Shown here one piece after another: positions 1-64,000 of a stretch of DNA of 64,000 bases. The notes under the pieces were generated by a model. That model had not been told where the DNA came from and did not search any database. It worked only from the letters and a program-made list of their open reading frames with translations. Both the position numbers and the translations under genes were made by a program. Source of the DNA: a virus; IMG/VR virus record IMGVR_UViG_3300046333_000090; one strand, 5' to 3'. How positions within the stretch are numbered: the first letter of the stretch is position 1; each line of letters opens with the position of its first letter.

Positions 1-634
1 TTGGGGAATCAAATATACCAAAAGGTGTAATAAATTCTCCAAGAGAAGTAATTTGTCTAATTAGTTGAGTGTGTTCTTTAGTTTGTGGACGAGGAACACC
101 TGAATATAAATCACTGAGTCTTTTGATTCCTTCTGGGGAAATATTATTAACCCCTTTTCTAGATTCACTTTGTTTTTTTCTTAATTCAACACCTTTAGGA
201 GATTGTCTATAAATTTTAAAAGATTCTTTCATTTTAGCAACGGTACTGGGATCGTGCATTGGATTTGTTAATCTCATTGCTGCTGAGTTGGCAATTCTAG
301 CTTGCTCAAATAACTTAGAAGATACATTTAATCTACCGGAATTACATTCACCAACTCTACTCATGCTACCAAATGCTTTTAACATTAAAAATCTTTGTCT
401 GTTCTTGGTAAATACTTTAGATAGAATCCAATGTGCAATAAAATGTTGTCTGGCGGTAAGTTTTACTAAATTTTTAGGTTCTAATCTAAATTCAGAAAAT
501 ATGCTTATTGGCAAAATATGATGATTTTCTGAGTAATCATTCAGATCTGATTTACAATTTATAATGAATTTTAAGTATCGGTTTAAATAGTGATAGTTTA
601 CCTCAAATGAATTGAATAACATTAAATAATCCAC
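1..634 (-). CDS. HNH homing endonuclease (Mob-like), runs off the window start
   Basis: Not in the ORF track. Manual minus-strand translation from GTG634/ATG622 gives ...YSENHHILPISIF...KNLVKLTARQHFIAHWILSKVF..., the HHIxP...NLVxLTxRxHxxAH motif of T4 Mob-like HNH enzymes. Late-promoter TATAAATA at 671-678 (-). Confidence 0.8.
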   Translation of the reverse strand, partial: MDYLMLFNSFEVNYHYLNRYLKFIINCKSDLNDYSENHHILPISIFSEFRLEPKNLVKLTARQHFIAHWILSKVFTKNRQRFLMLKAFGSMSRVGECNSGRLNVSSKLFEQARIANSAAMRLTNPMHDPSTVAKMKESFKIYRQSPKGVELRKKQSESRKGVNNISPEGIKRLSDLYSGVPRPQTKEHTQLIRQITSLGEFITPFGIFDSP

Positions 635-698
635 CGTGGCATTTCCCCTTTGGTTATAAAGTATTAATTATATTTATAGTAAATTAGTAGGAGAATAT

Positions 699-1103
699 AT
701 GAGATTATTAATTAAACAAAGTAATAAAGAATTTATTCTAGAAAATGTAGAATTGAATAATAATCCTCTAGCGGGGAAAGGAACTTTCTATGCTGGAAAT
801 AACGTTTCTACTATTGGTAAAGTACAAATTGAAGGAATTGAAGATATTAATGCGATGGTTACTTGGTTACTAGATACTTCATCAGAAAACCGAGTTGCAC
901 AACAACTTCGGATATTGAAAGAATTGGGAACGCCTATGGATGACATTAAATATATCAAATGTTTAATTGACGCAGTATTAGATGATATTGATTCAGATCA
1001 TAAGGATGACATTATCAGTTCAGGATTACCTAATAAAGTAATTTATGGAAAATTAACTAAAAGAATTAAAGAATATTACCAAAATACTTTGCAAATTTGG
1101 TAA
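699..1103 (+). CDS. hypothetical protein
   Basis: 134-aa ORF with AGGAG RBS upstream. Confidence 0.65.
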   Translation: MRLLIKQSNKEFILENVELNNNPLAGKGTFYAGNNVSTIGKVQIEGIEDINAMVTWLLDTSSENRVAQQLRILKELGTPMDDIKYIKCLIDAVLDDIDSDHKDDIISSGLPNKVIYGKLTKRIKEYYQNTLQIW

Positions 1104-1117
1104 AGTTGTGTTATAAT
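1089..1117 (+). promoter_or_regulatory. sigma70-type promoter
   Basis: TTGCAA-17 nt-TATAAT with extended TG. Confidence 0.6.
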
Positions 1118-1137
1118 AAAAAAGGATTGTGGCGACG

Positions 1138-1198
1138 GCGATTGAAGATATACTTAGTGATAAAGTAATTTATCACTATATCTTTAATCGTCTTTTTT
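1138..1198 (+). terminator. long hairpin plus U-tract (terminator or small RNA)
   Basis: GCGATTGAAGATA..TAGTGATAAA-GTAA-TTTATCACTA-TATCTTTAATCGT followed by a T run. Confidence 0.55.
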
Positions 1199-1218
1199 AT
1201 TCTGATAAACATATCAGA

Positions 1219-1296
1219 CATACGTTGATAGGGGGTTAGAATGCCCTACAACGCATGACAACTTAAATAATGACTACTAGTACTAAATCATAAAAC
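1219..1296 (+). repeat. dispersed intergenic repeat copy (TAGAATGCCCTACAACGCA family)
   Basis: Matches copies at ~4950, 17237, 20589, 44202, 49743, 55231 and 60164. Confidence 0.8.
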
Positions 1297-1298
1297 TA

Positions 1299-1526
1299 AT
1301 GCCAACCTACTGCTTCCGAGATACTAATACTCATGAAAGAACGGAAAAGTTCTTACGAATTGCAGAATTAGATCAATACAAAGAGGACAATCCACATTTA
1401 ATACAAACTCCAGTGATCCTGAATGCCGTCGGGCAAATTGGTGGGATAAAGATGGATGACGGATTTAAGGATCTAATGAATAACATCAAGAGAAATACTC
1501 CGGGCAACTCTATGAATAGCTTTTAG
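1299..1526 (+). CDS. FmdB-like small protein of T4-like cyanophages
   Basis: MPTYxFxDxxTxE...LDQYKEDNPHL...DGFKDLMNNIK pattern, located before the exonuclease/gp33. Confidence 0.7.
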   Translation: MPTYCFRDTNTHERTEKFLRIAELDQYKEDNPHLIQTPVILNAVGQIGGIKMDDGFKDLMNNIKRNTPGNSMNSF

Positions 1527-1551
1527 GCGAGATTTATTAAATTTAATAATT

Positions 1552-2214
1552 ATGACCATAGAATTGGATTTTTGGAATAACCAGCATTACGAAAGAATAG
1601 ATATTGATGGGGTGCGGCATTATGACATATCTGGTCAATATTACCCATCAGTTACTAGTATAGTTGGGGAATTTGGTAAGGATAAATTAAACAAATGGAG
1701 GAAACGAGTAGGAGAAGTAGAAGCGCAACGAATATGTGATGTCGCTTCTGCCAACGGTACTTATATTCATCACTTAGCAGAACAATATCTATTGGGTAAT
1801 CCAATAGATCATAAAGATTCTACTGGATTACAAAAGATGGTATTTGGTAAATTTAAAGAGTCTATCAATAAGATCTCTAAAGTACATTTGCTTGAACATA
1901 CTTTATATTCGCATAAACTTAAATTGGCGGGAACTGTTGATTGTGTTGGCTATTACAATGGTGTATTGTCTGTGATTGACTTCAAGACAAGCAAAAAAGA
2001 AAAACCAATTGAATGGATTGAAAATTATTTTGTACAAACTTGTATCTATGCTATGTGCATTTATGAGATGTATGAAATATGGATTTCACAAATTGTATTA
2101 TTGTTCGCATGTAGTGATCTTACCACACCAATTGTTGTAAAACAAATTGATCGCGAACTTATAGAGTTAACCAAAAAATATTATTATCATTATAAAAATA
2201 ATCATGCTAAATAA
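1552..2214 (+). CDS. PD-(D/E)XK exonuclease
   Basis: YPSVTSI, KWRKRVGE, GTxIH, AGTVDC...VIDFKTS, YFVQ motifs. Confidence 0.88.
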   Translation: MTIELDFWNNQHYERIDIDGVRHYDISGQYYPSVTSIVGEFGKDKLNKWRKRVGEVEAQRICDVASANGTYIHHLAEQYLLGNPIDHKDSTGLQKMVFGKFKESINKISKVHLLEHTLYSHKLKLAGTVDCVGYYNGVLSVIDFKTSKKEKPIEWIENYFVQTCIYAMCIYEMYEIWISQIVLLFACSDLTTPIVVKQIDRELIELTKKYYYHYKNNHAK

Positions 2215-2464
2215 AAAAGGAATAGATATGTTACTAACAGATACACTACTTATTGCGGACAAATTTAATAATATTATCGAATTTAATCGACATAAATTTG
2301 ATAATTATCTAGAAACAATTCTCAATTATTGTATCGAGTATAATATGGAAATGATCCACGTTAAAAAATTATTGAATCCGCAGATTTTGTCCAAAATGAC
2401 AGCAGAATGCGAATCGGATAATTTAATCACTAGAACATCAAATACAGTATCACTGTTCGATTAG
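2204..2464 (+). CDS. gp33: late transcription coactivator gp33
   Basis: YLETILNYC...VKKLLNPQILSKMTAE pattern; synteny with gp59 and gp32. Confidence 0.8.
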   Translation: MLNKKGIDMLLTDTLLIADKFNNIIEFNRHKFDNYLETILNYCIEYNMEMIHVKKLLNPQILSKMTAECESDNLITRTSNTVSLFD

Positions 2465-2476
2465 GAAGGATTATTT

Positions 2477-3073
2477 ATGGCAATGATGGGATATACGGCA
2501 TACATTACATATATTGGGATCAAAACCCATTTCTGTAACAAATCTTATAACTATTTTAGACACAAAGGTGCAAAAATTACAGAAGGTGCGCTACAAAAAC
2601 ATCGAGATCGGTATTGGTTCATTCGATTGCAAGATCGATATAGTGATAAGGAGTTAGAAACATTCTTTCTGTCTCAATTCACTCAATACAATCATTCATA
2701 TTGGGTGGGGGACTCCTTTTGTGATGTATGTCAAGATTCGTACACCAATCATAAGAAAAAGATTGCCAACCTCACCAGAACATTTAATCGAGAAATGAGA
2801 GATTTTTATGAAAAATTTCCAGATTGTGAAACTATGTATCAAACTACATCTGGATACCCAAAAATAATCACTGAGTATATGGCAGATAGACTGTCACTAG
2901 AGACAGTGATTATGTTAGATGACATAAATGCCTGGACAGTAAATAATCCTAGCTTAGAGGGCATTCTAGGTGCGCCTATATTGAATAAAATTAACAAGTA
3001 TCGACCATTTTTAAACTACAATATAGATCCTGTAAGAAAAAATTATAACGAATTAAATTTTGCAAAGCAATAA
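2477..3073 (+). CDS. gp59: helicase loader gp59
   Basis: Y..Y.GIK.HF...YNYF, RDRYWF, SLETVIML, KINKYRPFL; synteny. Confidence 0.85.
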   Translation: MAMMGYTAYITYIGIKTHFCNKSYNYFRHKGAKITEGALQKHRDRYWFIRLQDRYSDKELETFFLSQFTQYNHSYWVGDSFCDVCQDSYTNHKKKIANLTRTFNREMRDFYEKFPDCETMYQTTSGYPKIITEYMADRLSLETVIMLDDINAWTVNNPSLEGILGAPILNKINKYRPFLNYNIDPVRKNYNELNFAKQ

Positions 3074-3163
3074 TGGTACTATTTCAAAAAAACTTTTAAA
3101 GTAATTGTATAATTAGATTCATTTATATGATATTATTGATGTATACACAAACAAAAAAAATTA

Positions 3164-3352
3164 ATGTTAGTAATTGCTTGGATTCTTTCGGGAGTAATAT
3201 TGAATGTGTTCATGATTAATAATAATGAACACGAAAATAATATTCTGATTATATTATTAGCATTCACTACTAATATGATATTTTCTCCAATTTTATTGGT
3301 AACAAATATTTCGGCAAAAATTGCAAAAGAATCAAATTTTGTGTTAAAATAA
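3164..3352 (+). CDS. small membrane protein
   Basis: 62 aa with two hydrophobic segments, co-oriented with neighbours. Confidence 0.5.
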   Translation: MLVIAWILSGVILNVFMINNNEHENNILIILLAFTTNMIFSPILLVTNISAKIAKESNFVLK

Positions 3353-3382
3353 GATAACTTCCAACAAACAAAAATATCTATT

Positions 3383-4294
3383 ATGGCTTTAGATTTACAA
3401 TCATTCAAAACAAGACAACGCGCAACTAGTCTAAGCAACATTACTGATTCATTTGCACCAAAGAGTTCGGCGTATACTGATTCTCGTTATTGGAAAATCA
3501 CTACTCCTGATAAAAAGGATGGCGCGGCAAATTCCGCTATTATTCGCTTTCTGCCCTCACATAATCCCGAAAAACCATTTGTTTCATCATTCAGCTATTC
3601 GTTTACTGGAGTAGGTGGGCAATATATTGAAAATAGTTTGGAATCTATTGGACAACTCGATCCAGTCAAAGAGTACAATACTAAACTTTGGAATAGTGGC
3701 GACCCAGAAAAAAAAGAAGACACAAAAAAACGTAATCGCAAACTACATTATATTGGGAATATCTTGGTGGTCAATGATGTAAGTCATCCCGAAAATAATG
3801 GAAAGGTGTTTTTGTATCAGTTTGGTTCCAAAATCATGGCTAAAATCACTGCCATCATGACTGGGGATCCAGCAGTTTCTCAACCACCAGTAGATATTTT
3901 TGATTTTGATAACGGTGCTAATTTTTATTTAAAAATGCACTATGAGGGGAAAAGTGGATTTTATTCTTACGATTCCTCCCATTTTAATCGGGAATCATCT
4001 ATTGGGGAAGAAGCATATCAATCTTCTATCATTCAACAGATTTATGATCTAGATAATTGTGAACCAGTAAAGTATAAACCATATGAAGAACTTCAGACTC
4101 GGTTCCGATTGGTAATGTGTCCGCCAAAAGTAGAAGATGAGTTTGGTCTGGCATCTCCCCCCCCTTCTCAAGTAGTGATCCCTACCCCACCAACTACCCC
4201 TCTAGTTAAAGTATCCATACCCCCAACTTCTTCGTCATCAACTGATGATGAGTTCTCTGATTTTGACTCTCTGATTGACAACATTCCGTTCTAA
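3383..4294 (+). CDS. gp32: single-stranded DNA-binding protein gp32
   Basis: D.RYWK, AIIRFLP, YIENSL..IGQ.DPV, NILVVND..HPENNGKVFLY.FG.KI, acidic C-terminus. Confidence 0.95.
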   Translation: MALDLQSFKTRQRATSLSNITDSFAPKSSAYTDSRYWKITTPDKKDGAANSAIIRFLPSHNPEKPFVSSFSYSFTGVGGQYIENSLESIGQLDPVKEYNTKLWNSGDPEKKEDTKKRNRKLHYIGNILVVNDVSHPENNGKVFLYQFGSKIMAKITAIMTGDPAVSQPPVDIFDFDNGANFYLKMHYEGKSGFYSYDSSHFNRESSIGEEAYQSSIIQQIYDLDNCEPVKYKPYEELQTRFRLVMCPPKVEDEFGLASPPPSQVVIPTPPTTPLVKVSIPPTSSSSTDDEFSDFDSLIDNIPF

Positions 4295-4297
4295 TAT

Positions 4298-4328
4298 AAA
4301 AAGGATACTCATTGAGTATCCTTTTTTT
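4298..4328. terminator. bidirectional intrinsic terminator
   Basis: AAAAAGGATACTC-ATT-GAGTATCCTTTTTT between convergent genes. Confidence 0.8.
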
Positions 4329-4935
4329 AAATTTCTTCAAATTTGGTACCATCTTCAGTAAGTATATTTGTATTATACCTGATAAGATTACCAAATTCGT
4401 CATCCATATTAAATACTATTGATGGGTTTAGTAATAGTATTTTTCGTTTGTTTTCATTCTGTTCTACAAAATCTTCTCGGTATGTGATAGATGTTTTAGT
4501 AGTACTACCTTGATATAGTACTCCATCTATAGTTACAGAAAAGTCCGAATTGACTATTAGATTAGCAGGGATAATTACTTTTCCATTACTATTTTTTATC
4601 TCTACCGTTTTATAAAATTTAATAGCATTTTGATTAGGTAGTGTATATAATAATTTTTCCACTTGTTCACTATTGACCACCCAATCATTATTACTGGTGA
4701 TATTATTGAATAGTAGAATAGACCAGTAATACTTAGTGTCTCCATAATAATTAAATGCTATCTGTTCTGGTCTTTCCTCATCTTTTACATAATATGTTGT
4801 ATAGAATTGTTTGTTATTTTTTAATTCTTTTATGGTGATGAGTAATCGTCGAAATATATCCGTTACCTTTACATCTTCACCATTAATAGGATTAGTGATA
4901 GTGATTTTAGGATACTCGGTGAAATATGAAGTCAT
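4327..4935 (-). CDS. gp53: baseplate wedge subunit gp53
   Basis: YF..YP.I, VTDIFRR, Y.VKDEERPEQIAFNYYGD..YYW.ILLFN. Confidence 0.9.
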   Translation of the reverse strand: MTSYFTEYPKITITNPINGEDVKVTDIFRRLLITIKELKNNKQFYTTYYVKDEERPEQIAFNYYGDTKYYWSILLFNNITSNNDWVVNSEQVEKLLYTLPNQNAIKFYKTVEIKNSNGKVIIPANLIVNSDFSVTIDGVLYQGSTTKTSITYREDFVEQNENKRKILLLNPSIVFNMDDEFGNLIRYNTNILTEDGTKFEEI

Positions 4936-4949
4936 ATAGTGGATATAAT

Positions 4950-5023
4950 AAATTTTTGATACCAGTAGTCATATTTATAGTTTTCCTGCGTTGTAGGGCA
5001 TTCTAGTCCCCTATCAACGCATA
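4950..5023 (-). repeat. dispersed repeat copy carrying late promoter TATAAATA for gp53
   Basis: CTAGAATGCCCTACAACGCAGGAAAACTATAAATATGACTACTGG on the minus strand. Confidence 0.8.
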
Positions 5024-5044
5024 TTAATACCCGTTTAATTCTAC

Positions 5045-6070
5045 TTAGTATCCTTGATCGCATTCTACACTGGTGATAATTTCGACCTCATGAAATGATA
5101 GGACAATTTCTATAGCCGCAGGAGCAGGTGTAAGTCTTCTAGTTGTTGTATCCTGACGATCATTTTCAGTGAGATGAGTCACCCATGCTCCATCTGGAGT
5201 ATAATTAGTAGAGATTCCAGTTATGATCATTGGTTTTAATTTTGGTAGATGAAAAATTTCATCAGCACCCTCAAACATAAATCTAACATCACAAACGTTA
5301 GGAGTAGTAAGCCAACGATCACCTAACGACGACAACAGATTGTTTGGGTTATCCTGATTTTCTTTGGTCAATCCTTGTCTACTATAATTAGGTAGTGCAT
5401 TCATTCTTAATTTTTTAATTATATTGTAAATACTGCGTTGTTCAATTTGATTTCTGGGGACAAGCTTATACTTTGCCGAAAAGGATCTTGGTTCCAATCC
5501 CTTGAAAATTTGTTCATGGTACGGATTTAAAATCTTACCTGCAAATCCTTGAGTGATAGCTTGTCCAGATGAGAATACGTTCAAGCCTTCGATTATACCT
5601 ATGATTCCTTCAGGGATACCAGATGATGCCAATGATGCTAATGTTTCTGCGGTATTAGTTTGATCCCCCCCCCTAGCAAATTGTTCCGCGATAGTTGGAG
5701 CAAATCTGCCTATTGTTCTCAGATCCTCAAGGTTCCAGGCAATAGTGTCGTCGAACTGAATACTATCTGGCATAGGCAATCGAAATATATCAATCACATT
5801 ACCTTTAATAAATCTTTCTCTCGCAATTCCTCTACCACCATTATCTTCACCAAATGGTGTTCTTTTGATTACACTAGGAGGAGGTGCCCCTGGGATGGGT
5901 ATTAATGGTGGGGTGTCTGTGGAAACAAAAAATTCTGATAAAGATACATATTTATATGTCTTTATTCTCATTTCATCTCCATACTCGGATAGGTTGTCTG
6001 GATAAGTATATATATTACTGTTTGGTCGAGTTTGAGGGGGGGTTTTCGATGATGCTAATATTTGTGGCAT
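5045..6070 (-). CDS. gp48: baseplate tail-tube cap gp48
   Basis: LPMP, ILNPY.EQIFKG...RSFS..YKLVPRN..E, NYTPDG, LSF.EVEIIT. Confidence 0.88.
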   Translation of the reverse strand: MPQILASSKTPPQTRPNSNIYTYPDNLSEYGDEMRIKTYKYVSLSEFFVSTDTPPLIPIPGAPPPSVIKRTPFGEDNGGRGIARERFIKGNVIDIFRLPMPDSIQFDDTIAWNLEDLRTIGRFAPTIAEQFARGGDQTNTAETLASLASSGIPEGIIGIIEGLNVFSSGQAITQGFAGKILNPYHEQIFKGLEPRSFSAKYKLVPRNQIEQRSIYNIIKKLRMNALPNYSRQGLTKENQDNPNNLLSSLGDRWLTTPNVCDVRFMFEGADEIFHLPKLKPMIITGISTNYTPDGAWVTHLTENDRQDTTTRRLTPAPAAIEIVLSFHEVEIITSVECDQGY

Positions 6071-6072
6071 AA

Positions 6073-6513
6073 TTATACTCCTAATTCTTGTTCTGTAATT
6101 ATTTTAAATTCCATATTTTTGGATCTACCGTACTCTTTTGCTGCATTCCATTTAGCTATATTTTTATTATATAATACTAATGATTCGACATAACTTTTGG
6201 ATATTCGTTTTGGCTTCTTAGGTGGCAAAGTTTGGTTCAAAGGCTTCACTTCGATCAGTATTAATTTTTCGATGCCATCTTTGGTTAATATTTTTATTAG
6301 GAAATCTACATAATAATTATGCGGAGTATTATTCTCGTCCAAATATGGGATCTTTACCCCTTCAGAATTCCAACTTAATACATTTGGGTTAGTATCACAT
6401 AAAACGCAGAACTTTCGCTCCCAGCTTGATCTGCATTTGATCGATTTTGTACCTACATACTTTTCTGGGTGTTTTGGTACATATATGGATTGGTGATAGT
6501 GCTTCCGACTCAT
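6073..6513 (-). CDS. gp4: head completion nuclease gp4
   Basis: PKHPEKYVG, RSSWERKFC..CD.NPNV..W.SE, Y.VDF, IEVKP, KW.AA, FKIITE. Confidence 0.92.
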   Translation of the reverse strand: MSRKHYHQSIYVPKHPEKYVGTKSIKCRSSWERKFCVLCDTNPNVLSWNSEGVKIPYLDENNTPHNYYVDFLIKILTKDGIEKLILIEVKPLNQTLPPKKPKRISKSYVESLVLYNKNIAKWNAAKEYGRSKNMEFKIITEQELGV

Positions 6514-6572
6514 TTTTCTGACAAATATTAATATAAAAAAAGGAAAAATTTGGAAACATGTAATAGTTTAAA

Positions 6573-7457
6573 TTACTTTTGAAACCATTGTACTAAAGGC
6601 AACATTACAGCAACTCTTATCTCACTAGCGTCAATAGTATAAAGTGGCGATCTCAAATATTTTTGATCTAGCAAATACGTGTGCCACATGTCATCTGGGA
6701 ATGGAATATTAGTATTTCCAGATTCAATCTCATCAATCAGGTCAAATGCTATATTATTACTCACTGCCCAATGGAAGTTAATTCCAGTGAACCTATCGCC
6801 GTCAACAGAAGTTACATATACTAAAGGAGAACGATCAAATTTTGGTAGAGTATTCCAGTTTTTGGCAAAATATCTAAAACTCATATAACTACCTACTACT
6901 GGGCGATCATAGATGATTCTTCTATTATTCTCTACATATGATCTAGTGGTAGATAATCCACTATATTGATTAAATGCCCGACGATAGGCAAAAATATCAT
7001 TAGCTGGACTGATATTTTTCACAAAGGTGAATATATTTTTTTCTGTTCTTTGAGAAGGAGGTGCTAGTCGTTCGGCTTCTTTTTCTTCTCTTTTTTTCTC
7101 TCTTTTGTAAAAGTTTTGAATATTTGTAAATTCTGCACTTTTTTGAGCATAAGTTTTGCTATCTTTATCTTTTTCTACGTCTCGATCTACTTTTAATTTA
7201 TCCTTTCGTTCTTTTCTGAAGCCATCAATAATATCTTTGACCCCTTTAGCCTTTTCTTGATATGTAGCATTATCAAGGAATGATTCTTCCTCTGTGGAAT
7301 TCATACCCTTGATAATCTGATCGACCATATCAATTTTTTGTCTATAAGTATATCGCTTAGTCGGGTCGAACGCATTCATCACTGCATCGTCTGTTTCTAA
7401 TTTTGCTCTGATTCTTGCTCTAGCATCTGCCAATTGTCTATTATTGAGTTTAGCCAT
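6573..7457 (-). CDS. gp2: DNA end-protector gp2-like protein with N-terminal extension
   Basis: C-terminal F.Y.AK...LP.FDR.PLV...GINFH...HTYL pattern; adjacent to gp4. Confidence 0.65.
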   Translation of the reverse strand: MAKLNNRQLADARARIRAKLETDDAVMNAFDPTKRYTYRQKIDMVDQIIKGMNSTEEESFLDNATYQEKAKGVKDIIDGFRKERKDKLKVDRDVEKDKDSKTYAQKSAEFTNIQNFYKREKKREEKEAERLAPPSQRTEKNIFTFVKNISPANDIFAYRRAFNQYSGLSTTRSYVENNRRIIYDRPVVGSYMSFRYFAKNWNTLPKFDRSPLVYVTSVDGDRFTGINFHWAVSNNIAFDLIDEIESGNTNIPFPDDMWHTYLLDQKYLRSPLYTIDASEIRVAVMLPLVQWFQK

Positions 7458-7458
7458 T

Positions 7459-8181
7459 TTATGATATTACCTCTAGTTCTGGTTTAAGATTACTATTGCT
7501 AGAATATAGTGGATATTCGTATTTGAATGTAACAGACACTCTATTCAATTGACTACTTCCACTATTTAATGGAATAGAACTAATAGTTGTAGGATAAGCA
7601 TTGTGTAATATTGTAGTATACTTTAACACATTATTAGGCATAGTTGATTTAGGACTACCAGGGATTACTGGAACTGTAGGTATAGCATTTTTCGTCGGTA
7701 TTATTATTTTTCCATTACCATATCTTTCGTACTTTTCAATGGTGATATTTGACACATACTCATCTCGATAACGCAGTCTCATTCTCCTAAAACTAGTGGG
7801 TTGATTGGATATTGGTTTTATAAATTCTATCCATTTGTCAAATATTTTTTTCTGAGATAGATAGGCATCCAATATGAATGTAATGCTTATTTCTGGATAT
7901 ACTATATCAGTGGCATAACTGTATGCGGGGGAATTATTTATTTTGTATGTACTAGTAGTCACTTGTTCTCCTGGTAATGTCACTTCATCTGTATAGAATT
8001 GAAGCCACTGGCTTGGGTTATATGTTAGCGTATCGGTTGCAAATTGTGTTTTAAGATTTTTAAATAAACTGGAAGAATTAGTTTCTTCTATTCTCCCGAA
8101 GTTAATGTCGTATATATTCGATGAAGATATTCCATTTTCTTGAATTAAATTTTGAAACGACGCGAAGGTGGGATATGCCAT
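7459..8181 (-). CDS. gp54: baseplate tail-tube initiator gp54 / tail-tube-like protein
   Basis: VTLPG, FDKW.EFI, RYRDEY...ITI, NAYPT.ISSIPL...V.VTFKYE. Confidence 0.75.
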   Translation of the reverse strand: MAYPTFASFQNLIQENGISSSNIYDINFGRIEETNSSSLFKNLKTQFATDTLTYNPSQWLQFYTDEVTLPGEQVTTSTYKINNSPAYSYATDIVYPEISITFILDAYLSQKKIFDKWIEFIKPISNQPTSFRRMRLRYRDEYVSNITIEKYERYGNGKIIIPTKNAIPTVPVIPGSPKSTMPNNVLKYTTILHNAYPTTISSIPLNSGSSQLNRVSVTFKYEYPLYSSNSNLKPELEVIS

Positions 8182-8258
8182 AGAATGATGTTATATAATC
8201 TATTGGTATTTATTCAATAACTGTGCTATATTGATTAAATATTTTATATTATTGTAAT

Positions 8259-8614
8259 ATGAGACATTTCAATTCGATGCTCAATCTTTGGCAATTTGAT
8301 CGACCTCACCATGATTCAATGTATGTCAAACTATTAGTGGTAATAGCTATTTAATACAAATTTGTTTACCAAGAATAAATAAACTTGTAAGTTTTGGTTC
8401 TAAAGATCTTAACTACCTTCAAAATCTGCATTACCAATTTGCTACTAAATCAGGATTAGTTACTTCTGAACGATATCTCCAAGAACTACCAAACTGGCTA
8501 CCTGACCATAATATCCAATTTACTCCAAAACATCAGAACAAACTAGAACAATTGATTGAAGCGCACATAGTAAATCAACTTATGTGGGATAAGCCAATTA
8601 TCCTCACTAAATAA
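8259..8614 (+). pseudogene. internally deleted copy of the HNH family gene
   Basis: Keeps the family N-terminus (MRHF...QFDRPHH) and, out of frame, the C-terminus (FGSKDLNYLQNLHYQF...WDKPI). The HNH core is missing. Confidence 0.8.
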
Positions 8615-8643
8615 TAAATATATTAAATTTAATAATTTAACTG

Positions 8644-9369
8644 ATGAAACTCCCACAAATTGCATACCAGACTTACGAGATGACCTCCGCTATCTCTAAA
8701 AATAAAATTAAATATCGTCCATTTTTGACTGGGGAAGAAAAAATATTATATTTAGCACAAAAAACTGGAGATAATAAACAGATCAAAGATGCGGTGATTC
8801 AAGTTTTGAATAATTGTATCATCACCCCAGGAGTGATTGCGGAAGAATTGTCTGTATTTGATTTGGAGAAACTGTTGTTATCGGTTCGGGCAAAGGCTGT
8901 TGGTGAAGTAATTGATGTACAGATTCCCTGCGATTTAGAACCAGAGGATAATGGTCAACCAGTATATGTGCCAGTTAAGATCAACATCGAAGATATCCTA
9001 GTACATATTCCCCCAGATCATACAAATAAAATAGAAGTTAATGAAAATACTACATTAGTGATGAAATATCCAGGGTTGGATGATTTTTTGTTGGATAACT
9101 TTATTGATGAAGATAGTCAAAAAAATATGTTTGAAATTACCTTATTGTGCTTGGATAAATTAGTAGTAGGAGATGAGATATATGATTTTAATGATGCGTC
9201 TGATGACGATTTGAATGGATTTTTAGACAGTATGCCAACTAAAATATTTGATAAAATTACTAACTTTTTCACCAACCCGCCGAAATTATATCATGATGTA
9301 GTTGTTTATCACCCTGTTTCGGGCAATATTACAAAATTGCGTTTAGAGGGTATACAAGCTTTTTTTTAA
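8644..9369 (+). CDS. gp26: baseplate hub assembly protein gp26
   Basis: LP.I...TYE, IKYRPFL..EEKIL, FDLE.L.L.VRAKAVGE, MKYP, FF..PPKL, LEGIQAFF. Confidence 0.9.
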   Translation: MKLPQIAYQTYEMTSAISKNKIKYRPFLTGEEKILYLAQKTGDNKQIKDAVIQVLNNCIITPGVIAEELSVFDLEKLLLSVRAKAVGEVIDVQIPCDLEPEDNGQPVYVPVKINIEDILVHIPPDHTNKIEVNENTTLVMKYPGLDDFLLDNFIDEDSQKNMFEITLLCLDKLVVGDEIYDFNDASDDDLNGFLDSMPTKIFDKITNFFTNPPKLYHDVVVYHPVSGNITKLRLEGIQAFF

Positions 9370-9551
9370 TCGCATTTGGTTATAATAGTTTAGAAAATAT
9401 TTTCCAGAGAAATTTTGATTTGTTATATATACATAAAATCTCAGCGGAATTTGTTGAATTTAGTGTCCCTTGGGAATTAGATGTCCATATGCAGAGGATC
9501 GCACAATATCAAGATGACCTAAAATATCAAAGAGATACTGCTAATAATTAA
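9360..9551 (+). CDS. gp51: gp51-like hub assembly catalyst; no start codon, probably reached by -1 frameshift from gp26
   Basis: The -1 frame reads FFLIAFGYNSLENIFQRNFDLLYIHKISAEFVEFSVPWELDVHMQRIAQY..., matching the cyanophage gp51 pattern SLENYY..NF.L...HK.S..E.E...PWE.D. T TTT TTT lies at the gp26 end. Confidence 0.7.
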   Translation, partial: FFLIAFGYNSLENIFQRNFDLLYIHKISAEFVEFSVPWELDVHMQRIAQYQDDLKYQRDTANN

Positions 9552-9627
9552 ATTTAATCCCCCTCTAATTAATTAGAGGGGGATTATCATATTTATGATT
9601 TTCGTGCGTTGAGGGGCATATTAACGG
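9547..9627 (-). repeat. dispersed repeat copy with hairpin terminator and palindrome
   Basis: ATGCCCCTCAACGCACGAAAATCATAAATATG, then the TCCCCTCTAATTAATTAGAGGGGGA hairpin, then ATTAAATTTAAT. Confidence 0.7.
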
Positions 9628-9641
9628 CATCTGAGATTATA

Positions 9642-12341
9642 CTAGACGAAAATACTGTCCGTAACATCTCCACGTATACTAGATATTGCCGTGAATCTGT
9701 GCAAATCAGAGGAAAAATTGAAATTTGCGGTGGAATACACAGTTTTATTAGCAGTATTGATGACATCACCTCCGATGATTGTATTGCTGTTTATTGGATT
9801 CGCAGATAGCGTAGGGAGTGGAGTAACTTTAGGGACAGTTTTGTATGGTGTATTGGGTGTTGAAAGTGGGGTAACTTTAGGGACAGGGTTATATGATGGA
9901 GAATTGAATGTGGGGGGGGTTGGGACTGGTGTATATACTGGGGATATATTTTTTAATTTAGTGCTCTTTTTCTTACCACTGCCACTATTAGGAGTCATAC
10001 TTTTCTTGCCAGTACCACTGCTATCTGGATTATCCATTATAGTTTCCATATTTACATTAGGTAGTGGAGTTACTTTCGGAACAGGATTATATCCACTGGG
10101 AGTATCTTTGTATGTTAATTTGTTTTGTTCTGGAATAGGTTCTATATCTTTACCTTTACCTAACCCCAACATTTGTGTAAGAGTAGTAAATGCCCCACCT
10201 ACTTTTCCATAATCAATATTGCGTGTAGTAGCTACTGGAGCAACAGGAGTAGGAGTAGTATTTGTAGGATTTGTAGTAGGGGTACCGAGAGCAGTATTAT
10301 TATTATTATCTAATAATCTTACGGCTTGGGCAAATTTTAATACTTCGCCATTTTTGCCATTACTGCCACTAGTTCCTGTATTTATTCTGGTTCCAACTTT
10401 TTTACTATGGTGCCAATATCTCCCATCTCCCAAATATATGCCAACGTGGGTTATTTCTCCATCATTTTTTATTCCATTTATACCAGCATAGGTATCTTTC
10501 CACTGAACAATATCCCCACGTTTTATTTTAGCTTTATCATATATTATCTGATTTGGGGCACCAAAACTGTTTGCTCTTGCCGGATTAGTTTGTTTTCCTA
10601 TACCCGTAAGGGCAAAATCTGCTGGAGTATCTGTTATTCCCATATCAATATTTAATTTTTTTCCTATATTTCTGACGGAATTTGCACATTGTACTGGTAT
10701 GCCTTTATATAATCCTAAAGTTTTTTCCGCAGTACTAGCAATTTTTTCATTTATATCAGATACTACCCCCCCCTTACTATATCCATTTACCCCCATACTT
10801 CCATCAGTTTCTAATACATTACTCGCCATATTAGGTACATCATATCCCTTATCAATAGCTTCCTTTATCCTAATACTGGTTAAATTTTTATTGGTCTTGG
10901 TGGCTGGAGTATCATATGGAATTACAAAACTACTGTCATTGGTTTTATGCTTACTCACGTATTCGCTACCATGTCCAATAAAACTAGTACTTTTGCCCCC
11001 ATTTAATGATACCGGATATCCATTATAACTACCACTAATCCAACCACTACCTTTACCAGATACACTACCACCAATAGACTTAGTGGGTAATGGTGTGTCA
11101 CTTGGAATTTTACTAATAAAGGCATTTAATATATCTGCTAATAATCCTCTAACTGTTGTGTCATTAGAACTTTGGAATGTACCTTCTCCGCCTACACTAT
11201 CTATATTGGGATTAGATGTACCTATTATCTTATCTAAACTGTGATTATTGTTTGTAGATGGACTGATTTTTCCTAGGTGCAGTTCAGTTTTTGTATCTCC
11301 TATGGGAACATCAAACATCTTCCCTATGCTATTGATTAGTGGAAATAATGTGTTACTAGAATCTGGATTGTCTTTCATGGAAGATTTCAATATACCAACA
11401 ATGCTACTTCCTATAATAGAAAATGGCAATTTCATTAAATCATGAAATTTTGGTGCGATGCTTTTTATATCCTTATTAAAAGTTTCATTATTAGTGACTC
11501 CAGTTAATAATGAATTTAATGGTTTAATATTATTTTTTTGTGATGTATTTTCTACCACTCCACCTTTGGCGAGTTTTGGTAAATTTGGATTTATATCTTT
11601 TTTAGTGGAGTCGGGGTTAGTTAGATTAACTAATGATTGTGGTTGAACTGGTGTTTCTGGTACAGTTGGTTGACTAAAAATTTCTGGGTTTGGTTCAGAT
11701 TTTTGTGTTGGTGCTAGATCAGTTACACCTTGTTTTATCGTTTTGTTCGCAGCTTCTACTGATTTTTCTGCAACACCACCTAAATTTTTATTGATTCCTT
11801 CTAATAATCCATTAAACGCTTTACTTATAGTTTTTGGTGTGTCTGTTATTATCTTACCAATGCTATATAAAGGAGAAACCAATACTTTAATAAATCCGAC
11901 TGTACCATTAAAAAAATCTCCAAATACTTTACCAAGCTTGAGTAGATTAGATATACTACCTCCTACCCACCAAAACACCCCATCAACAAAATTTAATATA
12001 AACTTGCCGATGTTATAAAATCCCTTCAGGATATTAGCTAGTTTTTTTGTATTTTTTGGATTTGCGACCCATTCTGCAATTTTATATGCCGCAAATAGTG
12101 TTCCAATTTTTCCGATAAAGTTTAGGAAGTCACTAATTATCCCTCCCGATTTTTTTGATTCTCTGTCGTACTTTGTGTTGTACGTTTGTTTTGCAATATT
12201 TTCTTCTTTTTCTGCGGTTTTGCTTTGGTATTTTTCCTTTTTTTTATTTCTGTATTCGTAATCTTTTTGTTCAAGTGATATTAGTTTATCAATATTTTTA
12301 TTTAATTTTTCTATCTGTGGTATACTGATGTTAATGGACAT
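9642..12341 (-). CDS. tape-measure/baseplate-hub-like protein with NlpC/P60 (CHAP-like) domain
   Basis: Helical N-terminus; QCANSVR...KRGDIVQW...THVGIYLGDGRYWHHS; repeated YNPVPKVTPL. Confidence 0.7.
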   Translation of the reverse strand: MSINISIPQIEKLNKNIDKLISLEQKDYEYRNKKKEKYQSKTAEKEENIAKQTYNTKYDRESKKSGGIISDFLNFIGKIGTLFAAYKIAEWVANPKNTKKLANILKGFYNIGKFILNFVDGVFWWVGGSISNLLKLGKVFGDFFNGTVGFIKVLVSPLYSIGKIITDTPKTISKAFNGLLEGINKNLGGVAEKSVEAANKTIKQGVTDLAPTQKSEPNPEIFSQPTVPETPVQPQSLVNLTNPDSTKKDINPNLPKLAKGGVVENTSQKNNIKPLNSLLTGVTNNETFNKDIKSIAPKFHDLMKLPFSIIGSSIVGILKSSMKDNPDSSNTLFPLINSIGKMFDVPIGDTKTELHLGKISPSTNNNHSLDKIIGTSNPNIDSVGGEGTFQSSNDTTVRGLLADILNAFISKIPSDTPLPTKSIGGSVSGKGSGWISGSYNGYPVSLNGGKSTSFIGHGSEYVSKHKTNDSSFVIPYDTPATKTNKNLTSIRIKEAIDKGYDVPNMASNVLETDGSMGVNGYSKGGVVSDINEKIASTAEKTLGLYKGIPVQCANSVRNIGKKLNIDMGITDTPADFALTGIGKQTNPARANSFGAPNQIIYDKAKIKRGDIVQWKDTYAGINGIKNDGEITHVGIYLGDGRYWHHSKKVGTRINTGTSGSNGKNGEVLKFAQAVRLLDNNNNTALGTPTTNPTNTTPTPVAPVATTRNIDYGKVGGAFTTLTQMLGLGKGKDIEPIPEQNKLTYKDTPSGYNPVPKVTPLPNVNMETIMDNPDSSGTGKKSMTPNSGSGKKKSTKLKNISPVYTPVPTPPTFNSPSYNPVPKVTPLSTPNTPYKTVPKVTPLPTLSANPINSNTIIGGDVINTANKTVYSTANFNFSSDLHRFTAISSIRGDVTDSIFV

Positions 12342-12426
12342 TTTATTAAATTTAATAATTTATACCAATATTTATAATAATAGTCTATTTTCTAAATATT
12401 GATATCAAGCATTAAATTTAATAAAA

Positions 12427-15284
12427 TGTTATTTTCCGCAATCAATACAAAATTTGATAGATTAGTCAAGATCAAAGAAAAACAAATAAAATTAAATCTA
12501 TATCGACAAGAAAAATATCAGATAGAGCAAGAAGAACAAAAAAAAGTAGTAACTATAACAAAGATAAAGCGAAATGGATTCAGAGAATCATTATTAGATA
12601 AAATAATTAAATTTGGTGTGATGTATGGTGCAGTTAAAGTCGCACAATTTGTAGCAGACAAGAAAAATATTGGAACAGTTGCAGGAATATTGAAAACAGC
12701 TAAGGGGTTGTTTGATGTAGCAACCGCAGTGGGAGAATTTGGTGCGGGGAATTTGATGGATGGATTAAGCAAAGTAGCAGGTGATAAAACAATATTAGCT
12801 AAATTTTCTGGAGGTATACAGGCGGCAGTAGGATTTATCTCACTCAGATGGTTAATAAACCCATTCAAAATAATTAGTGATATCAAATCTTTACCTTCTT
12901 TGTTAGGTAAAGTTAATCGTGCTGCTAAATTTTTGAGTATGAGTTTATCGGATTTAGCAAGTTGGTCAAAAATATTTGTCAAAGGATTGTTTAAAGGTAT
13001 AGATCAATTTTTTAGTAGAGCAATATTAAAGGTATTTGGTAAACCAATTTGGAGTTATTTGCGTAGATTGGTGAATGGATTATATAAAACTGTGGGAGGA
13101 GCAGTAGGTGGTGTGATTGGTAAAGCAAGTGCTGGAGTTGGGCAATTAGCAAGTAAATTTATACCTAAAGCAGTAATCCGAGCAGCCGGATCATTTTTAA
13201 CTAAAATTCCAATAGTAGGTTCATTATTAGGATTCGGGATAAATTTAATATTGGGAGATCCCATACAAAAAGCCGCATTTAAACTAGGAACATCTACAGC
13301 AGGTGCAGCATTAGGTGGAGCAGTGGGGTTAGCATTTCCTCCAGCAATACCATTTACCGCAGCTATAGGTGGATTTTTGGGGGATTGGTTAGGCGATACA
13401 TTGTATGATAAATTTATCCCACCAAAGTTAGCATTAGGTGGTGTGGTATCCCATACTTCTAAGAAAGGGACTCATGTAATCGTAGCAGAAAATGAGGATG
13501 AGGTAGTTATTCCACTATCAATGCTGACAATGAATAATGATATTGGTGCTAAATTATTTGAACCGATTAAACTAGTTGCATCAAATATTTTGGGTGCTAT
13601 TGATTCGGTAATTGATAAAAATGACACTATATATGGTAATATAAGTTCTGATATTACTAATTCTTTAGTAACATTGACAAATACATTTGGTTCTGCTACA
13701 GTAGTTAGTAAGTCTATAACCTCACCATATATCGATACAAATAATAATGAAGTAAATAATTCAAAATCAACTAACACAAATTCAGACATATTTGGTACAG
13801 AAAATATAAACCAAGTTTCTCAATCAGACACATTAAGTACTATAAATAATAATACCAGTGTCAGAGGATTATTACGTTCAATATTGGATGTAATGGTAAA
13901 TACTGATGCTATAGGAGGAAATTTTATGAATATTAGTCCGGCTGGTGGTATTACTCCACCTCCAGCAATAGTCCAAAGTTATTCGGCTAGTGCAGATGTA
14001 CCAGGTACATTAATTGCTACTGGTAGAGCAACATATTATGATCCATATGACCCCACCGATAAAACTTCTGGAGGGAAAAAATTATCTACGGGGGGGTATT
14101 ATAGTCGTACGGAATTTGAGGGTGCCGTATTCCCAGATCTCATATTGAGATTACCAGAAAGATATACTGCGCGTACCAATGAACGACCAGCATATTTTAG
14201 AGGTAAGACTATCAAAAAGCCTTTTATGGTTAAATTGGTACATAAGAAAACTGGTAAACAGGCGTATGTTAAGATAAACGATGTCGGTATTGGTAAGAAG
14301 GGAGATACTAGTAGACTAATTGACATGAATAGTACCACCAAACAATATTTTGGTGGAGATAGTGGGGGGATAGAAGTATATTTGGCACCAGATGATGCTA
14401 AACCTGGTGCATTACCAGATCTGCCAAAATTTGAACAAGGTGGAGAATATGTATATAATGAATTACCACATAAAAGATGGGCGGGAAAAAGGCGCGCAGG
14501 GAGAAAACATGCAGGCGAAGATATTGCTATGCGTACCGATGGAACATTCCAGAGTTTTGTTGGTGGTAAAGTGATGTTCAAGGGATTCCAAGCTGGTAAG
14601 AATAAATATGGTCATTATATCGATATATATAATGACAAATTGAAGGTTACAGAAAGAATCGCAGAAGCTGGTCAATTTTTTGTGAAGCCAGGAGATTTAG
14701 TAAAACCTGGACAAATAGTATCTACTGGGACAAGTACTGGGATGATCCACTACGAAATAAGACCAACTCCAAAATACACTATTCCACAATATTATTTTGC
14801 AGGCACCGTCGATCCAGTAAAATATCTACAATCTGTTGGGGCATTGACAATTGCTAGTAACACTATTAAAAATAATGGTCTACAGTCTTTATTGGATGGG
14901 ACTACCCTTACTGCTAACATGGATAGTAGTACTGTTATGGCTACTCCTGGTGCGACTGCTTCTACTGCCAACATGGATAGTAGTACTGTTATGGCTACTC
15001 CTGGTGCGACTACTTCTACTGCTGCTACGGCACCAAAGCCGATCCCAATTGACTATAGTAAGATCGGCAAAGCATTTACCGATCTTACGCAAATGCTGGG
15101 GGTGAATAGTACTCAGCAGGTAGCCGCACAACCGAAGGCAAACAACAAATCTACCACTGCCAATAAAAACCTGATTAACAATATTAATTTGATCAGATCT
15201 GGCAACAGTGCTAATGTGATCACGGTGGAACAGAAAATAATTACACCCACTAAACAACCGGACGCGCGATTAAGAAGTCTTTAG
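12427..15284 (+). CDS. tape-measure/baseplate-hub-like protein with RlpA-like (DPBB) and M23 peptidase domains
   Basis: G/A-rich helical segment; GRATYY...VKINDVG...RLIDM; HAGEDI...YGHYIDI...VKPGD.VKPGQ...IHYEIR. ATG at 12427 (track start is TTG 12399). Confidence 0.72.
14910..15023 (+). repeat. 54-bp in-frame tandem duplication
   Basis: TANMDSSTVMATPGAT(A/T)S twice. Confidence 0.9.
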
Positions 15285-15315
15285 TTGACAGCCACATTCA
15301 TATATGATATAGTTA

Positions 15316-15684
15316 ATGGAGAAAGTAAATCGAAACAATACCCACATGAAGACCATTAAATATCAGCAACTCGTTAGTGCCCATATCGATTATCTAGATT
15401 CAAATGTATATGATGTAGCACCAGAACTACTTTTTTCATTCAAACCAAAAATGAAAAAAGTAACTTGCAATATGTATGTTCAAAAATTCCCAGAACAAGA
15501 TGATATGTTTAAATCTTATCAAATAGTGGTATCTGGTGAGATTATTATGGGAACTAAGAATTGGTTAGAAAAATACCCATCTAGCAGTTATTTTTTAGAA
15601 TTGCATGTATTACCAGAATACAATGATAAAATTCAATGTGATTTTGATGATAATGAGGAGGAACTAAAGACAGAAATAGTGTAG
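15316..15684 (+). CDS. hypothetical protein
   Basis: ORF preceded by a TTGACA-type promoter. Confidence 0.6.
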   Translation: MEKVNRNNTHMKTIKYQQLVSAHIDYLDSNVYDVAPELLFSFKPKMKKVTCNMYVQKFPEQDDMFKSYQIVVSGEIIMGTKNWLEKYPSSSYFLELHVLPEYNDKIQCDFDDNEEELKTEIV

Positions 15685-15909
15685 ATATCAGATTAGAGGC
15701 ATCAAACAGATGTCTCTAAATTTTTATCAAATTAATAAACTTGCAAATAACATATGATTCGGTAATTTATTATATGTTTCCAAGACAATATAATATGTTT
15801 GGCAAACCTAATTATATAACTGCCTATCTAGATTATTATGAGTAATTTAATATGATTCACGATATAGTCCTACTCATAAATATTAGTAGGACTATTAAAT
15901 TTAATAATT

Positions 15910-17238
15910 ATGCAGTTTGTTGGGGATTACTCATTAACCAATGTATTTTTATCAAACAAAGATAAAATAATAGATATCAAGGAGATGATCGCAGAGATCA
16001 ATATATATGAGTCGGTCAATAGTGTAGCTATCAGTGCAGATCTTACTATATCTGATAATAAGAATATATTAGAATCATTTCCTATAGTTGGTGGGGAATT
16101 TATTACTATATATGTTGGTACAAATAATGACAAATATGTATTAGATTTTGTAATATATAAAATAGATTCAAAAGTAATCTCAGAAAAAAGTCAAGTATAC
16201 ATTTTACGACTTTGTACTAAGGATACCATCACTAATGAAACTAGTAGGTTTAGTAGAAGATTCAAGAATAAATTTAGTGATGAGGTGACTAAAGACCTAC
16301 TAAAAAATTATATTAAAACTACTAAAAAGATTGATGTTGACCAAACCATTTACCCACTAAATTTTGTATCACCTAATTGGCGGGTGTTCGATCTTATTAC
16401 TTGGATGGCTAGGAAAAGTACAAGTATAAAGAATGTTCAATCTGCTGGATACCTTTTTTATGAAGGACTTGATTCTTACCACTACAAAAGTATAGATAAT
16501 TTGTTTGCTCAAACAAGTAAGAATGAGAACATACCATTTACTTATGTTCCTGCAAAAACAAGTACGGATGCTGATAAAAACTATAGAATCGTTAAATATG
16601 TGAGCGATTCATATTTTGATGTATTAGAACAATCCAGGATGGGGGCACTGTCCCATTTTAATGAGCGAATAGATTTTACTAGTAGAACCAAAACTCTTAC
16701 AAAAAGTACACTTAGTAGTATTTGGAAACACCAATCACACTTAGGTGGTGGTAATATTCCAGCACAGATAAACAATTTATTATTTGCTAATCCGTCAAGA
16801 GTAATATATACTCCAATAATTAATCAATTGTTTGGTGAATCTATTGTGTATGACGGAGACGACGATAAAATTAATAAGCTAATAAATCGCAGTGTATATA
16901 GATATACATCGATGGATTTCTTTACTATTAATATTGAGATCGCTGGTAATTTGGGTATTAGAGCGGGTGCTGTTTACACACTGAATATCCCTTCCCCCAA
17001 CCCAGATTCAAATGCCAACAGGAATAGACAAACAGATAATGATCTTAGTGGCAATTGGATGTGCCACAGCATAAAGACATCAATAAACCGTACTTCTACT
17101 ACCAGTATAGTAAGATTATGTAGGGACAGTGTAGGTGGAACAAAAATTCCTATTATAGGTACTTCTGCTAAAAGTATTAATAATGTAGATAGAAGTATTA
17201 TTGATACTGATATTAGGGAACTTAAAAATATAGTCTGA
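15910..17238 (+). CDS. baseplate hub / tail protein (gp27-like)
   Basis: INIYES, FPIVGGE, P.W...D.I.W.A, YLFYE....HYKSID.L, GNLGIRAG, LSG.W....I; located before gp5. Confidence 0.7.
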   Translation: MQFVGDYSLTNVFLSNKDKIIDIKEMIAEINIYESVNSVAISADLTISDNKNILESFPIVGGEFITIYVGTNNDKYVLDFVIYKIDSKVISEKSQVYILRLCTKDTITNETSRFSRRFKNKFSDEVTKDLLKNYIKTTKKIDVDQTIYPLNFVSPNWRVFDLITWMARKSTSIKNVQSAGYLFYEGLDSYHYKSIDNLFAQTSKNENIPFTYVPAKTSTDADKNYRIVKYVSDSYFDVLEQSRMGALSHFNERIDFTSRTKTLTKSTLSSIWKHQSHLGGGNIPAQINNLLFANPSRVIYTPIINQLFGESIVYDGDDDKINKLINRSVYRYTSMDFFTINIEIAGNLGIRAGAVYTLNIPSPNPDSNANRNRQTDNDLSGNWMCHSIKTSINRTSTTSIVRLCRDSVGGTKIPIIGTSAKSINNVDRSIIDTDIRELKNIV

Positions 17239-17352
17239 GCGGGGTCTAGAATGCTCTACAACGCATGATAACTCAAATAATGACTATTAGGACAACTCAT
17301 AAAAATAATGACCTTCTAATTGATTAGAAGGTCATTTTATTAAATTTAATAA
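17237..17352 (+). repeat. full dispersed repeat copy (core, ATGACCTTCTAA..TTAGAAGGTCAT hairpin, palindrome)
   Basis: Near-identical to copies at 20589, 44202, 49743 and 55231. Confidence 0.88.
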
Positions 17353-17353
17353 A

Positions 17354-18049
17354 TTAGAACATAATAGGTTTATCCCAAGTAAGCTGATTTTCTATGTGTG
17401 TAGCAATTAATTGGTCTAGTTTTATCTGATGTTCTGGTTTGAATTGAATGGTAGAATCTGGCAACCAATTGTGAACTTCTTTGAGGTATCGTTCTGGACT
17501 GACTAATCCAGATTTTACTCCAAACTGATAATGCAAGTTCTGGAGATAATTCATATCTTCAGAACCAAAATTTATTCTCTCACTATTTCTAGGCATATGA
17601 ATTTGTGTTCTATAGCTACTACTACCATTATTATATATTGCACCAATAGGTAGTCCAGATGACTTCTTTCGTAATACTGTATTAAACCAATTAGTAACTA
17701 CTTCTAAATTAGTAAGTTTATTATTACTAGGATCGCCATCTATATGATTAATTACATAGTTATTATTAGTCTTGACTCCAAATACTAATTCATGAATATA
17801 TGTAGTTTGTCCATCTTTATGAGTATGAAATCTACCTCCACTATCAGGATTAAAATTATATAGTTTTAACAATTCTACTTTATCAAGATCTATAGAATTA
17901 GTATATAATTTACCAGATTTAGTATTGAGTAGATGTAATAGATCATCTACAAATAATTGATTATATGTAAGTTTTTGATTACTTTTATTGAGATTATGGT
18001 GAGGTTGATCGAATTGATAGAGATTTAAAATTTTACAGAAATGAATCAT
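17354..18049 (-). CDS. HNH endonuclease (HNH_3-like plus AP2-like C-terminal region), family copy 1
   Basis: INHIDGDPSNN..NLE.VT.WFN, then LPIG.....SY.TQI.MP...INFG. Confidence 0.85.
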   Translation of the reverse strand: MIHFCKILNLYQFDQPHHNLNKSNQKLTYNQLFVDDLLHLLNTKSGKLYTNSIDLDKVELLKLYNFNPDSGGRFHTHKDGQTTYIHELVFGVKTNNNYVINHIDGDPSNNKLTNLEVVTNWFNTVLRKKSSGLPIGAIYNNGSSSYRTQIHMPRNSERINFGSEDMNYLQNLHYQFGVKSGLVSPERYLKEVHNWLPDSTIQFKPEHQIKLDQLIATHIENQLTWDKPIMF

Positions 18050-18125
18050 TTTAATACAATATAAACTGTATAATCATTATAACACAGATTTCATAAATAT
18101 GAATAGAATTACCAAATCATTGTAA

Positions 18126-20585
18126 ATGAATCCCAACTTCAATCACACAAATAACTTAACCCAAAGCAACTTTTTCTATGGCGTAATCGAAAGTACATCT
18201 GATGCCAGTGGGTTGCATAGAGTAAAAGTAAGGATCGTCGGTGTACATAGCGATGATAGAAAAATGTTACCTACTGAGGATCTACAGTGGAGTTTAGTCG
18301 CCAACAGTACAAACTCCACCGGAAAGCATACACTTAAACCAGGGAATTTTGTTGTATGCACATTTCTTGATGCAGATATGCAACAAGCTATTGTGCTATT
18401 TTCATTATTAAGTAAAATCAAACAAAAGGGGGTAGTACTGAACAGTATTCAAGATGCCCAAACCCCAGGGGGAGTATTCATAAACTACAATTCTCCGCCA
18501 TCGCCATCTACAGATAGCGATCAATCTATATATACAGGAACTATACCAGTAGAAACAATAGCCAAATCTCAAGATGGGGCAAATATAGGTAATCCGTTCG
18601 GCAAGAACACCCAAGCAATCGCAGCTAATGGTAAAAATGGTGGTACAGGAATGTTTGCCGATATCGAACGAGAAATCATCTCGTTGGGTAATATATTCAA
18701 ACACGTAGTGTTGTATGATACTGACGACATTACCTTATCCGCAGACATAGATAGCGAAATAGGTATCATACCACTGAGTAGAGTAAACAACATTCCAAAA
18801 TCAGGAATTATAAAAATCGGCGACGAAATAATCACTTATTCTGGTATAGCTGATACAGGATTGTCAGGGCAAATATTGAGAGGAAGTCCAGATAGAAATA
18901 GTATAATATCTACCAAAAAAGCAGAACATAAAGCTGGAGACATAGTAACTTGGATATACCCAAAAGTAAAGAACGACAAAGCACCATTATTTTATAGTCA
19001 ACTCACCGGACAAGCTATAGATTTCGCCAAAGAGATCAAAAAAAGGATGTCAGTAGTCAATGGATACATTACATGGTTAGTAAATAAAATTTCTAGTCAG
19101 ATTGTATCTACATTAAGTGAATTAATTGCTGGCATAACATTAGCACTCAAAACTCCTACTGCATTGATTGGTAAGATCATAGTAGATGCACTACTATTGG
19201 TTCTATCTCAAGTATTATGTTCTTTTGATAAGGCAACTGTTGACTCATTAGTACTATCAATAGAGCAATATATTACAGATCAAGTAACTACATTAATTAG
19301 GAGTTTTTATGAAAATGCCACAGCTATTCAACAGTTCATCAGTGATTGTACTAATAAAATATTTGATGCCGTATTACAATTTGCTAGTATTATTCAATCT
19401 ATTGGCAACCTAATTACAAATATTACAAGGATATTCCCTGGTGCTAGTGGCGAAGCTATTAAGGTAATCGACACTAATTCAGAACCGGATACTTTGAATA
19501 AGGATAAGGTAAATGGTATATCATTTCCGGATCTAACCAATACTGCAAATATCGTAGCAAAATTATTAAATTTTTTAGGATTGGGTTGTAAGCAAGAAGT
19601 TGGGGAAAATATTAATGTTCCTGAATGTGTGACTACTGGATATTTCCCACCAGCTAATTTATGCGATCCTAATCCTGACCTTATATCAGCACTGAATAAT
19701 TTGTGGCGACCTTTACCTCAGTTTATCACTAATTATGACTTTGGTGGTGGTCTGAAGGCTGAGTATGACGGTACGCCAGGGGTAGAGAGGACGTTATTGT
19801 CATCTCCTGCGGGTACTTATACAGAAGTGTTCAATGATGGAACTAGTCGCACAGTAATTTCCAAAGATTCGTATACACTCATTTTGAATGATAACAATAT
19901 CGAGATAAAAGGCAATTGCAATTGGAAAGTTGATGGTAATTTCGGTTTAAAAGTATCTGGGAATCTAGATTTGGAGGTTGGTAAAGAATTACGAATGTCT
20001 ATCGGTGGTAGTAGCAAGATTACATATGGCGGTTCACATAATACAATTTACGGTGGGGACAGTGTGATAAATGCGACAAATAAGTTGAATATAACTGGAA
20101 GTCAAATTGGGTTAGTTGCTTCTGGTGTAGTAGACATCAAAGGTGGAGTATTCGATGTACTTACCAGTGAGATCAATCTTACATCATCTGGTAGTTTGAG
20201 TTTGATTTCATTGCATAGTAATTTTGTTAGTGGGGTATCGCATAAGGAGATACATAGCGGAACCGTAGATAAACTTGTGGTTGGTTCGCAGAAAAAGATT
20301 AATCTTGGTAGTTACGTTGGTGACGCTATAGGAAATCATCAAACTAATTATATGAGTACTAAGACCTCTAACGTGGCAGGAATTCATACAATTACTAACA
20401 ATTCTTTGTACACCATTAGTAGTAATATTAAAACAGAAAAAGTAGAGCAATTAAGTACATTTAATACAAAAGTACTACAAATTAACGCAAATAATAAAAT
20501 TGAGACAATCAACGGTAGTAGTCTTAACTATGCAAATGGCTTGGCATTGCGTCAAACTAGTGGGGGTATAAACATGGATTCCTGA
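18126..20585 (+). CDS. gp5: baseplate central spike gp5 (OB-fold plus beta-helix, no lysozyme motif seen)
   Basis: FYGVIE...RVKVRIVGVH...LPT..L.W; EYDGTPG.ER....GTY.E; IKGNCN..VDGN repeats. Confidence 0.85.
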   Translation: MNPNFNHTNNLTQSNFFYGVIESTSDASGLHRVKVRIVGVHSDDRKMLPTEDLQWSLVANSTNSTGKHTLKPGNFVVCTFLDADMQQAIVLFSLLSKIKQKGVVLNSIQDAQTPGGVFINYNSPPSPSTDSDQSIYTGTIPVETIAKSQDGANIGNPFGKNTQAIAANGKNGGTGMFADIEREIISLGNIFKHVVLYDTDDITLSADIDSEIGIIPLSRVNNIPKSGIIKIGDEIITYSGIADTGLSGQILRGSPDRNSIISTKKAEHKAGDIVTWIYPKVKNDKAPLFYSQLTGQAIDFAKEIKKRMSVVNGYITWLVNKISSQIVSTLSELIAGITLALKTPTALIGKIIVDALLLVLSQVLCSFDKATVDSLVLSIEQYITDQVTTLIRSFYENATAIQQFISDCTNKIFDAVLQFASIIQSIGNLITNITRIFPGASGEAIKVIDTNSEPDTLNKDKVNGISFPDLTNTANIVAKLLNFLGLGCKQEVGENINVPECVTTGYFPPANLCDPNPDLISALNNLWRPLPQFITNYDFGGGLKAEYDGTPGVERTLLSSPAGTYTEVFNDGTSRTVISKDSYTLILNDNNIEIKGNCNWKVDGNFGLKVSGNLDLEVGKELRMSIGGSSKITYGGSHNTIYGGDSVINATNKLNITGSQIGLVASGVVDIKGGVFDVLTSEINLTSSGSLSLISLHSNFVSGVSHKEIHSGTVDKLVVGSQKKINLGSYVGDAIGNHQTNYMSTKTSNVAGIHTITNNSLYTISSNIKTEKVEQLSTFNTKVLQINANNKIETINGSSLNYANGLALRQTSGGINMDS

Positions 20586-20588
20586 TAA

Positions 20589-20712
20589 CATACGCTGAGA
20601 GGGGGATAGGATGCCCCTCAACATATGAAAAACAGAAATATGACTACTGGCATCAAATCATAAAAATAATGACTTCCTAATTAATTTTAGAAGGTCATTA
20701 TTAAATTTAATA
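20589..20712 (+). repeat. full dispersed repeat copy
   Basis: Same core, hairpin and palindrome. Confidence 0.85.
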
Positions 20713-20933
20713 TTTAATAATGTTGCATACATCCAATAAATGTGTTATAATGATTATAACCTACGCCAGTCTTACATGATTGTCTTAAAAGTGAGAAAAT
20801 CTGTCAACAACATTATTAACAACCATTATTGGTTTCCTAAAATTTTGTATCAGATCGGCACCAGCAAAATTAAAATTTATATGTTATACTAGTAGCATAT
20901 CGAAAAAATAAGCAAATTATATGTATATACCCC

Positions 20934-21140
20934 ATGACAGAAGATACAGCCATACTAGAACGAGTGATATTCGACATTTCATTAAGAGAGGTATGTTTTA
21001 TCTCAGATACAGCAAACCCACGATATATATCATGGAATAATACAGAAGAATTTATGAGAATATGGCGTGAGTGTCAAAGTATTAAAGATAATGTTGAGAT
21101 CTCATATACCTTTCGCACAAAGGATAGGCCGACTAAATAG
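20934..21140 (+). CDS. small hypothetical protein
   Basis: 68-aa ORF. Confidence 0.6.
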   Translation: MTEDTAILERVIFDISLREVCFISDTANPRYISWNNTEEFMRIWRECQSIKDNVEISYTFRTKDRPTK

Positions 21141-21166
21141 TATATATTATTAAATTTAATAAAACT

Positions 21167-21346
21167 ATGGCTAAGAAGGTTGCTACAATTAATATCAAGA
21201 CATATGAGGTAGAGGTGTTCGATCATAATGCCTCAGTAGGAAAACGAAAGGGGACAATTGCTATCAGCCATGCTAATGAATTTGTGTCAATCGTAAAATC
21301 ATTACAAAAGAATGATACTGAGTACCAATTGAAGTACGTTAGATAA
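21167..21346 (+). CDS. small hypothetical protein (not in the ORF track)
   Basis: MAKKVATINIKTYEVEVFDH...YQLKYVR*, 59 aa, followed by a terminator hairpin at 21363-21399. Confidence 0.6.
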   Translation: MAKKVATINIKTYEVEVFDHNASVGKRKGTIAISHANEFVSIVKSLQKNDTEYQLKYVR

Positions 21347-21419
21347 TCTTTATTATCTCTTAAAATACTCACTCTACATTTAGTGTAGGGTGAGTATTTT
21401 TAATAAATAGGAATATACA

Positions 21420-21525
21420 TATTAAATTTAATAAACCCGTTCTAGAATGCGTTAGAACGGGTTTATTTTTATATTTTAATACTAGTAGTCGTATTTATGG
21501 TTATCATGCCTTGTAGGGTATACTA
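21420..21525 (-). repeat. dispersed repeat copy
   Basis: CCCTACAAGGCATGATAACCATAAATACGACTACTAGT, then hairpin and palindrome. Confidence 0.75.
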
Positions 21526-21624
21526 AAACCATCTTAAAGTATAATCGGTTTGCTCCAATATAAATTATATAATAATTATAACATAAATATAGTTAATGCA
21601 ATTAAATATATATATACATATAAT

Positions 21625-24600
21625 ATGAGTATAAGTCGGATACCACCAGAAGGACTGGAATCAGGAAATAAAGTAAATTTATCAAATATTAATGCTTCTG
21701 CTCCAAATATAGTACCACCAATTAATTTTTTCAATGATCTTGGTACTGGTATATTTTCACCAGAACCAGGAGTAGTAGGAGTGGCATCACAAGGGAAAGA
21801 GTTACTGCGGTTTACTCCTGCTGGTATTACTGCTGGTGGATCTATCTACGGTGGGCAAAATCCTGACTTCACTAGCAGTAATGTAGTATTATACGTGAAT
21901 ATTGGCGACAAGAATTGTACTGATTCTGTACTGAATACTGGTGGTAACTTGAATGCTCCATTTAAAACTATTGAACGGGCATTACTAGAAGCAGCAAAAC
22001 GGTCATTTGTATCTGGATTAAATAATGATAAAAATAATGGGTATACTATAATAGTGTATCCTGGGGAATATTTGGTAGATAACCGACCAGGATTAAAGTC
22101 ACAAACATTGATTGCAAATATTGTAAATTTAGAAACAGAACTGTATAAATTTAACCCCGTAGGTGGTGGGTTAATTGTCCCCAGAGGTACGTCTATAATC
22201 GCCATAGACCCACGGAAAACAGTTATTAAACCTAAGTATGTACCAGATCCTACCGTGACGGTGCCAGGGGTCATGTTTGATGGGGCGAATCTGATTGAAA
22301 AAAATAGAGGATATATAATAGAACAAACATATCTACAAATATTGCAAGACTATCCATCAATAGTAAATATAAATCTAACATGTAAACGAGATATAGGATT
22401 TATATTGACCGCGATAACTGAAGATTTAAAAAATGGTGGTAATACTAATAGTTTTATGGCTGGAGAAGCCTATATAGATGGCACCAGTATCGTATATTTG
22501 AGTGGTAGTGAAGTGCTAGTAACTATCGCAGCAATAGAAAAAATAAAACAATTAGCTATAGCTACTGTATTAAATAACTGGACATCTGTAGTAGAAATAA
22601 CAGTAAACAAAACTATTAATAGATATGTGCCAACAGTAGTAATAGATTATGCTGCTAATGGGGATTGTTCATCTGTGGCATCAGCAATTGATAGTTTAAG
22701 TAATATTATCATTGGAATTATATCAGATCCAGTTGGTTATGCTAGTACATTTGTTAAGACTAATGGTATATATGATTCTACTCCAATTTTTAAAGTAACT
22801 GGTTCCACCTACTTTGCAAATCTAACATTTAGTGATGCCAAAATAACACCATACAAAGCTGTATCATATACTGGTGATATTCCCGCATTTGTGATTGCTA
22901 CGAATGCACAATATTCACATAATAAACTAGTAGCATTCGGTTTTGTAGAACAAAGAAATGCCTATGGTGAATTGACAGAATATTATAAAAAAATTAATAC
23001 TTGGGATCTAGTTGTTGACGGTGGCGGCAATAGAGAAGTATTAGTGGATGAATATACAATTGTATCCAAATTATCATCACCAAACTCTGTTAAAGGTGCA
23101 TCCCCCTATGTATTTGGTTGTGCAGTCAGATCGATATATGGGTTAAATGGATTATTAGTAGATGGTAAAAAAGTAGCAAATGATAGTTTTAAATCATTTG
23201 TACTTGCTCAATTCACCACCATCTCATTGCAATTAGATCCGAATGCTTTTATTGGCGATCCTACTGATGCGATAGATTCTACCAATTATGCGCCAAATTA
23301 TAAACATTACGCTTATAAAGTAATAAATAATGCTTATGCCCAAATAGTAAGTTGTTTTGCAATTGGACAAGCACAACAATTTGTAACGGAAACTGGTGGA
23401 GAAGTAAGTATTAATAATAGTACTTCCAACTTCGGTGGAGTATCTTTATATTCTTCTGGCAATTCTCCATATCCATTAAATCAAGATATTGGTCATAATA
23501 TTCTGAAATTGATTCCCCCAAAATTGATTGGTAGTGATTATAGAAGATTAGTTGTTGGTGGATTAGATACAACAAGTACTAATCTGTTTCAATTATATGT
23601 AAATAATTTGAATGACAATAATGGGAATATTATATTCCCACTGAATTCTTACTTTTATGTGGCAGTACCGAATCCACAAAATCCTTCCCAAATATTGAAA
23701 TTACAAGTTAAATTAAATGCAACTGGGTCAAATTCTGGTATTTTTTCTGTTTATGATTATGGAGATTCAAATACAGAAAATACTTTAGCCTTGTATATGT
23801 TTTGTGTTGGGGGTTATCGATTTGAATCTTCTTGGTACGATTCTAATGATCCAAGACCTATTGGAGTTCAAGCGGCTAGCGAAAGTGATAGACGCAGACA
23901 AGAAATTAATAATAGTGATGTTTTTGTAGAAAGATTAGTAGATGACCGAACAGTAGATGAAAAAAATTATTCGTTTTTAGTAGTATCACCATCTACTATC
24001 AGATTGCCTACCAACAACTATATTGTTTCTCAATTGTCCGTGGATAATAATACGGTTGTCAATAAGTATTTTGTTACAAATATTGCGGCAGTAGCAGCTA
24101 ACCAAGTCACTAACAATTATACTACTCAAGGTAATTTGACTACATTGAAAATATTACGAGCGAACAGATTCTCTACACTTAACGATCAATATCCTGATAA
24201 CATTGCAGATCTTAATCCTAGTAGTGCGTATACATTGCTGACTAATAATCTCGATCCACGATTATATACTGATACTACTGCGGTTTCTATAGACAATACA
24301 AATATTAGTTATCTGAGTGTAAAGCAATTACTTTTAGATTTTGGATATTCTACTATTGATGTGGACACATTGTTATTACCAAATGGAGGTACAACATTAC
24401 TGACCAGAGTTAGAAGTTTTATTACTAATGGTAACACTAATAGTACACTCACTGGAGCAGCTATTAAATTTAATATGTTGAAACCATCGATATTGAGATG
24501 TAGTAATCATACATGGGAATATGTAGGATATAAAAATTATACTACCGCATTACCTCAGCTACAAGTAAATATTCTATCAACTGCTGCTAAGTATAAAGCT

Positions 24601-25365
24601 ATTCAGACATCTGTTAATGGGGGAGTAGTATATGCAACAGGTATGGATGAGGTTGGTAATTTATATCAAGGCAATAGTGTAATCAGTCTTGCTGACGGAA
24701 GTACTAATGATGTTAGATTTGATGGGGTGGTTAATAGTGTTGGTACAGGTAGTGCTAATAAATACTTCACTGATATAGTAGTCAACAATACTGCTAAAAT
24801 CAATATTGCTAGTATTAACACATTGACTAGTACTTTATTGCAATTTAATTCATCTTCGGCATTGAAAATGAATCTTGGTGGGGTACTTTCTGATCTGGTT
24901 GATACAAATATTCCTATAGGATTAAGAGCAACTGCTGATAAATATGGATTGGTTCGTAAAGCAACTGCGGTAGAATTATCAACTAATACTGGTGGTGGCT
25001 ACGTGACTCCACCAGATATAGCTGGTGTTGCTAGGGGAATTACATACGGTAGTTATCATTTTATATTTGGTAACATACAGATGATATGGGGGGAAATGTA
25101 TATGGAGAGAGATAATGTTAGGGATAATGGTGGTGCCCCTTGGGATGATGGTGGCGCAGCATTATGGGGCGGACTTTATAATAGTCCTGGGATGCAACCA
25201 TTTATTGACGTACTATCTGTTTCTGGTACATCAGATAAATTAATTGTACTTCAGGTTGTGCCAGGATTAACGGGGTTAACTGGATATGGGGATTCAGTTA
25301 ACGGGGTTAATCAAGGAAGTGGTGCTGTCTTTAAATATTTTGTGGTTGGTACAATTGCATTATAA
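21625..25365 (+). CDS. large virion structural / tail-fibre-associated protein
   Basis: PFKTIERALLEAA, GGLIVPRGTSI, CKRDIG, SPYVFGC.VRS.YG, HTWEYVGY.NY motifs seen in cyanophage fibre proteins. Likely ATG at 21625 after CATAAATA. Confidence 0.7.
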   Translation: MSISRIPPEGLESGNKVNLSNINASAPNIVPPINFFNDLGTGIFSPEPGVVGVASQGKELLRFTPAGITAGGSIYGGQNPDFTSSNVVLYVNIGDKNCTDSVLNTGGNLNAPFKTIERALLEAAKRSFVSGLNNDKNNGYTIIVYPGEYLVDNRPGLKSQTLIANIVNLETELYKFNPVGGGLIVPRGTSIIAIDPRKTVIKPKYVPDPTVTVPGVMFDGANLIEKNRGYIIEQTYLQILQDYPSIVNINLTCKRDIGFILTAITEDLKNGGNTNSFMAGEAYIDGTSIVYLSGSEVLVTIAAIEKIKQLAIATVLNNWTSVVEITVNKTINRYVPTVVIDYAANGDCSSVASAIDSLSNIIIGIISDPVGYASTFVKTNGIYDSTPIFKVTGSTYFANLTFSDAKITPYKAVSYTGDIPAFVIATNAQYSHNKLVAFGFVEQRNAYGELTEYYKKINTWDLVVDGGGNREVLVDEYTIVSKLSSPNSVKGASPYVFGCAVRSIYGLNGLLVDGKKVANDSFKSFVLAQFTTISLQLDPNAFIGDPTDAIDSTNYAPNYKHYAYKVINNAYAQIVSCFAIGQAQQFVTETGGEVSINNSTSNFGGVSLYSSGNSPYPLNQDIGHNILKLIPPKLIGSDYRRLVVGGLDTTSTNLFQLYVNNLNDNNGNIIFPLNSYFYVAVPNPQNPSQILKLQVKLNATGSNSGIFSVYDYGDSNTENTLALYMFCVGGYRFESSWYDSNDPRPIGVQAASESDRRRQEINNSDVFVERLVDDRTVDEKNYSFLVVSPSTIRLPTNNYIVSQLSVDNNTVVNKYFVTNIAAVAANQVTNNYTTQGNLTTLKILRANRFSTLNDQYPDNIADLNPSSAYTLLTNNLDPRLYTDTTAVSIDNTNISYLSVKQLLLDFGYSTIDVDTLLLPNGGTTLLTRVRSFITNGNTNSTLTGAAIKFNMLKPSILRCSNHTWEYVGYKNYTTALPQLQVNILSTAAKYKAIQTSVNGGVVYATGMDEVGNLYQGNSVISLADGSTNDVRFDGVVNSVGTGSANKYFTDIVVNNTAKINIASINTLTSTLLQFNSSSALKMNLGGVLSDLVDTNIPIGLRATADKYGLVRKATAVELSTNTGGGYVTPPDIAGVARGITYGSYHFIFGNIQMIWGEMYMERDNVRDNGGAPWDDGGAALWGGLYNSPGMQPFIDVLSVSGTSDKLIVLQVVPGLTGLTGYGDSVNGVNQGSGAVFKYFVVGTIAL

Positions 25366-25406
25366 GAATTATATAAATATTAATATTAATATTAAAAATA
25401 TAAAAT

Positions 25407-27020
25407 ATGGCAGTCAACTCAAGATTTAAAATTAGAAGAAGTACCACATATAATGGTGCTGTATCAGCTATCCCCGCAGCAGTCGCGGAACTAGTTCACA
25501 TTACCACCAACGCCAACAACTATGTCACTAGAGTAGGACATAAATTGTATGTTGGTGTGGGTACTGAAATTGCCGGACAAGCATCCGAATTTGAGTCTAT
25601 TGGTGGACAGTACTATACTCAGCTTCTAGATGGTGTAGCTGGGGTTCTCAATCCTTCTGCTGCAATTATTACTGATGCAAATAGTCGCATTTCTGGCTTG
25701 AATATTGCTAGTGCTGGTACACTGGCACTCAACAACACTGCAAACACCTTTAGCACCACAATTAAAGCTGCTCCTGGTCTAGCTGCAAACTATGCACTAA
25801 CCCTACCTACTGTAGTTGGTTCTCCTGGGCAAGCACTATTGACTGATGGTACAGGTATATTATCTTGGGGTGCCCCAGCAAACAACATTAACAGCACTAT
25901 TCCTCTTAACACTACTGCTGCGTATGTATTGGCTGACACTGGTGCTAATACATATTTACAAATTAATACTAACACTGGTGCTAATGCTATCACCATTGGT
26001 AACATCATTACTACTCAAGGTACTGTAGTAAAACCAAATACCACTGCTGCGTACACGATTACTGATGGTACAAATACCTTTTTAAGAATCAATACCACTA
26101 CTGTAACACCATTAACTATTCTGGGTTTTGGTAACGTAGATGTAACCAACACCTTAACTGTTACTGGTGGTGTCCTTGCAACTGGTGCCGCTACCTCTAG
26201 CGTATTCAATACTGTAGCTACCACATTATCTATTGGTGGTGCTGCTACATCTGTAAGTATTGGTGCTGCTACTGGCACTACTACTGTTAATAACGGGTTA
26301 TTTATTGGTCTTGGTAGTATTACTACACTAGCTACCACTGCTTCTGTTTTTAATACTACTGCTATTACCTTAAACATTGGTGGTGCAGCTACCGTTGTCA
26401 ATATTGGTGCGGTCACTGGCACCACTACCGTAAGAAATAATTTGGCTGTGACTGGTGGTGGTATTAGCACTACTGCTCTTACCGCTAGTGTTTTTAACAC
26501 TACCGCTACTACAGTAAACCTTGCTGGTGCGGCAACTACCGTAACTATTGGTGCGGGTACTGGTACTACTTCTGTTAATAACAACTTAGTGGTAGCGGGG
26601 AACTTAACTGTTAGTGGGACAACTACTACATTTAATGCAGTCAATGTTTCTGTTCAAGATAGCATCATTCAACAAGGTCTAGTTGGTGGTGCTGCTCCTA
26701 CAGTAGCTACTACATTTGATTTAGGTGCCAAATATAGTTATTTTGATACTACTGCTAAAAATTCTGCTTTTTTCTTCCAGCGGACTAGTAGACGATTTGT
26801 ATTAGCGAATAACTCTACGGAAGCGGCCAGTGTCATTTCTGTCGCTACTCCAACAATCAGCAACACCGATTATGCTCCCCTTGTACTCGGTTCTCTGTAT
26901 TTGAACGATGAGGCGTGTTCGGTGTTAGGAACGGCGGAACCAGTGATCGCATACCGGACAAATAATGGTGTAACTGGCAGATTTTTGGATGGAGTAATTT
27001 TAGACGCGGGGATTTTCTAG
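25407..27020 (+). CDS. tail fibre protein
   Basis: T/A/G-rich repeats (SVFNTTATT..IGGAAT.V.IGA.TGTTTV.N); late promoter at 25372-25379. Confidence 0.7.
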   Translation: MAVNSRFKIRRSTTYNGAVSAIPAAVAELVHITTNANNYVTRVGHKLYVGVGTEIAGQASEFESIGGQYYTQLLDGVAGVLNPSAAIITDANSRISGLNIASAGTLALNNTANTFSTTIKAAPGLAANYALTLPTVVGSPGQALLTDGTGILSWGAPANNINSTIPLNTTAAYVLADTGANTYLQINTNTGANAITIGNIITTQGTVVKPNTTAAYTITDGTNTFLRINTTTVTPLTILGFGNVDVTNTLTVTGGVLATGAATSSVFNTVATTLSIGGAATSVSIGAATGTTTVNNGLFIGLGSITTLATTASVFNTTAITLNIGGAATVVNIGAVTGTTTVRNNLAVTGGGISTTALTASVFNTTATTVNLAGAATTVTIGAGTGTTSVNNNLVVAGNLTVSGTTTTFNAVNVSVQDSIIQQGLVGGAAPTVATTFDLGAKYSYFDTTAKNSAFFFQRTSRRFVLANNSTEAASVISVATPTISNTDYAPLVLGSLYLNDEACSVLGTAEPVIAYRTNNGVTGRFLDGVILDAGIF

Positions 27021-27030
27021 TAATATATAA

Positions 27031-27150
27031 TTATTAAATTTAATAAACCCCCTCTAGATGATTCTAGAGGGGGTTTATTTATGATTTGATACTAGTGTCA
27101 TTATTCTAGTTTCTATGCTCTACAAGTCATCCTAGACCCCTCTCAGCACA
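27031..27150 (-). repeat. dispersed repeat copy fused to the 3' end of an HNH remnant
   Basis: ...WDKPIMC-TGA then GAGGGGTCTAGGATG..., hairpin and palindrome. Confidence 0.8.
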
Positions 27151-27415
27151 TAATAGGTTTATCCCATGTAAGCTGATTTTCTAAGTGTGCTTCTATTAAT
27201 TGATCTAGTTTTGTTTGATGTTCTGCTGGGAATACAATATTAGGATCTGGCAACCAATTATCTACTTCTAATAGATATCTTTCTGGACTGACTAAACCAG
27301 ATTTTACTCCAAACTGGTAATGAATGTTTTGTAAGTAATTAATTAAGATCTTTTGAACAAAAATTTATTCGTTTCTTTATTCTTGGTCTAGCAATTCGTG
27401 TTTCATAGCTATTAA
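27143..27415 (-). pseudogene. 5'-truncated, frameshifted HNH family remnant
   Basis: SYETRIARPRIKKRINFCSKDL / YLQNIHYQFGVKSGLVSPERYL...WDKPIMC. Confidence 0.8.
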
Positions 27416-27495
27416 TATATTGTCAGAATACTCTAGAATACTTTAGAATCGATAGTAACTATAAATATGAATAGAAATATTAAATTTAATAAGAC

Positions 27496-28407
27496 ATGGC
27501 TGCTATACAATTATTAAGAAAAAGTAGTACTAATGGAGTAATACCTACTACTGCTCAATTATTATTAGGAGAATTGGCGATCAATACATTTGAGGGGAGA
27601 TTATTCAGTAAAAAAAATAACGGCATAGAATCAATCACTGAGTTTGTAAGTACTACCGGAAATTTTATAGGTACAATAGATACGATACCCATTGGTAGAG
27701 GTACTGGAGGATTAGCAGGAAATATTAGAATAGGTATCGGAGCATTAGCAAATAATACAGGAAGTACCTCAAATATAGCGGTAGGAACAAATGCACTAGC
27801 CAGTCTTAATGTGGTTAATACTGGCAATAATATTGGATTGGGACAGAATACCCTAACTGCCAATATTAGTGGTACGGATAATATAGCAATAGGTACAGGC
27901 GCATTATCCGCCAATACAGTAAGTGGTGGTTTGGCAATAGGTGTCAATGCAGGTAGTAACAGTACTATTGGTGCGGGAAATATATTTTTGGGAAACAATA
28001 CTACATTAGCTGCTGCTGCTAACACTAATTCAATCGTAATTGGCAATGGTACGGCTGGATTAGGTAATAATACTACTGTCATCGGGACTACTGCTACGAC
28101 ATTTACTAAATTGTGGGGAAAATTATCACTAGATAGTACAATTGTTACTGTTGCTGCTACTACATTTACTATTAATAAACCAGCAGGAATTCTTCTTTGT
28201 TCTGTGGGCAACGCAATCATTACCGTAAATAATAGTTTGGTGACAGTTAATAGTATAGTGTCAGTACAGTTAAGAAATATTCCTTCCCCGACTACTGCTG
28301 TTATCCGTAATGTGGTAGTCAATAATGGGTCATTTACCATCAACTTTGCGGCAACTCCTACAGTCACCCAACCAAGAATATCATTTATTGTTATTGAGAC
28401 AATCTAA
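27496..28407 (+). CDS. tail fibre-like protein
   Basis: N-terminal IQLLRKS...PT..QLL.GELAINT..G.LF.K; NIAIG.GAL repeats; late promoter at 27460-27467. Confidence 0.7.
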   Translation: MAAIQLLRKSSTNGVIPTTAQLLLGELAINTFEGRLFSKKNNGIESITEFVSTTGNFIGTIDTIPIGRGTGGLAGNIRIGIGALANNTGSTSNIAVGTNALASLNVVNTGNNIGLGQNTLTANISGTDNIAIGTGALSANTVSGGLAIGVNAGSNSTIGAGNIFLGNNTTLAAAANTNSIVIGNGTAGLGNNTTVIGTTATTFTKLWGKLSLDSTIVTVAATTFTINKPAGILLCSVGNAIITVNNSLVTVNSIVSVQLRNIPSPTTAVIRNVVVNNGSFTINFAATPTVTQPRISFIVIETI

Positions 28408-28490
28408 ATATACGCGGAGAGGGGTCTAGACTGCCTTACAACGCACGAAAACTCCAAATATGACTACAAGTACCAGATTACCTAAATAAT
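28408..28490 (+). repeat. dispersed repeat copy (no hairpin)
   Basis: GAGAGGGGTCTAGACTGCCTTACAACGCACGAAAACT. Confidence 0.75.
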
Positions 28491-28510
28491 TAATATTAAT
28501 AATAAAAATT

Positions 28511-29014
28511 ATGTCATTATTACAAACATTAGAAATAGTAGATTTGATTAGTAACAGTATTAATCAAATCTCTAACACCAAAATTGCTTTATCGAATCAA
28601 GTCGATCAGTTACTAATCAAATTAGAACACCCAGATGTATTAAAATCGATTAGCAATGAAGAATTGCAACGATGTATCGATGTAATTAATGATGCTGGAG
28701 TAGTACTGAATAGAACTTATCCTAATAAAATTGTTCCTTACCCCCGCCCCATTGAATTTAAAAAATACTGTACTAATAAGGCGAACCCAGTATACACAGT
28801 GTATCAGAAAATTATGTATGCTGCTACTAAAGATCTGGCTAAATTCTCCGCATTATATATATTTTCCGAGTTGCTCTGGTATGATGTGTATGAGGTGGAT
28901 AGAGTTGAGCAATCTTTAAAGTACGTGTTATCATTAATTCCGCTTTCTTCCGAGGAATTACAGATAATGCAGTTAGCTTGTGATAAGCATTATTTAAACA
29001 TTAATTTAAGCTAA
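28511..29014 (+). CDS. hypothetical protein
   Basis: 167-aa ORF after the fibre gene. Confidence 0.6.
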   Translation: MSLLQTLEIVDLISNSINQISNTKIALSNQVDQLLIKLEHPDVLKSISNEELQRCIDVINDAGVVLNRTYPNKIVPYPRPIEFKKYCTNKANPVYTVYQKIMYAATKDLAKFSALYIFSELLWYDVYEVDRVEQSLKYVLSLIPLSSEELQIMQLACDKHYLNINLS

Positions 29015-29065
29015 TTTTTTGATTATAAATAATAATAATAATAATACAATTGCAAATAATATATC

Positions 29066-29311
29066 ATGAAATTACAAGAATTCCGCGATGACTTTCAATT
29101 ACAACTACAACAAGTATCACAAAAAATTCAAGAATTGACTACTGAGTTGCAAGGCTTACAACAGCAAGCTTTGAAGCTTCAAGGGGCATGTGAGGCGGTA
29201 GATCTAATTGATCAAAATATGGATTTAGTAGTACCACAAGTAGTGGATTTTGAAGAACCATCCATTATTGATGTAGAATCCACACCAATTAAACGAACTA
29301 CTAAGAAATAA
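29066..29311 (+). CDS. coiled-coil protein
   Basis: Q/L heptads, LKLQGA.EA; late promoter at 29024-29031. Confidence 0.65.
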   Translation: MKLQEFRDDFQLQLQQVSQKIQELTTELQGLQQQALKLQGACEAVDLIDQNMDLVVPQVVDFEEPSIIDVESTPIKRTTKK

Positions 29312-29316
29312 TAAAT

Positions 29317-29556
29317 ATGGATGTATCTAAACTGCTGGAATCTATTGATACTTTGTCTACTCAAGCCATGACCACAATTAGTAATACATTTGATAGTGCC
29401 GGAATTACTAATGACCAACTTGCTACTACAAGAATGGCAACTTGTGTTAATTGTCCTCATTTTGTATCATCTTCTGCCAAGTGTAGTATTTGTGGGTGCT
29501 ACATGAAACTCAAATGTAGGTTAATTGGTGCAAAATGTCCAGAAAATTTGTGGTAA
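29317..29556 (+). CDS. small Cys-rich (zinc-binding) protein
   Basis: R...C..CPHF...C..CGC.M..K......CP...W. Confidence 0.7.
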   Translation: MDVSKLLESIDTLSTQAMTTISNTFDSAGITNDQLATTRMATCVNCPHFVSSSAKCSICGCYMKLKCRLIGAKCPENLW

Positions 29557-29815
29557 CTATTCCCTAATGTTCTCTCAGATGCCCCTAGAATGCCTTGTAA
29601 GGTCTTTTGGGGCATTTTGATATAAATCCATATTAAATTTAATACCATGTTGCTGTAGCCAATTCTCGTTAGACTTAATGTTATTACAAATCTTTCAAAA
29701 GAAATATCAAAAAAGATCGAATATCCTCTTGACATTCGATATTCGATAATGTTAGCTTTAGTGCATGGGGAAAACAAACACCCCAACTAACCACTAAACA
29801 GCTAAACGAAATTAT

Positions 29816-31045
29816 ATGTCAATCGAAGTCGTAAACCATACTACAGCAACAGCAACAGGTAAAGTAAAAAGTCCTTCTGCCTACCTCAAATCTATTACAG
29901 ACGCAAAGAAAATTGGCGAATTTTTCACAATTCCTTTATCAGCCTTAGAAATATACCCAAACTTCAACAAGCGCACTGACTATAAACTCGATGAATTGAA
30001 ATTATTTATTGAACAAAACAGTGTTAGTGCATTACCAGCTATCAAGCTAATGTATATCGATGGCAAATTGTATGTAGAAGAAGGGCATCGGCGACAAAAA
30101 GCTTGTGTTGAACTGGACTTGCCCCCAGAAACCCCAATCAAAGTATTTATTGGGGAACCATCATCTTCCGCAGAAAGACTAGCGCGCCAAATTTCCAGTA
30201 ATTCTGGGGAGAAATATAATTTTGTAGAGATGGTGGCGGTGGTTAAAGAGTTGATTCAAAAGGAAGGTATGACCCAGACTCAAGTAGCCAAGATGATTGG
30301 TAAAACTCAAGGTTCTGTAAGTCAGATGTCTTTGTTCTTCAATTACAGCAATCTCTTGCTGCTCGAAATTCAACATGGTTCCATCAAGTATACACGAGTA
30401 ATGGAATTACAAAAATCTGGTTATACCGAAGAACAGATTTTAGAAGTAATCAAGAAAAGTACTCATAATTCTACTTCAGATAAAGCACCAGTACCACCAA
30501 TAAATCCTGATTCTGATAAATTAAACCAATTGTTAGGCGACGATCATCCGATAGATGATAAAAATACATCTGGTGGTAAGCGGAAAGGTAGTAAATCTGG
30601 TGGTAAGCAGAAAGGTAGTAAATCTGGGGGTACGCGGAAAGGGGATGAACCCGTAGAAGAGGATCTGATTAATGCGGAATCCCTAGAAAACCCAGAAGAG
30701 GATCTGATTAATGCGGAATCCCTAGAAAACTCAGAAGAGGATCTGATTAATGCGGAATCCCTAGAAAACTCAGAAGAGGATCTGATTAATGCGGAATCCC
30801 TAGAAAACTCAGAAGATTATGATGACGAAGAACTAAAAAAAGCGGTAATACTCAAAGATAGCGGTGTTGCTCCCAATAAACCAACTGCAACAGAGACTAG
30901 TATTAAAAAAGTTAATGTAAAATTGGTGTTGGTCAATTTCTTCATTGATGCCAAGATTGTTGATAATGGCGATGGTACTGTTTCATACAACATCACCCAA
31001 GAACAGCACGCTGAGTTTCAGCGTAATTGTATGAATATCCAGTAA
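29816..31045 (+). CDS. ParB/Noc-like protein (ParB N-terminal domain, HTH, acidic repeats)
   Basis: NFNKR...LDELK..I...LPAI...EEGHRR..A (GxRR box); GMTQTQVAKMIGKTQGSVSQ HTH; TTGACA promoter at ~29729. Confidence 0.8.
   Translation: MSIEVVNHTTATATGKVKSPSAYLKSITDAKKIGEFFTIPLSALEIYPNFNKRTDYKLDELKLFIEQNSVSALPAIKLMYIDGKLYVEEGHRRQKACVELDLPPETPIKVFIGEPSSSAERLARQISSNSGEKYNFVEMVAVVKELIQKEGMTQTQVAKMIGKTQGSVSQMSLFFNYSNLLLLEIQHGSIKYTRVMELQKSGYTEEQILEVIKKSTHNSTSDKAPVPPINPDSDKLNQLLGDDHPIDDKNTSGGKRKGSKSGGKQKGSKSGGTRKGDEPVEEDLINAESLENPEEDLINAESLENSEEDLINAESLENSEEDLINAESLENSEDYDDEELKKAVILKDSGVAPNKPTATETSIKKVNVKLVLVNFFIDAKIVDNGDGTVSYNITQEQHAEFQRNCMNIQ
30656..30816 (+). repeat. 39-bp tandem repeat x4 (EEDLINAESLEN[P/S])
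   Basis: Direct reading of the sequence. Confidence 0.95.
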
Positions 31046-31177
31046 TTTAATAAGGGAACGCTTGATACCGATCCCTTTAATGACAAGAAGGTATTAAGTC
31101 AAACTACTTCAATTTTAACCTTTTTTTAACCATTTACTACTTGACTTATTAACGTCGTATGTACTATACTAACTGTA

Positions 31178-31444
31178 ATGAGTCTAAAACTCACGTCTTC
31201 TAACCCAAACAAGGAATATCGAAACATGAACGCTAAAGATATGATCATTTCATCGGTAGACTCTAATGGAGATGTCACTATTCTTGCCACTAAGTACGAT
31301 CCCACAATTCTCCACCCTATCACGGTGTTTGCCAACACTGGATTTTACGGGTGGATTCTAAAAATCCACGACAACAAAACTACGATTAATAATGATGCTC
31401 CTACCAGCATCTTAAATCGAGTATATAACTTAATCACTTGGTAG
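31178..31444 (+). CDS. hypothetical early protein (start may be 31226)
   Basis: Preceded by TTGACT-17-TATACT and followed by a hairpin at 31459-31492. Confidence 0.55.
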   Translation: MSLKLTSSNPNKEYRNMNAKDMIISSVDSNGDVTILATKYDPTILHPITVFANTGFYGWILKIHDNKTTINNDAPTSILNRVYNLITW

Positions 31445-31584
31445 ATTCTATGTCCAATCCAACTAAGTCCACACATTTGTGTGGACTTAGTTGATGCTAC
31501 TTTAGTATTATAAACTTTCTTCTCTGTTTCTGTTTACCCACTTCAAAAAAAAAATATAACTAAAAAGTTATCTTTTTTTTGTTA

Positions 31585-31730
31585 TTGGGATAAGCCAATT
31601 ATGCTCTCAGATCCGTCTAGAGTGCCCCTCAACGCACGAAAACTAGAATAATGACTTACTATATCAAATTACAGCTGTCGTGCCTTACAGAGCATTCTAG
31701 AGGGATATTAAATTTGATATAGTAAGTCAT
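31585..31730 (+). repeat. HNH 3'-end stub plus dispersed repeat plus 20-bp inverted repeat
   Basis: TGGGATAAGCCAATTATG (WDKPIM), then the repeat core; ATGACTTACTATATCAAATT / AATTTGATATAGTAAGTCAT. Confidence 0.7.
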
Positions 31731-31839
31731 CATATTAATATTGGGATATCCGCCATTGTGCTTAATCTGTTAAAATGGCTTGCAATTAGATCGGATTAGT
31801 GAGATAGTTAAAACAGTTAAACAAGACAACCAAAATAAT

Positions 31840-31927
31840 ATGACATATCTTGAATTATACGATGTATTACACAAGCTGTTCCCAGATCTGGTAGGAGAAC
31901 TCAACAATCTAGATTATCGGAGATTTG
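31840..31927 (+). pseudogene. 5' part of a small early gene interrupted by the IS
   Basis: MTYLELYDVLHKLFPDLVGELNNLDYRRF follows a module promoter; the frame can continue after 33256. Confidence 0.55.
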
Positions 31928-33256
31928 GGTAAAAACCCCGTCCTGAAGGACGGCTTTCTTCTAATTGCTCCTTGACTTTCTATATTTTCTCCGCTATACT
32001 ATATACATATCCCATTAATCAATACAATGCTTTCTCGCTATAATTATCGATTTTATCCAACTCCTCACCAACAGTTGCGCCTTGCGCATACTTTTGGTTG
32101 CTGTCGTTTTGTTTATAATCATATTTTAGCGATTATTAAATCTAATACTCTCAAATTTACTTCTGCTTACGATCTAATTAAACTTGTTACTTTACTTAAA
32201 TCTGAGCACACTTTTCTGAAAGATGTCTCGTCTGTTGCTCTTCAACAATCTGTTTCTAATTTAGGTAGTTCGTTTAAAAACTTTTTTGATTCCCTGAAAG
32301 GGAAACGCAAAGGTCAAAAAATAGGTTTCCCTAAATTTAAAAAACGTACTAATTCTCAAAGTTGTACATTTCAATCTAATGGGTATCAATTACTAGCAAA
32401 TGGCGAAATATCTATAGCTAAAATCGGTACGATTAAACCTATATATTCTCGCGAATTGCCTTCTACCCCTACTTCTTGCACGATTACTAAAGATTGTGCA
32501 GATAGATATTTTATCAGTTTTGTCGTACAAGTAGAACCAGTACAAATATATAGCGAATCACCGAGTATCGGTATCGATTTAGGTATTCAAACTTTTGCTA
32601 TTTGTTCTGATGGGACTGCATATAAATCTCCTAATACCTATAATAAACTCTATGACAAGATTGCTAAAGCACAACATAAACATGCTAAGTCACAACCAGG
32701 ATCTAAACGTAGAAACAATCTTAGGCTTTCGATAGCAAAATTACATAACAAAATTACTGATATTCGTAAGGATTTCCATCATAAAGTAAGTACTTTAATT
32801 TGCAGCAAAAACCAAACTGTAAGTTTAGAACATCTGAATGTAAAAGGAATGCTTGCTAATCGAAAATTGTCGAAAGCAATAAGTAGACAAGGGTGGAGTA
32901 ATTTTGTAGTACTAATTAAAGCTAAATGTGATAAATTTGGGAGAGAATTTGTACAGATAGGGAGATTCTATCCAAGCAGTCAGATATGTAACGAGTGTGG
33001 ATACCGATGGGGTTCGCTAGACTTGTCCATAAGGACGATTAAATGCGAAAGATGCGGAGTAATACACGATAGAGACATAAATGCAGCAAAGAATATAGAT
33101 AAAGTCGGCATCGGTCATGGGCACGACTATAAATGTGCGGTGAGAGCAGGTAAGACTAGATAGTAACCCTTACGGGGTAATTGTGTAGCAATTGTTCTGA
33201 GAAACGCAAAGGAATCCCTGAGAGAAGCGATGCTTTAGCACAGGGAGGTATGTCAA
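31928..33256 (+). mobile_element. IS200/IS605-family (IS1341-type, tnpB-only) element
   Basis: Left-end hairpin CCGTCC-TGAA-GGACGG preceded by AAAC; right end GAAT-CCCTG...CAGGG...TCAA; no tnpA. Left boundary uncertain by a few nt. Confidence 0.85.
32027..33163 (+). CDS. tnpB: RNA-guided nuclease TnpB
   Basis: Y.YRFYPT, FGCCRFVYN, GFPKFKK, RuvC GIDLG / E / DRD.NAA.NI, zinc finger C..C...C..C. Confidence 0.95.
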   Translation: MLSRYNYRFYPTPHQQLRLAHTFGCCRFVYNHILAIIKSNTLKFTSAYDLIKLVTLLKSEHTFLKDVSSVALQQSVSNLGSSFKNFFDSLKGKRKGQKIGFPKFKKRTNSQSCTFQSNGYQLLANGEISIAKIGTIKPIYSRELPSTPTSCTITKDCADRYFISFVVQVEPVQIYSESPSIGIDLGIQTFAICSDGTAYKSPNTYNKLYDKIAKAQHKHAKSQPGSKRRNNLRLSIAKLHNKITDIRKDFHHKVSTLICSKNQTVSLEHLNVKGMLANRKLSKAISRQGWSNFVVLIKAKCDKFGREFVQIGRFYPSSQICNECGYRWGSLDLSIRTIKCERCGVIHDRDINAAKNIDKVGIGHGHDYKCAVRAGKTR

Positions 33257-33276
33257 ATCTAACACAAATATCTGTA
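33060..33276 (+). ncRNA. predicted TnpB reRNA (omega-RNA) with flank-derived guide from 33257
   Basis: Known TnpB biology: the scaffold overlaps the tnpB 3' end and right end up to TCAA. The 5' boundary is a guess. Confidence 0.55.
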
Positions 33277-33301
33277 TTAACATTGAGGTTAGTATAGTAA
33301 G

Positions 33302-33838
33302 TTGAATAACATTCCTACCAGGCACATATTAATGTCATTCCCCAAAAATTGTTATCGAATTCGCGCTACCGTACCATCATTCGGCACTCATCTAATTTCG
33401 GAATTACAAGAATTTTTTAATATTACCAGAGACATAATAAAAGCAGATCTATTACATTATGTCACAAATATTAAAAAAGAATACGAATTTATGCGGTTTA
33501 GTATATCAGAAATAGCCGAAGATGGCTATGATGAACAATTTAGTATTATAAAATATTTCAAGTTAGATGACGACAATCGAGTAATTTATGTAAAAGAATT
33601 ATTCAATGATCCGCAAGCTATAATAGATTTTGCGGATAATACGATAGGTGTAACCGAGTTAGTAGATACACTTGCTGAGGTTCTATATAGGTATATTTCC
33701 ATACCACCAAAATTATTACTTTTTGTTGAGTATTTGAATGAAAATGAGTATTACACAATGTTTCCTTGGGAAACATTGTCAGAGTATTTTATTCGGCACC
33801 ATCATATACTAGACCGATATCATTTAACTAGTAAATAA
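33302..33838 (+). CDS. hypothetical early protein
   Basis: ORF; the ATG at 33332 is the more likely start. Confidence 0.6.
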   Translation: MNNIPTRHILMSFPKNCYRIRATVPSFGTHLISELQEFFNITRDIIKADLLHYVTNIKKEYEFMRFSISEIAEDGYDEQFSIIKYFKLDDDNRVIYVKELFNDPQAIIDFADNTIGVTELVDTLAEVLYRYISIPPKLLLFVEYLNENEYYTMFPWETLSEYFIRHHHILDRYHLTSK

Positions 33839-33936
33839 ACAAACATTCCTCAAAATAGCCTATAGACAATTCAGAACGGATCGAATAAAATACTATATGA
33901 GTTGAGCAAACATAATTCTACCAAAATGGAACTAAA

Positions 33937-34254
33937 ATGAATTACAGAATTTTAATTAAACCAGAGTATGATGGCGATACCGATCCTGGGCAGTTTGGGG
34001 ATTGTACCGACGAAACTGTCCAATGGATTAAGGAACAATTATGGAATAATAATGTTTGGGCATGGTGTACCGTCACAGTTAGTATAGATTTTCCATATTT
34101 GGGGATTTTTTTGAGTGAGTCAATTCGTACATGTAGTTATGAGTCAGAAGAGGACTTCAAAAACAGTAGATGCTACGATAGTATGGTGGTTATGCTCAAA
34201 CAACGTGTAGTGGATGCGTGTACCATACTCACAAACGAACTGGTAATACAATAA
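33937..34254 (+). CDS. hypothetical early protein
   Basis: ORF with its own promoter (TAGACA-17-TAAAAT). Confidence 0.65.
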   Translation: MNYRILIKPEYDGDTDPGQFGDCTDETVQWIKEQLWNNNVWAWCTVTVSIDFPYLGIFLSESIRTCSYESEEDFKNSRCYDSMVVMLKQRVVDACTILTNELVIQ

Positions 34255-34311
34255 TCAGCTATGATGTAAACATACTTAATTAGACCTAAACTATGTATGA
34301 CGGGATAAAAA

Positions 34312-34461
34312 ATGAAAATTATTAATTGTGTAGTAGCGTGGATTGATTGGAGATTGTCTGATATACAGTGCGGATTTTGCAAAATTAAGTGGAAATATCA
34401 AGTCTGGAACTTGACTATTATAAAAAGGGACAATTTGGGTAGTTTGTTTGACTACATGTAA
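34312..34461 (+). CDS. small hypothetical protein (49 aa)
   Basis: Manual translation MKIINCVVAWIDW...FDYM*. Confidence 0.4.
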   Translation: MKIINCVVAWIDWRLSDIQCGFCKIKWKYQVWNLTIIKRDNLGSLFDYM

Positions 34462-34467
34462 GTCAAT

Positions 34468-34504
34468 TGGCGGATAGACAACCATAGAATCTATCCGCTA
34501 TGAT
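34468..34504 (+). promoter_or_regulatory. hairpin-embedded early promoter (other copies ~35708, 36109, 36458, 37894, 39328)
   Basis: TGGCGGATAGA..TCTATCCGCTA inverted repeat overlapping -35 TAGACA and -10 TATGAT. Confidence 0.65.
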
Positions 34505-34532
34505 GTAAACATACTAAATAGAGGTTAATAAC

Positions 34533-35096
34533 ATGACGGACACAAAAGTAGTTTTGCTTCTTTTCTTTTCTGGCACATACGACACTATATGGGCACCACC
34601 ATATCCTACAGACGACAATGGTGACGAACTATTAGGCGATCTAGACTTTGGATTATATATGAATTATATATCACACGGTATTACATTAGAAGTAGACAAA
34701 TTGCTACCATTTGCTGATGGGGATGTAGTATTTCAGTCGTGTCACGTACCAAAAGAATACAATAGTGTCACTGACACTATTATAGTGACATTAAAGAACT
34801 ACCGAAATAACATAAATTATCTACGTGGATATGCAGCATATCACAAAAAATACTTCCAAAAGTATCTCAACAGTAATTTTAAATCCTGTGATGGATTTAT
34901 TTCATACTACTCTGATAATTATGATTTTTGGGCACAACAATATTCTGAAGATCTTGATGAAGTGGAAGTTGGAACATACTTGTCATTCTATCTGATAAGT
35001 GAAGTATCTGTAGATTTGAACGAATACATTTTTGATTCAGTGGCTACAGATGTAAGAGAATGGGTATCGGACAACTTCACTTATGAGTCTGAATAG
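34533..35096 (+). CDS. acidic hypothetical early protein
   Basis: GAGG RBS; PKEYN..TD.I and DGFISYYS. Confidence 0.7.
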   Translation: MTDTKVVLLLFFSGTYDTIWAPPYPTDDNGDELLGDLDFGLYMNYISHGITLEVDKLLPFADGDVVFQSCHVPKEYNSVTDTIIVTLKNYRNNINYLRGYAAYHKKYFQKYLNSNFKSCDGFISYYSDNYDFWAQQYSEDLDEVEVGTYLSFYLISEVSVDLNEYIFDSVATDVREWVSDNFTYESE

Positions 35097-35097
35097 A

Positions 35098-35392
35098 CTA
35101 CAATTATTAAATTTAATAATCTTAGCCGATCTGATTAGATCGGCTATTTTTTATGCCAGATCGATCTCACTCCTCTCTACTGTGCCTAAAATGCCCTATA
35201 AGACGGATCTAACTGATTTTAGGTATATCTCACCTACACCAAAAATACAATGTATAAATTGTAGGTGAAAACAAATGGCTGAGACACAATGTAATCTCTA
35301 AGCCATTATGCCCAATCTCTTGAAATAGCTTGCTATTAGATTCGATTGGTGAGATAGTAAAGAGGTAAGCAACAAATCGAACCATATAAAAA
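35098..35392 (+). repeat. long early-region module: palindrome, terminator, spacer, hairpin, promoter
   Basis: Homologous to 37371-37632, 38805-39110, 41270-41518 and 42000-42307. Confidence 0.85.
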
Positions 35393-35782
35393 ATGACTTG
35401 CCCCCTACGCCGCTCTAACGTTTACTCACTATCTGCAACAATTAATTTTGACAATATCGATTATGATCGGGGGAGAATTAGAGTCCAATTGGGTATCATT
35501 TATATATGGGTGGCTAACTCATATCCGACAAAATTATACTATCAACAATGATATTGGATTTATTACTTTTGTTGGTAAAGATTATTATGGTCATATAACT
35601 TATACTCGCACTCGCCGAATTTATTTAAATAGTTCCCGATTGTATATTAAAACGTTAATATAAAACCTATACTATCTATTAATAAACATCTCAGTAGTTA
35701 AGTAATTTGGCTGATGTGTATATATCCTCACATCAGCTACCATCTAATCAGTCAATCTAAACATATACAAAAGGTAAACAAA

Positions 35783-36097
35783 ATGAGTCTTGAAACATTA
35801 AATGATACTTTCGGATTGCCACAAGATGCTACATTAGAAGATATACAAGTATTTTTTAAACAAAATAGTGTGTCTTACCAGATATTTACCCGTCCGCACG
35901 ATAAGAATGGTGATCGGTGCTACATAATAGCAGTATATATGACTACTGGTAAGGTATACGGCTTTAAAACTTATAACACTAGTATTTGTCTATCAATGTT
36001 TAAATTTTGTAATAAACTACCAATACAATTAGAATTATCCCCAGCTAATTTTAAATTTTTAGATAAACATCAAATAGATTTTGTATTTCATTGTTAA
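35783..36097 (+). CDS. hypothetical early protein
   Basis: ATG after AAGGTAAACAAA within track ORF 35714..36097. Confidence 0.6.
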   Translation: MSLETLNDTFGLPQDATLEDIQVFFKQNSVSYQIFTRPHDKNGDRCYIIAVYMTTGKVYGFKTYNTSICLSMFKFCNKLPIQLELSPANFKFLDKHQIDFVFHC

Positions 36098-36173
36098 TCT
36101 CAGTCATCTGGCGGATTGAATATACCAAACCCAATCCGCTATCATGTAAACAACAAATAAATAGAGACATAAC

Positions 36174-36437
36174 ATGAAATTAACCGAATATATCAATCCT
36201 TGGATCATATGGTATGCAGATGGCGAAATAATAGAAACGCAACATAACTCACGACCATTAGCTGAGTCTTTTCATAAAATATGTACGGTTTATCCTGGAA
36301 TAAATATGAAGTATTTGCAACATATATTTGATTCGTACGATATAGAAAACTTAGCAGATCCTATCTATGTTGAAAACATTTTTTGCGAAAAATTAGCACT
36401 ATATCACGACGAACTATACCCATACTCAGAGGATTAA
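36174..36437 (+). CDS. hypothetical early protein
   Basis: ORF after a hairpin promoter. Confidence 0.6.
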   Translation: MKLTEYINPWIIWYADGEIIETQHNSRPLAESFHKICTVYPGINMKYLQHIFDSYDIENLADPIYVENIFCEKLALYHDELYPYSED

Positions 36438-36533
36438 GTAGACTATATTGCGACAATTGGCTGATAGACAAATACTCACTCTATCAGTTAAAGTTGAAAC
36501 ATACCAAATCGAATCATAACTAGGTAAACAAAA

Positions 36534-37373
36534 ATGGCAACTGCAATCGAATCAATTACAGAATCTTACAATTTAGTCGATGGTAATATGGAGATATGCC
36601 CTAAAAATAAAGGTAAGTGGATCACATCTGACATGTTGCGCATCGGTGACTATGACAATAGTACCGATGTACAGCGTGCTAATGTATCATACATTTTGGA
36701 ACATTATGCGTCAAATCGTTATCATGAAACACATTTAGGGTATGGTCATCATCAAATATTTCTTAAATTTACCGAAGTAAACGCAGCATTGGTATGTGAT
36801 CTAGAGGATTATCCTACCATCTGTGATTCGTACTACTATGACTGGCAACAAAAACATTCTAAGGAATACTTCAATGATAGTGATATATCATATTATCCTG
36901 TAATCGAGCAAGCATTAAATCGACTACATGAAGATACAGATTGGACTGTATCAGATCGGATCTATGGTGCTATACTACATTTTTCTGACTTATGGTGTGG
37001 CGGAGAATCTTATCATTGGAGCGGTTCATCATACTACTTCACTCTGCAAGATAGTAATTATGCTTCTGATGACAATATAAATGAAGTAGTTTTATACTTT
37101 ATCGATAACCCACCATACTCAAAAAAAGATCTTAACCCAAATACAATTGATAACATAATACAAAATGTAACTCCTGGCATATATACCCTAGTTGCTACTA
37201 GTTATAATGACTTAGAATTACATGGTGGTGGTATAGACTACATGACTACTCACGATTATCCTATGCAAGAGATTACAATATATGACGGCGATGACATTAA
37301 ATCCATAATACAAGACGCATACAATGAAATAGTCGAATACAATTTTGAATATCTCGATTATGCACCTATATAA
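36534..37373 (+). CDS. acidic Tyr/Asp-rich hypothetical early protein
   Basis: 279-aa ORF after a hairpin promoter and AGGTAAACAAAA leader. Confidence 0.7.
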   Translation: MATAIESITESYNLVDGNMEICPKNKGKWITSDMLRIGDYDNSTDVQRANVSYILEHYASNRYHETHLGYGHHQIFLKFTEVNAALVCDLEDYPTICDSYYYDWQQKHSKEYFNDSDISYYPVIEQALNRLHEDTDWTVSDRIYGAILHFSDLWCGGESYHWSGSSYYFTLQDSNYASDDNINEVVLYFIDNPPYSKKDLNPNTIDNIIQNVTPGIYTLVATSYNDLELHGGGIDYMTTHDYPMQEITIYDGDDIKSIIQDAYNEIVEYNFEYLDYAPI

Positions 37374-37632
37374 TTATTAAATTTAATATCTAGATCGATT
37401 ATCCGATCTAGATATCATCTCTATGACCGCTAGAATGCCCCAGAACTGCTCTAATCATCAAACTAGACTCGTACTCGTCTCAATCATTACGACACTGTAT
37501 AAATTGTAGTAGGAAACAAATGGCTTAGACACAACGTAATCTCTAAGCCATTATACTGAATCTCTTAAAATAGCTTGCAATTAGATCGGATTAGTGGGAT
37601 AGTTAAGAAGTCGAGCAAACAACACAACAACA
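37371..37632 (+). repeat. long early-region module copy
   Basis: ...AATGGCTTAGA..TCTCTAAGCCATT...TTGCAA-TTAGATCGGATTAGTGG-GATAGT. Confidence 0.85.
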
Positions 37633-37881
37633 ATGATAACTCAACTGTATCTTATTAAACGAATCTGTTCAGACTATACCAAATCTAAATCAGTCTACTA
37701 TAATTATGGTAGTATCGATGATGCGATATCAACTACTAAGAATACTTGTGAGACTATATTTAATTATAACCATGTAGCAGAATCATCTATATTTGAAATA
37801 TGGGCAGATGATAGTAAATTAGTGACAATAACAACTAATTTGGTAGATTTTTGTCCAGATACTATGGTTACTTTTCATTAA
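37633..37881 (+). CDS. hypothetical early protein
   Basis: ORF directly after the module promoter. Confidence 0.6.
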   Translation: MITQLYLIKRICSDYTKSKSVYYNYGSIDDAISTTKNTCETIFNYNHVAESSIFEIWADDSKLVTITTNLVDFCPDTMVTFH

Positions 37882-37969
37882 ACTTCCGCAATTTAGCTGA
37901 TGTGTAACTATCCTCATATCAGCTACCATGTAAACATACTCAATCGAAACACATACAAGGTAAACACCA

Positions 37970-38332
37970 ATGTCCAATACCTCTAACAGTAAATTTGTCC
38001 TAGATTCTGTACGGAATCATGTTACACAATCTGTATCTATTGATGGTACTGTTCCATCATTCTCTGCTGCGGCTGTCTATGTTTGGCATGAATTCATACG
38101 AGTTACAAATAATGATTATTATAAACATCATTTTCCCAACTTGCAAGATCGGTTTAGTAATTATCTCGATGGCTTACCTCACTCATTTTTAATTTATTAT
38201 AATGAGATGGAAACCTATCTAGATACACTCGGTCTTAACAATAATTCCAAGACTAAATTTAGTGAAGACAAAATACATAAAATGTATCACTTTCTTATCT
38301 ATAAAGTAATATATCGCGAAATTTCAAAATAA
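37970..38332 (+). CDS. hypothetical early protein
   Basis: ORF after a hairpin promoter. Confidence 0.65.
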   Translation: MSNTSNSKFVLDSVRNHVTQSVSIDGTVPSFSAAAVYVWHEFIRVTNNDYYKHHFPNLQDRFSNYLDGLPHSFLIYYNEMETYLDTLGLNNNSKTKFSEDKIHKMYHFLIYKVIYREISK

Positions 38333-38397
38333 TACATTATTGGCGATCTGATATTACAGATCGCCGTAACTACTCACTCACCTAACCTTAAAATACA

Positions 38398-38805
38398 ATG
38401 AATCATTCTAAACTACAATCTATAGAATTTGACGGATCTATTGCATTTAATGATGCTACTGAATTACTAGAATACGTTCAATTACTTACTGGCATCATAC
38501 CAGATGATAATGAGCATTGTATTATTAATGGTGAGAAATACTACTACAATGATGTGATAACTCCACTATTCGATATCTTTGCCGCAATTTTACTAGCATT
38601 CCCTACACTCACATCAGAACAACAAAATACAATCTCACTACTTGAAGATTACAGTGACTTAAATAAATATCGTATCGGTAGCTGTGGTATTACATTAGAT
38701 GACATTTATGATCATGACGAAAATAATTTTCATTATGGCATTCGCCATATCTATGAACTATTAGGGGGGATTGCCCCAACTACTGATGATGCTGAAGCTG
38801 AATAA
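38398..38805 (+). CDS. acidic hypothetical early protein
   Basis: 135-aa ORF. Confidence 0.6.
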   Translation: MNHSKLQSIEFDGSIAFNDATELLEYVQLLTGIIPDDNEHCIINGEKYYYNDVITPLFDIFAAILLAFPTLTSEQQNTISLLEDYSDLNKYRIGSCGITLDDIYDHDENNFHYGIRHIYELLGGIAPTTDDAEAE

Positions 38806-39110
38806 CACTACAAATTATTAAATTTAATAATACAAAAGCCGTTCTCATCAGATCGGCTTTTTTGGTTTATAGCAGTTCTACTCGATCCTTAACATCATCT
38901 CTAAGGTGCCCAGAATGCCCTATAACGAATCAAACACTCAAACTAGACTCATAATCACCTTACTAATTACGACACTGTATAAATTGTAGTGATACACAAA
39001 TGGCTTAGACCTATCGTAATCAATACGTCATTATGCTTAATCTCTTAAAATAGCTTGCAATTAGATCGCATTAGTGGGATAGTTGAGAGGTAAACAAATA
39101 GCCGCTAATC
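38805..39110 (+). repeat. long early-region module copy
   Basis: Same organisation as the 35098 copy. Confidence 0.85.
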
Positions 39111-39349
39111 AAATGATTCCACTAATCCGACTTAAAAATATGATAGCTACCGAACAAAAGGTTTATGCTACCTGGAATAAACAAAGAATTACTATCAATA
39201 ATGTATTACTTTCTGAAATATTTTTTAGTATACATGGTAGTTCTATATTCAATCAATTACATCATACTACAATAGATCACTTATCCGATATAAGTTATGA
39301 TATAGTCCCTAATAAATATCAGCCATTTGGCCGTTCCTATCTATCCTAA
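39083..39349 (+). CDS. hypothetical early protein (start probably 39113 or 39140)
   Basis: ORF after the module promoter. Confidence 0.5.
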   Translation: MRGKQIAANQMIPLIRLKNMIATEQKVYATWNKQRITINNVLLSEIFFSIHGSSIFNQLHHTTIDHLSDISYDIVPNKYQPFGRSYLS

Positions 39350-39403
39350 GATCGGCTACCATATAAACATAACAAGCAAACCGCCACTAAGGGAACAGAG
39401 AAC

Positions 39404-40045
39404 ATGAATTTTCAAACCACTACAACTAATTTCAATCTATTTCTTACCACTAATGGGTACCCTACATCAGAAAATACAATGTATCTTTTGTCTAAGTCTT
39501 ATGATGTTTTCCTGACAACTAATTCATACGATCATTTTGTAGATAAAATGCTACAATATGTCTCAGAATCCTATAATACAGAGTTAGATCGTATAGAACA
39601 ATGTTTCGATATATTAGGTGATGAGGTATTACTATCTCCCACTATATTCATAGATCTATTGTATGGATTTTATAAGATCCAACAAATACTCGATCTTAAC
39701 ACTAGTGACAATCTATTACTAATGACTCAGTATGATATACTAACCTTAACTCTAAGTGTCCTTAATTTTTGTGAATATGGTAGCACTTTTATCGATTTTG
39801 CAAAAATCATATCGATCTGTGATACAGCTTGTGACATAACTTTACTACAACATGACTTTATTGTGTGGTATACATTACAATTATATCCATATACTACCCA
39901 AAAATTCACTTTATCCGAATTTCGTGATACAATGTGTAATCTAGATATAGTAGCATCTCGTAAAGTACCCTATGGATTAAATAATACACTTCTCAATTTT
40001 GGCTGTTTCAAAAATATTAATGGTATATACATTCAACTACCATAA
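39404..40045 (+). CDS. hypothetical early protein
   Basis: 213-aa ORF. Confidence 0.65.
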   Translation: MNFQTTTTNFNLFLTTNGYPTSENTMYLLSKSYDVFLTTNSYDHFVDKMLQYVSESYNTELDRIEQCFDILGDEVLLSPTIFIDLLYGFYKIQQILDLNTSDNLLLMTQYDILTLTLSVLNFCEYGSTFIDFAKIISICDTACDITLLQHDFIVWYTLQLYPYTTQKFTLSEFRDTMCNLDIVASRKVPYGLNNTLLNFGCFKNINGIYIQLP

Positions 40046-40280
40046 CCCTACTATCTATTACCTTTAATAACACAGCCGATCTGATTAAGATCGGCTGTTT
40101 TTTTGTTCTTAATTTACGCGATCGTTCTCACTACTCTATTACTATCTTCTCTATTACCGCTATTATGCCATCAGATTACGACATTGTAGTGAGAAACATA
40201 AGCTATTATGCTTAACTTCTGGCAGACTGCTAGATATCTCGTTATAATTTAAGAGTAAACAGATTTCGGAGATACGACTC
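40046..40280 (+). repeat. shortened module copy with variant promoter
   Basis: ACAGCCGATCT..AGATCGGCTGT terminator; promoter part nearly identical to 42226-42307. Confidence 0.8.
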
Positions 40281-40607
40281 ATGACTACTTCTACTCATTA
40301 TGTATTACTAACTCATTGTCTAGAATATTCCTATAATGACTACGAATCAGATGAATCAGATGAATCATACTACACATACGAATTGATTGTACCACACTCA
40401 TTCGCTGATGTGGTAGAAACTGCTTTAGATTATGGTAATGTAAGCTACAGTTGGAACTGCGAATATAATGATTGCCAACACTATGTTTTAGATGAGACTC
40501 CAGCAGATGACAATGAATGGAAAAAAGTGACAGATCGATTATCGATGATAATGTCTGAATTTTGTATAGATTACCATCATGACCTAATCTGCTACCATAT
40601 TTATTAA
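40281..40607 (+). CDS. very acidic small early protein
   Basis: EYSYNDYESDESDESYYTYE; GGAG RBS. Confidence 0.65.
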   Translation: MTTSTHYVLLTHCLEYSYNDYESDESDESYYTYELIVPHSFADVVETALDYGNVSYSWNCEYNDCQHYVLDETPADDNEWKKVTDRLSMIMSEFCIDYHHDLICYHIY

Positions 40608-40989
40608 CTTTAATACCACAGCCGATCTTAATCAGATCGGCTGTTTTTTTGTACCTGAATTCACCACAAAATACTACATTATTTGGTAGGCACACTCTAT
40701 TATAACAATTTGTTATAACATCAAATATTAATGAATGTTATAATAAATTGTTATAACATTCATTTTGTAGTATTGTTTGGGTGGATATAGAAATCACTCC
40801 AAACCCATACACAGCACTACATTCAGCCATTTCAAAAACTACAAAAGTGACACCACTTTGACACCACTTTTTGTAAGACTTATGGTAAAATCTACTATAA
40901 CTTCTTACATATTAGGCTACAAATCTACTACACATTATTAAATTTAATAGTCTACTGAGCGATCGTTCTCAATGCTAGGTCAACCCCTT

Positions 40990-41216
40990 ACAAAAAGTCA
41001 TTAAAAGGACTACAAACCTATTGGATACGTCATTATGCACTACTGATTATGTATGTCTATCTTGCTACCTAATGTAATAAAATCCAGATCTGGAGATTGT
41101 AACTCCCAAACACTATACTCTGTAATATGTGTAGCGGTGGTATATACATTATCTAGTCAGTCTTTTGTAGACAAAAAGTCATTAAAAGGACTACAAACCC
41201 ATTGGAGATCGATCGC
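40990..41216 (+). repeat. non-coding ~190-bp unit, also present in tandem at 42687-42985
   Basis: AAAAAGTCATTAAAAGGACTACAAACC...CAAACACTATACTCTGTAATATGTGTAGC...TCTAGTCAGTCTTTTGTAG. Confidence 0.85.
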
Positions 41217-41269
41217 CACAAATTACAGTTTATTGCAGTATGTGGTATGACTGGAGATCGATCGCTACC

Positions 41270-41518
41270 ACGCCGATCCCTAATATGCTCTGAGAGGTGC
41301 CTAGAATGCCCTCAGACAGTCCAGACAGTCAATCTAGACATATACTCACTTCACTCATTACGACAATGTAGAAATTGTAGTGAGAAACAAATGGCTGAGA
41401 GACAATGTAATCCCTCAGCCATTATGCCTAATATCTTAAAATTGCTTGGAATTGGATCGGGATTAGTGGGATAGTAGAGAGGTAAGCAAACAACAACCGA
41501 TAAGGGAACATAATACAA
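41270..41518 (+). repeat. long early-region module copy
   Basis: TATGCTCTGAGAGGTGCCTAGAATGCCC...AATGGCTGAGA..CTCAGCCATT..promoter. Confidence 0.8.
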
Positions 41519-41953
41519 ATGAATATATTCACTATAGAATTACAACGTATTATTACTGCCAGAACCGGATGTACTAGTTTTAGTAGTGCTAAACTAGTCA
41601 CATATCTAGATAGTCATATAGATACAGTTAATCTATATGATACAGTTGTAATTTTGGAGCATCTGATAATCTCAGATATTGCACCAGAACAATGTATTAT
41701 CTCTATAGTATGGCTAAAATTATGTAAGCTTTACCCTAAACAATCGATATTGTTTAGCTGGGATTATGTTACAGCATTGTATCATTTTTGTATTGATGAA
41801 TGTTGCTGTAACAATAACAACATTGATGATGTATTATACTCAATATTATCAATGTACTACATTGATGATGATAATGTATTTTGTGTTGCAAATACACTTA
41901 ATATGCTACAATGTCAGTTTGTCACATATTGGATTGATATACCTACTAGATAA
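41519..41953 (+). CDS. hypothetical early protein
   Basis: ORF after the module promoter. Confidence 0.6.
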   Translation: MNIFTIELQRIITARTGCTSFSSAKLVTYLDSHIDTVNLYDTVVILEHLIISDIAPEQCIISIVWLKLCKLYPKQSILFSWDYVTALYHFCIDECCCNNNNIDDVLYSILSMYYIDDDNVFCVANTLNMLQCQFVTYWIDIPTR

Positions 41954-41999
41954 TCAGTGGTTAGTTAATGGCGATAAAATATTAGTTTGTAAATTAGCA

Positions 42000-42307
42000 T
42001 AACACTACAATCTAATTATTAACTTTAATAACACAGCCGATCTAGTGAGATCGGCTGTGTTATTTTGTTTATGCCAGATCGCCCGATCTGCTAATATCCT
42101 CTCTATGGTGTTTAAAAATGCCATACAATCGATCGAACTGCCAAACTAGACATATACTCACTTCACTCATTACGACAATGTATAAACTGTAGGAGTTTTA
42201 AATGGCTGAGATACAGCGTAATCACTAAGCTATTATGCTTAACTTCTGACAAACTGCTAGATATCTCGTTATAATTAAAGAGTAAACAGATTCGAGGTTA
42301 CGACATT
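42000..42307 (+). repeat. long early-region module copy
   Basis: Terminator, spacer, CTGACA-18-TATAAT. Confidence 0.85.
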
Positions 42308-42625
42308 ATGACTACTTCAACTACGACTTTAGAATTAATCGATCTACATGATGTGTATGGTGATAATTTAGCGGAATTGTTTGTAGACATACAAAATGAG
42401 TCTTCTGGATCGATAGAGTACGAAAATGATACAATAGCGTATTATATATTACTTAGTGATGGTATATTGTATTACGACTATGCAGAAAACATCACAAACG
42501 GTGACAAAATGTTACCGTATGCTTATATATATCTACCTTGTAATCCTAGTGAGTTACTAGTAGTTAATACAGTTGTATCTGCTTATAATACACTAGTTGC
42601 TGAAAAATTACCATTAGTAAGTTAA
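42308..42625 (+). CDS. acidic hypothetical early protein
   Basis: GAGG RBS; same MTTST start and leader as 40281. Confidence 0.65.
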   Translation: MTTSTTTLELIDLHDVYGDNLAELFVDIQNESSGSIEYENDTIAYYILLSDGILYYDYAENITNGDKMLPYAYIYLPCNPSELLVVNTVVSAYNTLVAEKLPLVS

Positions 42626-42686
42626 CTACAACTATTAAATTTAATACCTTAGCCGATCTATTAGATCGGCTTTTTTTGTATCAGTC

Positions 42687-42985
42687 AAACACTATACTCT
42701 GTAATATGTGTAGCTGTGGTATATACATTATCTAGTCAGTCTTTTGTAGGAGAAAAGTCATTAAAAGCACTTCAAACCTATTGGATACGTCAAAGAGTAT
42801 TATTATGCACTACCGATTATGTATGTCTATCTTGCTACCTAATGTAATAAAATCCAGATCGGAGATTGTAACTCCCAAACACTATAGTCTGTAATATATG
42901 TAGCTGTGGTATATACATTATCTAGTCAGTCTTTTGTAGACAAAAAGTCATTAAAAGGACTACAAACCCATTGGAGATCGATCGC
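42687..42985 (+). repeat. ~1.5 tandem copies of the non-coding ~190-bp unit
   Basis: Near-identical to 40990-41216. Confidence 0.85.
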
Positions 42986-43392
42986 TACCTACCTCAGCTT
43001 AGTTACTAACATCCTCTCAAACTGCGCTAGAATGCCCGATCGACAGTGTTTGTAGTGTAGTGGTAGTGAAGTGTAGTTGTTGCCTGTGTTGTCATGTAAT
43101 ATACTACATCAGGAAGGACAAAAAGACAGTGTGTGGTTGTAGTGTAGTGAAGTATGCTGGATATGCCTGACTTTTTTACTCATCGACTTCGCATGATTTA
43201 AAATAGGGGGTAGGGGGTTTCCTATAAGAATTTGACTTCTAAGACAGTGCATTTGACGGATATATTTACCAATCTTTTTAAAATTTTTTTAGAATTTTTT
43301 TTTTTGAAAAGGTCTTTAGATTTGCCAGCTATATTTACAAATCTTTTAAAATTTTTTTTAATAATAAATAAATAAACAAATAAATTTATATT

Positions 43393-44196
43393 ATGAGAAA
43401 ATTATATCAACAAATTACAGAATTTTATGAATTGCAAGAAGCATTGAGCAAAATGCCATCATCGGATATAATTTCCGATGAAGGATATCATCAAACAAAA
43501 CTTACGCATTATCAGGGAGATGCGGAATTTACACCAAGTAGATATCACCAAGATTATTCAGGGGTTACACATAGTGTAGCGTGGATGAATAAAAAAAAGG
43601 GTAACAGCAGTTCGATAACAGACAAAAAGAACACATTACATGATGCAGCACATTTACATAATCATTATATACAGAATAACACAGATATTGGAGATGTAGT
43701 CAGATCTGATACTATGCCAGATGCGGATGGCGAAGGAAACAAACGAGCAAGAATATATGGAAAAATGGCAGGATTTGGGGGACTAAATAAAGCGGGGGAA
43801 CAATATGGAATCGTAAAAAAACACGCAGACGATCATCCAGAAGAACACAAACGAGGAAAAAAATATTTACATCCGTTAGAACATGATGAAATAAACGCGC
43901 ATGGAGATAAACCTAGTGCTGGTTCGACTGATGGAAAAATTCGTACTATGAGTAGAGATTATGGAGAAGGGGGGAAATTACATATCACTCGAAGAAATAG
44001 AGTAATGCACGGAACTGCAATAAATGCAGATGGGAGCGAATCCGAACATATGACAGATACAGAATCCGATCATCCAGACAATGAAAAACATTTAGCAGAA
44101 CTACATAGTCATCACAAAGATTATGTAAATTCTAAACAAAAATCTAAAACTCCAGCAATTGATGCGCTAATTACGAAGTTAAAAACTAAAAAATAG
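43393..44196 (+). CDS. His-rich, charged protein; possible internal head protein
   Basis: N-terminus MRKLYQQITEFYELQEA resembles T4-type prohead-processed leaders; AATAAATA upstream. Confidence 0.55.
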   Translation: MRKLYQQITEFYELQEALSKMPSSDIISDEGYHQTKLTHYQGDAEFTPSRYHQDYSGVTHSVAWMNKKKGNSSSITDKKNTLHDAAHLHNHYIQNNTDIGDVVRSDTMPDADGEGNKRARIYGKMAGFGGLNKAGEQYGIVKKHADDHPEEHKRGKKYLHPLEHDEINAHGDKPSAGSTDGKIRTMSRDYGEGGKLHITRRNRVMHGTAINADGSESEHMTDTESDHPDNEKHLAELHSHHKDYVNSKQKSKTPAIDALITKLKTKK

Positions 44197-44201
44197 AAAA
44201 A

Positions 44202-44338
44202 TTATTAAATTTAATAATGACCTTCTAAAATCAATTAGAAGGTCATTATTTTTATAATTTGGTACTAGTAGTCATTATTTAGATTATCATTCGTTGTAGG
44301 GCATCCTAGAGGGGTCTGAGAGCATAATATAGGTTCCC
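44202..44338 (-). repeat. full dispersed repeat copy (bidirectional terminator)
   Basis: Core, ATGACCTTCTAA..TTAGAAGGTCAT and palindrome, between convergent genes. Confidence 0.88.
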
Positions 44339-44725
44339 CTAATATGTGTCATTATTAAAAAGAATATTATAAATTTGAATGAGTGGAATAAATCTGTGAT
44401 AATATGTCACAGGGGTACTATTAATCACTTCTACCGTCTTCTGGGTTTGGATTGCCATAAATATCACCAACTCTTTGTAAATTATATCGCATTTCAATCT
44501 ATTTGGGTGTATACAACTTAGAATAGTTTCAAGAACATCAAATGGGGGGTTTGGTGACTGTTCATAGATACCATCTTCATTTTCAGTGAATGAGATGAGA
44601 TGTGAGTGATGAACATAATCGAAGTCTATTTTCTCATCAGCACAAAACTCATGAGGATCCCATATTGTTCCAATAGAACTGGTTAACAAATGCTGAAATT
44701 TGTTATAAAAATCTTGGTATGCCAT
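44339..44725 (-). CDS. hypothetical protein (paralog of the next gene)
   Basis: FYNKF.HLLT.S.GT.WDPHEF. Confidence 0.7.
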   Translation of the reverse strand: MAYQDFYNKFQHLLTSSIGTIWDPHEFCADEKIDFDYVHHSHLISFTENEDGIYEQSPNPPFDVLETILSCIHPNRLKCDIIYKELVIFMAIQTQKTVEVINSTPVTYYHRFIPLIQIYNILFNNDTY

Positions 44726-45105
44726 CAGTATAAAAATAGTAAATTGTAGAACTGTCTGATATGAATGAAGTGGTGCAAAATGGTAGTAGGTACACGATTA
44801 ACCCAACCAAGAGTTTTTTGATGTCGAATAGACATATAAACTTCAATTTCTTTAAGTTTTATATCATTGTTCATTCTTCTACCAGAATGGACAGCATTAA
44901 ATATTTCTTCTAGTTCATCAAATATAGGTTCGGGGGGTTGTGTAAGTATAGTATCAACTCCTTTAATAGTATAAATAGGATGGTTATGGTGGATAAAATC
45001 GAAGTTAATTTTCTCACTAGCATCGAATTCGTGAGGATCCCACAAAGTGCCGACAGAATTAGTGAGGAGGTGTTCAAATTTGTTATAAAATTCGGTGTAA
45101 GTCAT
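44725..45105 (-). CDS. hypothetical protein (paralog of the previous gene)
   Basis: FYNKFEHLLTNSVGTLWDPHEF. Confidence 0.7.
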   Translation of the reverse strand: MTYTEFYNKFEHLLTNSVGTLWDPHEFDASEKINFDFIHHNHPIYTIKGVDTILTQPPEPIFDELEEIFNAVHSGRRMNNDIKLKEIEVYMSIRHQKTLGWVNRVPTTILHHFIHIRQFYNLLFLY

Positions 45106-45109
45106 ATTT

Positions 45110-45472
45110 TTATAATCCTCGCAATAATGAGTTTAAATTAGACAAATCTTCAGAAGATAGTGTATATGTCTCAATATAAGTGTTGTTACAGTGTTCAATT
45201 TTGATGGTTATTTCGGCACCAAAACGAATAAGAGTTAATTTGTGGGGATAAGCATTACGACAGATTGTAATAGTCCGAGTATTTTTTACAAAAGAGCGTT
45301 TGTGAAAGTATTGAATTTTGCCGTTAGGTACAAGTTTATTATTACAACCAGGAACAGAATCTGTCAATACTTGATATACAGGAACTAGTAATACATCACT
45401 AGTCATTTGTTCTGTTAAGTGGTACAATTTGGCATCAACAAGAGAATCAAAAATTTTAGTATCAGAAGACAT
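45110..45472 (-). CDS. hypothetical protein
   Basis: 120-aa ORF. Confidence 0.6.
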   Translation of the reverse strand: MSSDTKIFDSLVDAKLYHLTEQMTSDVLLVPVYQVLTDSVPGCNNKLVPNGKIQYFHKRSFVKNTRTITICRNAYPHKLTLIRFGAEITIKIEHCNNTYIETYTLSSEDLSNLNSLLRGL

Positions 45473-45525
45473 AGTTAATTTGGTGAGAATATGTAAGTGG
45501 TGTAGTAAGGCATTCTATGGGCATC

Positions 45526-46224
45526 TCAGAACATAATCGGGGCATCCCAAGTAAGTTGATTCTCTAGATGTGCTTCGATCAATTGGTTTAGTTTTGATTG
45601 ATGTTCTGGAGTAAATTGTATAGTAGAATCAGGCAACCAATTAGGTACTTCTTTGAGGTATCGTTCGGGAGATACTACCCCTGATTTAGTGGCAAACTGA
45701 TAATGAATGTTTTGAAGGCAATTCTGATCTTTTGAACCAAAATTTATAAATTTGTCATGTATTCTTGGCATACGGATTATTGTTTGATAGCTAGTACCAC
45801 CACGATTATATTTTATACCTATAGGAAGTCCCGATGACTTTTTCATTAATGCTATATTGAACCAATTTGTCACTAATTCTAAATTAGATCTTGTATTATT
45901 ACTAGGATCGCCATCTATATGATTGATCACCCAATTTTGATTAGTCTTCAATCCAACTATTAATTCATAAATTTTTACATTTTTTCCATTTTTCTTTGTA
46001 CTAAATCTGCCTTCACAATCCGGACACCAATTATATAGTTTTAATAGATCTACTTTATCAAGATCGATAGTATTAGTATATAATCTACCAGTATTAGTAT
46101 TGAGTACATGTAAAGTTTCATCTACAAACAATTGATTAAAAATTAATTTATAATTACTTTTATTTACATTATGATGAGGTAGATCGAATTCCCATTTATT
46201 AGTAGTGTTGGTATAATGAATCAT
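45526..46224 (-). CDS. HNH endonuclease family copy 2
   Basis: Paralog of 17354..18049; start MIHY at 46224 by alignment. Confidence 0.85.
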   Translation of the reverse strand: MIHYTNTTNKWEFDLPHHNVNKSNYKLIFNQLFVDETLHVLNTNTGRLYTNTIDLDKVDLLKLYNWCPDCEGRFSTKKNGKNVKIYELIVGLKTNQNWVINHIDGDPSNNTRSNLELVTNWFNIALMKKSSGLPIGIKYNRGGTSYQTIIRMPRIHDKFINFGSKDQNCLQNIHYQFATKSGVVSPERYLKEVPNWLPDSTIQFTPEHQSKLNQLIEAHLENQLTWDAPIMF

Positions 46225-46565
46225 ACAGTTTGTCTCATTCGCAAATAAAGGATAGTAGGTAAGCATAAATGGCAATGAGGCGGCATACCAGCATTCCAGA
46301 CAATAGGAGATTCTTTATCGTCGTCACATTCTAATCTGTAAGATATTTGAGTAGATTTGGGGAAAGATTTAGTGGTATGGTATAGTTCAAGAACCATATT
46401 AGTGATTACATAATTTACAATTTCTTGGACAGAAGGGACTACGCAAATATAATCTTCGAGATTGATTGATCTTAGGTAATTATTGTCTTGATTGTTTATG
46501 TTTATTGAGTAAATCGTATCTTCGAGATTGATTTGTTTAATGAGTTGATAGATTTGTTGAGTCAT
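46221..46565 (-). CDS. hypothetical protein
   Basis: 114-aa ORF whose stop overlaps the HNH start. Confidence 0.55.
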   Translation of the reverse strand: MTQQIYQLIKQINLEDTIYSININNQDNNYLRSINLEDYICVVPSVQEIVNYVITNMVLELYHTTKSFPKSTQISYRLECDDDKESPIVWNAGMPPHCHLCLPTILYLRMRQTV

Positions 46566-46709
46566 ATTTTGGCGAAAGAGATGAATAATAATTGACTAAT
46601 ACTTTAGTAACATTGTCACACATAGATTGTTGTTCTTCTAGCGTCATTCCTTCCATAAGATTATTACACTCTTGAATGTAGGAATTGACATGATTATTAA
46701 ATTTAATAA

Positions 46710-47414
46710 TTAGTGAGTGAGTGGAGTAGGTTGTTCCCAAGTTGCTTGATTAGCTAGATGTGCTTCAATTAATTTATCTAGTTTTGATTGATGTTCTGGA
46801 GTGAATAGGATAGTATGATCTGGTAGCCAGTTTGGGACTGATAATAGATATCTTTCTGGCAATACTAAACCTGATTTAATAGCAAATTGGTAGTGCAAGT
46901 TTTGAAGATAGTTAAGATCTTCAGAACCAAAATTTATTTGTTTCTTTACTCTTGGCATAGCAATTTGTGTTTGATAGCTACTATCACCATGATGATACAG
47001 TATACCAATAGGAAGTCCAGATGACTTCTTCATTATTGCGGTGTTGAACCAATTAGTGACTAATTCTAAATTAGATCTTGTATTATTACTAGGATCGCCA
47101 TTTATATGATTGATCACCCAATTCTTATTAGTCTTTGCACCATATACAGATTCATGAATTTTTACAGTTTGTCCATTTTTATATGTTAGAAATCTACCTT
47201 TATTGTCAGGACACCAATTATATAGTTTAAGAAGATCTACTTTATCAAGATCGATAGAATTAGTATATAATTTACCAGTATTAGTATTGAGCAGATGTAG
47301 TAGATCGTCTACAAATAATTGATTATATGTTAATGGCTTACAAGATCCATTATTTATATTATGATGAGGCTGAACGAACTGATAGAAATTGAGTATTTTG
47401 CAGAAATGTATCAT
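46710..47414 (-). CDS. HNH endonuclease family copy 3
   Basis: MIHFCKILN...INHINGDPSNN...NLELVTNWFN; start at 47414 by alignment. Confidence 0.85.
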   Translation of the reverse strand: MIHFCKILNFYQFVQPHHNINNGSCKPLTYNQLFVDDLLHLLNTNTGKLYTNSIDLDKVDLLKLYNWCPDNKGRFLTYKNGQTVKIHESVYGAKTNKNWVINHINGDPSNNTRSNLELVTNWFNTAIMKKSSGLPIGILYHHGDSSYQTQIAMPRVKKQINFGSEDLNYLQNLHYQFAIKSGLVLPERYLLSVPNWLPDHTILFTPEHQSKLDKLIEAHLANQATWEQPTPLTH

Positions 47415-47448
47415 AATTAATCCCCTATAACAAAAATGGTGAGAAATG

Positions 47449-47949
47449 TCAACCAAATACTACCACCATTGAGTCGAAAGTACCTGAGTTTTTAGCTTTT
47501 GGTAGATGTTCTGTGTTGGGGATAGAATTTATACCAGTGCCAGGATTGATATGGGCGGGTTGTAGTACACCATTAACTTTAATCTTACCAATACCTTCAA
47601 ATTTTAGTCTGCCTTCTATGAATAGAATTTGACTAGCATGAGGTTTAATTACATGGTGATAAAGTCTGGTAGACGTGCTGACAGGAAGTAGAAATACAGA
47701 TTTATTACCATTAATTTGCCATTCTGCTAACCCCTTCATAACAAATGCTTCTTTTTCTATTTTGCTGTATGGAGGATTGACAAAATTAACTTTTTTCCAA
47801 GGGACGATTAGTGCATCATTTTCTGGCGTGATTACTTCATTTATGGGGCAAACATCAAACATTTCACCATGTACATCAACTAATTGATCGTAGAAATATT
47901 TTGGTGTCGTCCAATGATTACTTGGGTTGGAAATTCTAGGTTTAGTCAT
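47449..47949 (-). CDS. phage DNA N6-adenine methyltransferase
   Basis: W.TP, D.CP, F.NPPYS, FLLP.ST.T, FI.GRLKF. Confidence 0.85.
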   Translation of the reverse strand: MTKPRISNPSNHWTTPKYFYDQLVDVHGEMFDVCPINEVITPENDALIVPWKKVNFVNPPYSKIEKEAFVMKGLAEWQINGNKSVFLLPVSTSTRLYHHVIKPHASQILFIEGRLKFEGIGKIKVNGVLQPAHINPGTGINSIPNTEHLPKAKNSGTFDSMVVVFG

Positions 47950-48007
47950 TTTTGATTAATTTCTATCTTTCATATAATTATAGCATCAATCACTATAGAA
48001 TGTCAAC

Positions 48008-48037
48008 AAAAAAAGAGAGCAATTATTGCTCTCTTTC
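48008..48037 (-). terminator. intrinsic terminator
   Basis: AAAGAGAGCAAT-T-ATTGCTCTCTTT with flanking A run. Confidence 0.7.
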
Positions 48038-48242
48038 TTAATATTTTGAGTGGTGTTATCCAACAAAGAATTATCCAAGTGTATTAGGCTTCGATTTGCG
48101 AATTACTTTAACTGGTGGAAGAACATAATAATCAGTCACTAACCGAGTTGCGCCAGTTGTCGCTTTCATTAATTGTGCATTTCGTTCAGTGTTGGTCATA
48201 AAATTTTGGTGAGAGAGTGGAATATATCTATTATAACATTAT

Positions 48243-48515
48243 TTATTGATATTTGTAAAGTAATTTGCGAAGTTCTATTGACTTACCATTTACGACAATC
48301 ATCATTTTTTTCAATTGTTCTGACCAAAATATGTGTGGATTGTATATTCGTTCAAATCGAGGAAAATATTGTCTCAAGTTTTGTCCGTGTTTGCAATCAC
48401 AAAAATCTAGAACATTAAAAGATTTGAGAAATTTGCTACCTTCACTATGGTATAAACGCAAACCAAGATCTTTGCATTTACAATTTGACAACCAGCCAGA
48501 CGAAATTATGCTCAT
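48243..48515 (-). CDS. hypothetical protein
   Basis: Follows the PAAR gene in the operon. Confidence 0.55.
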   Translation of the reverse strand: MSIISSGWLSNCKCKDLGLRLYHSEGSKFLKSFNVLDFCDCKHGQNLRQYFPRFERIYNPHIFWSEQLKKMMIVVNGKSIELRKLLYKYQ

Positions 48516-48516
48516 A

Positions 48517-48834
48517 TTAACTAATAAATGTGTTGCTAGGCGATCCGATGATTACCCCTCCGTATATACCTATATTATCACCAATTTTTAATTTTGGCAA
48601 TCCTCCAGAGTACGAATTTGTAGCGGTGCCAGCAGCAAATAGTTGATCGGGCAAACACGGGGATGCACAGGTCAGATTAATATTACTTCTAATCCCATAA
48701 AATCCCGCAGTTAGAACGGGATAACCATTTACGAAGTTGTTATTTTGTCTGACTAATGGTGTTTGGGGGTAAATGCAGCAGGGGGGTATTGCGGACAGTG
48801 ACACAAAACAGGATGAATTTGCTACTTGACTCAT
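48517..48834 (-). CDS. PAAR-like spike-tip protein (gp5.4-like)
   Basis: Cys/Pro-rich, FVNGYP, GG.P..KIGD, I.GS..TFI. Confidence 0.7.
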   Translation of the reverse strand: MSQVANSSCFVSLSAIPPCCIYPQTPLVRQNNNFVNGYPVLTAGFYGIRSNINLTCASPCLPDQLFAAGTATNSYSGGLPKLKIGDNIGIYGGVIIGSPSNTFIS

Positions 48835-48862
48835 ATAAATTTATTTATTTATCACTTAATAT

Positions 48863-49700
48863 TTATAATATTATAACATGCTTCCAGGTTTTTGCTAACT
48901 TTATATCATTAATAGTAGCCTTATGAACATTATATTTTTTTGATATATATATATATATATACTCCAGTAAACCCATCTCTTAGTAATACTTTTATTTCTC
49001 GCACTTGTTGTTCATTTAACTTTGCATGTGGTGCCTTTTCGCCACACAAAGAAACTGACAAGTTTTTTTTATGTTCGTCGGTAAAAATTCGCCCAGCCAT
49101 AACAACTGATAAATGTTTCTTCGCTTCTTCTGATAAAGTTTTTCCCTTTTGAGAAGCAGACATATTTTTCTTAGTTTGCTGCGTGTGTTTATATCCATAC
49201 AAAGGATGTTCTTCCCCAAATTTTCCATACATGGGATTATTACTACCAACTTTGCAATTTGATAGTTTTTGTTTAGTTTTTTCTGATGGAGTGTTACCGA
49301 TATGAGAATCAGACATTTTTTTCCTTGTTGATGTGGAAAAATCTTTTGCAAAATTAGGATGATTTTCACCAGATAACCCGTTACCACCACCAGAAATTGG
49401 CGAAAAATTCATACAATATGGTTTGTGCAAATGTTCGGCGATCAATTCCGTCTCTGCTATCATCAATTCTTCTATGGTGTCATAGTAAGAAAGTATTGTT
49501 CGTCGCAATAGATTCTTATCTTTAATAGACTTCACCCATTTACCAGATCCCAAATAAGGATCATTATCTGGATGTTTGTCTGATGAGTGCATACCGTAAT
49601 ATTTCTTATCACTACCCACTAGGATAGTTTCATACAAATAGTTATATTTTTTAGGGGTTCTGTTGGTCATAAAAATTAATGATAAAGACAGCATTATCAT
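48863..49700 (-). CDS. GIY-YIG (Seg-like) homing endonuclease with NUMOD3 repeats; C-terminal HTH frameshifted at an (AT)n tract
   Basis: YLY.T....K.YYG.HS...DPYLGSG; H...TK..MS repeats. The track ORF ends at 48930; the shifted frame continues ISKKYNVHKATINDIKLAKTWKHV to 48863. Confidence 0.85.
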
Positions 49701-49742
49701 ACTAACATATATTGGCGCAAAATACCACCACCAAATTCTAAA

Positions 49743-49868
49743 TTATTAAATTTAATAATGACCTTCTAAAAATCAATTAGGAGGTCATTATTTTTATGAT
49801 TTGATGCTAGTGGTCATTATTTCAATTAAGACCTGCTACATGGCATTTTAGACCCCTCCCAGGGCATA
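49743..49868 (-). repeat. full dispersed repeat copy
   Basis: Core, hairpin and palindrome. Confidence 0.85.
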
Positions 49869-52800
49869 TTAAACAATAATAGAAACATCAGACTCGATCA
49901 TACAATAATGTTCAGATTCAATTTGCCCATAATAGTACAATTTTGTAGTATAGTTGGTATTAGTTAACCCACTACCAGCATCAATAATTTTTGCTCTAAC
50001 AATACTACCGTTCAAACATTCTAATAAGATCTTAGCAGGGTCAGCAACCCCCTCTACCGCTAACATCATGTAGCGGGGATAATGCAATCCAGCATACACA
50101 ATATCAACGCCAGTCAATTCGCCCCCAACAATATTAAATTTGAATTCAGCGGGGATCACGTCTTTATCATTATTACTATTATATACAATAGAATATACAT
50201 CATCTACTCCAATAGTATCATCAACGATCCAAGCACTCAAATGAGTAATAAAATCAGTAGAATTAACAGTAAGTGTTGTACTAGTAGTAGTATAATTTGC
50301 AGATGGTTGGATAACTCCATTTACAAATAGTATTATGTTTCTATTAGTGGGGTTATTGGTAATGGTATAGATTTTATTGGTAAGGCTGACTAAATTTAAT
50401 GCAGTAAAATTATCACTATAGACCCCATATGCCGTACCAGTAATATTTTGTGTAAAGACAACATTATTACCAACAATACTAAATTCATTATTTGGTACAT
50501 TATTTACAAACATAATCAATTTTGAAACATCTACAGGGACAAAAAGGTTAGTATTTGTGGTGAGTGTGGTAGTATTGGAGTTCGTTAATACTTTTTTGTC
50601 CGTATAAGTTAAAAATGAACTCGGTAGGTTGAGTATAGAGACCCGGTCACTCAAATCATTTATTGTTTGATGAATAGTTACGTTATTGTTAGCCACCGAA
50701 TAATCATAAGATGGATGTTGTGTAACTCCATTGATGTACAAAATTGAATTACTGGCAATCCTACTAACCAAATTATTAAATTTAATAATACTATAGTCAG
50801 TTGCCAATACGGTATTAGAATTAATTTTTTCTAATATCAATCTGTTATGATTTTCTGTCAGCCATACTAGATCTCCGTAATCATAATTGATAAAGGACGA
50901 GTAGTTGCTGTGAACATAATCATTATCATTCCAAATGTAGTCGAAATATTGTTTTTTGAATTTAGTATTTTTGTATAGATCTTCTGGTAATGAATCGATA
51001 TTAATAACGAAATCAGTTTCGTTTTTTTCGGCTAATATACTTAAAATATTCTCGATATTGATCTTATAGTCAATAACATTGTTGATCTGTGTCTCTCTAT
51101 GTAGGTACATCTTCACTATATTATCTATGCTGTATATGCTGTATATCTTATTACCGAGCATATGTACATTATCCACCACAAAATTTTTCCATTCTATTAG
51201 TGAATGTGGGGATTTTATTGAATAAGAATATTGTTGATGAGTAAGGTTGTCTGCGATCACATTATTAGAAGTAATAATACTATCCAAATTATCAGTAAAA
51301 TCTTGAATAGTTTTGTTGCTGGTTGGAGTACAAATTAGTTCTGCTGTACGGACATTATGAATTTTACCAATTTTTCGTCCAGATTCATCCCACAAAAAAT
51401 AATCATTATTCACTACAAATTTTCCAAATAATGATTTCACTTGCAAAGTCGAAGCAATTTTATTATATAAATTAATTTTACCCTTTGCCACATAATTATT
51501 TCTAGTTAATCCATAATAAACAATACTGGTATTGATATCAGATTTGCTTAATATTGGAATGATAGTTGCACCAATACCAATTGATATAGAAACAATAGGA
51601 ATACTTTCAAAATAATTATCACTTTCAATAATGTCAATTCTACTAATAACACTATTAGCAACCACTAAACTAGCAGAAAACTGATTATTTAATACTACAG
51701 AATTTTCAGTATAGCCAATACCATTAGTGATAATTATAAAATCGGTGATGGTATTATTAAATTTAATATCTAAAATCACATCACTATCCACTGAATAATT
51801 TATAGTAGGGTCGCCACCAAACCCATCTCCATTGGTAATATTTTTAATATTTTTAATAGTTCCAATAGTATCACTACGAAATATAATAACTGCACCAACT
51901 CCATATTGTGATAATATAGTATGTGGTGGGATGGATTCTAAATTAATGCCGTTATCAATTATGTTTACTCCAATAATCCCACCAGTATTAGATACTGCTG
52001 AAACGATTATTTTTATATTAACATCTTCAAATTTTATAATATCTCCTACTGCATAATTAATACCAGGAATCTCTATTAGGTAATCATCTATTGCCCCATA
52101 GCTAATATTATCCACCTTTGCCAAATATGGATAAATTTTATTATTTGGTGAAGGGAATTTAACTTCATCATTGTATATTCTGATTGAACCACTAGGAATA
52201 TTGCAATTATTTTGCAATTTCAGATGATTATAGGAATCAAATTTGTATTTGTATTGATTACCGACAAAATAAGGAAATGCGTCGGTTGCAAAATAGCAAT
52301 ATCTACCTTCTGGAAATTCTGGGGTATACGCAAACACCCCATTATACTCATCCAAAACACCACCAATATACTCATAATCTTCAATAAATGTTCCTAATGG
52401 TGCGGTTGGTCTATTAGTAGAAGTAGTAATCTTGAGTGTCCAACTAGAGTATAGTTTATCAACCCCCCCTCTTGGCGCATCTACATATGCTCCATATATA
52501 GGCACACCATCAAATGCCCAACCAATTATGGGAGAATGTACTGTTCTTACTGGTTCAATGTGTACTAATTGTAAATATTGTGGCGAAAAATTAGTATCAG
52601 GTAGATTAGATTCGCCGACCCCACTATCTCCTTGATTATATACATATCCACCAGTACTATCTATAGGGGCATTATTTGCAATATTGTACGTCCAGCTATT
52701 TATAGTCGCAGCAAATACCGCAGAGTTTGGAAAATAATTGACTACCAATGTTGGATTATTGAAGTAGCTAGAACCACCATTTATTACTTCTACAGACACT

Positions 52801-55175
52801 ACTCTACCGAATTCAACATTGACAGAAAATTTAGCACCACTACCAGTAGTATTGATTACCTTTAATTCTGGACTAGTGAAGTAGTTTATACCACTATTTT
52901 CTACCGATACGGACACAATTACTCCCAATTCTACCACTATACTAAATACCACTCCACTACCAGATTTTAAATATACTTCTGGAGTGGCAGAATATACATC
53001 GGTGTTTGGGATGGCTAATGATTTGTAGTTGATAGGATCAAAGTCAACATCTGATAGTTCTGTAGGTAGAAAATAATATTTACCTACAAAACCAGATATA
53101 TACACGTTTGTAGTGGGAATAGTTAATGGAGTTAGATATTTCCCACCATTAACTATTTTTATTTCTGGGATCTCTGTATACCATTTACCAGGATTTTTTA
53201 TTATTATTCCATTAATTACTCCACTCACATCATAATCAACTTCCAACTCCATATCTATCCCAGTAACATCATTAATATTTCTGGTGACAATTACTTCTGG
53301 CTTTTTATTATATCCACTCAATAAATCTTGGCTGATACCATCCAATGTTATTCTCTTCAAACTTCCATATATTTTTATAATATTGCTGTAATTCTGAGTA
53401 TTAACATACAACTCTGGAATAGATTCATTAATTCTATTCGGTAAAAAATAATCATCCCCATTACTAATAATATCGATATTAGTCAAGTTACCATAGTCAA
53501 TAGTTGCCCCTTTATAACTACAAATTTCTACCCCATTGGTGGTTAAGCCAATACCTTTATTGGTTGGACTTGGTTCGACTATATTATTTTTGATAAATCT
53601 TTTCAGGATAGTTTGTTCCGAAAATGATCTAGTATTCGTAGTACTTACTGGCTTACCATCAGCAGTAATATACATATAATCATCAGTATCATATATACCA
53701 TAAATATTACTCCACACATTGTATTCGGTAGCATCTTTAGTGATTGGAGATATACTATCAAAGATACTATCATTTTTATACCCACTGGCACCATCTAAAA
53801 TCACGGCACCCGACCCACTACTAATTACTGAAAACTGACATTTTTTGTTGCCGGAACTCAATTCAACGGTAGCTGTACGATATTGATTATCGCTATAAAT
53901 TCTATACAATTTTACCACATCTTCGCCAACCATACTATAATTTTGCGTACCAGGAATCAATACATTTCTCGTAATACCAATCAGTTTATTGATAGTCTTA
54001 GATGTATAATTTATATACTCACCATTTAGACTGACTGTACCAGCAGTAGGAAATCCAATAGTAGAATCAACAATAATATCAGTTCCTACTATTGGAATTA
54101 ATTTGGTAGTTGGTGGCACATATAGTGAGTTATTTTTATCAGTGATAATCTTGACTATTACTCTTTCATTATCCCGATAAACTACACTTAAATCCGAGGT
54201 ATAAATACTTATTTTATTCTGTGTTAATACAATATTCTTCTCTGATCTGATCTGCTCAAAATTGGTAGTGGTATCATTTAATTCTAATAATATTTCAGAA
54301 TATACACTGTTGTCAGAATTTGTTTTAATCGTATACTCGTACGGTAATATTACAGAAGGTTCTTCGGTAGTAATATCTATATTGTTTATTACTGCTGTAC
54401 AATTGGTACTAGTTATAGACTCACCAATTCTAAAACTTTTATCAGTTTCGTTCAAATATAATTCATTTATATCGGGGTTCCAATATGTAATTTTACCCTT
54501 CGCGCCACTAATACTGCCAGTAACAATAGAATTGATATCAAAATCACGTTCAAGAATTACTACATTATTATTGTTGTTGTATAGAGTACCAGGATTTACT
54601 ATGGACACCGCAGTAATCACTCCAGCGACTATATTATCTATTTGCAAAACCGCATCAGTACCAGCACCAATCACATCAATTGTTGGTTTGAAATTGTTGT
54701 TATAGCCAGAACCGCCATTAATTATAGTAGCAGTAGCTACGCTGCCATTCAACACTTCTAACAATACTACCGCACCAGAACCTCTCAGCAGTACTTTAAT
54801 TTTGGTGGTAGTGTCATCGAACAACAATTTGAATAACGTTTTGATCGATTCCTCAGTACCTTTGCTGGTGTTGAAATCTTTGATGTGGGGTATTAATGTC
54901 GAGTAATTGATTTTAGGATTCAATTTTTGTGGTAGATTTCCTAGATATTTGTATCTAAACTGGTCTAAGATCAGGTTTTGTTTATCTGTAAGATCTTGTA
55001 TTTTATAGTTTTGAATATTGTAGTACTCAATCAGATTGTTCATCAGATCCAAATTGCCCAACGGCTGTTCTTGAGACTTGTAGTATTCCTCAATGAATTG
55101 TACAAATTTAGGGTAACTCTCTACAATGTGATCTGGTAATAGTGATGAGACGGTGAGACTACTAGTTACTTTCAT
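49869..55175 (-). CDS. gp7: baseplate wedge initiator gp7-like protein with YHYH-type domain
   Basis: LP.HI.E.YPKFV.FIE.YYKSQE, KGTE.SIK.LFKLLF, GSGY repeats, HSPIIGWAFDG.PIYG...TPEFPEG.Y.YF; late promoter at 55207-55214. Confidence 0.8.
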   Translation of the reverse strand: MKVTSSLTVSSLLPDHIVESYPKFVQFIEEYYKSQEQPLGNLDLMNNLIEYYNIQNYKIQDLTDKQNLILDQFRYKYLGNLPQKLNPKINYSTLIPHIKDFNTSKGTEESIKTLFKLLFDDTTTKIKVLLRGSGAVVLLEVLNGSVATATIINGGSGYNNNFKPTIDVIGAGTDAVLQIDNIVAGVITAVSIVNPGTLYNNNNNVVILERDFDINSIVTGSISGAKGKITYWNPDINELYLNETDKSFRIGESITSTNCTAVINNIDITTEEPSVILPYEYTIKTNSDNSVYSEILLELNDTTTNFEQIRSEKNIVLTQNKISIYTSDLSVVYRDNERVIVKIITDKNNSLYVPPTTKLIPIVGTDIIVDSTIGFPTAGTVSLNGEYINYTSKTINKLIGITRNVLIPGTQNYSMVGEDVVKLYRIYSDNQYRTATVELSSGNKKCQFSVISSGSGAVILDGASGYKNDSIFDSISPITKDATEYNVWSNIYGIYDTDDYMYITADGKPVSTTNTRSFSEQTILKRFIKNNIVEPSPTNKGIGLTTNGVEICSYKGATIDYGNLTNIDIISNGDDYFLPNRINESIPELYVNTQNYSNIIKIYGSLKRITLDGISQDLLSGYNKKPEVIVTRNINDVTGIDMELEVDYDVSGVINGIIIKNPGKWYTEIPEIKIVNGGKYLTPLTIPTTNVYISGFVGKYYFLPTELSDVDFDPINYKSLAIPNTDVYSATPEVYLKSGSGVVFSIVVELGVIVSVSVENSGINYFTSPELKVINTTGSGAKFSVNVEFGRVVSVEVINGGSSYFNNPTLVVNYFPNSAVFAATINSWTYNIANNAPIDSTGGYVYNQGDSGVGESNLPDTNFSPQYLQLVHIEPVRTVHSPIIGWAFDGVPIYGAYVDAPRGGVDKLYSSWTLKITTSTNRPTAPLGTFIEDYEYIGGVLDEYNGVFAYTPEFPEGRYCYFATDAFPYFVGNQYKYKFDSYNHLKLQNNCNIPSGSIRIYNDEVKFPSPNNKIYPYLAKVDNISYGAIDDYLIEIPGINYAVGDIIKFEDVNIKIIVSAVSNTGGIIGVNIIDNGINLESIPPHTILSQYGVGAVIIFRSDTIGTIKNIKNITNGDGFGGDPTINYSVDSDVILDIKFNNTITDFIIITNGIGYTENSVVLNNQFSASLVVANSVISRIDIIESDNYFESIPIVSISIGIGATIIPILSKSDINTSIVYYGLTRNNYVAKGKINLYNKIASTLQVKSLFGKFVVNNDYFLWDESGRKIGKIHNVRTAELICTPTSNKTIQDFTDNLDSIITSNNVIADNLTHQQYSYSIKSPHSLIEWKNFVVDNVHMLGNKIYSIYSIDNIVKMYLHRETQINNVIDYKINIENILSILAEKNETDFVINIDSLPEDLYKNTKFKKQYFDYIWNDNDYVHSNYSSFINYDYGDLVWLTENHNRLILEKINSNTVLATDYSIIKFNNLVSRIASNSILYINGVTQHPSYDYSVANNNVTIHQTINDLSDRVSILNLPSSFLTYTDKKVLTNSNTTTLTTNTNLFVPVDVSKLIMFVNNVPNNEFSIVGNNVVFTQNITGTAYGVYSDNFTALNLVSLTNKIYTITNNPTNRNIILFVNGVIQPSANYTTTSTTLTVNSTDFITHLSAWIVDDTIGVDDVYSIVYNSNNDKDVIPAEFKFNIVGGELTGVDIVYAGLHYPRYMMLAVEGVADPAKILLECLNGSIVRAKIIDAGSGLTNTNYTTKLYYYGQIESEHYCMIESDVSIIV

Positions 55176-55230
55176 TTAATAAATTTGATACTTTTATTCA
55201 TATTCATATTTATAGTTATCATGCGTGTAA

Positions 55231-55357
55231 TTATTAAATTTAATAAATGACCTTCTAAAATCAATTAGAAGGTCATTATTTTTATGATTTGGTACTAGTA
55301 GTGATTATTTAAATTATCGTGCCTTACAGGGCATTCTAGACCCCCCCTCAGTGTATG
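55231..55357 (-). repeat. full dispersed repeat copy
   Basis: Core, hairpin and palindrome. Confidence 0.88.
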
Positions 55358-55772
55358 TATGATGTGTTTAAGATATCTAACAATAGACAAAATTGATGGA
55401 ATGATAATTTCAACATATCATTTAAAATAAACCAACTATGTCTTTTTTTGGGGTCACTAATCCACTTCACTTCACTTGTTTTTTAGTCAATTCTAATTCT
55501 GTTTGATATTTTAATAAAAACTCACCAGATATAAATTCTGGCAAGTTTAATTCTGTATATGCCTTATCAGAGATATTATTATAATAATATCTCCATTTAA
55601 AATACAAAGAATTCATTCCATTGTCCTCATTCTTCTTAATAGAATACCCAGTAGTAATTCCTAGTATTCCCTCTGCACATAGGCAAGTTTGATCATTTTT
55701 ATCAACCAAACTACAAAACCCTTGTTTATATTTTGCGAAGTTGTCTTTCAGTTCTTGTAATTTGTTAATCAT
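55348..55772 (-). pseudogene. paralog 4 of the MINKL..LKENF family, frameshifted by a 5-bp duplication
   Basis: GTGAAGTGAAG creates TGA; the other frame gives SWFILNDMLKLSFHQFCLLLDILN, matching the paralog C-termini. Confidence 0.75.
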
Positions 55773-55841
55773 GATAATTTACTCAAAAAAATTAGTTTAT
55801 GTGACTTGAGGGACACTCTAGAACTAGTAGGGGGAGCATAT

Positions 55842-56252
55842 TTATTGTTCATTCAATAAATCTAGCAGCAAAGAAAATTGGGAGAAGGTTAAGTTAATAT
55901 AATCATTAATATCATGCCAAAAAAATGAATCAAATTCTTTATTAATGCTAACAATTTGAAATTTTGTTAATTTTAATTGTTTTTGATGAGTTAATAATAA
56001 AGTTTTAGGAATGGGGTTGGGTAAATTTAATTGTTGATACACACTGCCAGGTATAGTACTATAATAGTATCCTCCATCCAATAGTATCATTTTTATATTA
56101 TTGTGCATAGGAACATTAGCAATTGTTCCCCCCACAGTAATTGCTAATACCCCTTCAGCACATAGAGAACACCCATCAAGAGACACCAATCTTCGGTGAT
56201 ATTGATTATATTTGGCGAAATTCTCTTTTAATTGTTCTAATTTATTAATCAT
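55842..56252 (-). CDS. paralog 3 of the MINKL..LKENF family
   Basis: LCAEG.L motif; start at 56252 by alignment. Confidence 0.75.
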   Translation of the reverse strand: MINKLEQLKENFAKYNQYHRRLVSLDGCSLCAEGVLAITVGGTIANVPMHNNIKMILLDGGYYYSTIPGSVYQQLNLPNPIPKTLLLTHQKQLKLTKFQIVSINKEFDSFFWHDINDYINLTFSQFSLLLDLLNEQ

Positions 56253-56269
56253 GATATATATATATCTAT

Positions 56270-56677
56270 CTATAATTTGTTCAGGATGTCCAGCAGTAAA
56301 ATAAATTGTGGAAAGGTTAATCTGACAATATCGTTTAGATTTGCCCAAGAAATGAGAGAATTAAGACTTTGTAGCATATCTATTTGTCTCGAAGTTAGTT
56401 GTAATTTTTTTGCCCACCAAAGAAGTTCAATTTTTGTTATATATTTGGGTAAATTTAACTCTGTATAATGGTAGCTGGGTATAGAAAACTCAAAATAGCA
56501 ACTATTTTCTTCTTCGTAAACCATATCGTCAGAAAATGAATATTGTTTTTTGATAATTAAACCATTAGATATAGCCAAAATAGCCTCTGCACACAGGCAT
56601 TCGCCAGTCACTAATTTACAAAATCCTTGTTCATATTTGGCAAAATTCTCTTTTAATTGTTCTAATTTATTAATCAT
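56270..56677 (-). CDS. paralog 2 of the MINKL..LKENF family
   Basis: LCAEAIL...W..LND...LTF.QF.LLLDIL. Confidence 0.75.
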   Translation of the reverse strand: MINKLEQLKENFAKYEQGFCKLVTGECLCAEAILAISNGLIIKKQYSFSDDMVYEEENSCYFEFSIPSYHYTELNLPKYITKIELLWWAKKLQLTSRQIDMLQSLNSLISWANLNDIVRLTFPQFILLLDILNKL

Positions 56678-57101
56678 GATATATATATAGTTTGTCCAGA
56701 ATGTCCAGCAGTAAAATAAATTGGGAAAAAGTTAATCTGACCCCATCGTTCAAAGATGCCCAACAAATTTGTTCGCCTTCCTGCATAATAGCCTTAATTT
56801 GCTTTTTTGTCAACTTTAATTGTTCCCCCCATCCTATTAATTTTGATGTAGATATAAGCAACGGCAAATCTAAATTATCATAGATATTATGAGGAATATT
56901 CAAATATAGATATACCCCATTAATACAAAACATGGAGACGTTATGTTCTGGATGAATTTTGATGTCAAGACCAGCAGTAAGTCCTAAAATTCCTTCTGCA
57001 CAAAACTCGTATCCATCTTCATCTGTATTTCTCATCAACCTGCCGTATGTTTGTTCAAATGTGGCGAAGTTTTCTTTTAATTTGGTTATTTTTTCAATCA
57101 T
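56670..57101 (-). CDS. paralog 1 of the MINKL..LKENF family
   Basis: FCAEGIL...WASLND...LTFSQFILLLDIL. Confidence 0.75.
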   Translation of the reverse strand: MIEKITKLKENFATFEQTYGRLMRNTDEDGYEFCAEGILGLTAGLDIKIHPEHNVSMFCINGVYLYLNIPHNIYDNLDLPLLISTSKLIGWGEQLKLTKKQIKAIMQEGEQICWASLNDGVRLTFSQFILLLDILDKLYIYHD

Positions 57102-57145
57102 GATGCTTTCCTCAAAAAATTAATTTTCGTGCGTTGTAGGGCATT

Positions 57146-57352
57146 CTAGCGGTGTTTGGGAAGATATTCTCGCAGTCTGTCCATCTGTTTTAGTTCTTCT
57201 TTGTTTAATGTTGGTTGTAGCACATTAAAAAACTCTACCATTGCTGTTGCTTGTTGTGCTGCACTCTTAGCTGGTAGATCATCTTCGTAATATGCGATTT
57301 CACTTGCTAGGAGTAGTTTAAAGATATTTTCTGCCAGTTGTTTGTCAATCAT
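57146..57352 (-). CDS. hypothetical protein
   Basis: 68-aa ORF with a TTGACA promoter; its stop overlaps a repeat core (57115-57150). Confidence 0.6.
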   Translation of the reverse strand: MIDKQLAENIFKLLLASEIAYYEDDLPAKSAAQQATAMVEFFNVLQPTLNKEELKQMDRLREYLPKHR

Positions 57353-57402
57353 ATATTAATAATGTTGGCTTATTACTAGTATATAACAGATTCTCGTTTT
57401 TG

Positions 57403-57741
57403 TCAAGATAAATCACGAAAAAACTCACCAATTTCTATTTTTTTCCTTTTTATTGAACTAAATAATTTAGGGACTACCCAACCTTGTCTATATCTGGAAT
57501 GTATTGTATTGTAGCTTAGATTAAATGCAATGCACCATTCGCGCAAAGTTTGTTTTTTTTTAATTGGTACGAATTCCCTGTTGCAATATTCACATACTTT
57601 TGATTTCTTTTGATATATATATATATTATGAAATTTTTTATAATCTGATAAATTTTGATATCCATGAGATTTAACATGAAATCTTAAATTATATTTGTCA
57701 TAGAAGTTATTACAATTAACACATATTACACTATTTAACAT
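57403..57741 (-). CDS. zinc-finger/HTH protein, probable endonuclease remnant
   Basis: C..C...H...H, C.YC.REF, then QTLREWC.......TI.SR...GW; no nuclease motif seen. Confidence 0.55.
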   Translation of the reverse strand: MLNSVICVNCNNFYDKYNLRFHVKSHGYQNLSDYKKFHNIYIYQKKSKVCEYCNREFVPIKKKQTLREWCIAFNLSYNTIHSRYRQGWVVPKLFSSIKRKKIEIGEFFRDLS

Positions 57742-57844
57742 AACAGTTAATTTATAAGATAATATAATTATTATAACACAAATCCCCAGAGTTATCCAGG
57801 GATTTGTGTTATGTGTTATTCAGTTTTACATGATGAGGCTTATA

Positions 57845-57937
57845 CTATATGGAGTTGAAATATTCTGCAATAGTTATAATTTTTACTTCATCGGTAATTC
57901 GGTTTTTGATGGTGATTGCGGTGTCACCTGTAACACA
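57845..57937 (-). other. atypically short (30 aa) split-intein N fragment
   Basis: CVTGDTAITIKNRITDEVKIITIAEYFNSI*: intein block-A pattern immediately after the Walker A Lys. Confidence 0.8.
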
Positions 57938-58266
57938 TTTCCCGCTTTGACGAGGTTGTCCCCAATATTAGCTAACCAGTTTATTGATTATGCGGCAATC
58001 GGGGACAAAAAAGGATACTTAACGACAACGAAGCGGTTGCGGTCAAACGTCTTCAGCAATTTTTCCTGATATTTATAAAGTTTTATATTTGTCAACCCTT
58101 TATCCAATGTAACGATTTTGATGTAATTATTTGCAAAATAATTTATATCTTTTTTGCACTTCATAAATTCGTTTACATTATCCTCATCAAATTCTATGTC
58201 TACACCAATTCTTTTTAGGAGCGGATTCGATTGAAAAGAGTTTTCCAGTTCTTTTTTTCTTGCCAT
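57845..58266 (-). CDS. gp17: terminase large subunit gp17, N-terminal fragment: join(58266..58012, 57952..57845), ending in split intein N
   Basis: NPLLKR, EF.KC..D..YFA.NYIKIV.LD.GL..I.LY.YQ, RFVVVKYP | RQSGK (Walker A), then CVTGDT... Confidence 0.88.
57953..58011 (-). other. 59-nt coding gap forming a hairpin between matching CCT codons (candidate ribosomal bypass element)
   Basis: TTGTCCCCGAT...ATTGGGGACAA stem; stops in both the upstream and downstream frames. Confidence 0.7.
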
Positions 58267-58301
58267 TTTTATTTTTGCTTGGATAAGTGTTTGAGTAATA
58301 A

Positions 58302-58309
58302 TATTTATA
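58302..58309 (-). promoter_or_regulatory. T4-type late promoter TATAAATA (others at 671, 4972, 12369, 25372, 27460, 29024, 48860, 55207)
   Basis: Matches the gp55 consensus and lies shortly upstream of late genes. Confidence 0.7.
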
Positions 58310-58350
58310 CGCAATATAAATAAAAATAAAATATGGCAACATATAAAAAT

Positions 58351-59148
58351 TTAGCCTATCATGAATATAGGATATTCCTCCCATTCTGATGACATTTTCG
58401 CCAAAAATGCTTCTTTTTCTCGAACACCGTCGTTGTATAGTGAGTCAGCGTTAAACATCACCCCACTAGGAAGTTGTATATTAGAAAATTTTCTTAGATT
58501 TTGCCCAAATTGTATTTTGACAAGTATTGCGAAATATTCTTTGACGAATCTATCATTATATATCTTCGCAAATTGAACAGGATCGAGTGCGCGTTGACAC
58601 TGAATAATTATAAAACGATCTAACATTGATTCAATATCAAAATCTAGATATAATCTACCATTATTTCTATTAAATTTAATAGCAGTTTCCGCATTCAATA
58701 TATTTATAATGTTTTCAATGCTTTGACGTAGTAGATAAATATCAGTCAGATCTAACATCTGACCACCATAAAAGTTAAACTGTTCCATTATGAAGAATTC
58801 GGGGGATCGACCGAACATGTCATGTAGGTAATTATTATTTGTTCTGGCAACACTAGTAATGCCAATTATATAGTCAGGAACTATTAAAAAGTTTTGATTG
58901 TCAAAGAATGACAATCCACCAGGATTCAATATTTGTGTGTGTGTCTTTTTGTTATCAATATCTTGCTGTGTAATTTTATATTTAAGATACACCTCTTCTG
59001 TGCCGTCATACACACGATCCTGGTATAGTTGGAGTACGTCATCAAGAAGTTGTTCTAACTGGGAATTCTCTACATTTATTTCTATTAGTGGCGCACCTAA
59101 TTTCTTTTTTGCGTAATCAAACAATGCTGTGCGAGAATTTATTGACAT
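58351..59148 (-). CDS. gp13: neck protein gp13
   Basis: SR..L.DY..KKLGAP.IEINV...Q, DG.E..YLKY, YND.FVK.Y...L.K.Q.GQNL.KF..IQLP.GV. Confidence 0.92.
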   Translation of the reverse strand: MSINSRTALFDYAKKKLGAPLIEINVENSQLEQLLDDVLQLYQDRVYDGTEEVYLKYKITQQDIDNKKTHTQILNPGGLSFFDNQNFLIVPDYIIGITSVARTNNNYLHDMFGRSPEFFIMEQFNFYGGQMLDLTDIYLLRQSIENIINILNAETAIKFNRNNGRLYLDFDIESMLDRFIIIQCQRALDPVQFAKIYNDRFVKEYFAILVKIQFGQNLRKFSNIQLPSGVMFNADSLYNDGVREKEAFLAKMSSEWEEYPIFMIG

Positions 59149-59176
59149 TTTATTAAATTTAATAATTTTGTGTTAG

Positions 59177-59584
59177 TTAGGGAAAATTTCCCCCGTCTAT
59201 AAAATAGTCATTATCACCATCATTAGTTGGTGGTATAGCTGTATTTAATATGTCAGTCACCCCTTGAGTCACGGTTATTGTGCCAGAATATAATCTGTAT
59301 ACTGTGTTTGTATCTACTAATGTCGATATATCATATACATATTGCCCAGTCGCCATACTAGAGGTAGTAAGATTAGTCAACTCTATAGTAAATTCTCCTA
59401 ATAATGGATTAGTTTTATTACATAATATATATATAGTTTCTGAAGAATTGTACACTCCTTGTATTGCTCCAGAAATTGCCCAACTGGTAATGTCTTTTGG
59501 TGAGCGATTATCATTCAATATCTTGATTGTTTCTAGAAACGTTGAAAACTGTTTAACTTCATAATTCTTTATAATGGTTTTCAT
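59177..59584 (-). CDS. virion structural protein (BppU-like)
   Basis: G.F.I.LT...TS.M..G.YVYD......YR..SG.ITV..GVT. Confidence 0.65.
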   Translation of the reverse strand: MKTIIKNYEVKQFSTFLETIKILNDNRSPKDITSWAISGAIQGVYNSSETIYILCNKTNPLLGEFTIELTNLTTSSMATGQYVYDISTLVDTNTVYRLYSGTITVTQGVTDILNTAIPPTNDGDNDYFIDGGNFP

Positions 59585-59796
59585 TTTTGTAGTAATTGTT
59601 TTAATAGTGTTGTTATTTCTAATAAACTTTCTGACAACTCTATTACAGAAATTTCTAAATTAACTAATCTGAGATTATTGTTTTGAATATTAGCAAGATT
59701 ATCTATATATTGTTTATACATATCACTATCTTGTAATAGTATAGCACCAGTAATAGGGTCTTTACATAATGATGGTTCAGAGATTATCTTGTACAT
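59581..59796 (-). CDS. small coiled-coil protein
   Basis: L.KDP.TGAIL...Y..Y...EI..LLKQL. Confidence 0.65.
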   Translation of the reverse strand: MYKIISEPSLCKDPITGAILLQDSDMYKQYIDNLANIQNNNLRLVNLEISVIELSESLLEITTLLKQLLQK

Positions 59797-59858
59797 AGTT
59801 ATAATGCTGTATTTATTATATATTTATGTTATAATGATTATATCGTTTATTATTAGTA

Positions 59859-60165
59859 TGGCAAAACTTCGATAAATATAACATATGCCAATGGCAGTAG
59901 CTATAAAACACAAGTTATTATGCCAAGAGTAAATGGTAAGCAAATAAATTTTACTTCTAAAGATCTTAATTCCCTCCAGAATATTCATTTTCAGTTTGGT
60001 ACAGAATCAGGATTAGTGTCTCCAGAACGATACCTCAAAGAAACTCCTAACTGGTTGCCCGATTCTACTATCCAATTCTCACTAGAACAGCAGAATAAAC
60101 TAGACCAATTAATTGAAGCACATTTAGAAAATCAGGCATCTTGGGATAAGCCTATTAGATTCTAA
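59859..60165 (+). pseudogene. internally deleted HNH family copy (C-terminal part only)
   Basis: GSSYKTQVIMPR...QFG..SGLVSPERYL...WDKPIRF; family-type TGTTATAATGATTATA promoter upstream. Confidence 0.8.
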
Positions 60166-60272
60166 GAGGGGTCTGGAATGCCCCACAATGCACGATAACT
60201 ATAAATACGAGTGCTAGTGTCATAATCATAAAAATATGACCTTCTAAAAATCAATTAGAAGGTCATATTTTT
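60164..60272 (+). repeat. dispersed repeat copy fused to the HNH remnant stop
   Basis: GAGGGGTCTGGAATGCCCCACAATGCACGATAACTATAAATA..., then hairpin. Confidence 0.85.
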
Positions 60273-60277
60273 GTATA

Positions 60278-63200
60278 TTAAGAAGCAGTACTGATAATTC
60301 TAAGATTTTTTATGGTTGGGTACGATGCTTGATTGTCAGATTTACAAACAATCTTGATTTGAAATTTTTTGTATTGTGGTATGTTTCGTAATTCAAATCT
60401 AAACTCTTTAAAATCACTATTGGCTGGGTATACAATAGATGGAACCAATACAAAGTTATTATTATCAAAATTAGGAGAATTGTCTTCTCTGGATAACTTT
60501 AGATATACTTCAATACTCTCACTGGCGTTTCTAGTTGCATCCAATATGATAGTAATTGCTTGCGACGGAAGAATTAATGATATAGGTTTAGTGATGTATA
60601 CGAATGATGACATAATATAATTAGGTAACAACTCATTCCCAGCAACATTATTAATTATATTGGTGGTAGCTACTACAGAACATTTATCATAGTCAATAAT
60701 TGGTGAGATATTTTCGTTACTGGTGGACATATCTATATTTAATTTCATAGATTTGGTGCCCAATATCGCTTCATTATCGGTAGATGCCACCAATAATGGT
60801 TTGTTGAAATTAGTAGTTTTATCTATAGACAGATCAGAAGTAAATGGAATATATGATGGTTGGATTAGATTAGTACTAGAAATACTAGTTCCAGTAGTGG
60901 CGATTAATGATAAATTAACATTAGTTTCTGGGAAATATTTATAAGATATGTTTGGTGTGACTGATTCATATTGGTGATTGACAGAAACACTAATATTATC
61001 CCCACCACAAACATTCGTATAATTGGCACTAGAAATAGCGTATACCCCAAAATTATCTAAATCAATTGGTACAATCGAAGTAAAGGTTTTATTTAATTCT
61101 ACTAGTGGAATACCATTTATAGAATAAATCTCTACTACACTATTTGTTAAATGCTGAATGATTGAAGTGTTATTCTTACCTCTACCACCAGCAGGGATAG
61201 TGATTAATTTTGTGCCATTATTCACATTAATATATGATAGGATCTCATCATCTATTTTGATATAACCTGGATTGGTGATAGATATTGGTAGATTATTTAT
61301 AAATTGAGGTACCAATTCAGGAGTTTCTACTGGTATCGTTGTAGCCACTGTATACTGAGTGTCAGAAATAATATCAGTCAATATAGTTGGAATATAATTA
61401 GACACTATATTCTTTATAGTCACACTGTTATTAGTGGTGTGCATCCCATGATTTTTGGAATATACACTAACTAAGTTGCTATTTTTTGTTGTGGTTATAT
61501 AATTTCCAATAATTTCTGGGAGATTGTCTTCATTATTAAAATTAATATTTCCAGTCAAACTAAATTTTGCTTTATTCAACTTGAATTTTATCGATTTCTT
61601 ATTGTCTGCGATCCAATTTTTATAGTTTTGTGGGACGTATAGATTGGAAATATTAGGATTTTTGATTGAAACTATATCAGTTGTATTTTTTACTTCAAAG
61701 TCATTACTGAATATTTCATAATTATTTGAGTTAGATAGTACACAAATACAATATTGAGTATTGTCCTTTAAGTATACCATATTATTAAATTTAATAATAG
61801 TAGGCGTATTTCCATCACTACTGGTAACTATATCTTTTGTATTTACGCTTATTTCTGAGTATGGTAGAATAGTTTCAGTAGGATAGTTATTTTCAACAGT
61901 TCTCAACTGAACTATTAAAGGGATGAAATTATCTTTTTTGTTGAAGAATAGTTCTAATGAGGTGATAAAGCAGCCACCAACAATATTGTTATTAAATGAT
62001 TGAGTTATTGGACTATTCCAACCATTATTGTTGATGATATTACCATTGATCTGATTTTGAATTATGTTAGTGTCATTATTTTCAGGAATGCTTAGTGAGA
62101 TGATGTCTTTAGTTTCGATGTTAGAATTGCCACCACACTGAAATATGGTTTTAGCAAATGTAGTATTACCAATTGCGGATAACACTAGTGTTCCTACTGA
62201 AAATTTGTAATCGCTTTTAGTTGGGTTGGGAATAAATACATTTCCTGCAAAATTACCATTGTCATCACTAATGATATCAGTGTTTGTCAAAATTGCAATT
62301 GCCCCCGAAGTTTGTCCAATGATGTATGTGCCGACTCCAATATCCTCCACATTAAACTGATACCCGTCATTCCAATTTATTTTTATGGTGTTAGTGGTGC
62401 CAGTGTACACTCCACTAGATAAACTATCTACTTTGGCGGATATATAATTTGATAGTACTGTTGGCTGATATCTTGAACCTGTTAATACTCTAGTATTGAC
62501 ATTTCTCCACAACAATTTTTCACCAACTACAAATGATATAGTATTAGTGCCATTAGTACCATCCTTTTTAATTACACAAGTAGAGGGTACTACTAGATCT
62601 GTAATATTTTTTGAATTTATATATACATCCAGTTTAGTGTTTGGTTTTAGTGCATCTATATTTATTTTTATAGTTTGTTGTTTTAAGTAATTGTTGGTGT
62701 TAGTATTTTTCTTAGTAGATTTGTTGCTGGTGATAGGCAACCAATTTTCTTTGTCAGAGTAATCTCCATAAAACCAATTGTCAGAACTAGGATGAGTGTT
62801 TATAACACCTTCCCAATTATTCAACGCATATGGATTGACCTTCAATACATAATTTTTGTTATTTTGTTCGATAAATGTTGCCTCAGTATATGGTAGACTG
62901 ATTAAATTATTGCTTATTTTGTAACTACCATTATTAATTTTCAATTTTATATTTTTACTTGCAGTCTTTGGTACTAAAGTTTGATCATCGGGATTTATGC
63001 TGCTTTTATATGCTAAATTACTTATGTCGGATAATTGGTAATTTAAAAATTCATCTACCACAAATCCAGTCTTTAGTCGAACTATTCCAGTATTGTCTAG
63101 TAATACTGTATTATTGGCAGTAGATTCTAATTTGTTTAATGCTATTTCATTTTCTGTATTTTTTATTCTTTTTTCTAAATTTCCAATATCTTCCATAGTG

Positions 63201-64000
63201 TATCTCTTGTTTGGATACACCACAGTTTTAATGTCACTAATAGCTTTAACTACTGGTGGGATTTGTAATGTTGCTATCGCCAAACAATCTTGTGGCAGAT
63301 CGGGATTATTTGGATTGTTTGCCGAAATACCACTAATTATTCTACATTTACCAGTAGTATCTATTATTAGTAAATCTGTTCTAGGAGTGTAATAATTATA
63401 ATCACCTTTTAGTATGGTGCTTGGTGCAGGAAATGATCTTAGTTTTAATAGTCTGGTGCTGGGGTTTAGACCACTATACAACAAACTATATGGGGATAGG
63501 AGATTGCCTAGTCCAACAATTGTTGGAGATTTAGCATAGTATCTCAAATCGATTATATTAGTCTCTATATCATCAGTTGGGTTGATGTAAGAATCAATAC
63601 TCGTTATATCTCCTATACTAGTGTTAAAATAATCAAACACCACTACTAAATGATTGGTGGGTATGTTACTATTATTGATTATGGTCAATTTGTCGATGTC
63701 ATGAATGTTATTATTACTATTTTTTATTAATTTGTAATTGCCAGTTACATCAATATAATTTCCTCTATATACATTTGTCACTGTACTAGTAGTTGCAGTA
63801 TTCCAATTGAACGCTGTATCAGCAATATTAAAATGATTGCTACTGTAATATATTAAATTTAATATATTACCAGTTATGCCTATTATTTTGGCTTTTATAT
63901 TCTTGTTATAAACAATATCACCTACATTAAATAATGAATTGTTGGATATAGTGATATTGTCGAAACATTCATTAGTGTAGTTGTTATTGGTATTGTCATT
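60278..64000 (-). CDS. very large virion structural protein (DUF4815-like), start beyond the window end
   Basis: KRYTM.DIG.LEKRI.N.E, RLKTGFVVD.F, VNPY, QSF...GG.FITS..LFF..KD. The frame stays open from 63781 to 64000. Confidence 0.8.
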   Translation of the reverse strand, partial: NDNTNNNYTNECFDNITISNNSLFNVGDIVYNKNIKAKIIGITGNILNLIYYSSNHFNIADTAFNWNTATTSTVTNVYRGNYIDVTGNYKLIKNSNNNIHDIDKLTIINNSNIPTNHLVVVFDYFNTSIGDITSIDSYINPTDDIETNIIDLRYYAKSPTIVGLGNLLSPYSLLYSGLNPSTRLLKLRSFPAPSTILKGDYNYYTPRTDLLIIDTTGKCRIISGISANNPNNPDLPQDCLAIATLQIPPVVKAISDIKTVVYPNKRYTMEDIGNLEKRIKNTENEIALNKLESTANNTVLLDNTGIVRLKTGFVVDEFLNYQLSDISNLAYKSSINPDDQTLVPKTASKNIKLKINNGSYKISNNLISLPYTEATFIEQNNKNYVLKVNPYALNNWEGVINTHPSSDNWFYGDYSDKENWLPITSNKSTKKNTNTNNYLKQQTIKINIDALKPNTKLDVYINSKNITDLVVPSTCVIKKDGTNGTNTISFVVGEKLLWRNVNTRVLTGSRYQPTVLSNYISAKVDSLSSGVYTGTTNTIKINWNDGYQFNVEDIGVGTYIIGQTSGAIAILTNTDIISDDNGNFAGNVFIPNPTKSDYKFSVGTLVLSAIGNTTFAKTIFQCGGNSNIETKDIISLSIPENNDTNIIQNQINGNIINNNGWNSPITQSFNNNIVGGCFITSLELFFNKKDNFIPLIVQLRTVENNYPTETILPYSEISVNTKDIVTSSDGNTPTIIKFNNMVYLKDNTQYCICVLSNSNNYEIFSNDFEVKNTTDIVSIKNPNISNLYVPQNYKNWIADNKKSIKFKLNKAKFSLTGNINFNNEDNLPEIIGNYITTTKNSNLVSVYSKNHGMHTTNNSVTIKNIVSNYIPTILTDIISDTQYTVATTIPVETPELVPQFINNLPISITNPGYIKIDDEILSYINVNNGTKLITIPAGGRGKNNTSIIQHLTNSVVEIYSINGIPLVELNKTFTSIVPIDLDNFGVYAISSANYTNVCGGDNISVSVNHQYESVTPNISYKYFPETNVNLSLIATTGTSISSTNLIQPSYIPFTSDLSIDKTTNFNKPLLVASTDNEAILGTKSMKLNIDMSTSNENISPIIDYDKCSVVATTNIINNVAGNELLPNYIMSSFVYITKPISLILPSQAITIILDATRNASESIEVYLKLSREDNSPNFDNNNFVLVPSIVYPANSDFKEFRFELRNIPQYKKFQIKIVCKSDNQASYPTIKNLRIISTAS

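Follow-up and report, generated by a model that had tools for sequence, protein, structure and literature searches.

KorB of the IncP plasmid RK2 exerts global transcription control from an exact palindromic operator (OB) that is repeated round the plasmid at variable distances from promoters, and the protein slides to promoters up to 1.5 kb away (PMC11790492). Cluster A mycobacteriophages carry dozens of 13-bp stoperators at which one bound phage protein silences or terminates transcription genome-wide; these sites are asymmetric and orientation-dependent, and their reader, the immunity repressor of a temperate phage, is a monomer (PMC9283540, PMC6550527). The PeSLs of T4-like phages are terminator plus sigma70-promoter modules which lie between genes and vary in close relatives, and the excerpts of these accounts describe a stem-loop with a promoter and no invariant palindrome (PMC2839356, PMC4122927). 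The repeat analyzed here was found in a 64,000-nt stretch of DNA (the window) from the 109,315-bp record of an uncultured T4-like, presumably lytic cyanophage, which is ~59% complete, the remaining 41% of the genome being missing.

Compared with OB, the phage site has another sequence, is all A/T, is present in many more copies (at least 43) and lies also inside genes and in late leaders. It resembles the stoperators in that near-identical sites are dispersed, mostly at gene boundaries, and differs from them in being a perfect dyad, in belonging to a T4-like phage which is presumably lytic and in having ~10 copies in genes (PMC9283540, PMC6550527). Around 17 of the sites belong to cassettes of the PeSL type, as far as the excerpts describe these (PMC2839356, PMC4122927). 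Unlike a PeSL so described, the 14-mer is not confined to cassettes and is found in late leaders and coding sequence too. HIP1 (GCGATCGC), a highly iterated 8-bp GC-rich palindrome of cyanobacterial host chromosomes, is likewise a short perfect palindrome present far over expectation, also in genes, and of unsettled function. The phage motif differs from HIP1 in its length of 14 bp, its all-A/T sequence, its specificity to the phage and its link to gene boundaries.

The sequence-only reading had counted at least 29 copies of the 12-mer ATTAAATTTAAT, 27 of the 14-mer TATTAAATTTAATA and several of a 16-mer in the window, against ~0.2 expected by chance. We reproduced these counts (14 for the 16-mer), and the whole record holds 43, 40 and 23 copies, respectively, the 43 sites being a lower bound for the phage. 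The excess held in dinucleotide shuffles of the window, where 0.13 copies of ATTAAATTTAAT and 0.01 of TATTAAATTTAATA were expected, and against Markov backgrounds of orders 0-4 for the whole record (0.23-0.35 copies of the 12-mer expected, 43 seen). One-mismatch versions of TATTAAATTTAATA numbered only 9 against 40 exact copies in the whole record, and conservation of the flanks was symmetric, with a weak extension to AATT on either side. All 43 occurrences of the 10-mer TTAAATTTAA fell within full sites, and TATTAAAT was seen 45 times outside full sites versus ~41 expected; enrichment is restricted to the entire dyad, with half-sites at chance level. With few near-misses, no half-site excess, a positive codon-aware test and even spacing, the observation is stronger than the earlier account had conveyed.

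All six of the copies that had been placed in structural coding sequences lie inside long ORFs, and ~10 sites are intragenic. The tetrapeptide IKFN was found 11 times versus 0.65 expected, and its permuted controls 0-2 times each. The synonymous-codon check proposed for IKFN was positive, exact site codons being used in 10 of the 11 tetrapeptides (mean 2.3 and maximum 6 in synonymous shuffles). Intragenic copies are under nucleotide-level selection, and therefore hitch-hiking on repeats, already judged insufficient from the sequence, cannot account for the motif. The site within the polymerase gene is at the same position in the relative L120 (84% nt identity), where ~8 of 50 flanking nt differ. 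Sites occur about every 2.5 kb and are spaced more evenly than chance, with a gap CV of 0.64 versus ~0.98-0.99 for random positions (P ~0.001) or random gene boundaries (P 0.0006), and the intragenic sites fill gaps (P 0.009). The sites of the window are listed in Table 1.

Table 1. Copies of the repeat, and the gene of its candidate reader, in the window. Class A sites lie before a start codon and class B sites beside a hairpin or cassette.
Feature	Position	Strand	Context
14-mer site, class A	1535..1548		4 nt upstream of ATG, ORF 1552-2214
14-mer site, class A	8621..8634		10 nt upstream of ATG, 8644-9369; ATAAATA immediately before
12-mer site, class B	9547..9558		joined to hairpin 9555-9586, convergent genes either side
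14-mer site, class A	12344..12357		3 nt upstream of ATG, minus-strand 9642-12341; late box 12 nt upstream
13-mer site, class A	12411..12423		3 nt upstream of ATG 12426, M23-peptidase structural gene
14-mer site, class A	15893..15906		ATAAATA-11 nt-site-4 nt-ATG, tail gene 15910-17238
14-mer site, class B	17338..17351		beside hairpin 17307-17336; 3 nt off stop, HNH gene 17354-18049
14-mer site, class B	20699..20712		after cassette element 20587-20670 and hairpin
14-mer site, class A	21148..21161		6 nt upstream of ATG, small ORF 21167-21346
14-mer site, class B	21420..21433		11 nt after late box; hairpin 21430-21467 and T-run follow
14-mer site, intragenic	24462..24475		tail-fibre ORF 21550-25365, IKFN; in-frame ATG immediately after
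14-mer site, class B	27032..27045		12 nt past stop of 25407-27020; then hairpin 27042-27079
14-mer site, class A	27478..27491		ATAAATA-11 nt-site-5 nt-ATG of 27496-28407
14-mer site	29631..29644		85 nt upstream of -35 box of ParB-like gene; L114: same place, one mismatch
Sigma70-type early promoter, ParB-like gene	29729..29763	+	TTGACA, ~17 nt, -10-like box; ATTCGAT repeats straddle
P0001, 409-aa ParB/KorB/Noc-like, candidate site reader	29816..31045	+	GHRR NTD, HTH, acidic repeat linker, dimerising CTD (predicted)
14-mer site, class B, early cassette	35105..35118		stop codon, site, hairpin 35123-35146, T-run, in this order
14-mer site, class B, early cassette	37375..37388		2 nt past stop of 36534-37373; then hairpin
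14-mer site, class B, early cassette	38816..38829		
14-mer site, early region	40936..40949		no strong hairpin adjoining
14-mer site, class B, early cassette	42633..42646		then hairpin 42651-42671, T-run
14-mer site, class B	44203..44216		hairpin 44213-44250, convergent genes either side
14-mer site	46695..46708		3 nt off stop, HNH gene 46710-47456; 4 nt upstream of small minus-strand ORF
14-mer site, class B	49744..49757		hairpin 49754-49792; between 1768-aa gene and NUMOD3 endonuclease gene
14-mer site, intragenic	50774..50787		1768-aa structural ORF 49869-55175, IKFN frame
14-mer site, intragenic	51755..51768		1768-aa structural ORF 49869-55175, IKFN frame
14-mer site, class B	55232..55245		hairpin 55246-55277; 57 nt upstream of 1768-aa gene start
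14-mer site, intragenic	58668..58681		ORF 58351-59148, IKFN frame
14-mer site, class A	59151..59164		3 nt upstream of ATG, minus-strand gene 58351-59148
14-mer site, intragenic	61783..61796		2011-aa ORF (60278 onward, minus strand); ATG in frame 3 nt further on
14-mer site, intragenic	63851..63864		2011-aa ORF (60278 onward, minus strand), LNL frame

The ParB-like product of the window, P0001, had been proposed as an early protein, and its gene does lie behind a sigma70-type early promoter; the copy noted ahead of it (29632) ends 85 nt upstream of the TTGACA at 29729. The GHRR box and HTH read in its sequence are part of a genuine ParB/Noc/KorB fold. G90, R92 and R93 are invariant across 30 homologues, residues 31-220 were modelled at pLDDT >90, and the best Foldseek matches were ParB-CDP, Noc, the Noc-NBS complex and KorB, with the best structural superposition on KorB 8qa9 (TMt 0.63, rmsd 4.4 A). 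For the C-terminal domain, homodimerisation is predicted with a score of 0.46, whereas the best of the 3 controls scored 0.01; that mark was attained by 20 of 30 proteins whose solved structures are one-chain pairs and by 1 of 23 whose solved structures are single chains. This pass may reflect likeness only, because ParB C-terminal dimers have already been solved; at least 87% of contacts were common to the runs and partner pLDDT was at least 71. TIGR00180 matched P0001 (E=8.5e-9) with a score under the model cut-off, Pfam ParB_N had no match anywhere in the record, and box III of the CTPase pocket is S-N versus E-N in canonical ParB, so that CTP-dependent clamping is uncertain.

Noc is a cellular division-site selector, a role without obvious meaning for a lytic phage. 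The Noc/NBS system of Bacillus (7nfu, 7ol9) is alike in pairing a ParB-family paralogue with tens of dispersed ~14-bp palindromes, whereas the Noc model TIGR04285, with a cut-off of 315 bits, gave P0001 only 20.7 and no N-terminal membrane-targeting helix was evident in its sequence. With KorB, P0001 has in common the ParB-CTPase fold, the HTH and a dimerising C-terminal domain, the last as predicted; it differs in the altered box III and in having no known KorA-like partner to lock the clamp, and its binding to the site is a proposal (PMC11790492). KorB also acts in plasmid partition with the ParA-type IncC, whereas no ParA-type ATPase was found in the visible 59% of the phage genome. Since the sites are moreover dispersed, the parS-type partition role that had been suggested is unlikely.

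We favour, with a probability of roughly 40%, the reading of TATTAAATTTAATA as a phage-specific dyad that is read whole by a homodimeric phage protein, most likely P0001, for control of transcription units and not for partition. By analogy, and with moderate to low confidence, it would be a dispersed operator or loading site of the KorB or Noc kind. Sites lie ~2.5 kb apart, where possible at transcription-unit boundaries, either flush with intrinsic terminators or, in late promoters of the T4 type, at positions from about +4 to +18, and where a long gene would leave a gap the site is written into the coding sequence. The early protein P0001 would dock or load at the sites, possibly as a sliding nucleotide-gated clamp, and once bound it may define transcription units, insulate them or control the timing of late expression, in a mode akin to KorB on RK2 or to the stoperator-bound repressors of mycobacteriophages. 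So read, the motif would be where a dimeric DNA-binding protein docks throughout the genome of a T4-like cyanophage. Of this reading, the sites with their exactness, selection, spacing and contexts are shown, as are the fold and architecture of P0001; a protein reader of the dyad, its identity with P0001 and the effect of binding are inferred.

P0001 is the best candidate for the reader: it alone of the proteins in view combines an HTH with a predicted dimerisation domain, members of its family typically read 13-16-bp palindromes, and the motif is present on contigs of its closest homologues. It is somewhat unlikely that another dimeric phage protein, either a small orphan early protein or a product of the missing 41%, reads the dyad instead, even though the evidence at the DNA level (dyad symmetry, all-or-none occurrence, codon selection, spacing and phage specificity) fits such a reader equally. 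In 20 early ORFs no further DNA-binding domain, nor any other domain, could be recognised; most early ORFs are orphans, among which another binder could hide, as it could in the absent part of the genome. Contigs of P0005 carry a ParB-like gene and no motif in 3.6 kb.

Around 70% of the sites lie at fixed places in expression signals, namely late-promoter leaders and terminator cassettes, a placement absent from the earlier interpretation. Approximately 14 sites are 3-10 nt upstream of start codons, mostly with the T4-type late box ATAAATA 8-13 nt before the site (typically 11 nt), and ~17 abut terminator hairpins within PeSL-like cassettes. Of 19 strong terminators, about 14 have the motif, either exact or with 1-2 mismatches, always in the order motif, stem, T-run, with AATAA pairing with TTATT, the site 0-3 nt from the stem and invariably opposite the T-run; degenerate versions retain the half nearest the hairpin. 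These fixed offsets point to transcription-unit control and would also suit a purely cis-acting element of PeSL-like cassettes that has no dedicated binder, which we consider unlikely. In late mRNAs such an element could give an unstructured A/U leader for Shine-Dalgarno-independent initiation, and an in-frame ATG does follow two of the intragenic copies; at hairpins its A-tract and a weak A/U hybrid could make terminators work both ways. Cassettes are gained and lost among relatives, resembling PeSLs as the excerpts present them (PMC2839356, PMC4122927), and a cassette without the motif exists. Uniformity would have come from recombination or gene conversion among cassettes, but the flanks of separate copies have no common homology, so gene conversion of the bare 14-mer is unlikely. 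The cis-acting element also leaves unexplained the same exact dyad in two unrelated jobs, the lack of half-site enrichment, the even spacing and the ~8 copies deep within genes, which have no hairpin, late box or ATG and yet are codon-selected and conserved in L120, and many late genes manage without the motif.

It is improbable that a phage endonuclease or nickase, such as a member of the five-member HNH family, acts on the dyad. Regular nicks or breaks could serve recombination-dependent replication, sliding-clamp loading for late transcription of the T4 type, or the movement of cassettes and homing genes. The record holds HNH_3 paralogues, five in number, as well as a gene for a NUMOD3 endonuclease; two of the HNH genes have their stop codon 3 nt from a site at which the homology of both loci stops, and exact sites, as is usual for enzyme targets, are evenly spaced. 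However, a phage that cut its own DNA at 43 or more places would have to protect it or to nick strictly, and there is no sign of either; the targets of free-standing homing endonucleases are usually long, asymmetric and beside the gene of the enzyme, and the motif does not adjoin the remaining HNH copies. Binding or titration of a host factor, an option of the sequence-only reading, here a cyanobacterial nucleoid protein or transcription factor, for which the central AAATTT tract, a classic narrow-minor-groove element, could be counted, is highly improbable, since the motif is phage-specific and absent from candidate host-lineage genomes (0-1 copies, not above the reversed control, in five filamentous cyanobacterial genomes of 5-9 Mb chosen from lineages with the closest TnpB relatives, which may not include the phage's host), which makes a host regulon with such an operator unlikely.

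The close family of P0001 has 5 representatives, with homologues on four or five short contigs only. Contigs L267 and L268 lack the motif over 3.6 kb; it is reduced to the half-degenerate TATCnnATTTAATA in three homologous cassettes of L116, has one mismatch in L115 and L269 and is exact in L114. Its position relative to the promoter varies, in that it lies in late leaders here, whereas L114 and L269 have it 5-7 nt ahead of the -35 box, and in L120 the site is rearranged ahead of the same gene.

The A/T palindrome occurred 29 times in the window as ATTAAATTTAAT and 27 times as TATTAAATTTAATA, the numbers counted in the sequence-only reading, where dinucleotide shuffles gave 0.13 and 0.01; the 16-mer was present in 14 copies. 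Across the whole 109,315-bp record there were 43 copies of the 12-mer, 40 of the 14-mer and 23 of the 16-mer. The excess held against a Markov background as well: for the 12-mer, models of orders 0-4 predicted only 0.23-0.35 copies record-wide. The exactness of the sites was unusual, with 40 perfect 14-mers and nine one-mismatch versions, and conservation of the flanks was symmetric, fading across 2-4 further bases toward AATT on both sides. Enrichment was limited to the whole dyad. Every one of the TTAAATTTAA 10-mers (43/43) fell within a full site, and the half-site TATTAAAT was found 45 times outside full sites against about 41 expected; a -10-like promoter box made of one half is therefore ruled out.

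Nearly all sites fell in three contexts. About 14 (class A) lay 3-10 nt ahead of a real gene's start codon, with a T4-type late box (ATAAATA or CTAAATA) usually 8-13 nt upstream, exactly 11 nt in six cases, and a site so placed would cover about +4 to +18 of the late transcript. About 17 (class B) lay 0-3 nt from a strong hairpin, always in the order site, stem-loop, T-run. Across the first 60 kb, 19 strong hairpins resembled terminators, and some 14 of them carried either a site or a version of it with one or two mismatches. About ten (class C) were intragenic, and for those at 24463 and 61784 an in-frame ATG came 0-3 nt later.

The copies well within long ORFs, about ten, included those in the tail fibre, in structural proteins of 1768 and 2011 aa, in DNA polymerase and in others. 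The tetrapeptide IKFN was found 11 times in the proteome where 0.65 were expected, each of its 23 permutations was found 0-2 times, and 10 of the 11 were encoded by exactly ATT AAA TTT AAT. Synonymous-codon shuffles which left the proteins unchanged averaged 2.3 copies, with a maximum of 6, so that the codon bias at IKFN positions for which the earlier reading had proposed a test is present. In L120, the one close relative found, the polymerase was 86% identical in amino acids and 84% in nucleotides, and its site was intact at the same position while about 8 of 50 flanking bases had changed. These comparisons show selection on the nucleotides, intragenic copies included. Chance or a composition artefact is ruled out by the shuffles, by Markov orders 0-4 and by the synonymous-codon shuffles.

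Sites were distributed throughout the whole record at 0.17-0.47 per kb, about one every 2.5 kb, at similar density in the early, structural and replication regions and at lower density in the first 17.7 kb. The coefficient of variation of the gaps was 0.64, compared with about 0.98 for random positions (P about 0.001) and 0.99 for random gene boundaries combined with random coding positions (P=0.0006). A test that kept the intergenic sites in place showed the intragenic ones filling long gaps beyond chance (P about 0.009).

The class B hairpins were parts of repeated cassettes which read, in one direction, site, terminator, a spacer of about 90-200 nt and a sigma70-type promoter and which carried on the other strand a late-type box directed back at the hairpin. 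The same features define the PeSLs (a stem-loop terminator with a sigma70-type early promoter, repeated intergenically and varying between relatives); they were found at about 17 sites, and presence/absence differences of PeSL type were seen in L120. About 24 sites lay outside cassettes and lacked them. According to the available text of two papers, PeSLs of T4-type phages have the same architecture as the class B cassettes (PMC2839356, PMC4122927); unlike the cassettes here, those in the available text are described with no invariant palindrome. The position of the site shifted among relatives. In L114 and L269, two short contigs with P0001 homologues, 5-7 nt separated it from a downstream TTGACA -35 box; before the head-completion gene it overlapped the late box in L120 and preceded a hairpin in the phage studied here; and one L120 cassette was without an intact site. 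Site and cassette are therefore separable, and what stays constant is the sequence of the site, whereas its distance from any given signal varies.

A conserved element of about 100 nt in the cassettes (Table) contained the late-type box (…ACGCAyGAtAACT ATAAATA TGACTACTAGTAC…) aimed into the hairpin and 14-mer. In several copies nothing codable followed the box, which suggests that its product may be a short late RNA of about 60-70 nt that stops at the hairpin, or else an antisense RNA. Degenerate sites, TATTACCTTTAATA and twice TATTAACTTTAATA, preceded strong terminators of the early region (40056, 40602, 42017); in each the hairpin-side half was kept and the dyad was broken. Five HNH_3 endonuclease paralogues and one remnant were also located; in two of these genes the stop codon was 3 nt from a 14-mer, and homology between both loci stopped at the 14-mer.

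Table. Coordinates of cassette elements and of endonuclease and methyltransferase genes (L118 and L119 are DNA outside the window)
Feature	Coordinates	Strand or orientation
Cassette element, ~100 nt	17204-17301	+
Cassette element, ~100 nt	20587-20670	+
Cassette element, ~100 nt	28384-28481	+
Cassette element, ~100 nt	31575-31672	+
Cassette element, ~100 nt	60131-60228	+
Cassette element, ~100 nt	4924-5026	reverse
Cassette element, ~100 nt	21444-21546	reverse
Cassette element, ~100 nt	44227-44329	reverse
Cassette element, ~100 nt	49769-49871	reverse
Cassette element, ~100 nt	55257-55359	reverse
HNH_3 paralogue	17354-18049	minus
HNH_3 paralogue	45526-46275	minus
HNH_3 paralogue	46710-47456	minus
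HNH_3 paralogue	L118:6250-7035	
HNH_3 paralogue	L119:3434-4132	
HNH_3 remnant	27145-27364	
NUMOD3 endonuclease gene	48930-49700	
Dam-like methyltransferase gene	47449-47949	

The dyad is perfect, shows all-or-none enrichment and has symmetric flanks; it is under codon-level selection within genes, evenly spaced, specific to the phage and found at shifting distances from promoters. Together these features argue that the whole dyad is probably read by a homodimer on double-stranded DNA (probability about 0.6). The chief alternative is that the site acts purely in cis, as an A/U leader for initiation in one context and, in the other, as the A-tract and weak hybrid by which terminators become bidirectional. 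Such a role accounts for classes A and B separately, but it leaves unexplained the presence of the same exact dyad in both, the intragenic copies and the spacing. It is also possible that the site is the target of a nuclease or nickase, as two HNH genes end 3 nt from one. A host-factor regulon is unlikely, since five 5-9 Mb genomes, taken from the lineages in which the phage TnpB has its closest relatives, contained 0-1 copies of the motif, no more than the reversed-sequence control. The parS-type partition role raised in the sequence-only reading is likewise unlikely and was not sustained: no AAA_31 or CbiA match to a ParA-type ATPase was obtained in the record (about 59% of the genome), the LG(K/R)GL ParA-binding motif was absent from the N-terminus of P0001, and the sites were dispersed over the record without clustering near parB or an origin. 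Nor is the motif a T4-type late promoter box (TATAAATA), as a separate ATAAATA lies 8-13 nt upstream of it and many late-type boxes are without the motif. Searches for known RNA families and tRNAs returned none. Scans of viral contigs with the 16-mer and with the late box plus motif returned only scattered, chance-like single matches, and a literature search for the 12-mer found no phage context.

For the proposed homodimer the best candidate, on grounds of family, architecture and early expression, is P0001, a 409-aa ParB/KorB/Noc-like protein encoded at 29816-31045 (+) behind a sigma70-type promoter with TTGACA at 29729. We make this assignment tentatively and put it somewhat short of an even chance. 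A site at 29632 does lie upstream of the -35 box, as stated previously, and ends 85 nt before it. Inverted and direct ATTCGAT repeats straddle the same TTGACA (29716-29760) and are a candidate for a separate operator, distinct from the 14-mer.

The earlier description of a ParB-like protein with a GHRR box and HTH was confirmed by box II, the HTH matches and the predicted fold. Box II (EEGHRRQKA) fits the GxRRxxA arginine patch and is followed by the HTH; among 30 homologues G90, R92 and R93 were invariant and A96 nearly so. P0001 matched the ParB-like family phrog_1033 (1.9e-21) and, below cut-off, TIGR00180 (E=8.5e-9), and residues 133-200 matched Pfam HTH_3 and HTH_ParB. Pfam ParB_N had no match anywhere in the record, and the Noc-specific model TIGR04285 scored 20.7 bits against a cut-off of 315. 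A phmmer search of a 1.8-billion-protein library returned 265 relatives, mostly of ordinary ParB size and 24-33% identical, only five of them close. The predicted structure (pLDDT >90 over residues 31-220) and the relatives indicated an N-terminal ParB/Srx-type fold. The best Foldseek matches were CTP/CDP-bound ParB, Noc, a Noc-DNA complex and KorB of RK2 (E about 1e-7 for ParB-CDP, Noc and KorB), the best superposition was on KorB of RK2 (TMt 0.63, rmsd 4.4 A), and the model also superposed on the DNA-binding domains of ParB and Noc. In the ParB-CTPase fold the ENxxR residues of box III are needed for CTP hydrolysis; P0001 reads ISSNSGEK, with N129 conserved and Ser at the Glu position in an alignment of uncertain register. 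Pfam gave no domains at all for 20 early ORFs, so that no further DNA-binding domain was recognised among them.

The remainder of P0001 consists of an acidic linker with four to five 13-residue repeats and a conserved 50-residue C-terminal domain. The linker repeats correspond to four to five tandem 39-nt repeats at 30616-30849 encoding EEDLINAESLEN(S/P), and the linker differed in length and sequence in every homologue. Two copies of the C-terminal domain were predicted to pair symmetrically (0.46 vs 0.01 for the best of three controls), with at least 87% of contacts shared between runs and a partner pLDDT of at least 71. Of proteins with solved structures, 20 of 30 homodimers and 1 of 23 single chains reached the mark that this score passed. 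Since ParB C-terminal dimers are already solved, this pass may reflect only likeness to them. ParB/Spo0J-HTH look-alikes are present in other phages (VpV262, phi50-12, SP069). In a survey of the ParB-CTPase fold the HTH-plus-dimerisation arrangement was almost exclusively plasmid or chromosomal, with different fusions in phages (PMC12704722).

The contigs with P0001 homologues were short (2-9 kb only). L114, with a homologue of 64% identity, had one exact site and, in the position upstream of the gene that is occupied in the phage studied here, a one-mismatch site; L115 and L269 had one one-mismatch site each; L116 had three TATCnnATTTAATA versions in homologous cassettes; and L267 and L268 had no site within 3.6 kb. 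The predicted recognition helix (VSQM, VSQM, VSNM, VSAM) tracked the site variants across four contigs, too few to count. P0001 was also found on a 157-kb contig, and scanning viral and metagenome contigs for ParB added no usable relatives. A longer inverted repeat (CTAGAATGC … GCATTCTAG) bracketed a motif-like element in L116 (L116:711-3681), upstream of textbook TTGACA-17-TATATT early promoters.

Dispersed exact operators with a single reader occur on a plasmid (KorB), on a bacterial chromosome (Noc) and in temperate mycobacteriophages (stoperators). We know of none in T4-like lytic phages, in which timing is thought to depend on promoter classes and replication coupling. The placement of sites in late leaders and against terminators suggests, by analogy, that the bound protein may set, insulate or time transcription units. 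In this it would resemble KorB, which does so on RK2 (PMC11790492), and the stoperator-bound repressors of Cluster A mycobacteriophages (PMC9283540). Stoperators are asymmetric, however, with an orientation tied to transcription, whereas the dyad here is perfect and its flanks are symmetric.

A clamp able to slide for one or two kilobases would fit the spacing of about 2.5 kb. A further-reaching proposal, which we consider rather unlikely, is that a nucleotide-gated clamp of ParB/KorB type in a virulent phage loads at about 70 exact dyads roughly one sliding distance apart, covers or partitions the whole genome into insulated transcription units and possibly marks the DNA as self. If so, it would be the first Noc/KorB-like genome-wide system in a virulent phage, with sites even within structural genes. 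If P0001 does read the sites, CTP-switch clamps would extend to gene control in virulent phages and the pair would be a compact, orthogonal protein and operator. Even if another protein is the reader, the signal is clear and testable: a 14-bp palindrome recurs every 2.5 kb and shapes protein sequence (IKFN), which demonstrates constraint at the DNA level across a phage genome.

The window corresponds to bases 17734-81733 of a single IMG/VR record with 33% G+C, linear ends and a CheckV completeness of about 59%. The record encodes T4-type proteins both for replication (gp43-type polymerase, primase, gp32, gp59 and a split RNR) and for the baseplate, sheath and head completion; no phage-encoded sigma70-type factor was found in it. 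Its nearest cultured relatives were distant T4-like cyanomyoviruses (polymerase 46%, a tail protein 28% identity). A megablast search of phages gave no match, and tblastn gave only distant T4-like cyanophages and, for ParB, a weak match in Pseudomonas phage PPpW-3. A full-length TnpB (32027-33163; OrfB_IS605 with a Cas12f-like TNB domain) was embedded in the T4-like phage. As its best matches (53-57% identity) were in filamentous cyanobacteria such as Microcoleus, Nostoc and Anabaena, we infer that the host may be a filamentous cyanobacterium. Outside the window, PHROG matches placed a split RNR large subunit, a small subunit with a large insert, and terminase-like pieces on opposite strands flanking an HNH gene at L117:4687-11231 and L119:857-5767.

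Follow-up and report, generated by a model that had tools for sequence, protein, structure and literature searches.

A coding gap in the N-terminal piece of TerL

The 64,000-nucleotide stretch of viral DNA analysed here (the window) carries, on its minus strand, an open reading frame that starts at 58266 and aligns with the N-terminus of gp17-type large terminases (TerL). Its 85 codons from ATG to a CCT proline codon (58012-58266) form the N-extein, which includes the YQ adenine-binding motif and the β-strand preceding Walker A, and the homology of all relatives ends exactly at this proline. The minus strand then reads GTT AAG TAT CCT, a gap of 59 nucleotides, and CGT CAA AGC GGG AAA TGT, placing the gap between VVVKYP and RQSGK. 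The gap occupies 57953-58011 and can equally be placed at 57956-58014, with its final three bases (CCT, 57953-57955) being a copy of the last extein codon (58012-58014), the candidate take-off codon. An original prediction made from this sequence had put the element at 57953-58014; the gap does lie there, but those 62 nucleotides count both CCT codons. Coding resumes with R-Q-S-G-K of Walker A (57938-57952) in the −1 frame relative to the N-extein, and is followed directly by a 30-aa N-fragment (IntN) of an atypical split intein with Cys1 (57848-57937) and a TAG stop (57845-57847), so that the gap sits about six codons upstream of the intein. A terminator-like hairpin (57749-57814, minus strand; −25.8 kcal/mol) comes after the IntN stop.

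The remainder of the enzyme lies outside the window, on the 109-kb contig G000. A middle TerL gene (G000:C1 100860-103268, minus strand) encodes a 122-aa IntC ending in HN, followed by Ser+1, and then STT and Terminase_6N; it is the sole Terminase_6N match of the contig and is 27 kb away from the N-terminal piece. Joining R-Q-S-G-K to S-T-T would rebuild Walker A. A third, divergent TerL gene (G000:C1 104544-105764, plus strand) begins with another IntC and carries the Terminase_6C nuclease domain. Judged from these sequences, TerL is made from three genes, whose products would be united by two atypical split inteins. The original prediction had placed the gap in the terminase gene, which is correct as to TerL, but the gene is not whole, being the 85-aa N-extein and 30-aa IntN of a three-gene TerL. 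A short Cys1 IntN after GK together with a separate long IntC makes the first intein one of the AceL/GOS type by sequence. A GOS terminase split intein with a 122-residue C part has been described (PMC2677866), of which AceL-TerL and GOS-TerL are engineered relatives (PMC11766414). The intein here shares with them the short IntN (30 aa as compared with 25-37), the 122-aa IntC, the Walker A GK|S position and a gp17-like terminase, and the second short-IntN split of this TerL, with Ser1/Cys+1, resembles GOS-TerL. By contrast, a coding gap upstream of IntN is mentioned in neither report (PMC2677866, PMC11766414). The middle gene, which ends in the second short IntN, was also seen to hold a LAGLIDADG intein whose apparent end is G-E-Q followed by Thr, and not the usual His-Asn.

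Past the proline, the upstream frame continues for seven codons to a TAA at 57990-57988, while the downstream frame is closed by a TAA at 57970-57968 and has no ATG, GTG or TTG before PRQSGK. Removing 59 nucleotides yields R-F-x3-K-x-P-R-Q-x-G-K, the spacing found in 164 uninterrupted relatives as well as in an insert-free close relative (L181). Exact skipping of the 59 nucleotides is therefore required to make the enzyme, and crossing of the gap by a single frameshift or by restart is ruled out by the reading frames. On both points, the restored KYP-RQSGK spacing and the insufficiency of frameshifting or reinitiation in this phage, the original prediction was borne out.

The insert is evidently present in real DNA and no artefact. 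The 92-aa product that ends within it occurs as an exact copy on 17 contigs, and three loci from three samples and independent assemblies (L085, L086 and L087) are 100% identical to the window over 2-3 kb (2.2-2.8 kb) including the insert. Of the 179 related loci retrieved, the motif K-x-P-R-Q-x-G-K-S/T is unbroken in 164, and three have an intein at GK|S. A second intact terL elsewhere in the genome had been named in the original prediction as evidence that would count against it; no second copy of the N-terminal part was found in the 109-kb contig (estimated to be 59% complete). Nor did blastn-short reveal a second copy of the insert there, as a multi-copy MITE- or byp-like element should show. 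Pattern scans of IMG/VR detected the element in TerL N genes only: two exact-pattern scans returned no match and one returned L084 only, while the 13 other hits of a further pattern scan were rejected as hairpins that are unrelated or lie between genes (one of them, L188, sits ahead of a nuclease gene). The matches listed in a metagenome scan with the N-extein profile were all distant, uninterrupted relatives, and a collection of 5.8 billion predicted proteins contained no product of a spliced or deleted version of the six insert-bearing alleles described below.

A profile search for short TerL N fragments recovered proteins of 92-94 aa that end seven residues past the extein (P0002, P0003, P0004, P0006, P0007 and P0009) together with many 119-124-aa fragments reading straight through R-Q-x-G-K into a short IntN; the split intein occurs without the hairpin in P0005, P0008, P0010, P0011, P0014, P0022 and P0023. 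Three further fragments (P0058, P0076 and P0088; L195 2501-3385) looked like a recoding site with a one-base loss in the Pro codon, but were dismissed as assembly errors because their source is polished long-read contigs with many broken genes.

Homologous hairpin inserts in six phage lineages

Folding confirmed the 11-bp basal stem and inner stem of the original prediction. The basal stem pairs 57998-58008 with 57956-57966 and is followed by an internal loop and an 8-bp apical stem, the TAA stop of the upstream frame (57988-57990) being situated in the apical part. The minimum free energy over 91 nt was −27.7 kcal/mol, compared with −18.6 ± 2.8 for shuffled sequences (z = −3.3, with none of 200 shuffles as stable), and the insert by itself folded with −23.1 kcal/mol. 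With the take-off codon in the P-site, the C-run of the 5′ arm would occupy +11 to +14, and the G-run of the 3′ arm ends 7 nt upstream of the resume codon. A genome-wide scan for strong 66-nt hairpins returned 161 sites, mostly terminators. A role of the insert hairpin as promoter or terminator was rejected, given that no T-run follows it and the −35/−10 spacing is wrong.

DNA was obtained for five truncated forms beyond the window, giving six lineages for comparison (the window, L082, L083, L084, L097-L099 and L100). The five further phage lineages carry a homologous hairpin of 59-63 nt, with N-extein identities of 49-79%. Their comparison demonstrated a conserved anatomy in which neither the exact insertion point nor the length is fixed. 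The insert follows P (P|R) in the window, L084 and L100, and also in P0007 as judged from the protein tail only; it is found at R|Q in L097 and at Q|S in L082 and L083. Gap lengths across the six lineages are 59, 59, 62, 62, 63 and 61 nt, and IntN is in frame −1, −1, −1, −1, 0 and +1 relative to the upstream ORF (0 in L082 and +1 in L083). Each insert begins with a 6-7-nt pyrimidine-rich leader and has a basal stem built on a C-run and a G-run. Stem covariation, which had been proposed as a check on the original prediction, was found in both tiers, with compensatory changes at at least five positions of the basal stem and covariation in the apical stem too; pairs were counted from individual folds, MAFFT with RNAalifold having misaligned the 3′ arms. 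The apical loop sequence is conserved in five of the six lineages, and fold energy is kept between −21 and −25 kcal/mol in all of them.

Two distances on the 5′ side are constant. In every lineage the C-run is located at +10 to +14, counting from the first base of the final extein codon, and the in-frame stop is the 8th codon past the take-off codon although the insertion point moves by 3 or 6 nt. The original observation that no stop directly follows the take-off codon accordingly extends to all six lineages, with the A-site codon after take-off being TTT in four and TTC or TGT in the others. The 3′ side is looser. The G-run, which doubles as the 3′ stem arm, ends 7-10 nt short of the resume codon and 4-7 nt short of the landing codon, and the stem base is separated from the junction by 3-6 nt on the 5′ side and 3-9 nt on the 3′ side. 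The matched take-off and landing codons, which the original prediction had treated as a signal, are not conserved: the pair is cognate in two of the six lineages (CCT/CCT in the window and CAG/CAA in L082), the other four having CCT/TCA, CCT/ACA, AGA/TGA and CAG/CTT. The landing codon nevertheless retains 2-3 of the 3 take-off bases in five lineages, and the CCT match in the window may be left over from insertion and not serve as a signal. In three lineages we also noticed that 6-7 bp can form between the K-F-P codons ahead of the gap and the G-K codons after it (L084 664-752, minus strand; L100 2747-2832; L083 4241-4328). Such an outer helix would bring the coding edges together; it does not form in the window, where Tyr stands in place of Phe.

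Purifying selection was demonstrated on both flanks of the insert. The N-extein of insert-bearing lineages has a pN/pS of 0.11-0.36, and GK plus IntN gives dN/dS values mostly of 0.1-0.6 (below 1) between these lineages, indicating that both sides are translated. Given that IntN is under selection in frames −1, 0 and +1, the downstream part appears to be translated, but not via one fixed frameshift, and because any retained residues would fall at differing points of the P-loop in each lineage, the insert must be skipped whole. The compensatory stem changes and the fold energy kept in six of six lineages indicate that the RNA structure itself is selected.

In a tree of the N-extein, which is weakly resolved with its 85 residues, six of the seven insert-bearing alleles fall into one clade alongside two insert-free alleles, and L100 is placed elsewhere. 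The insertion point does not track this tree, the window, with its insert at P|R, being sister to L082, which has it at Q|S. The interleaving of insert-bearing and insert-free alleles points to repeated gain, loss or re-insertion. In four lineages, synonymous divergence is smaller for IntN than for the N-extein; an abrupt change in DNA identity at the edge of the insert, marking a cassette boundary, was sought and not found. An origin in which a target-site duplication of all three codons (P-R-Q) later decayed was considered and rejected, the 6-nt T-rich 5′ tail belonging to the element in all six lineages.

Possible routes across the gap

Programmed translational bypass of a cassette that resembles that of gene 60 but is unrelated to it is in our estimate the most likely mechanism, with a probability of about one half. 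Ribosome hopping over gaps is very rare in natural genes, and structures known to stall ribosomes are spaced at +10 to +14. In the proposed pathway, the ribosome would reach the last extein codon (CCU here, and AGA or CAG in relatives) with the G:C core of the basal stem then positioned at the mRNA entrance (+10 to +14). It would stall with its peptidyl-tRNA kept, slide or hop across the folded hairpin, and resume reading 59-63 nt further on at the codon that restores the P-loop. Ribosomes that do not hop would decode seven further codons and terminate at the conserved in-frame stop, whereas the joined 121-aa product would trans-splice via its 30-aa IntN with the IntC-headed middle piece. We infer the ribosome to be the agent of skipping, and the geometry of its stall, from several features of the inserts. 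Only the 5′ side is kept in codon phase with the upstream ORF while the 3′ length is free, a pattern more in line with a signal that a ribosome reads during translation than with one recognised by an enzyme that cuts RNA. The G:C core sits at the stalling spacing, the fail-safe in-frame stop is conserved, five of the six landing codons retain 2-3 take-off bases, no spliced or deleted form is on record, and gene 60 offers a precedent in T4-like phages. Re-pairing in the P-site is known to be permissive (bioRxiv 10.1101/2022.08.31.505936).

Several observations weigh against bypass. The hallmarks of gene 60 are absent, since the codon after take-off is neither a stop nor a rare codon (UUU, UUC or UGU) and cognate pairs are the minority already described; a cognate CCA within the 3′ half of the gap in L084 is a potential premature landing site; the entire gap is one stable hairpin; and the distances from stem base to junction vary. 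A role of the G-run as a mini-Shine-Dalgarno element is doubtful because most genes of the phage have A/T-rich leaders without Shine-Dalgarno sequences, and the G-run is probably just a stem arm.

The main rival explanation, which we consider unlikely, is that the hairpin is a tiny intron-like element excised from the mRNA before translation, enzymes of the phage or host rejoining the ends. It would account for gap edges that coincide with the base of one conserved hairpin with covarying stems and for an apical sequence conserved in five of six lineages, which could be a protein recognition site, and it neither needs matched codons nor constrains the gap length by frame. However, the window had no Rfam hit at the gathering score (57880-58080 gave chance-level matches only at E ≤ 10), leaving no family, intron or ribozyme match, and 59-63 nt is far under the size of self-splicing introns. 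The variable junction-to-stem distance argues against a structure-measuring endonuclease, and both the conserved in-frame stop and the 5′ codon-phase constraint would be without a role; that the spliced-form protein is absent from the 5.8-billion-protein collection counts weakly in the same direction. If the hairpin is nonetheless removed at the RNA level, it would represent a new kind of intron. We regard as improbable that the sequenced gene is a silent or conditional allele, with active TerL-N arising only after precise DNA deletion in a subpopulation or from a copy in the unsequenced 40% of the genome. The estimated completeness of 59%, the deletability by replication slippage of palindromes between short direct repeats (CCT...CCT), and the interleaving of alleles on the tree would all be in keeping with such an allele. 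By contrast, a usable flanking repeat exists in the window and L082 only, none of the six alleles has an insert-free variant on record, both flanks are under purifying selection across lineages up to 50% apart in protein, and the 109-kb contig lacks a second copy.

The two remaining rivals fare worse. It is very improbable that two polypeptides are made, in which case the 92-aa product would stop in the loop, the opened hairpin would free the G-run as a ribosome-binding site, RQSGK-IntN would be initiated or reinitiated, and the TerL N piece would be non-covalent. The layout does recall translational coupling, the loop containing a stop and the G-run lying 7-10 nt ahead of the resume codon; in addition, an ATG is in frame two codons ahead of R in L100, and a TTG is in frame in L082. 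Yet the window and L097 have no in-frame ATG, GTG, TTG, CTG or ATN from the last stop to Cys1, and in L097 a TGA lies directly before the resume codon; the split would moreover separate the β-strand from the P-loop, and Shine-Dalgarno sites are rarely used by this phage. The reading that we find hardest to credit is that the insert is decoded, by a −1 frameshift on the U-run or by readthrough, so that TerL would gain about 20 residues ahead of the P-loop. CCU UUU UUG followed by a hairpin is indeed a frameshift-like layout, a U-run with a hairpin occurs in four of the six lineages, and the −1 frame is open through the gap in L084 and L100, but only in these two. It contains two stops in the window and the TGA in L097, and is irrelevant in L082, which is in frame 0 with two TAG stops, and in L083, which is in +1; the extra residues would also fall at differing P-loop positions in each lineage. 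The L100 locus (2747-2832), with its in-frame ATG two codons ahead of R-Q-A-G-K and its open −1 frame, is the only variant for which restart or frameshifting could serve.

Concerning initiation in this phage more generally, most genes lack a Shine-Dalgarno sequence and many start right after a conserved A/T-rich leader with TTAAATTTAATAA (G000:C1 19284, 33642, 45228 and 84118), which suggests that the host initiates without Shine-Dalgarno pairing. No tRNA genes were found in the contig.

Relation to known bypass elements and homing elements

Two groups of elements, the gene 60 family and the byps of Magnusiomyces, are established cases of long-distance translational bypass. The byps of Magnusiomyces capitatus mitochondria are hairpin inserts of 27-55 nt, present in dozens per genome and with mobile behaviour, that allow a sense codon after take-off, have no need of Shine-Dalgarno pairing and tolerate codon mismatches. 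The TerL insert likewise forms a hairpin of tens of nucleotides, with a sense codon after take-off and non-matched codons; unlike the mitochondrial, multi-copy byps it is found in a single copy per genome at one site. In T4 gene 60, a 50-nt coding gap lies in a topoisomerase gene with homologues in Myoviridae and is carried by a MobA homing-endonuclease element (bioRxiv 10.1101/2022.08.31.505936; PMC5462505). Gene 60 cassettes are mobile with MobA, with an insertion point within ±1 codon, and a survey concluded that the cassette 'remains unique' (Manning and Atkins, bioRxiv 10.1101/2022.08.31.505936).

Similar to gene 60, the TerL element is an untranslatable insert of about 50-60 nt in an essential, highly conserved gene of T4-like phages. 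Its insertion point shifts by one or two codons between lineages, its distribution is patchy among close relatives, it adjoins a gene split and probable homing-element remains (here an HNH-like relic, in the window and L083 only), and it combines a hairpin with a G-rich tract a few nucleotides before the resume site. A stem-loop at the take-off site is likewise found, starting 3-6 nt after the take-off codon, but it spans the whole gap, unlike that of gene 60: one two-tier hairpin takes the place of gene 60's small take-off stem-loop and AU-rich tail. The host gene is also different (a TerL N piece and not a topoisomerase), and no sequence resemblance was noticed when the insert was set against the description of the cassette in the preprint, a comparison made without alignment. 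No stop or hungry codon follows take-off, the stop coming 7 codons later; take-off and landing by the same tRNA would be possible in two of six lineages only; and the partner element is a split intein, whereas that of gene 60 consists of CTE/NTE tails. The large terminase of Streptomyces phage phiHau3 contains 10-nt inserts that are candidates for bypass, with mass-spectrometric support in E. coli (PMC10732093). Both cases feature a TerL broken by short non-coding blocks that need exact skipping, although the phiHau3 gaps are 10 nt long, at other protein positions and in high-GC actinophages, as compared with the 59-nt hairpin here. A full-text literature search on bypassing and terminase returned only the phiHau3 work (PMC10732093), a review, a 2009 paper on fractured genes and a 2024 gene 60 preprint, with a gap of this kind described in none.

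If ribosomal bypass is the mechanism, the TerL inserts would constitute a second, unrelated phage bypass family. Its six natural variants differ in take-off codon, gap length and frame and lack both the stop codon and a strict codon match, and would thereby help to tell essential gene 60 features from accidental ones. The gap also neighbours an atypical split intein of the kind used by protein engineers, natural IntN expression of which may depend on recoding. A wider generalization, to which we give tentative credence at best, is that a new hairpin bypass class (sense codon in the A-site, base-to-base crossing of a complete stable 60-nt hairpin, and landing by stem-base geometry with neither a cognate landing codon nor a Shine-Dalgarno anchor) may have spread into the Walker A coding site of terminases across many phage groups unrelated to one another, or else that a protein-dependent mini-intron of about 60 nt exists in bacterial-virus mRNA. 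That the gap gates DNA packaging is speculation.

The surroundings of the gap bear marks of mobile elements. A 112-aa ORF with two Cys pairs (57406-57741, minus strand) gives a partial HNH-endonuclease match (phrog_3377, E = 2e-6); a truncated copy occupies the same place in L083, and the ORF is absent at the other loci. It is probably what remains of a decaying, free-standing homing endonuclease. If T4 gene 60 and MobA are taken as a guide, the cassette would have arrived with a homing element and may shield Walker A DNA from a homing nuclease. Ala-start, class-3-like inteins were observed at GK|S in three uninterrupted TerL relatives (L053, L059 and L062, from about 390, 3154 and 3238 onward, respectively), indicating that the Walker A site is a repeated mobile-element target. 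The Walker A site of TerL is thus a spot at which inteins, homing nucleases and coding gaps pile up. Farther along the minus strand of the window (55467-57101), four tandem paralogous ORFs of 101-168 aa, 34-44% identical and with no Pfam or PHROG match, sit between the TerL N piece and a 1768-aa fibre-like gene, and homologues of them follow the TerL N piece in L082 and L083.
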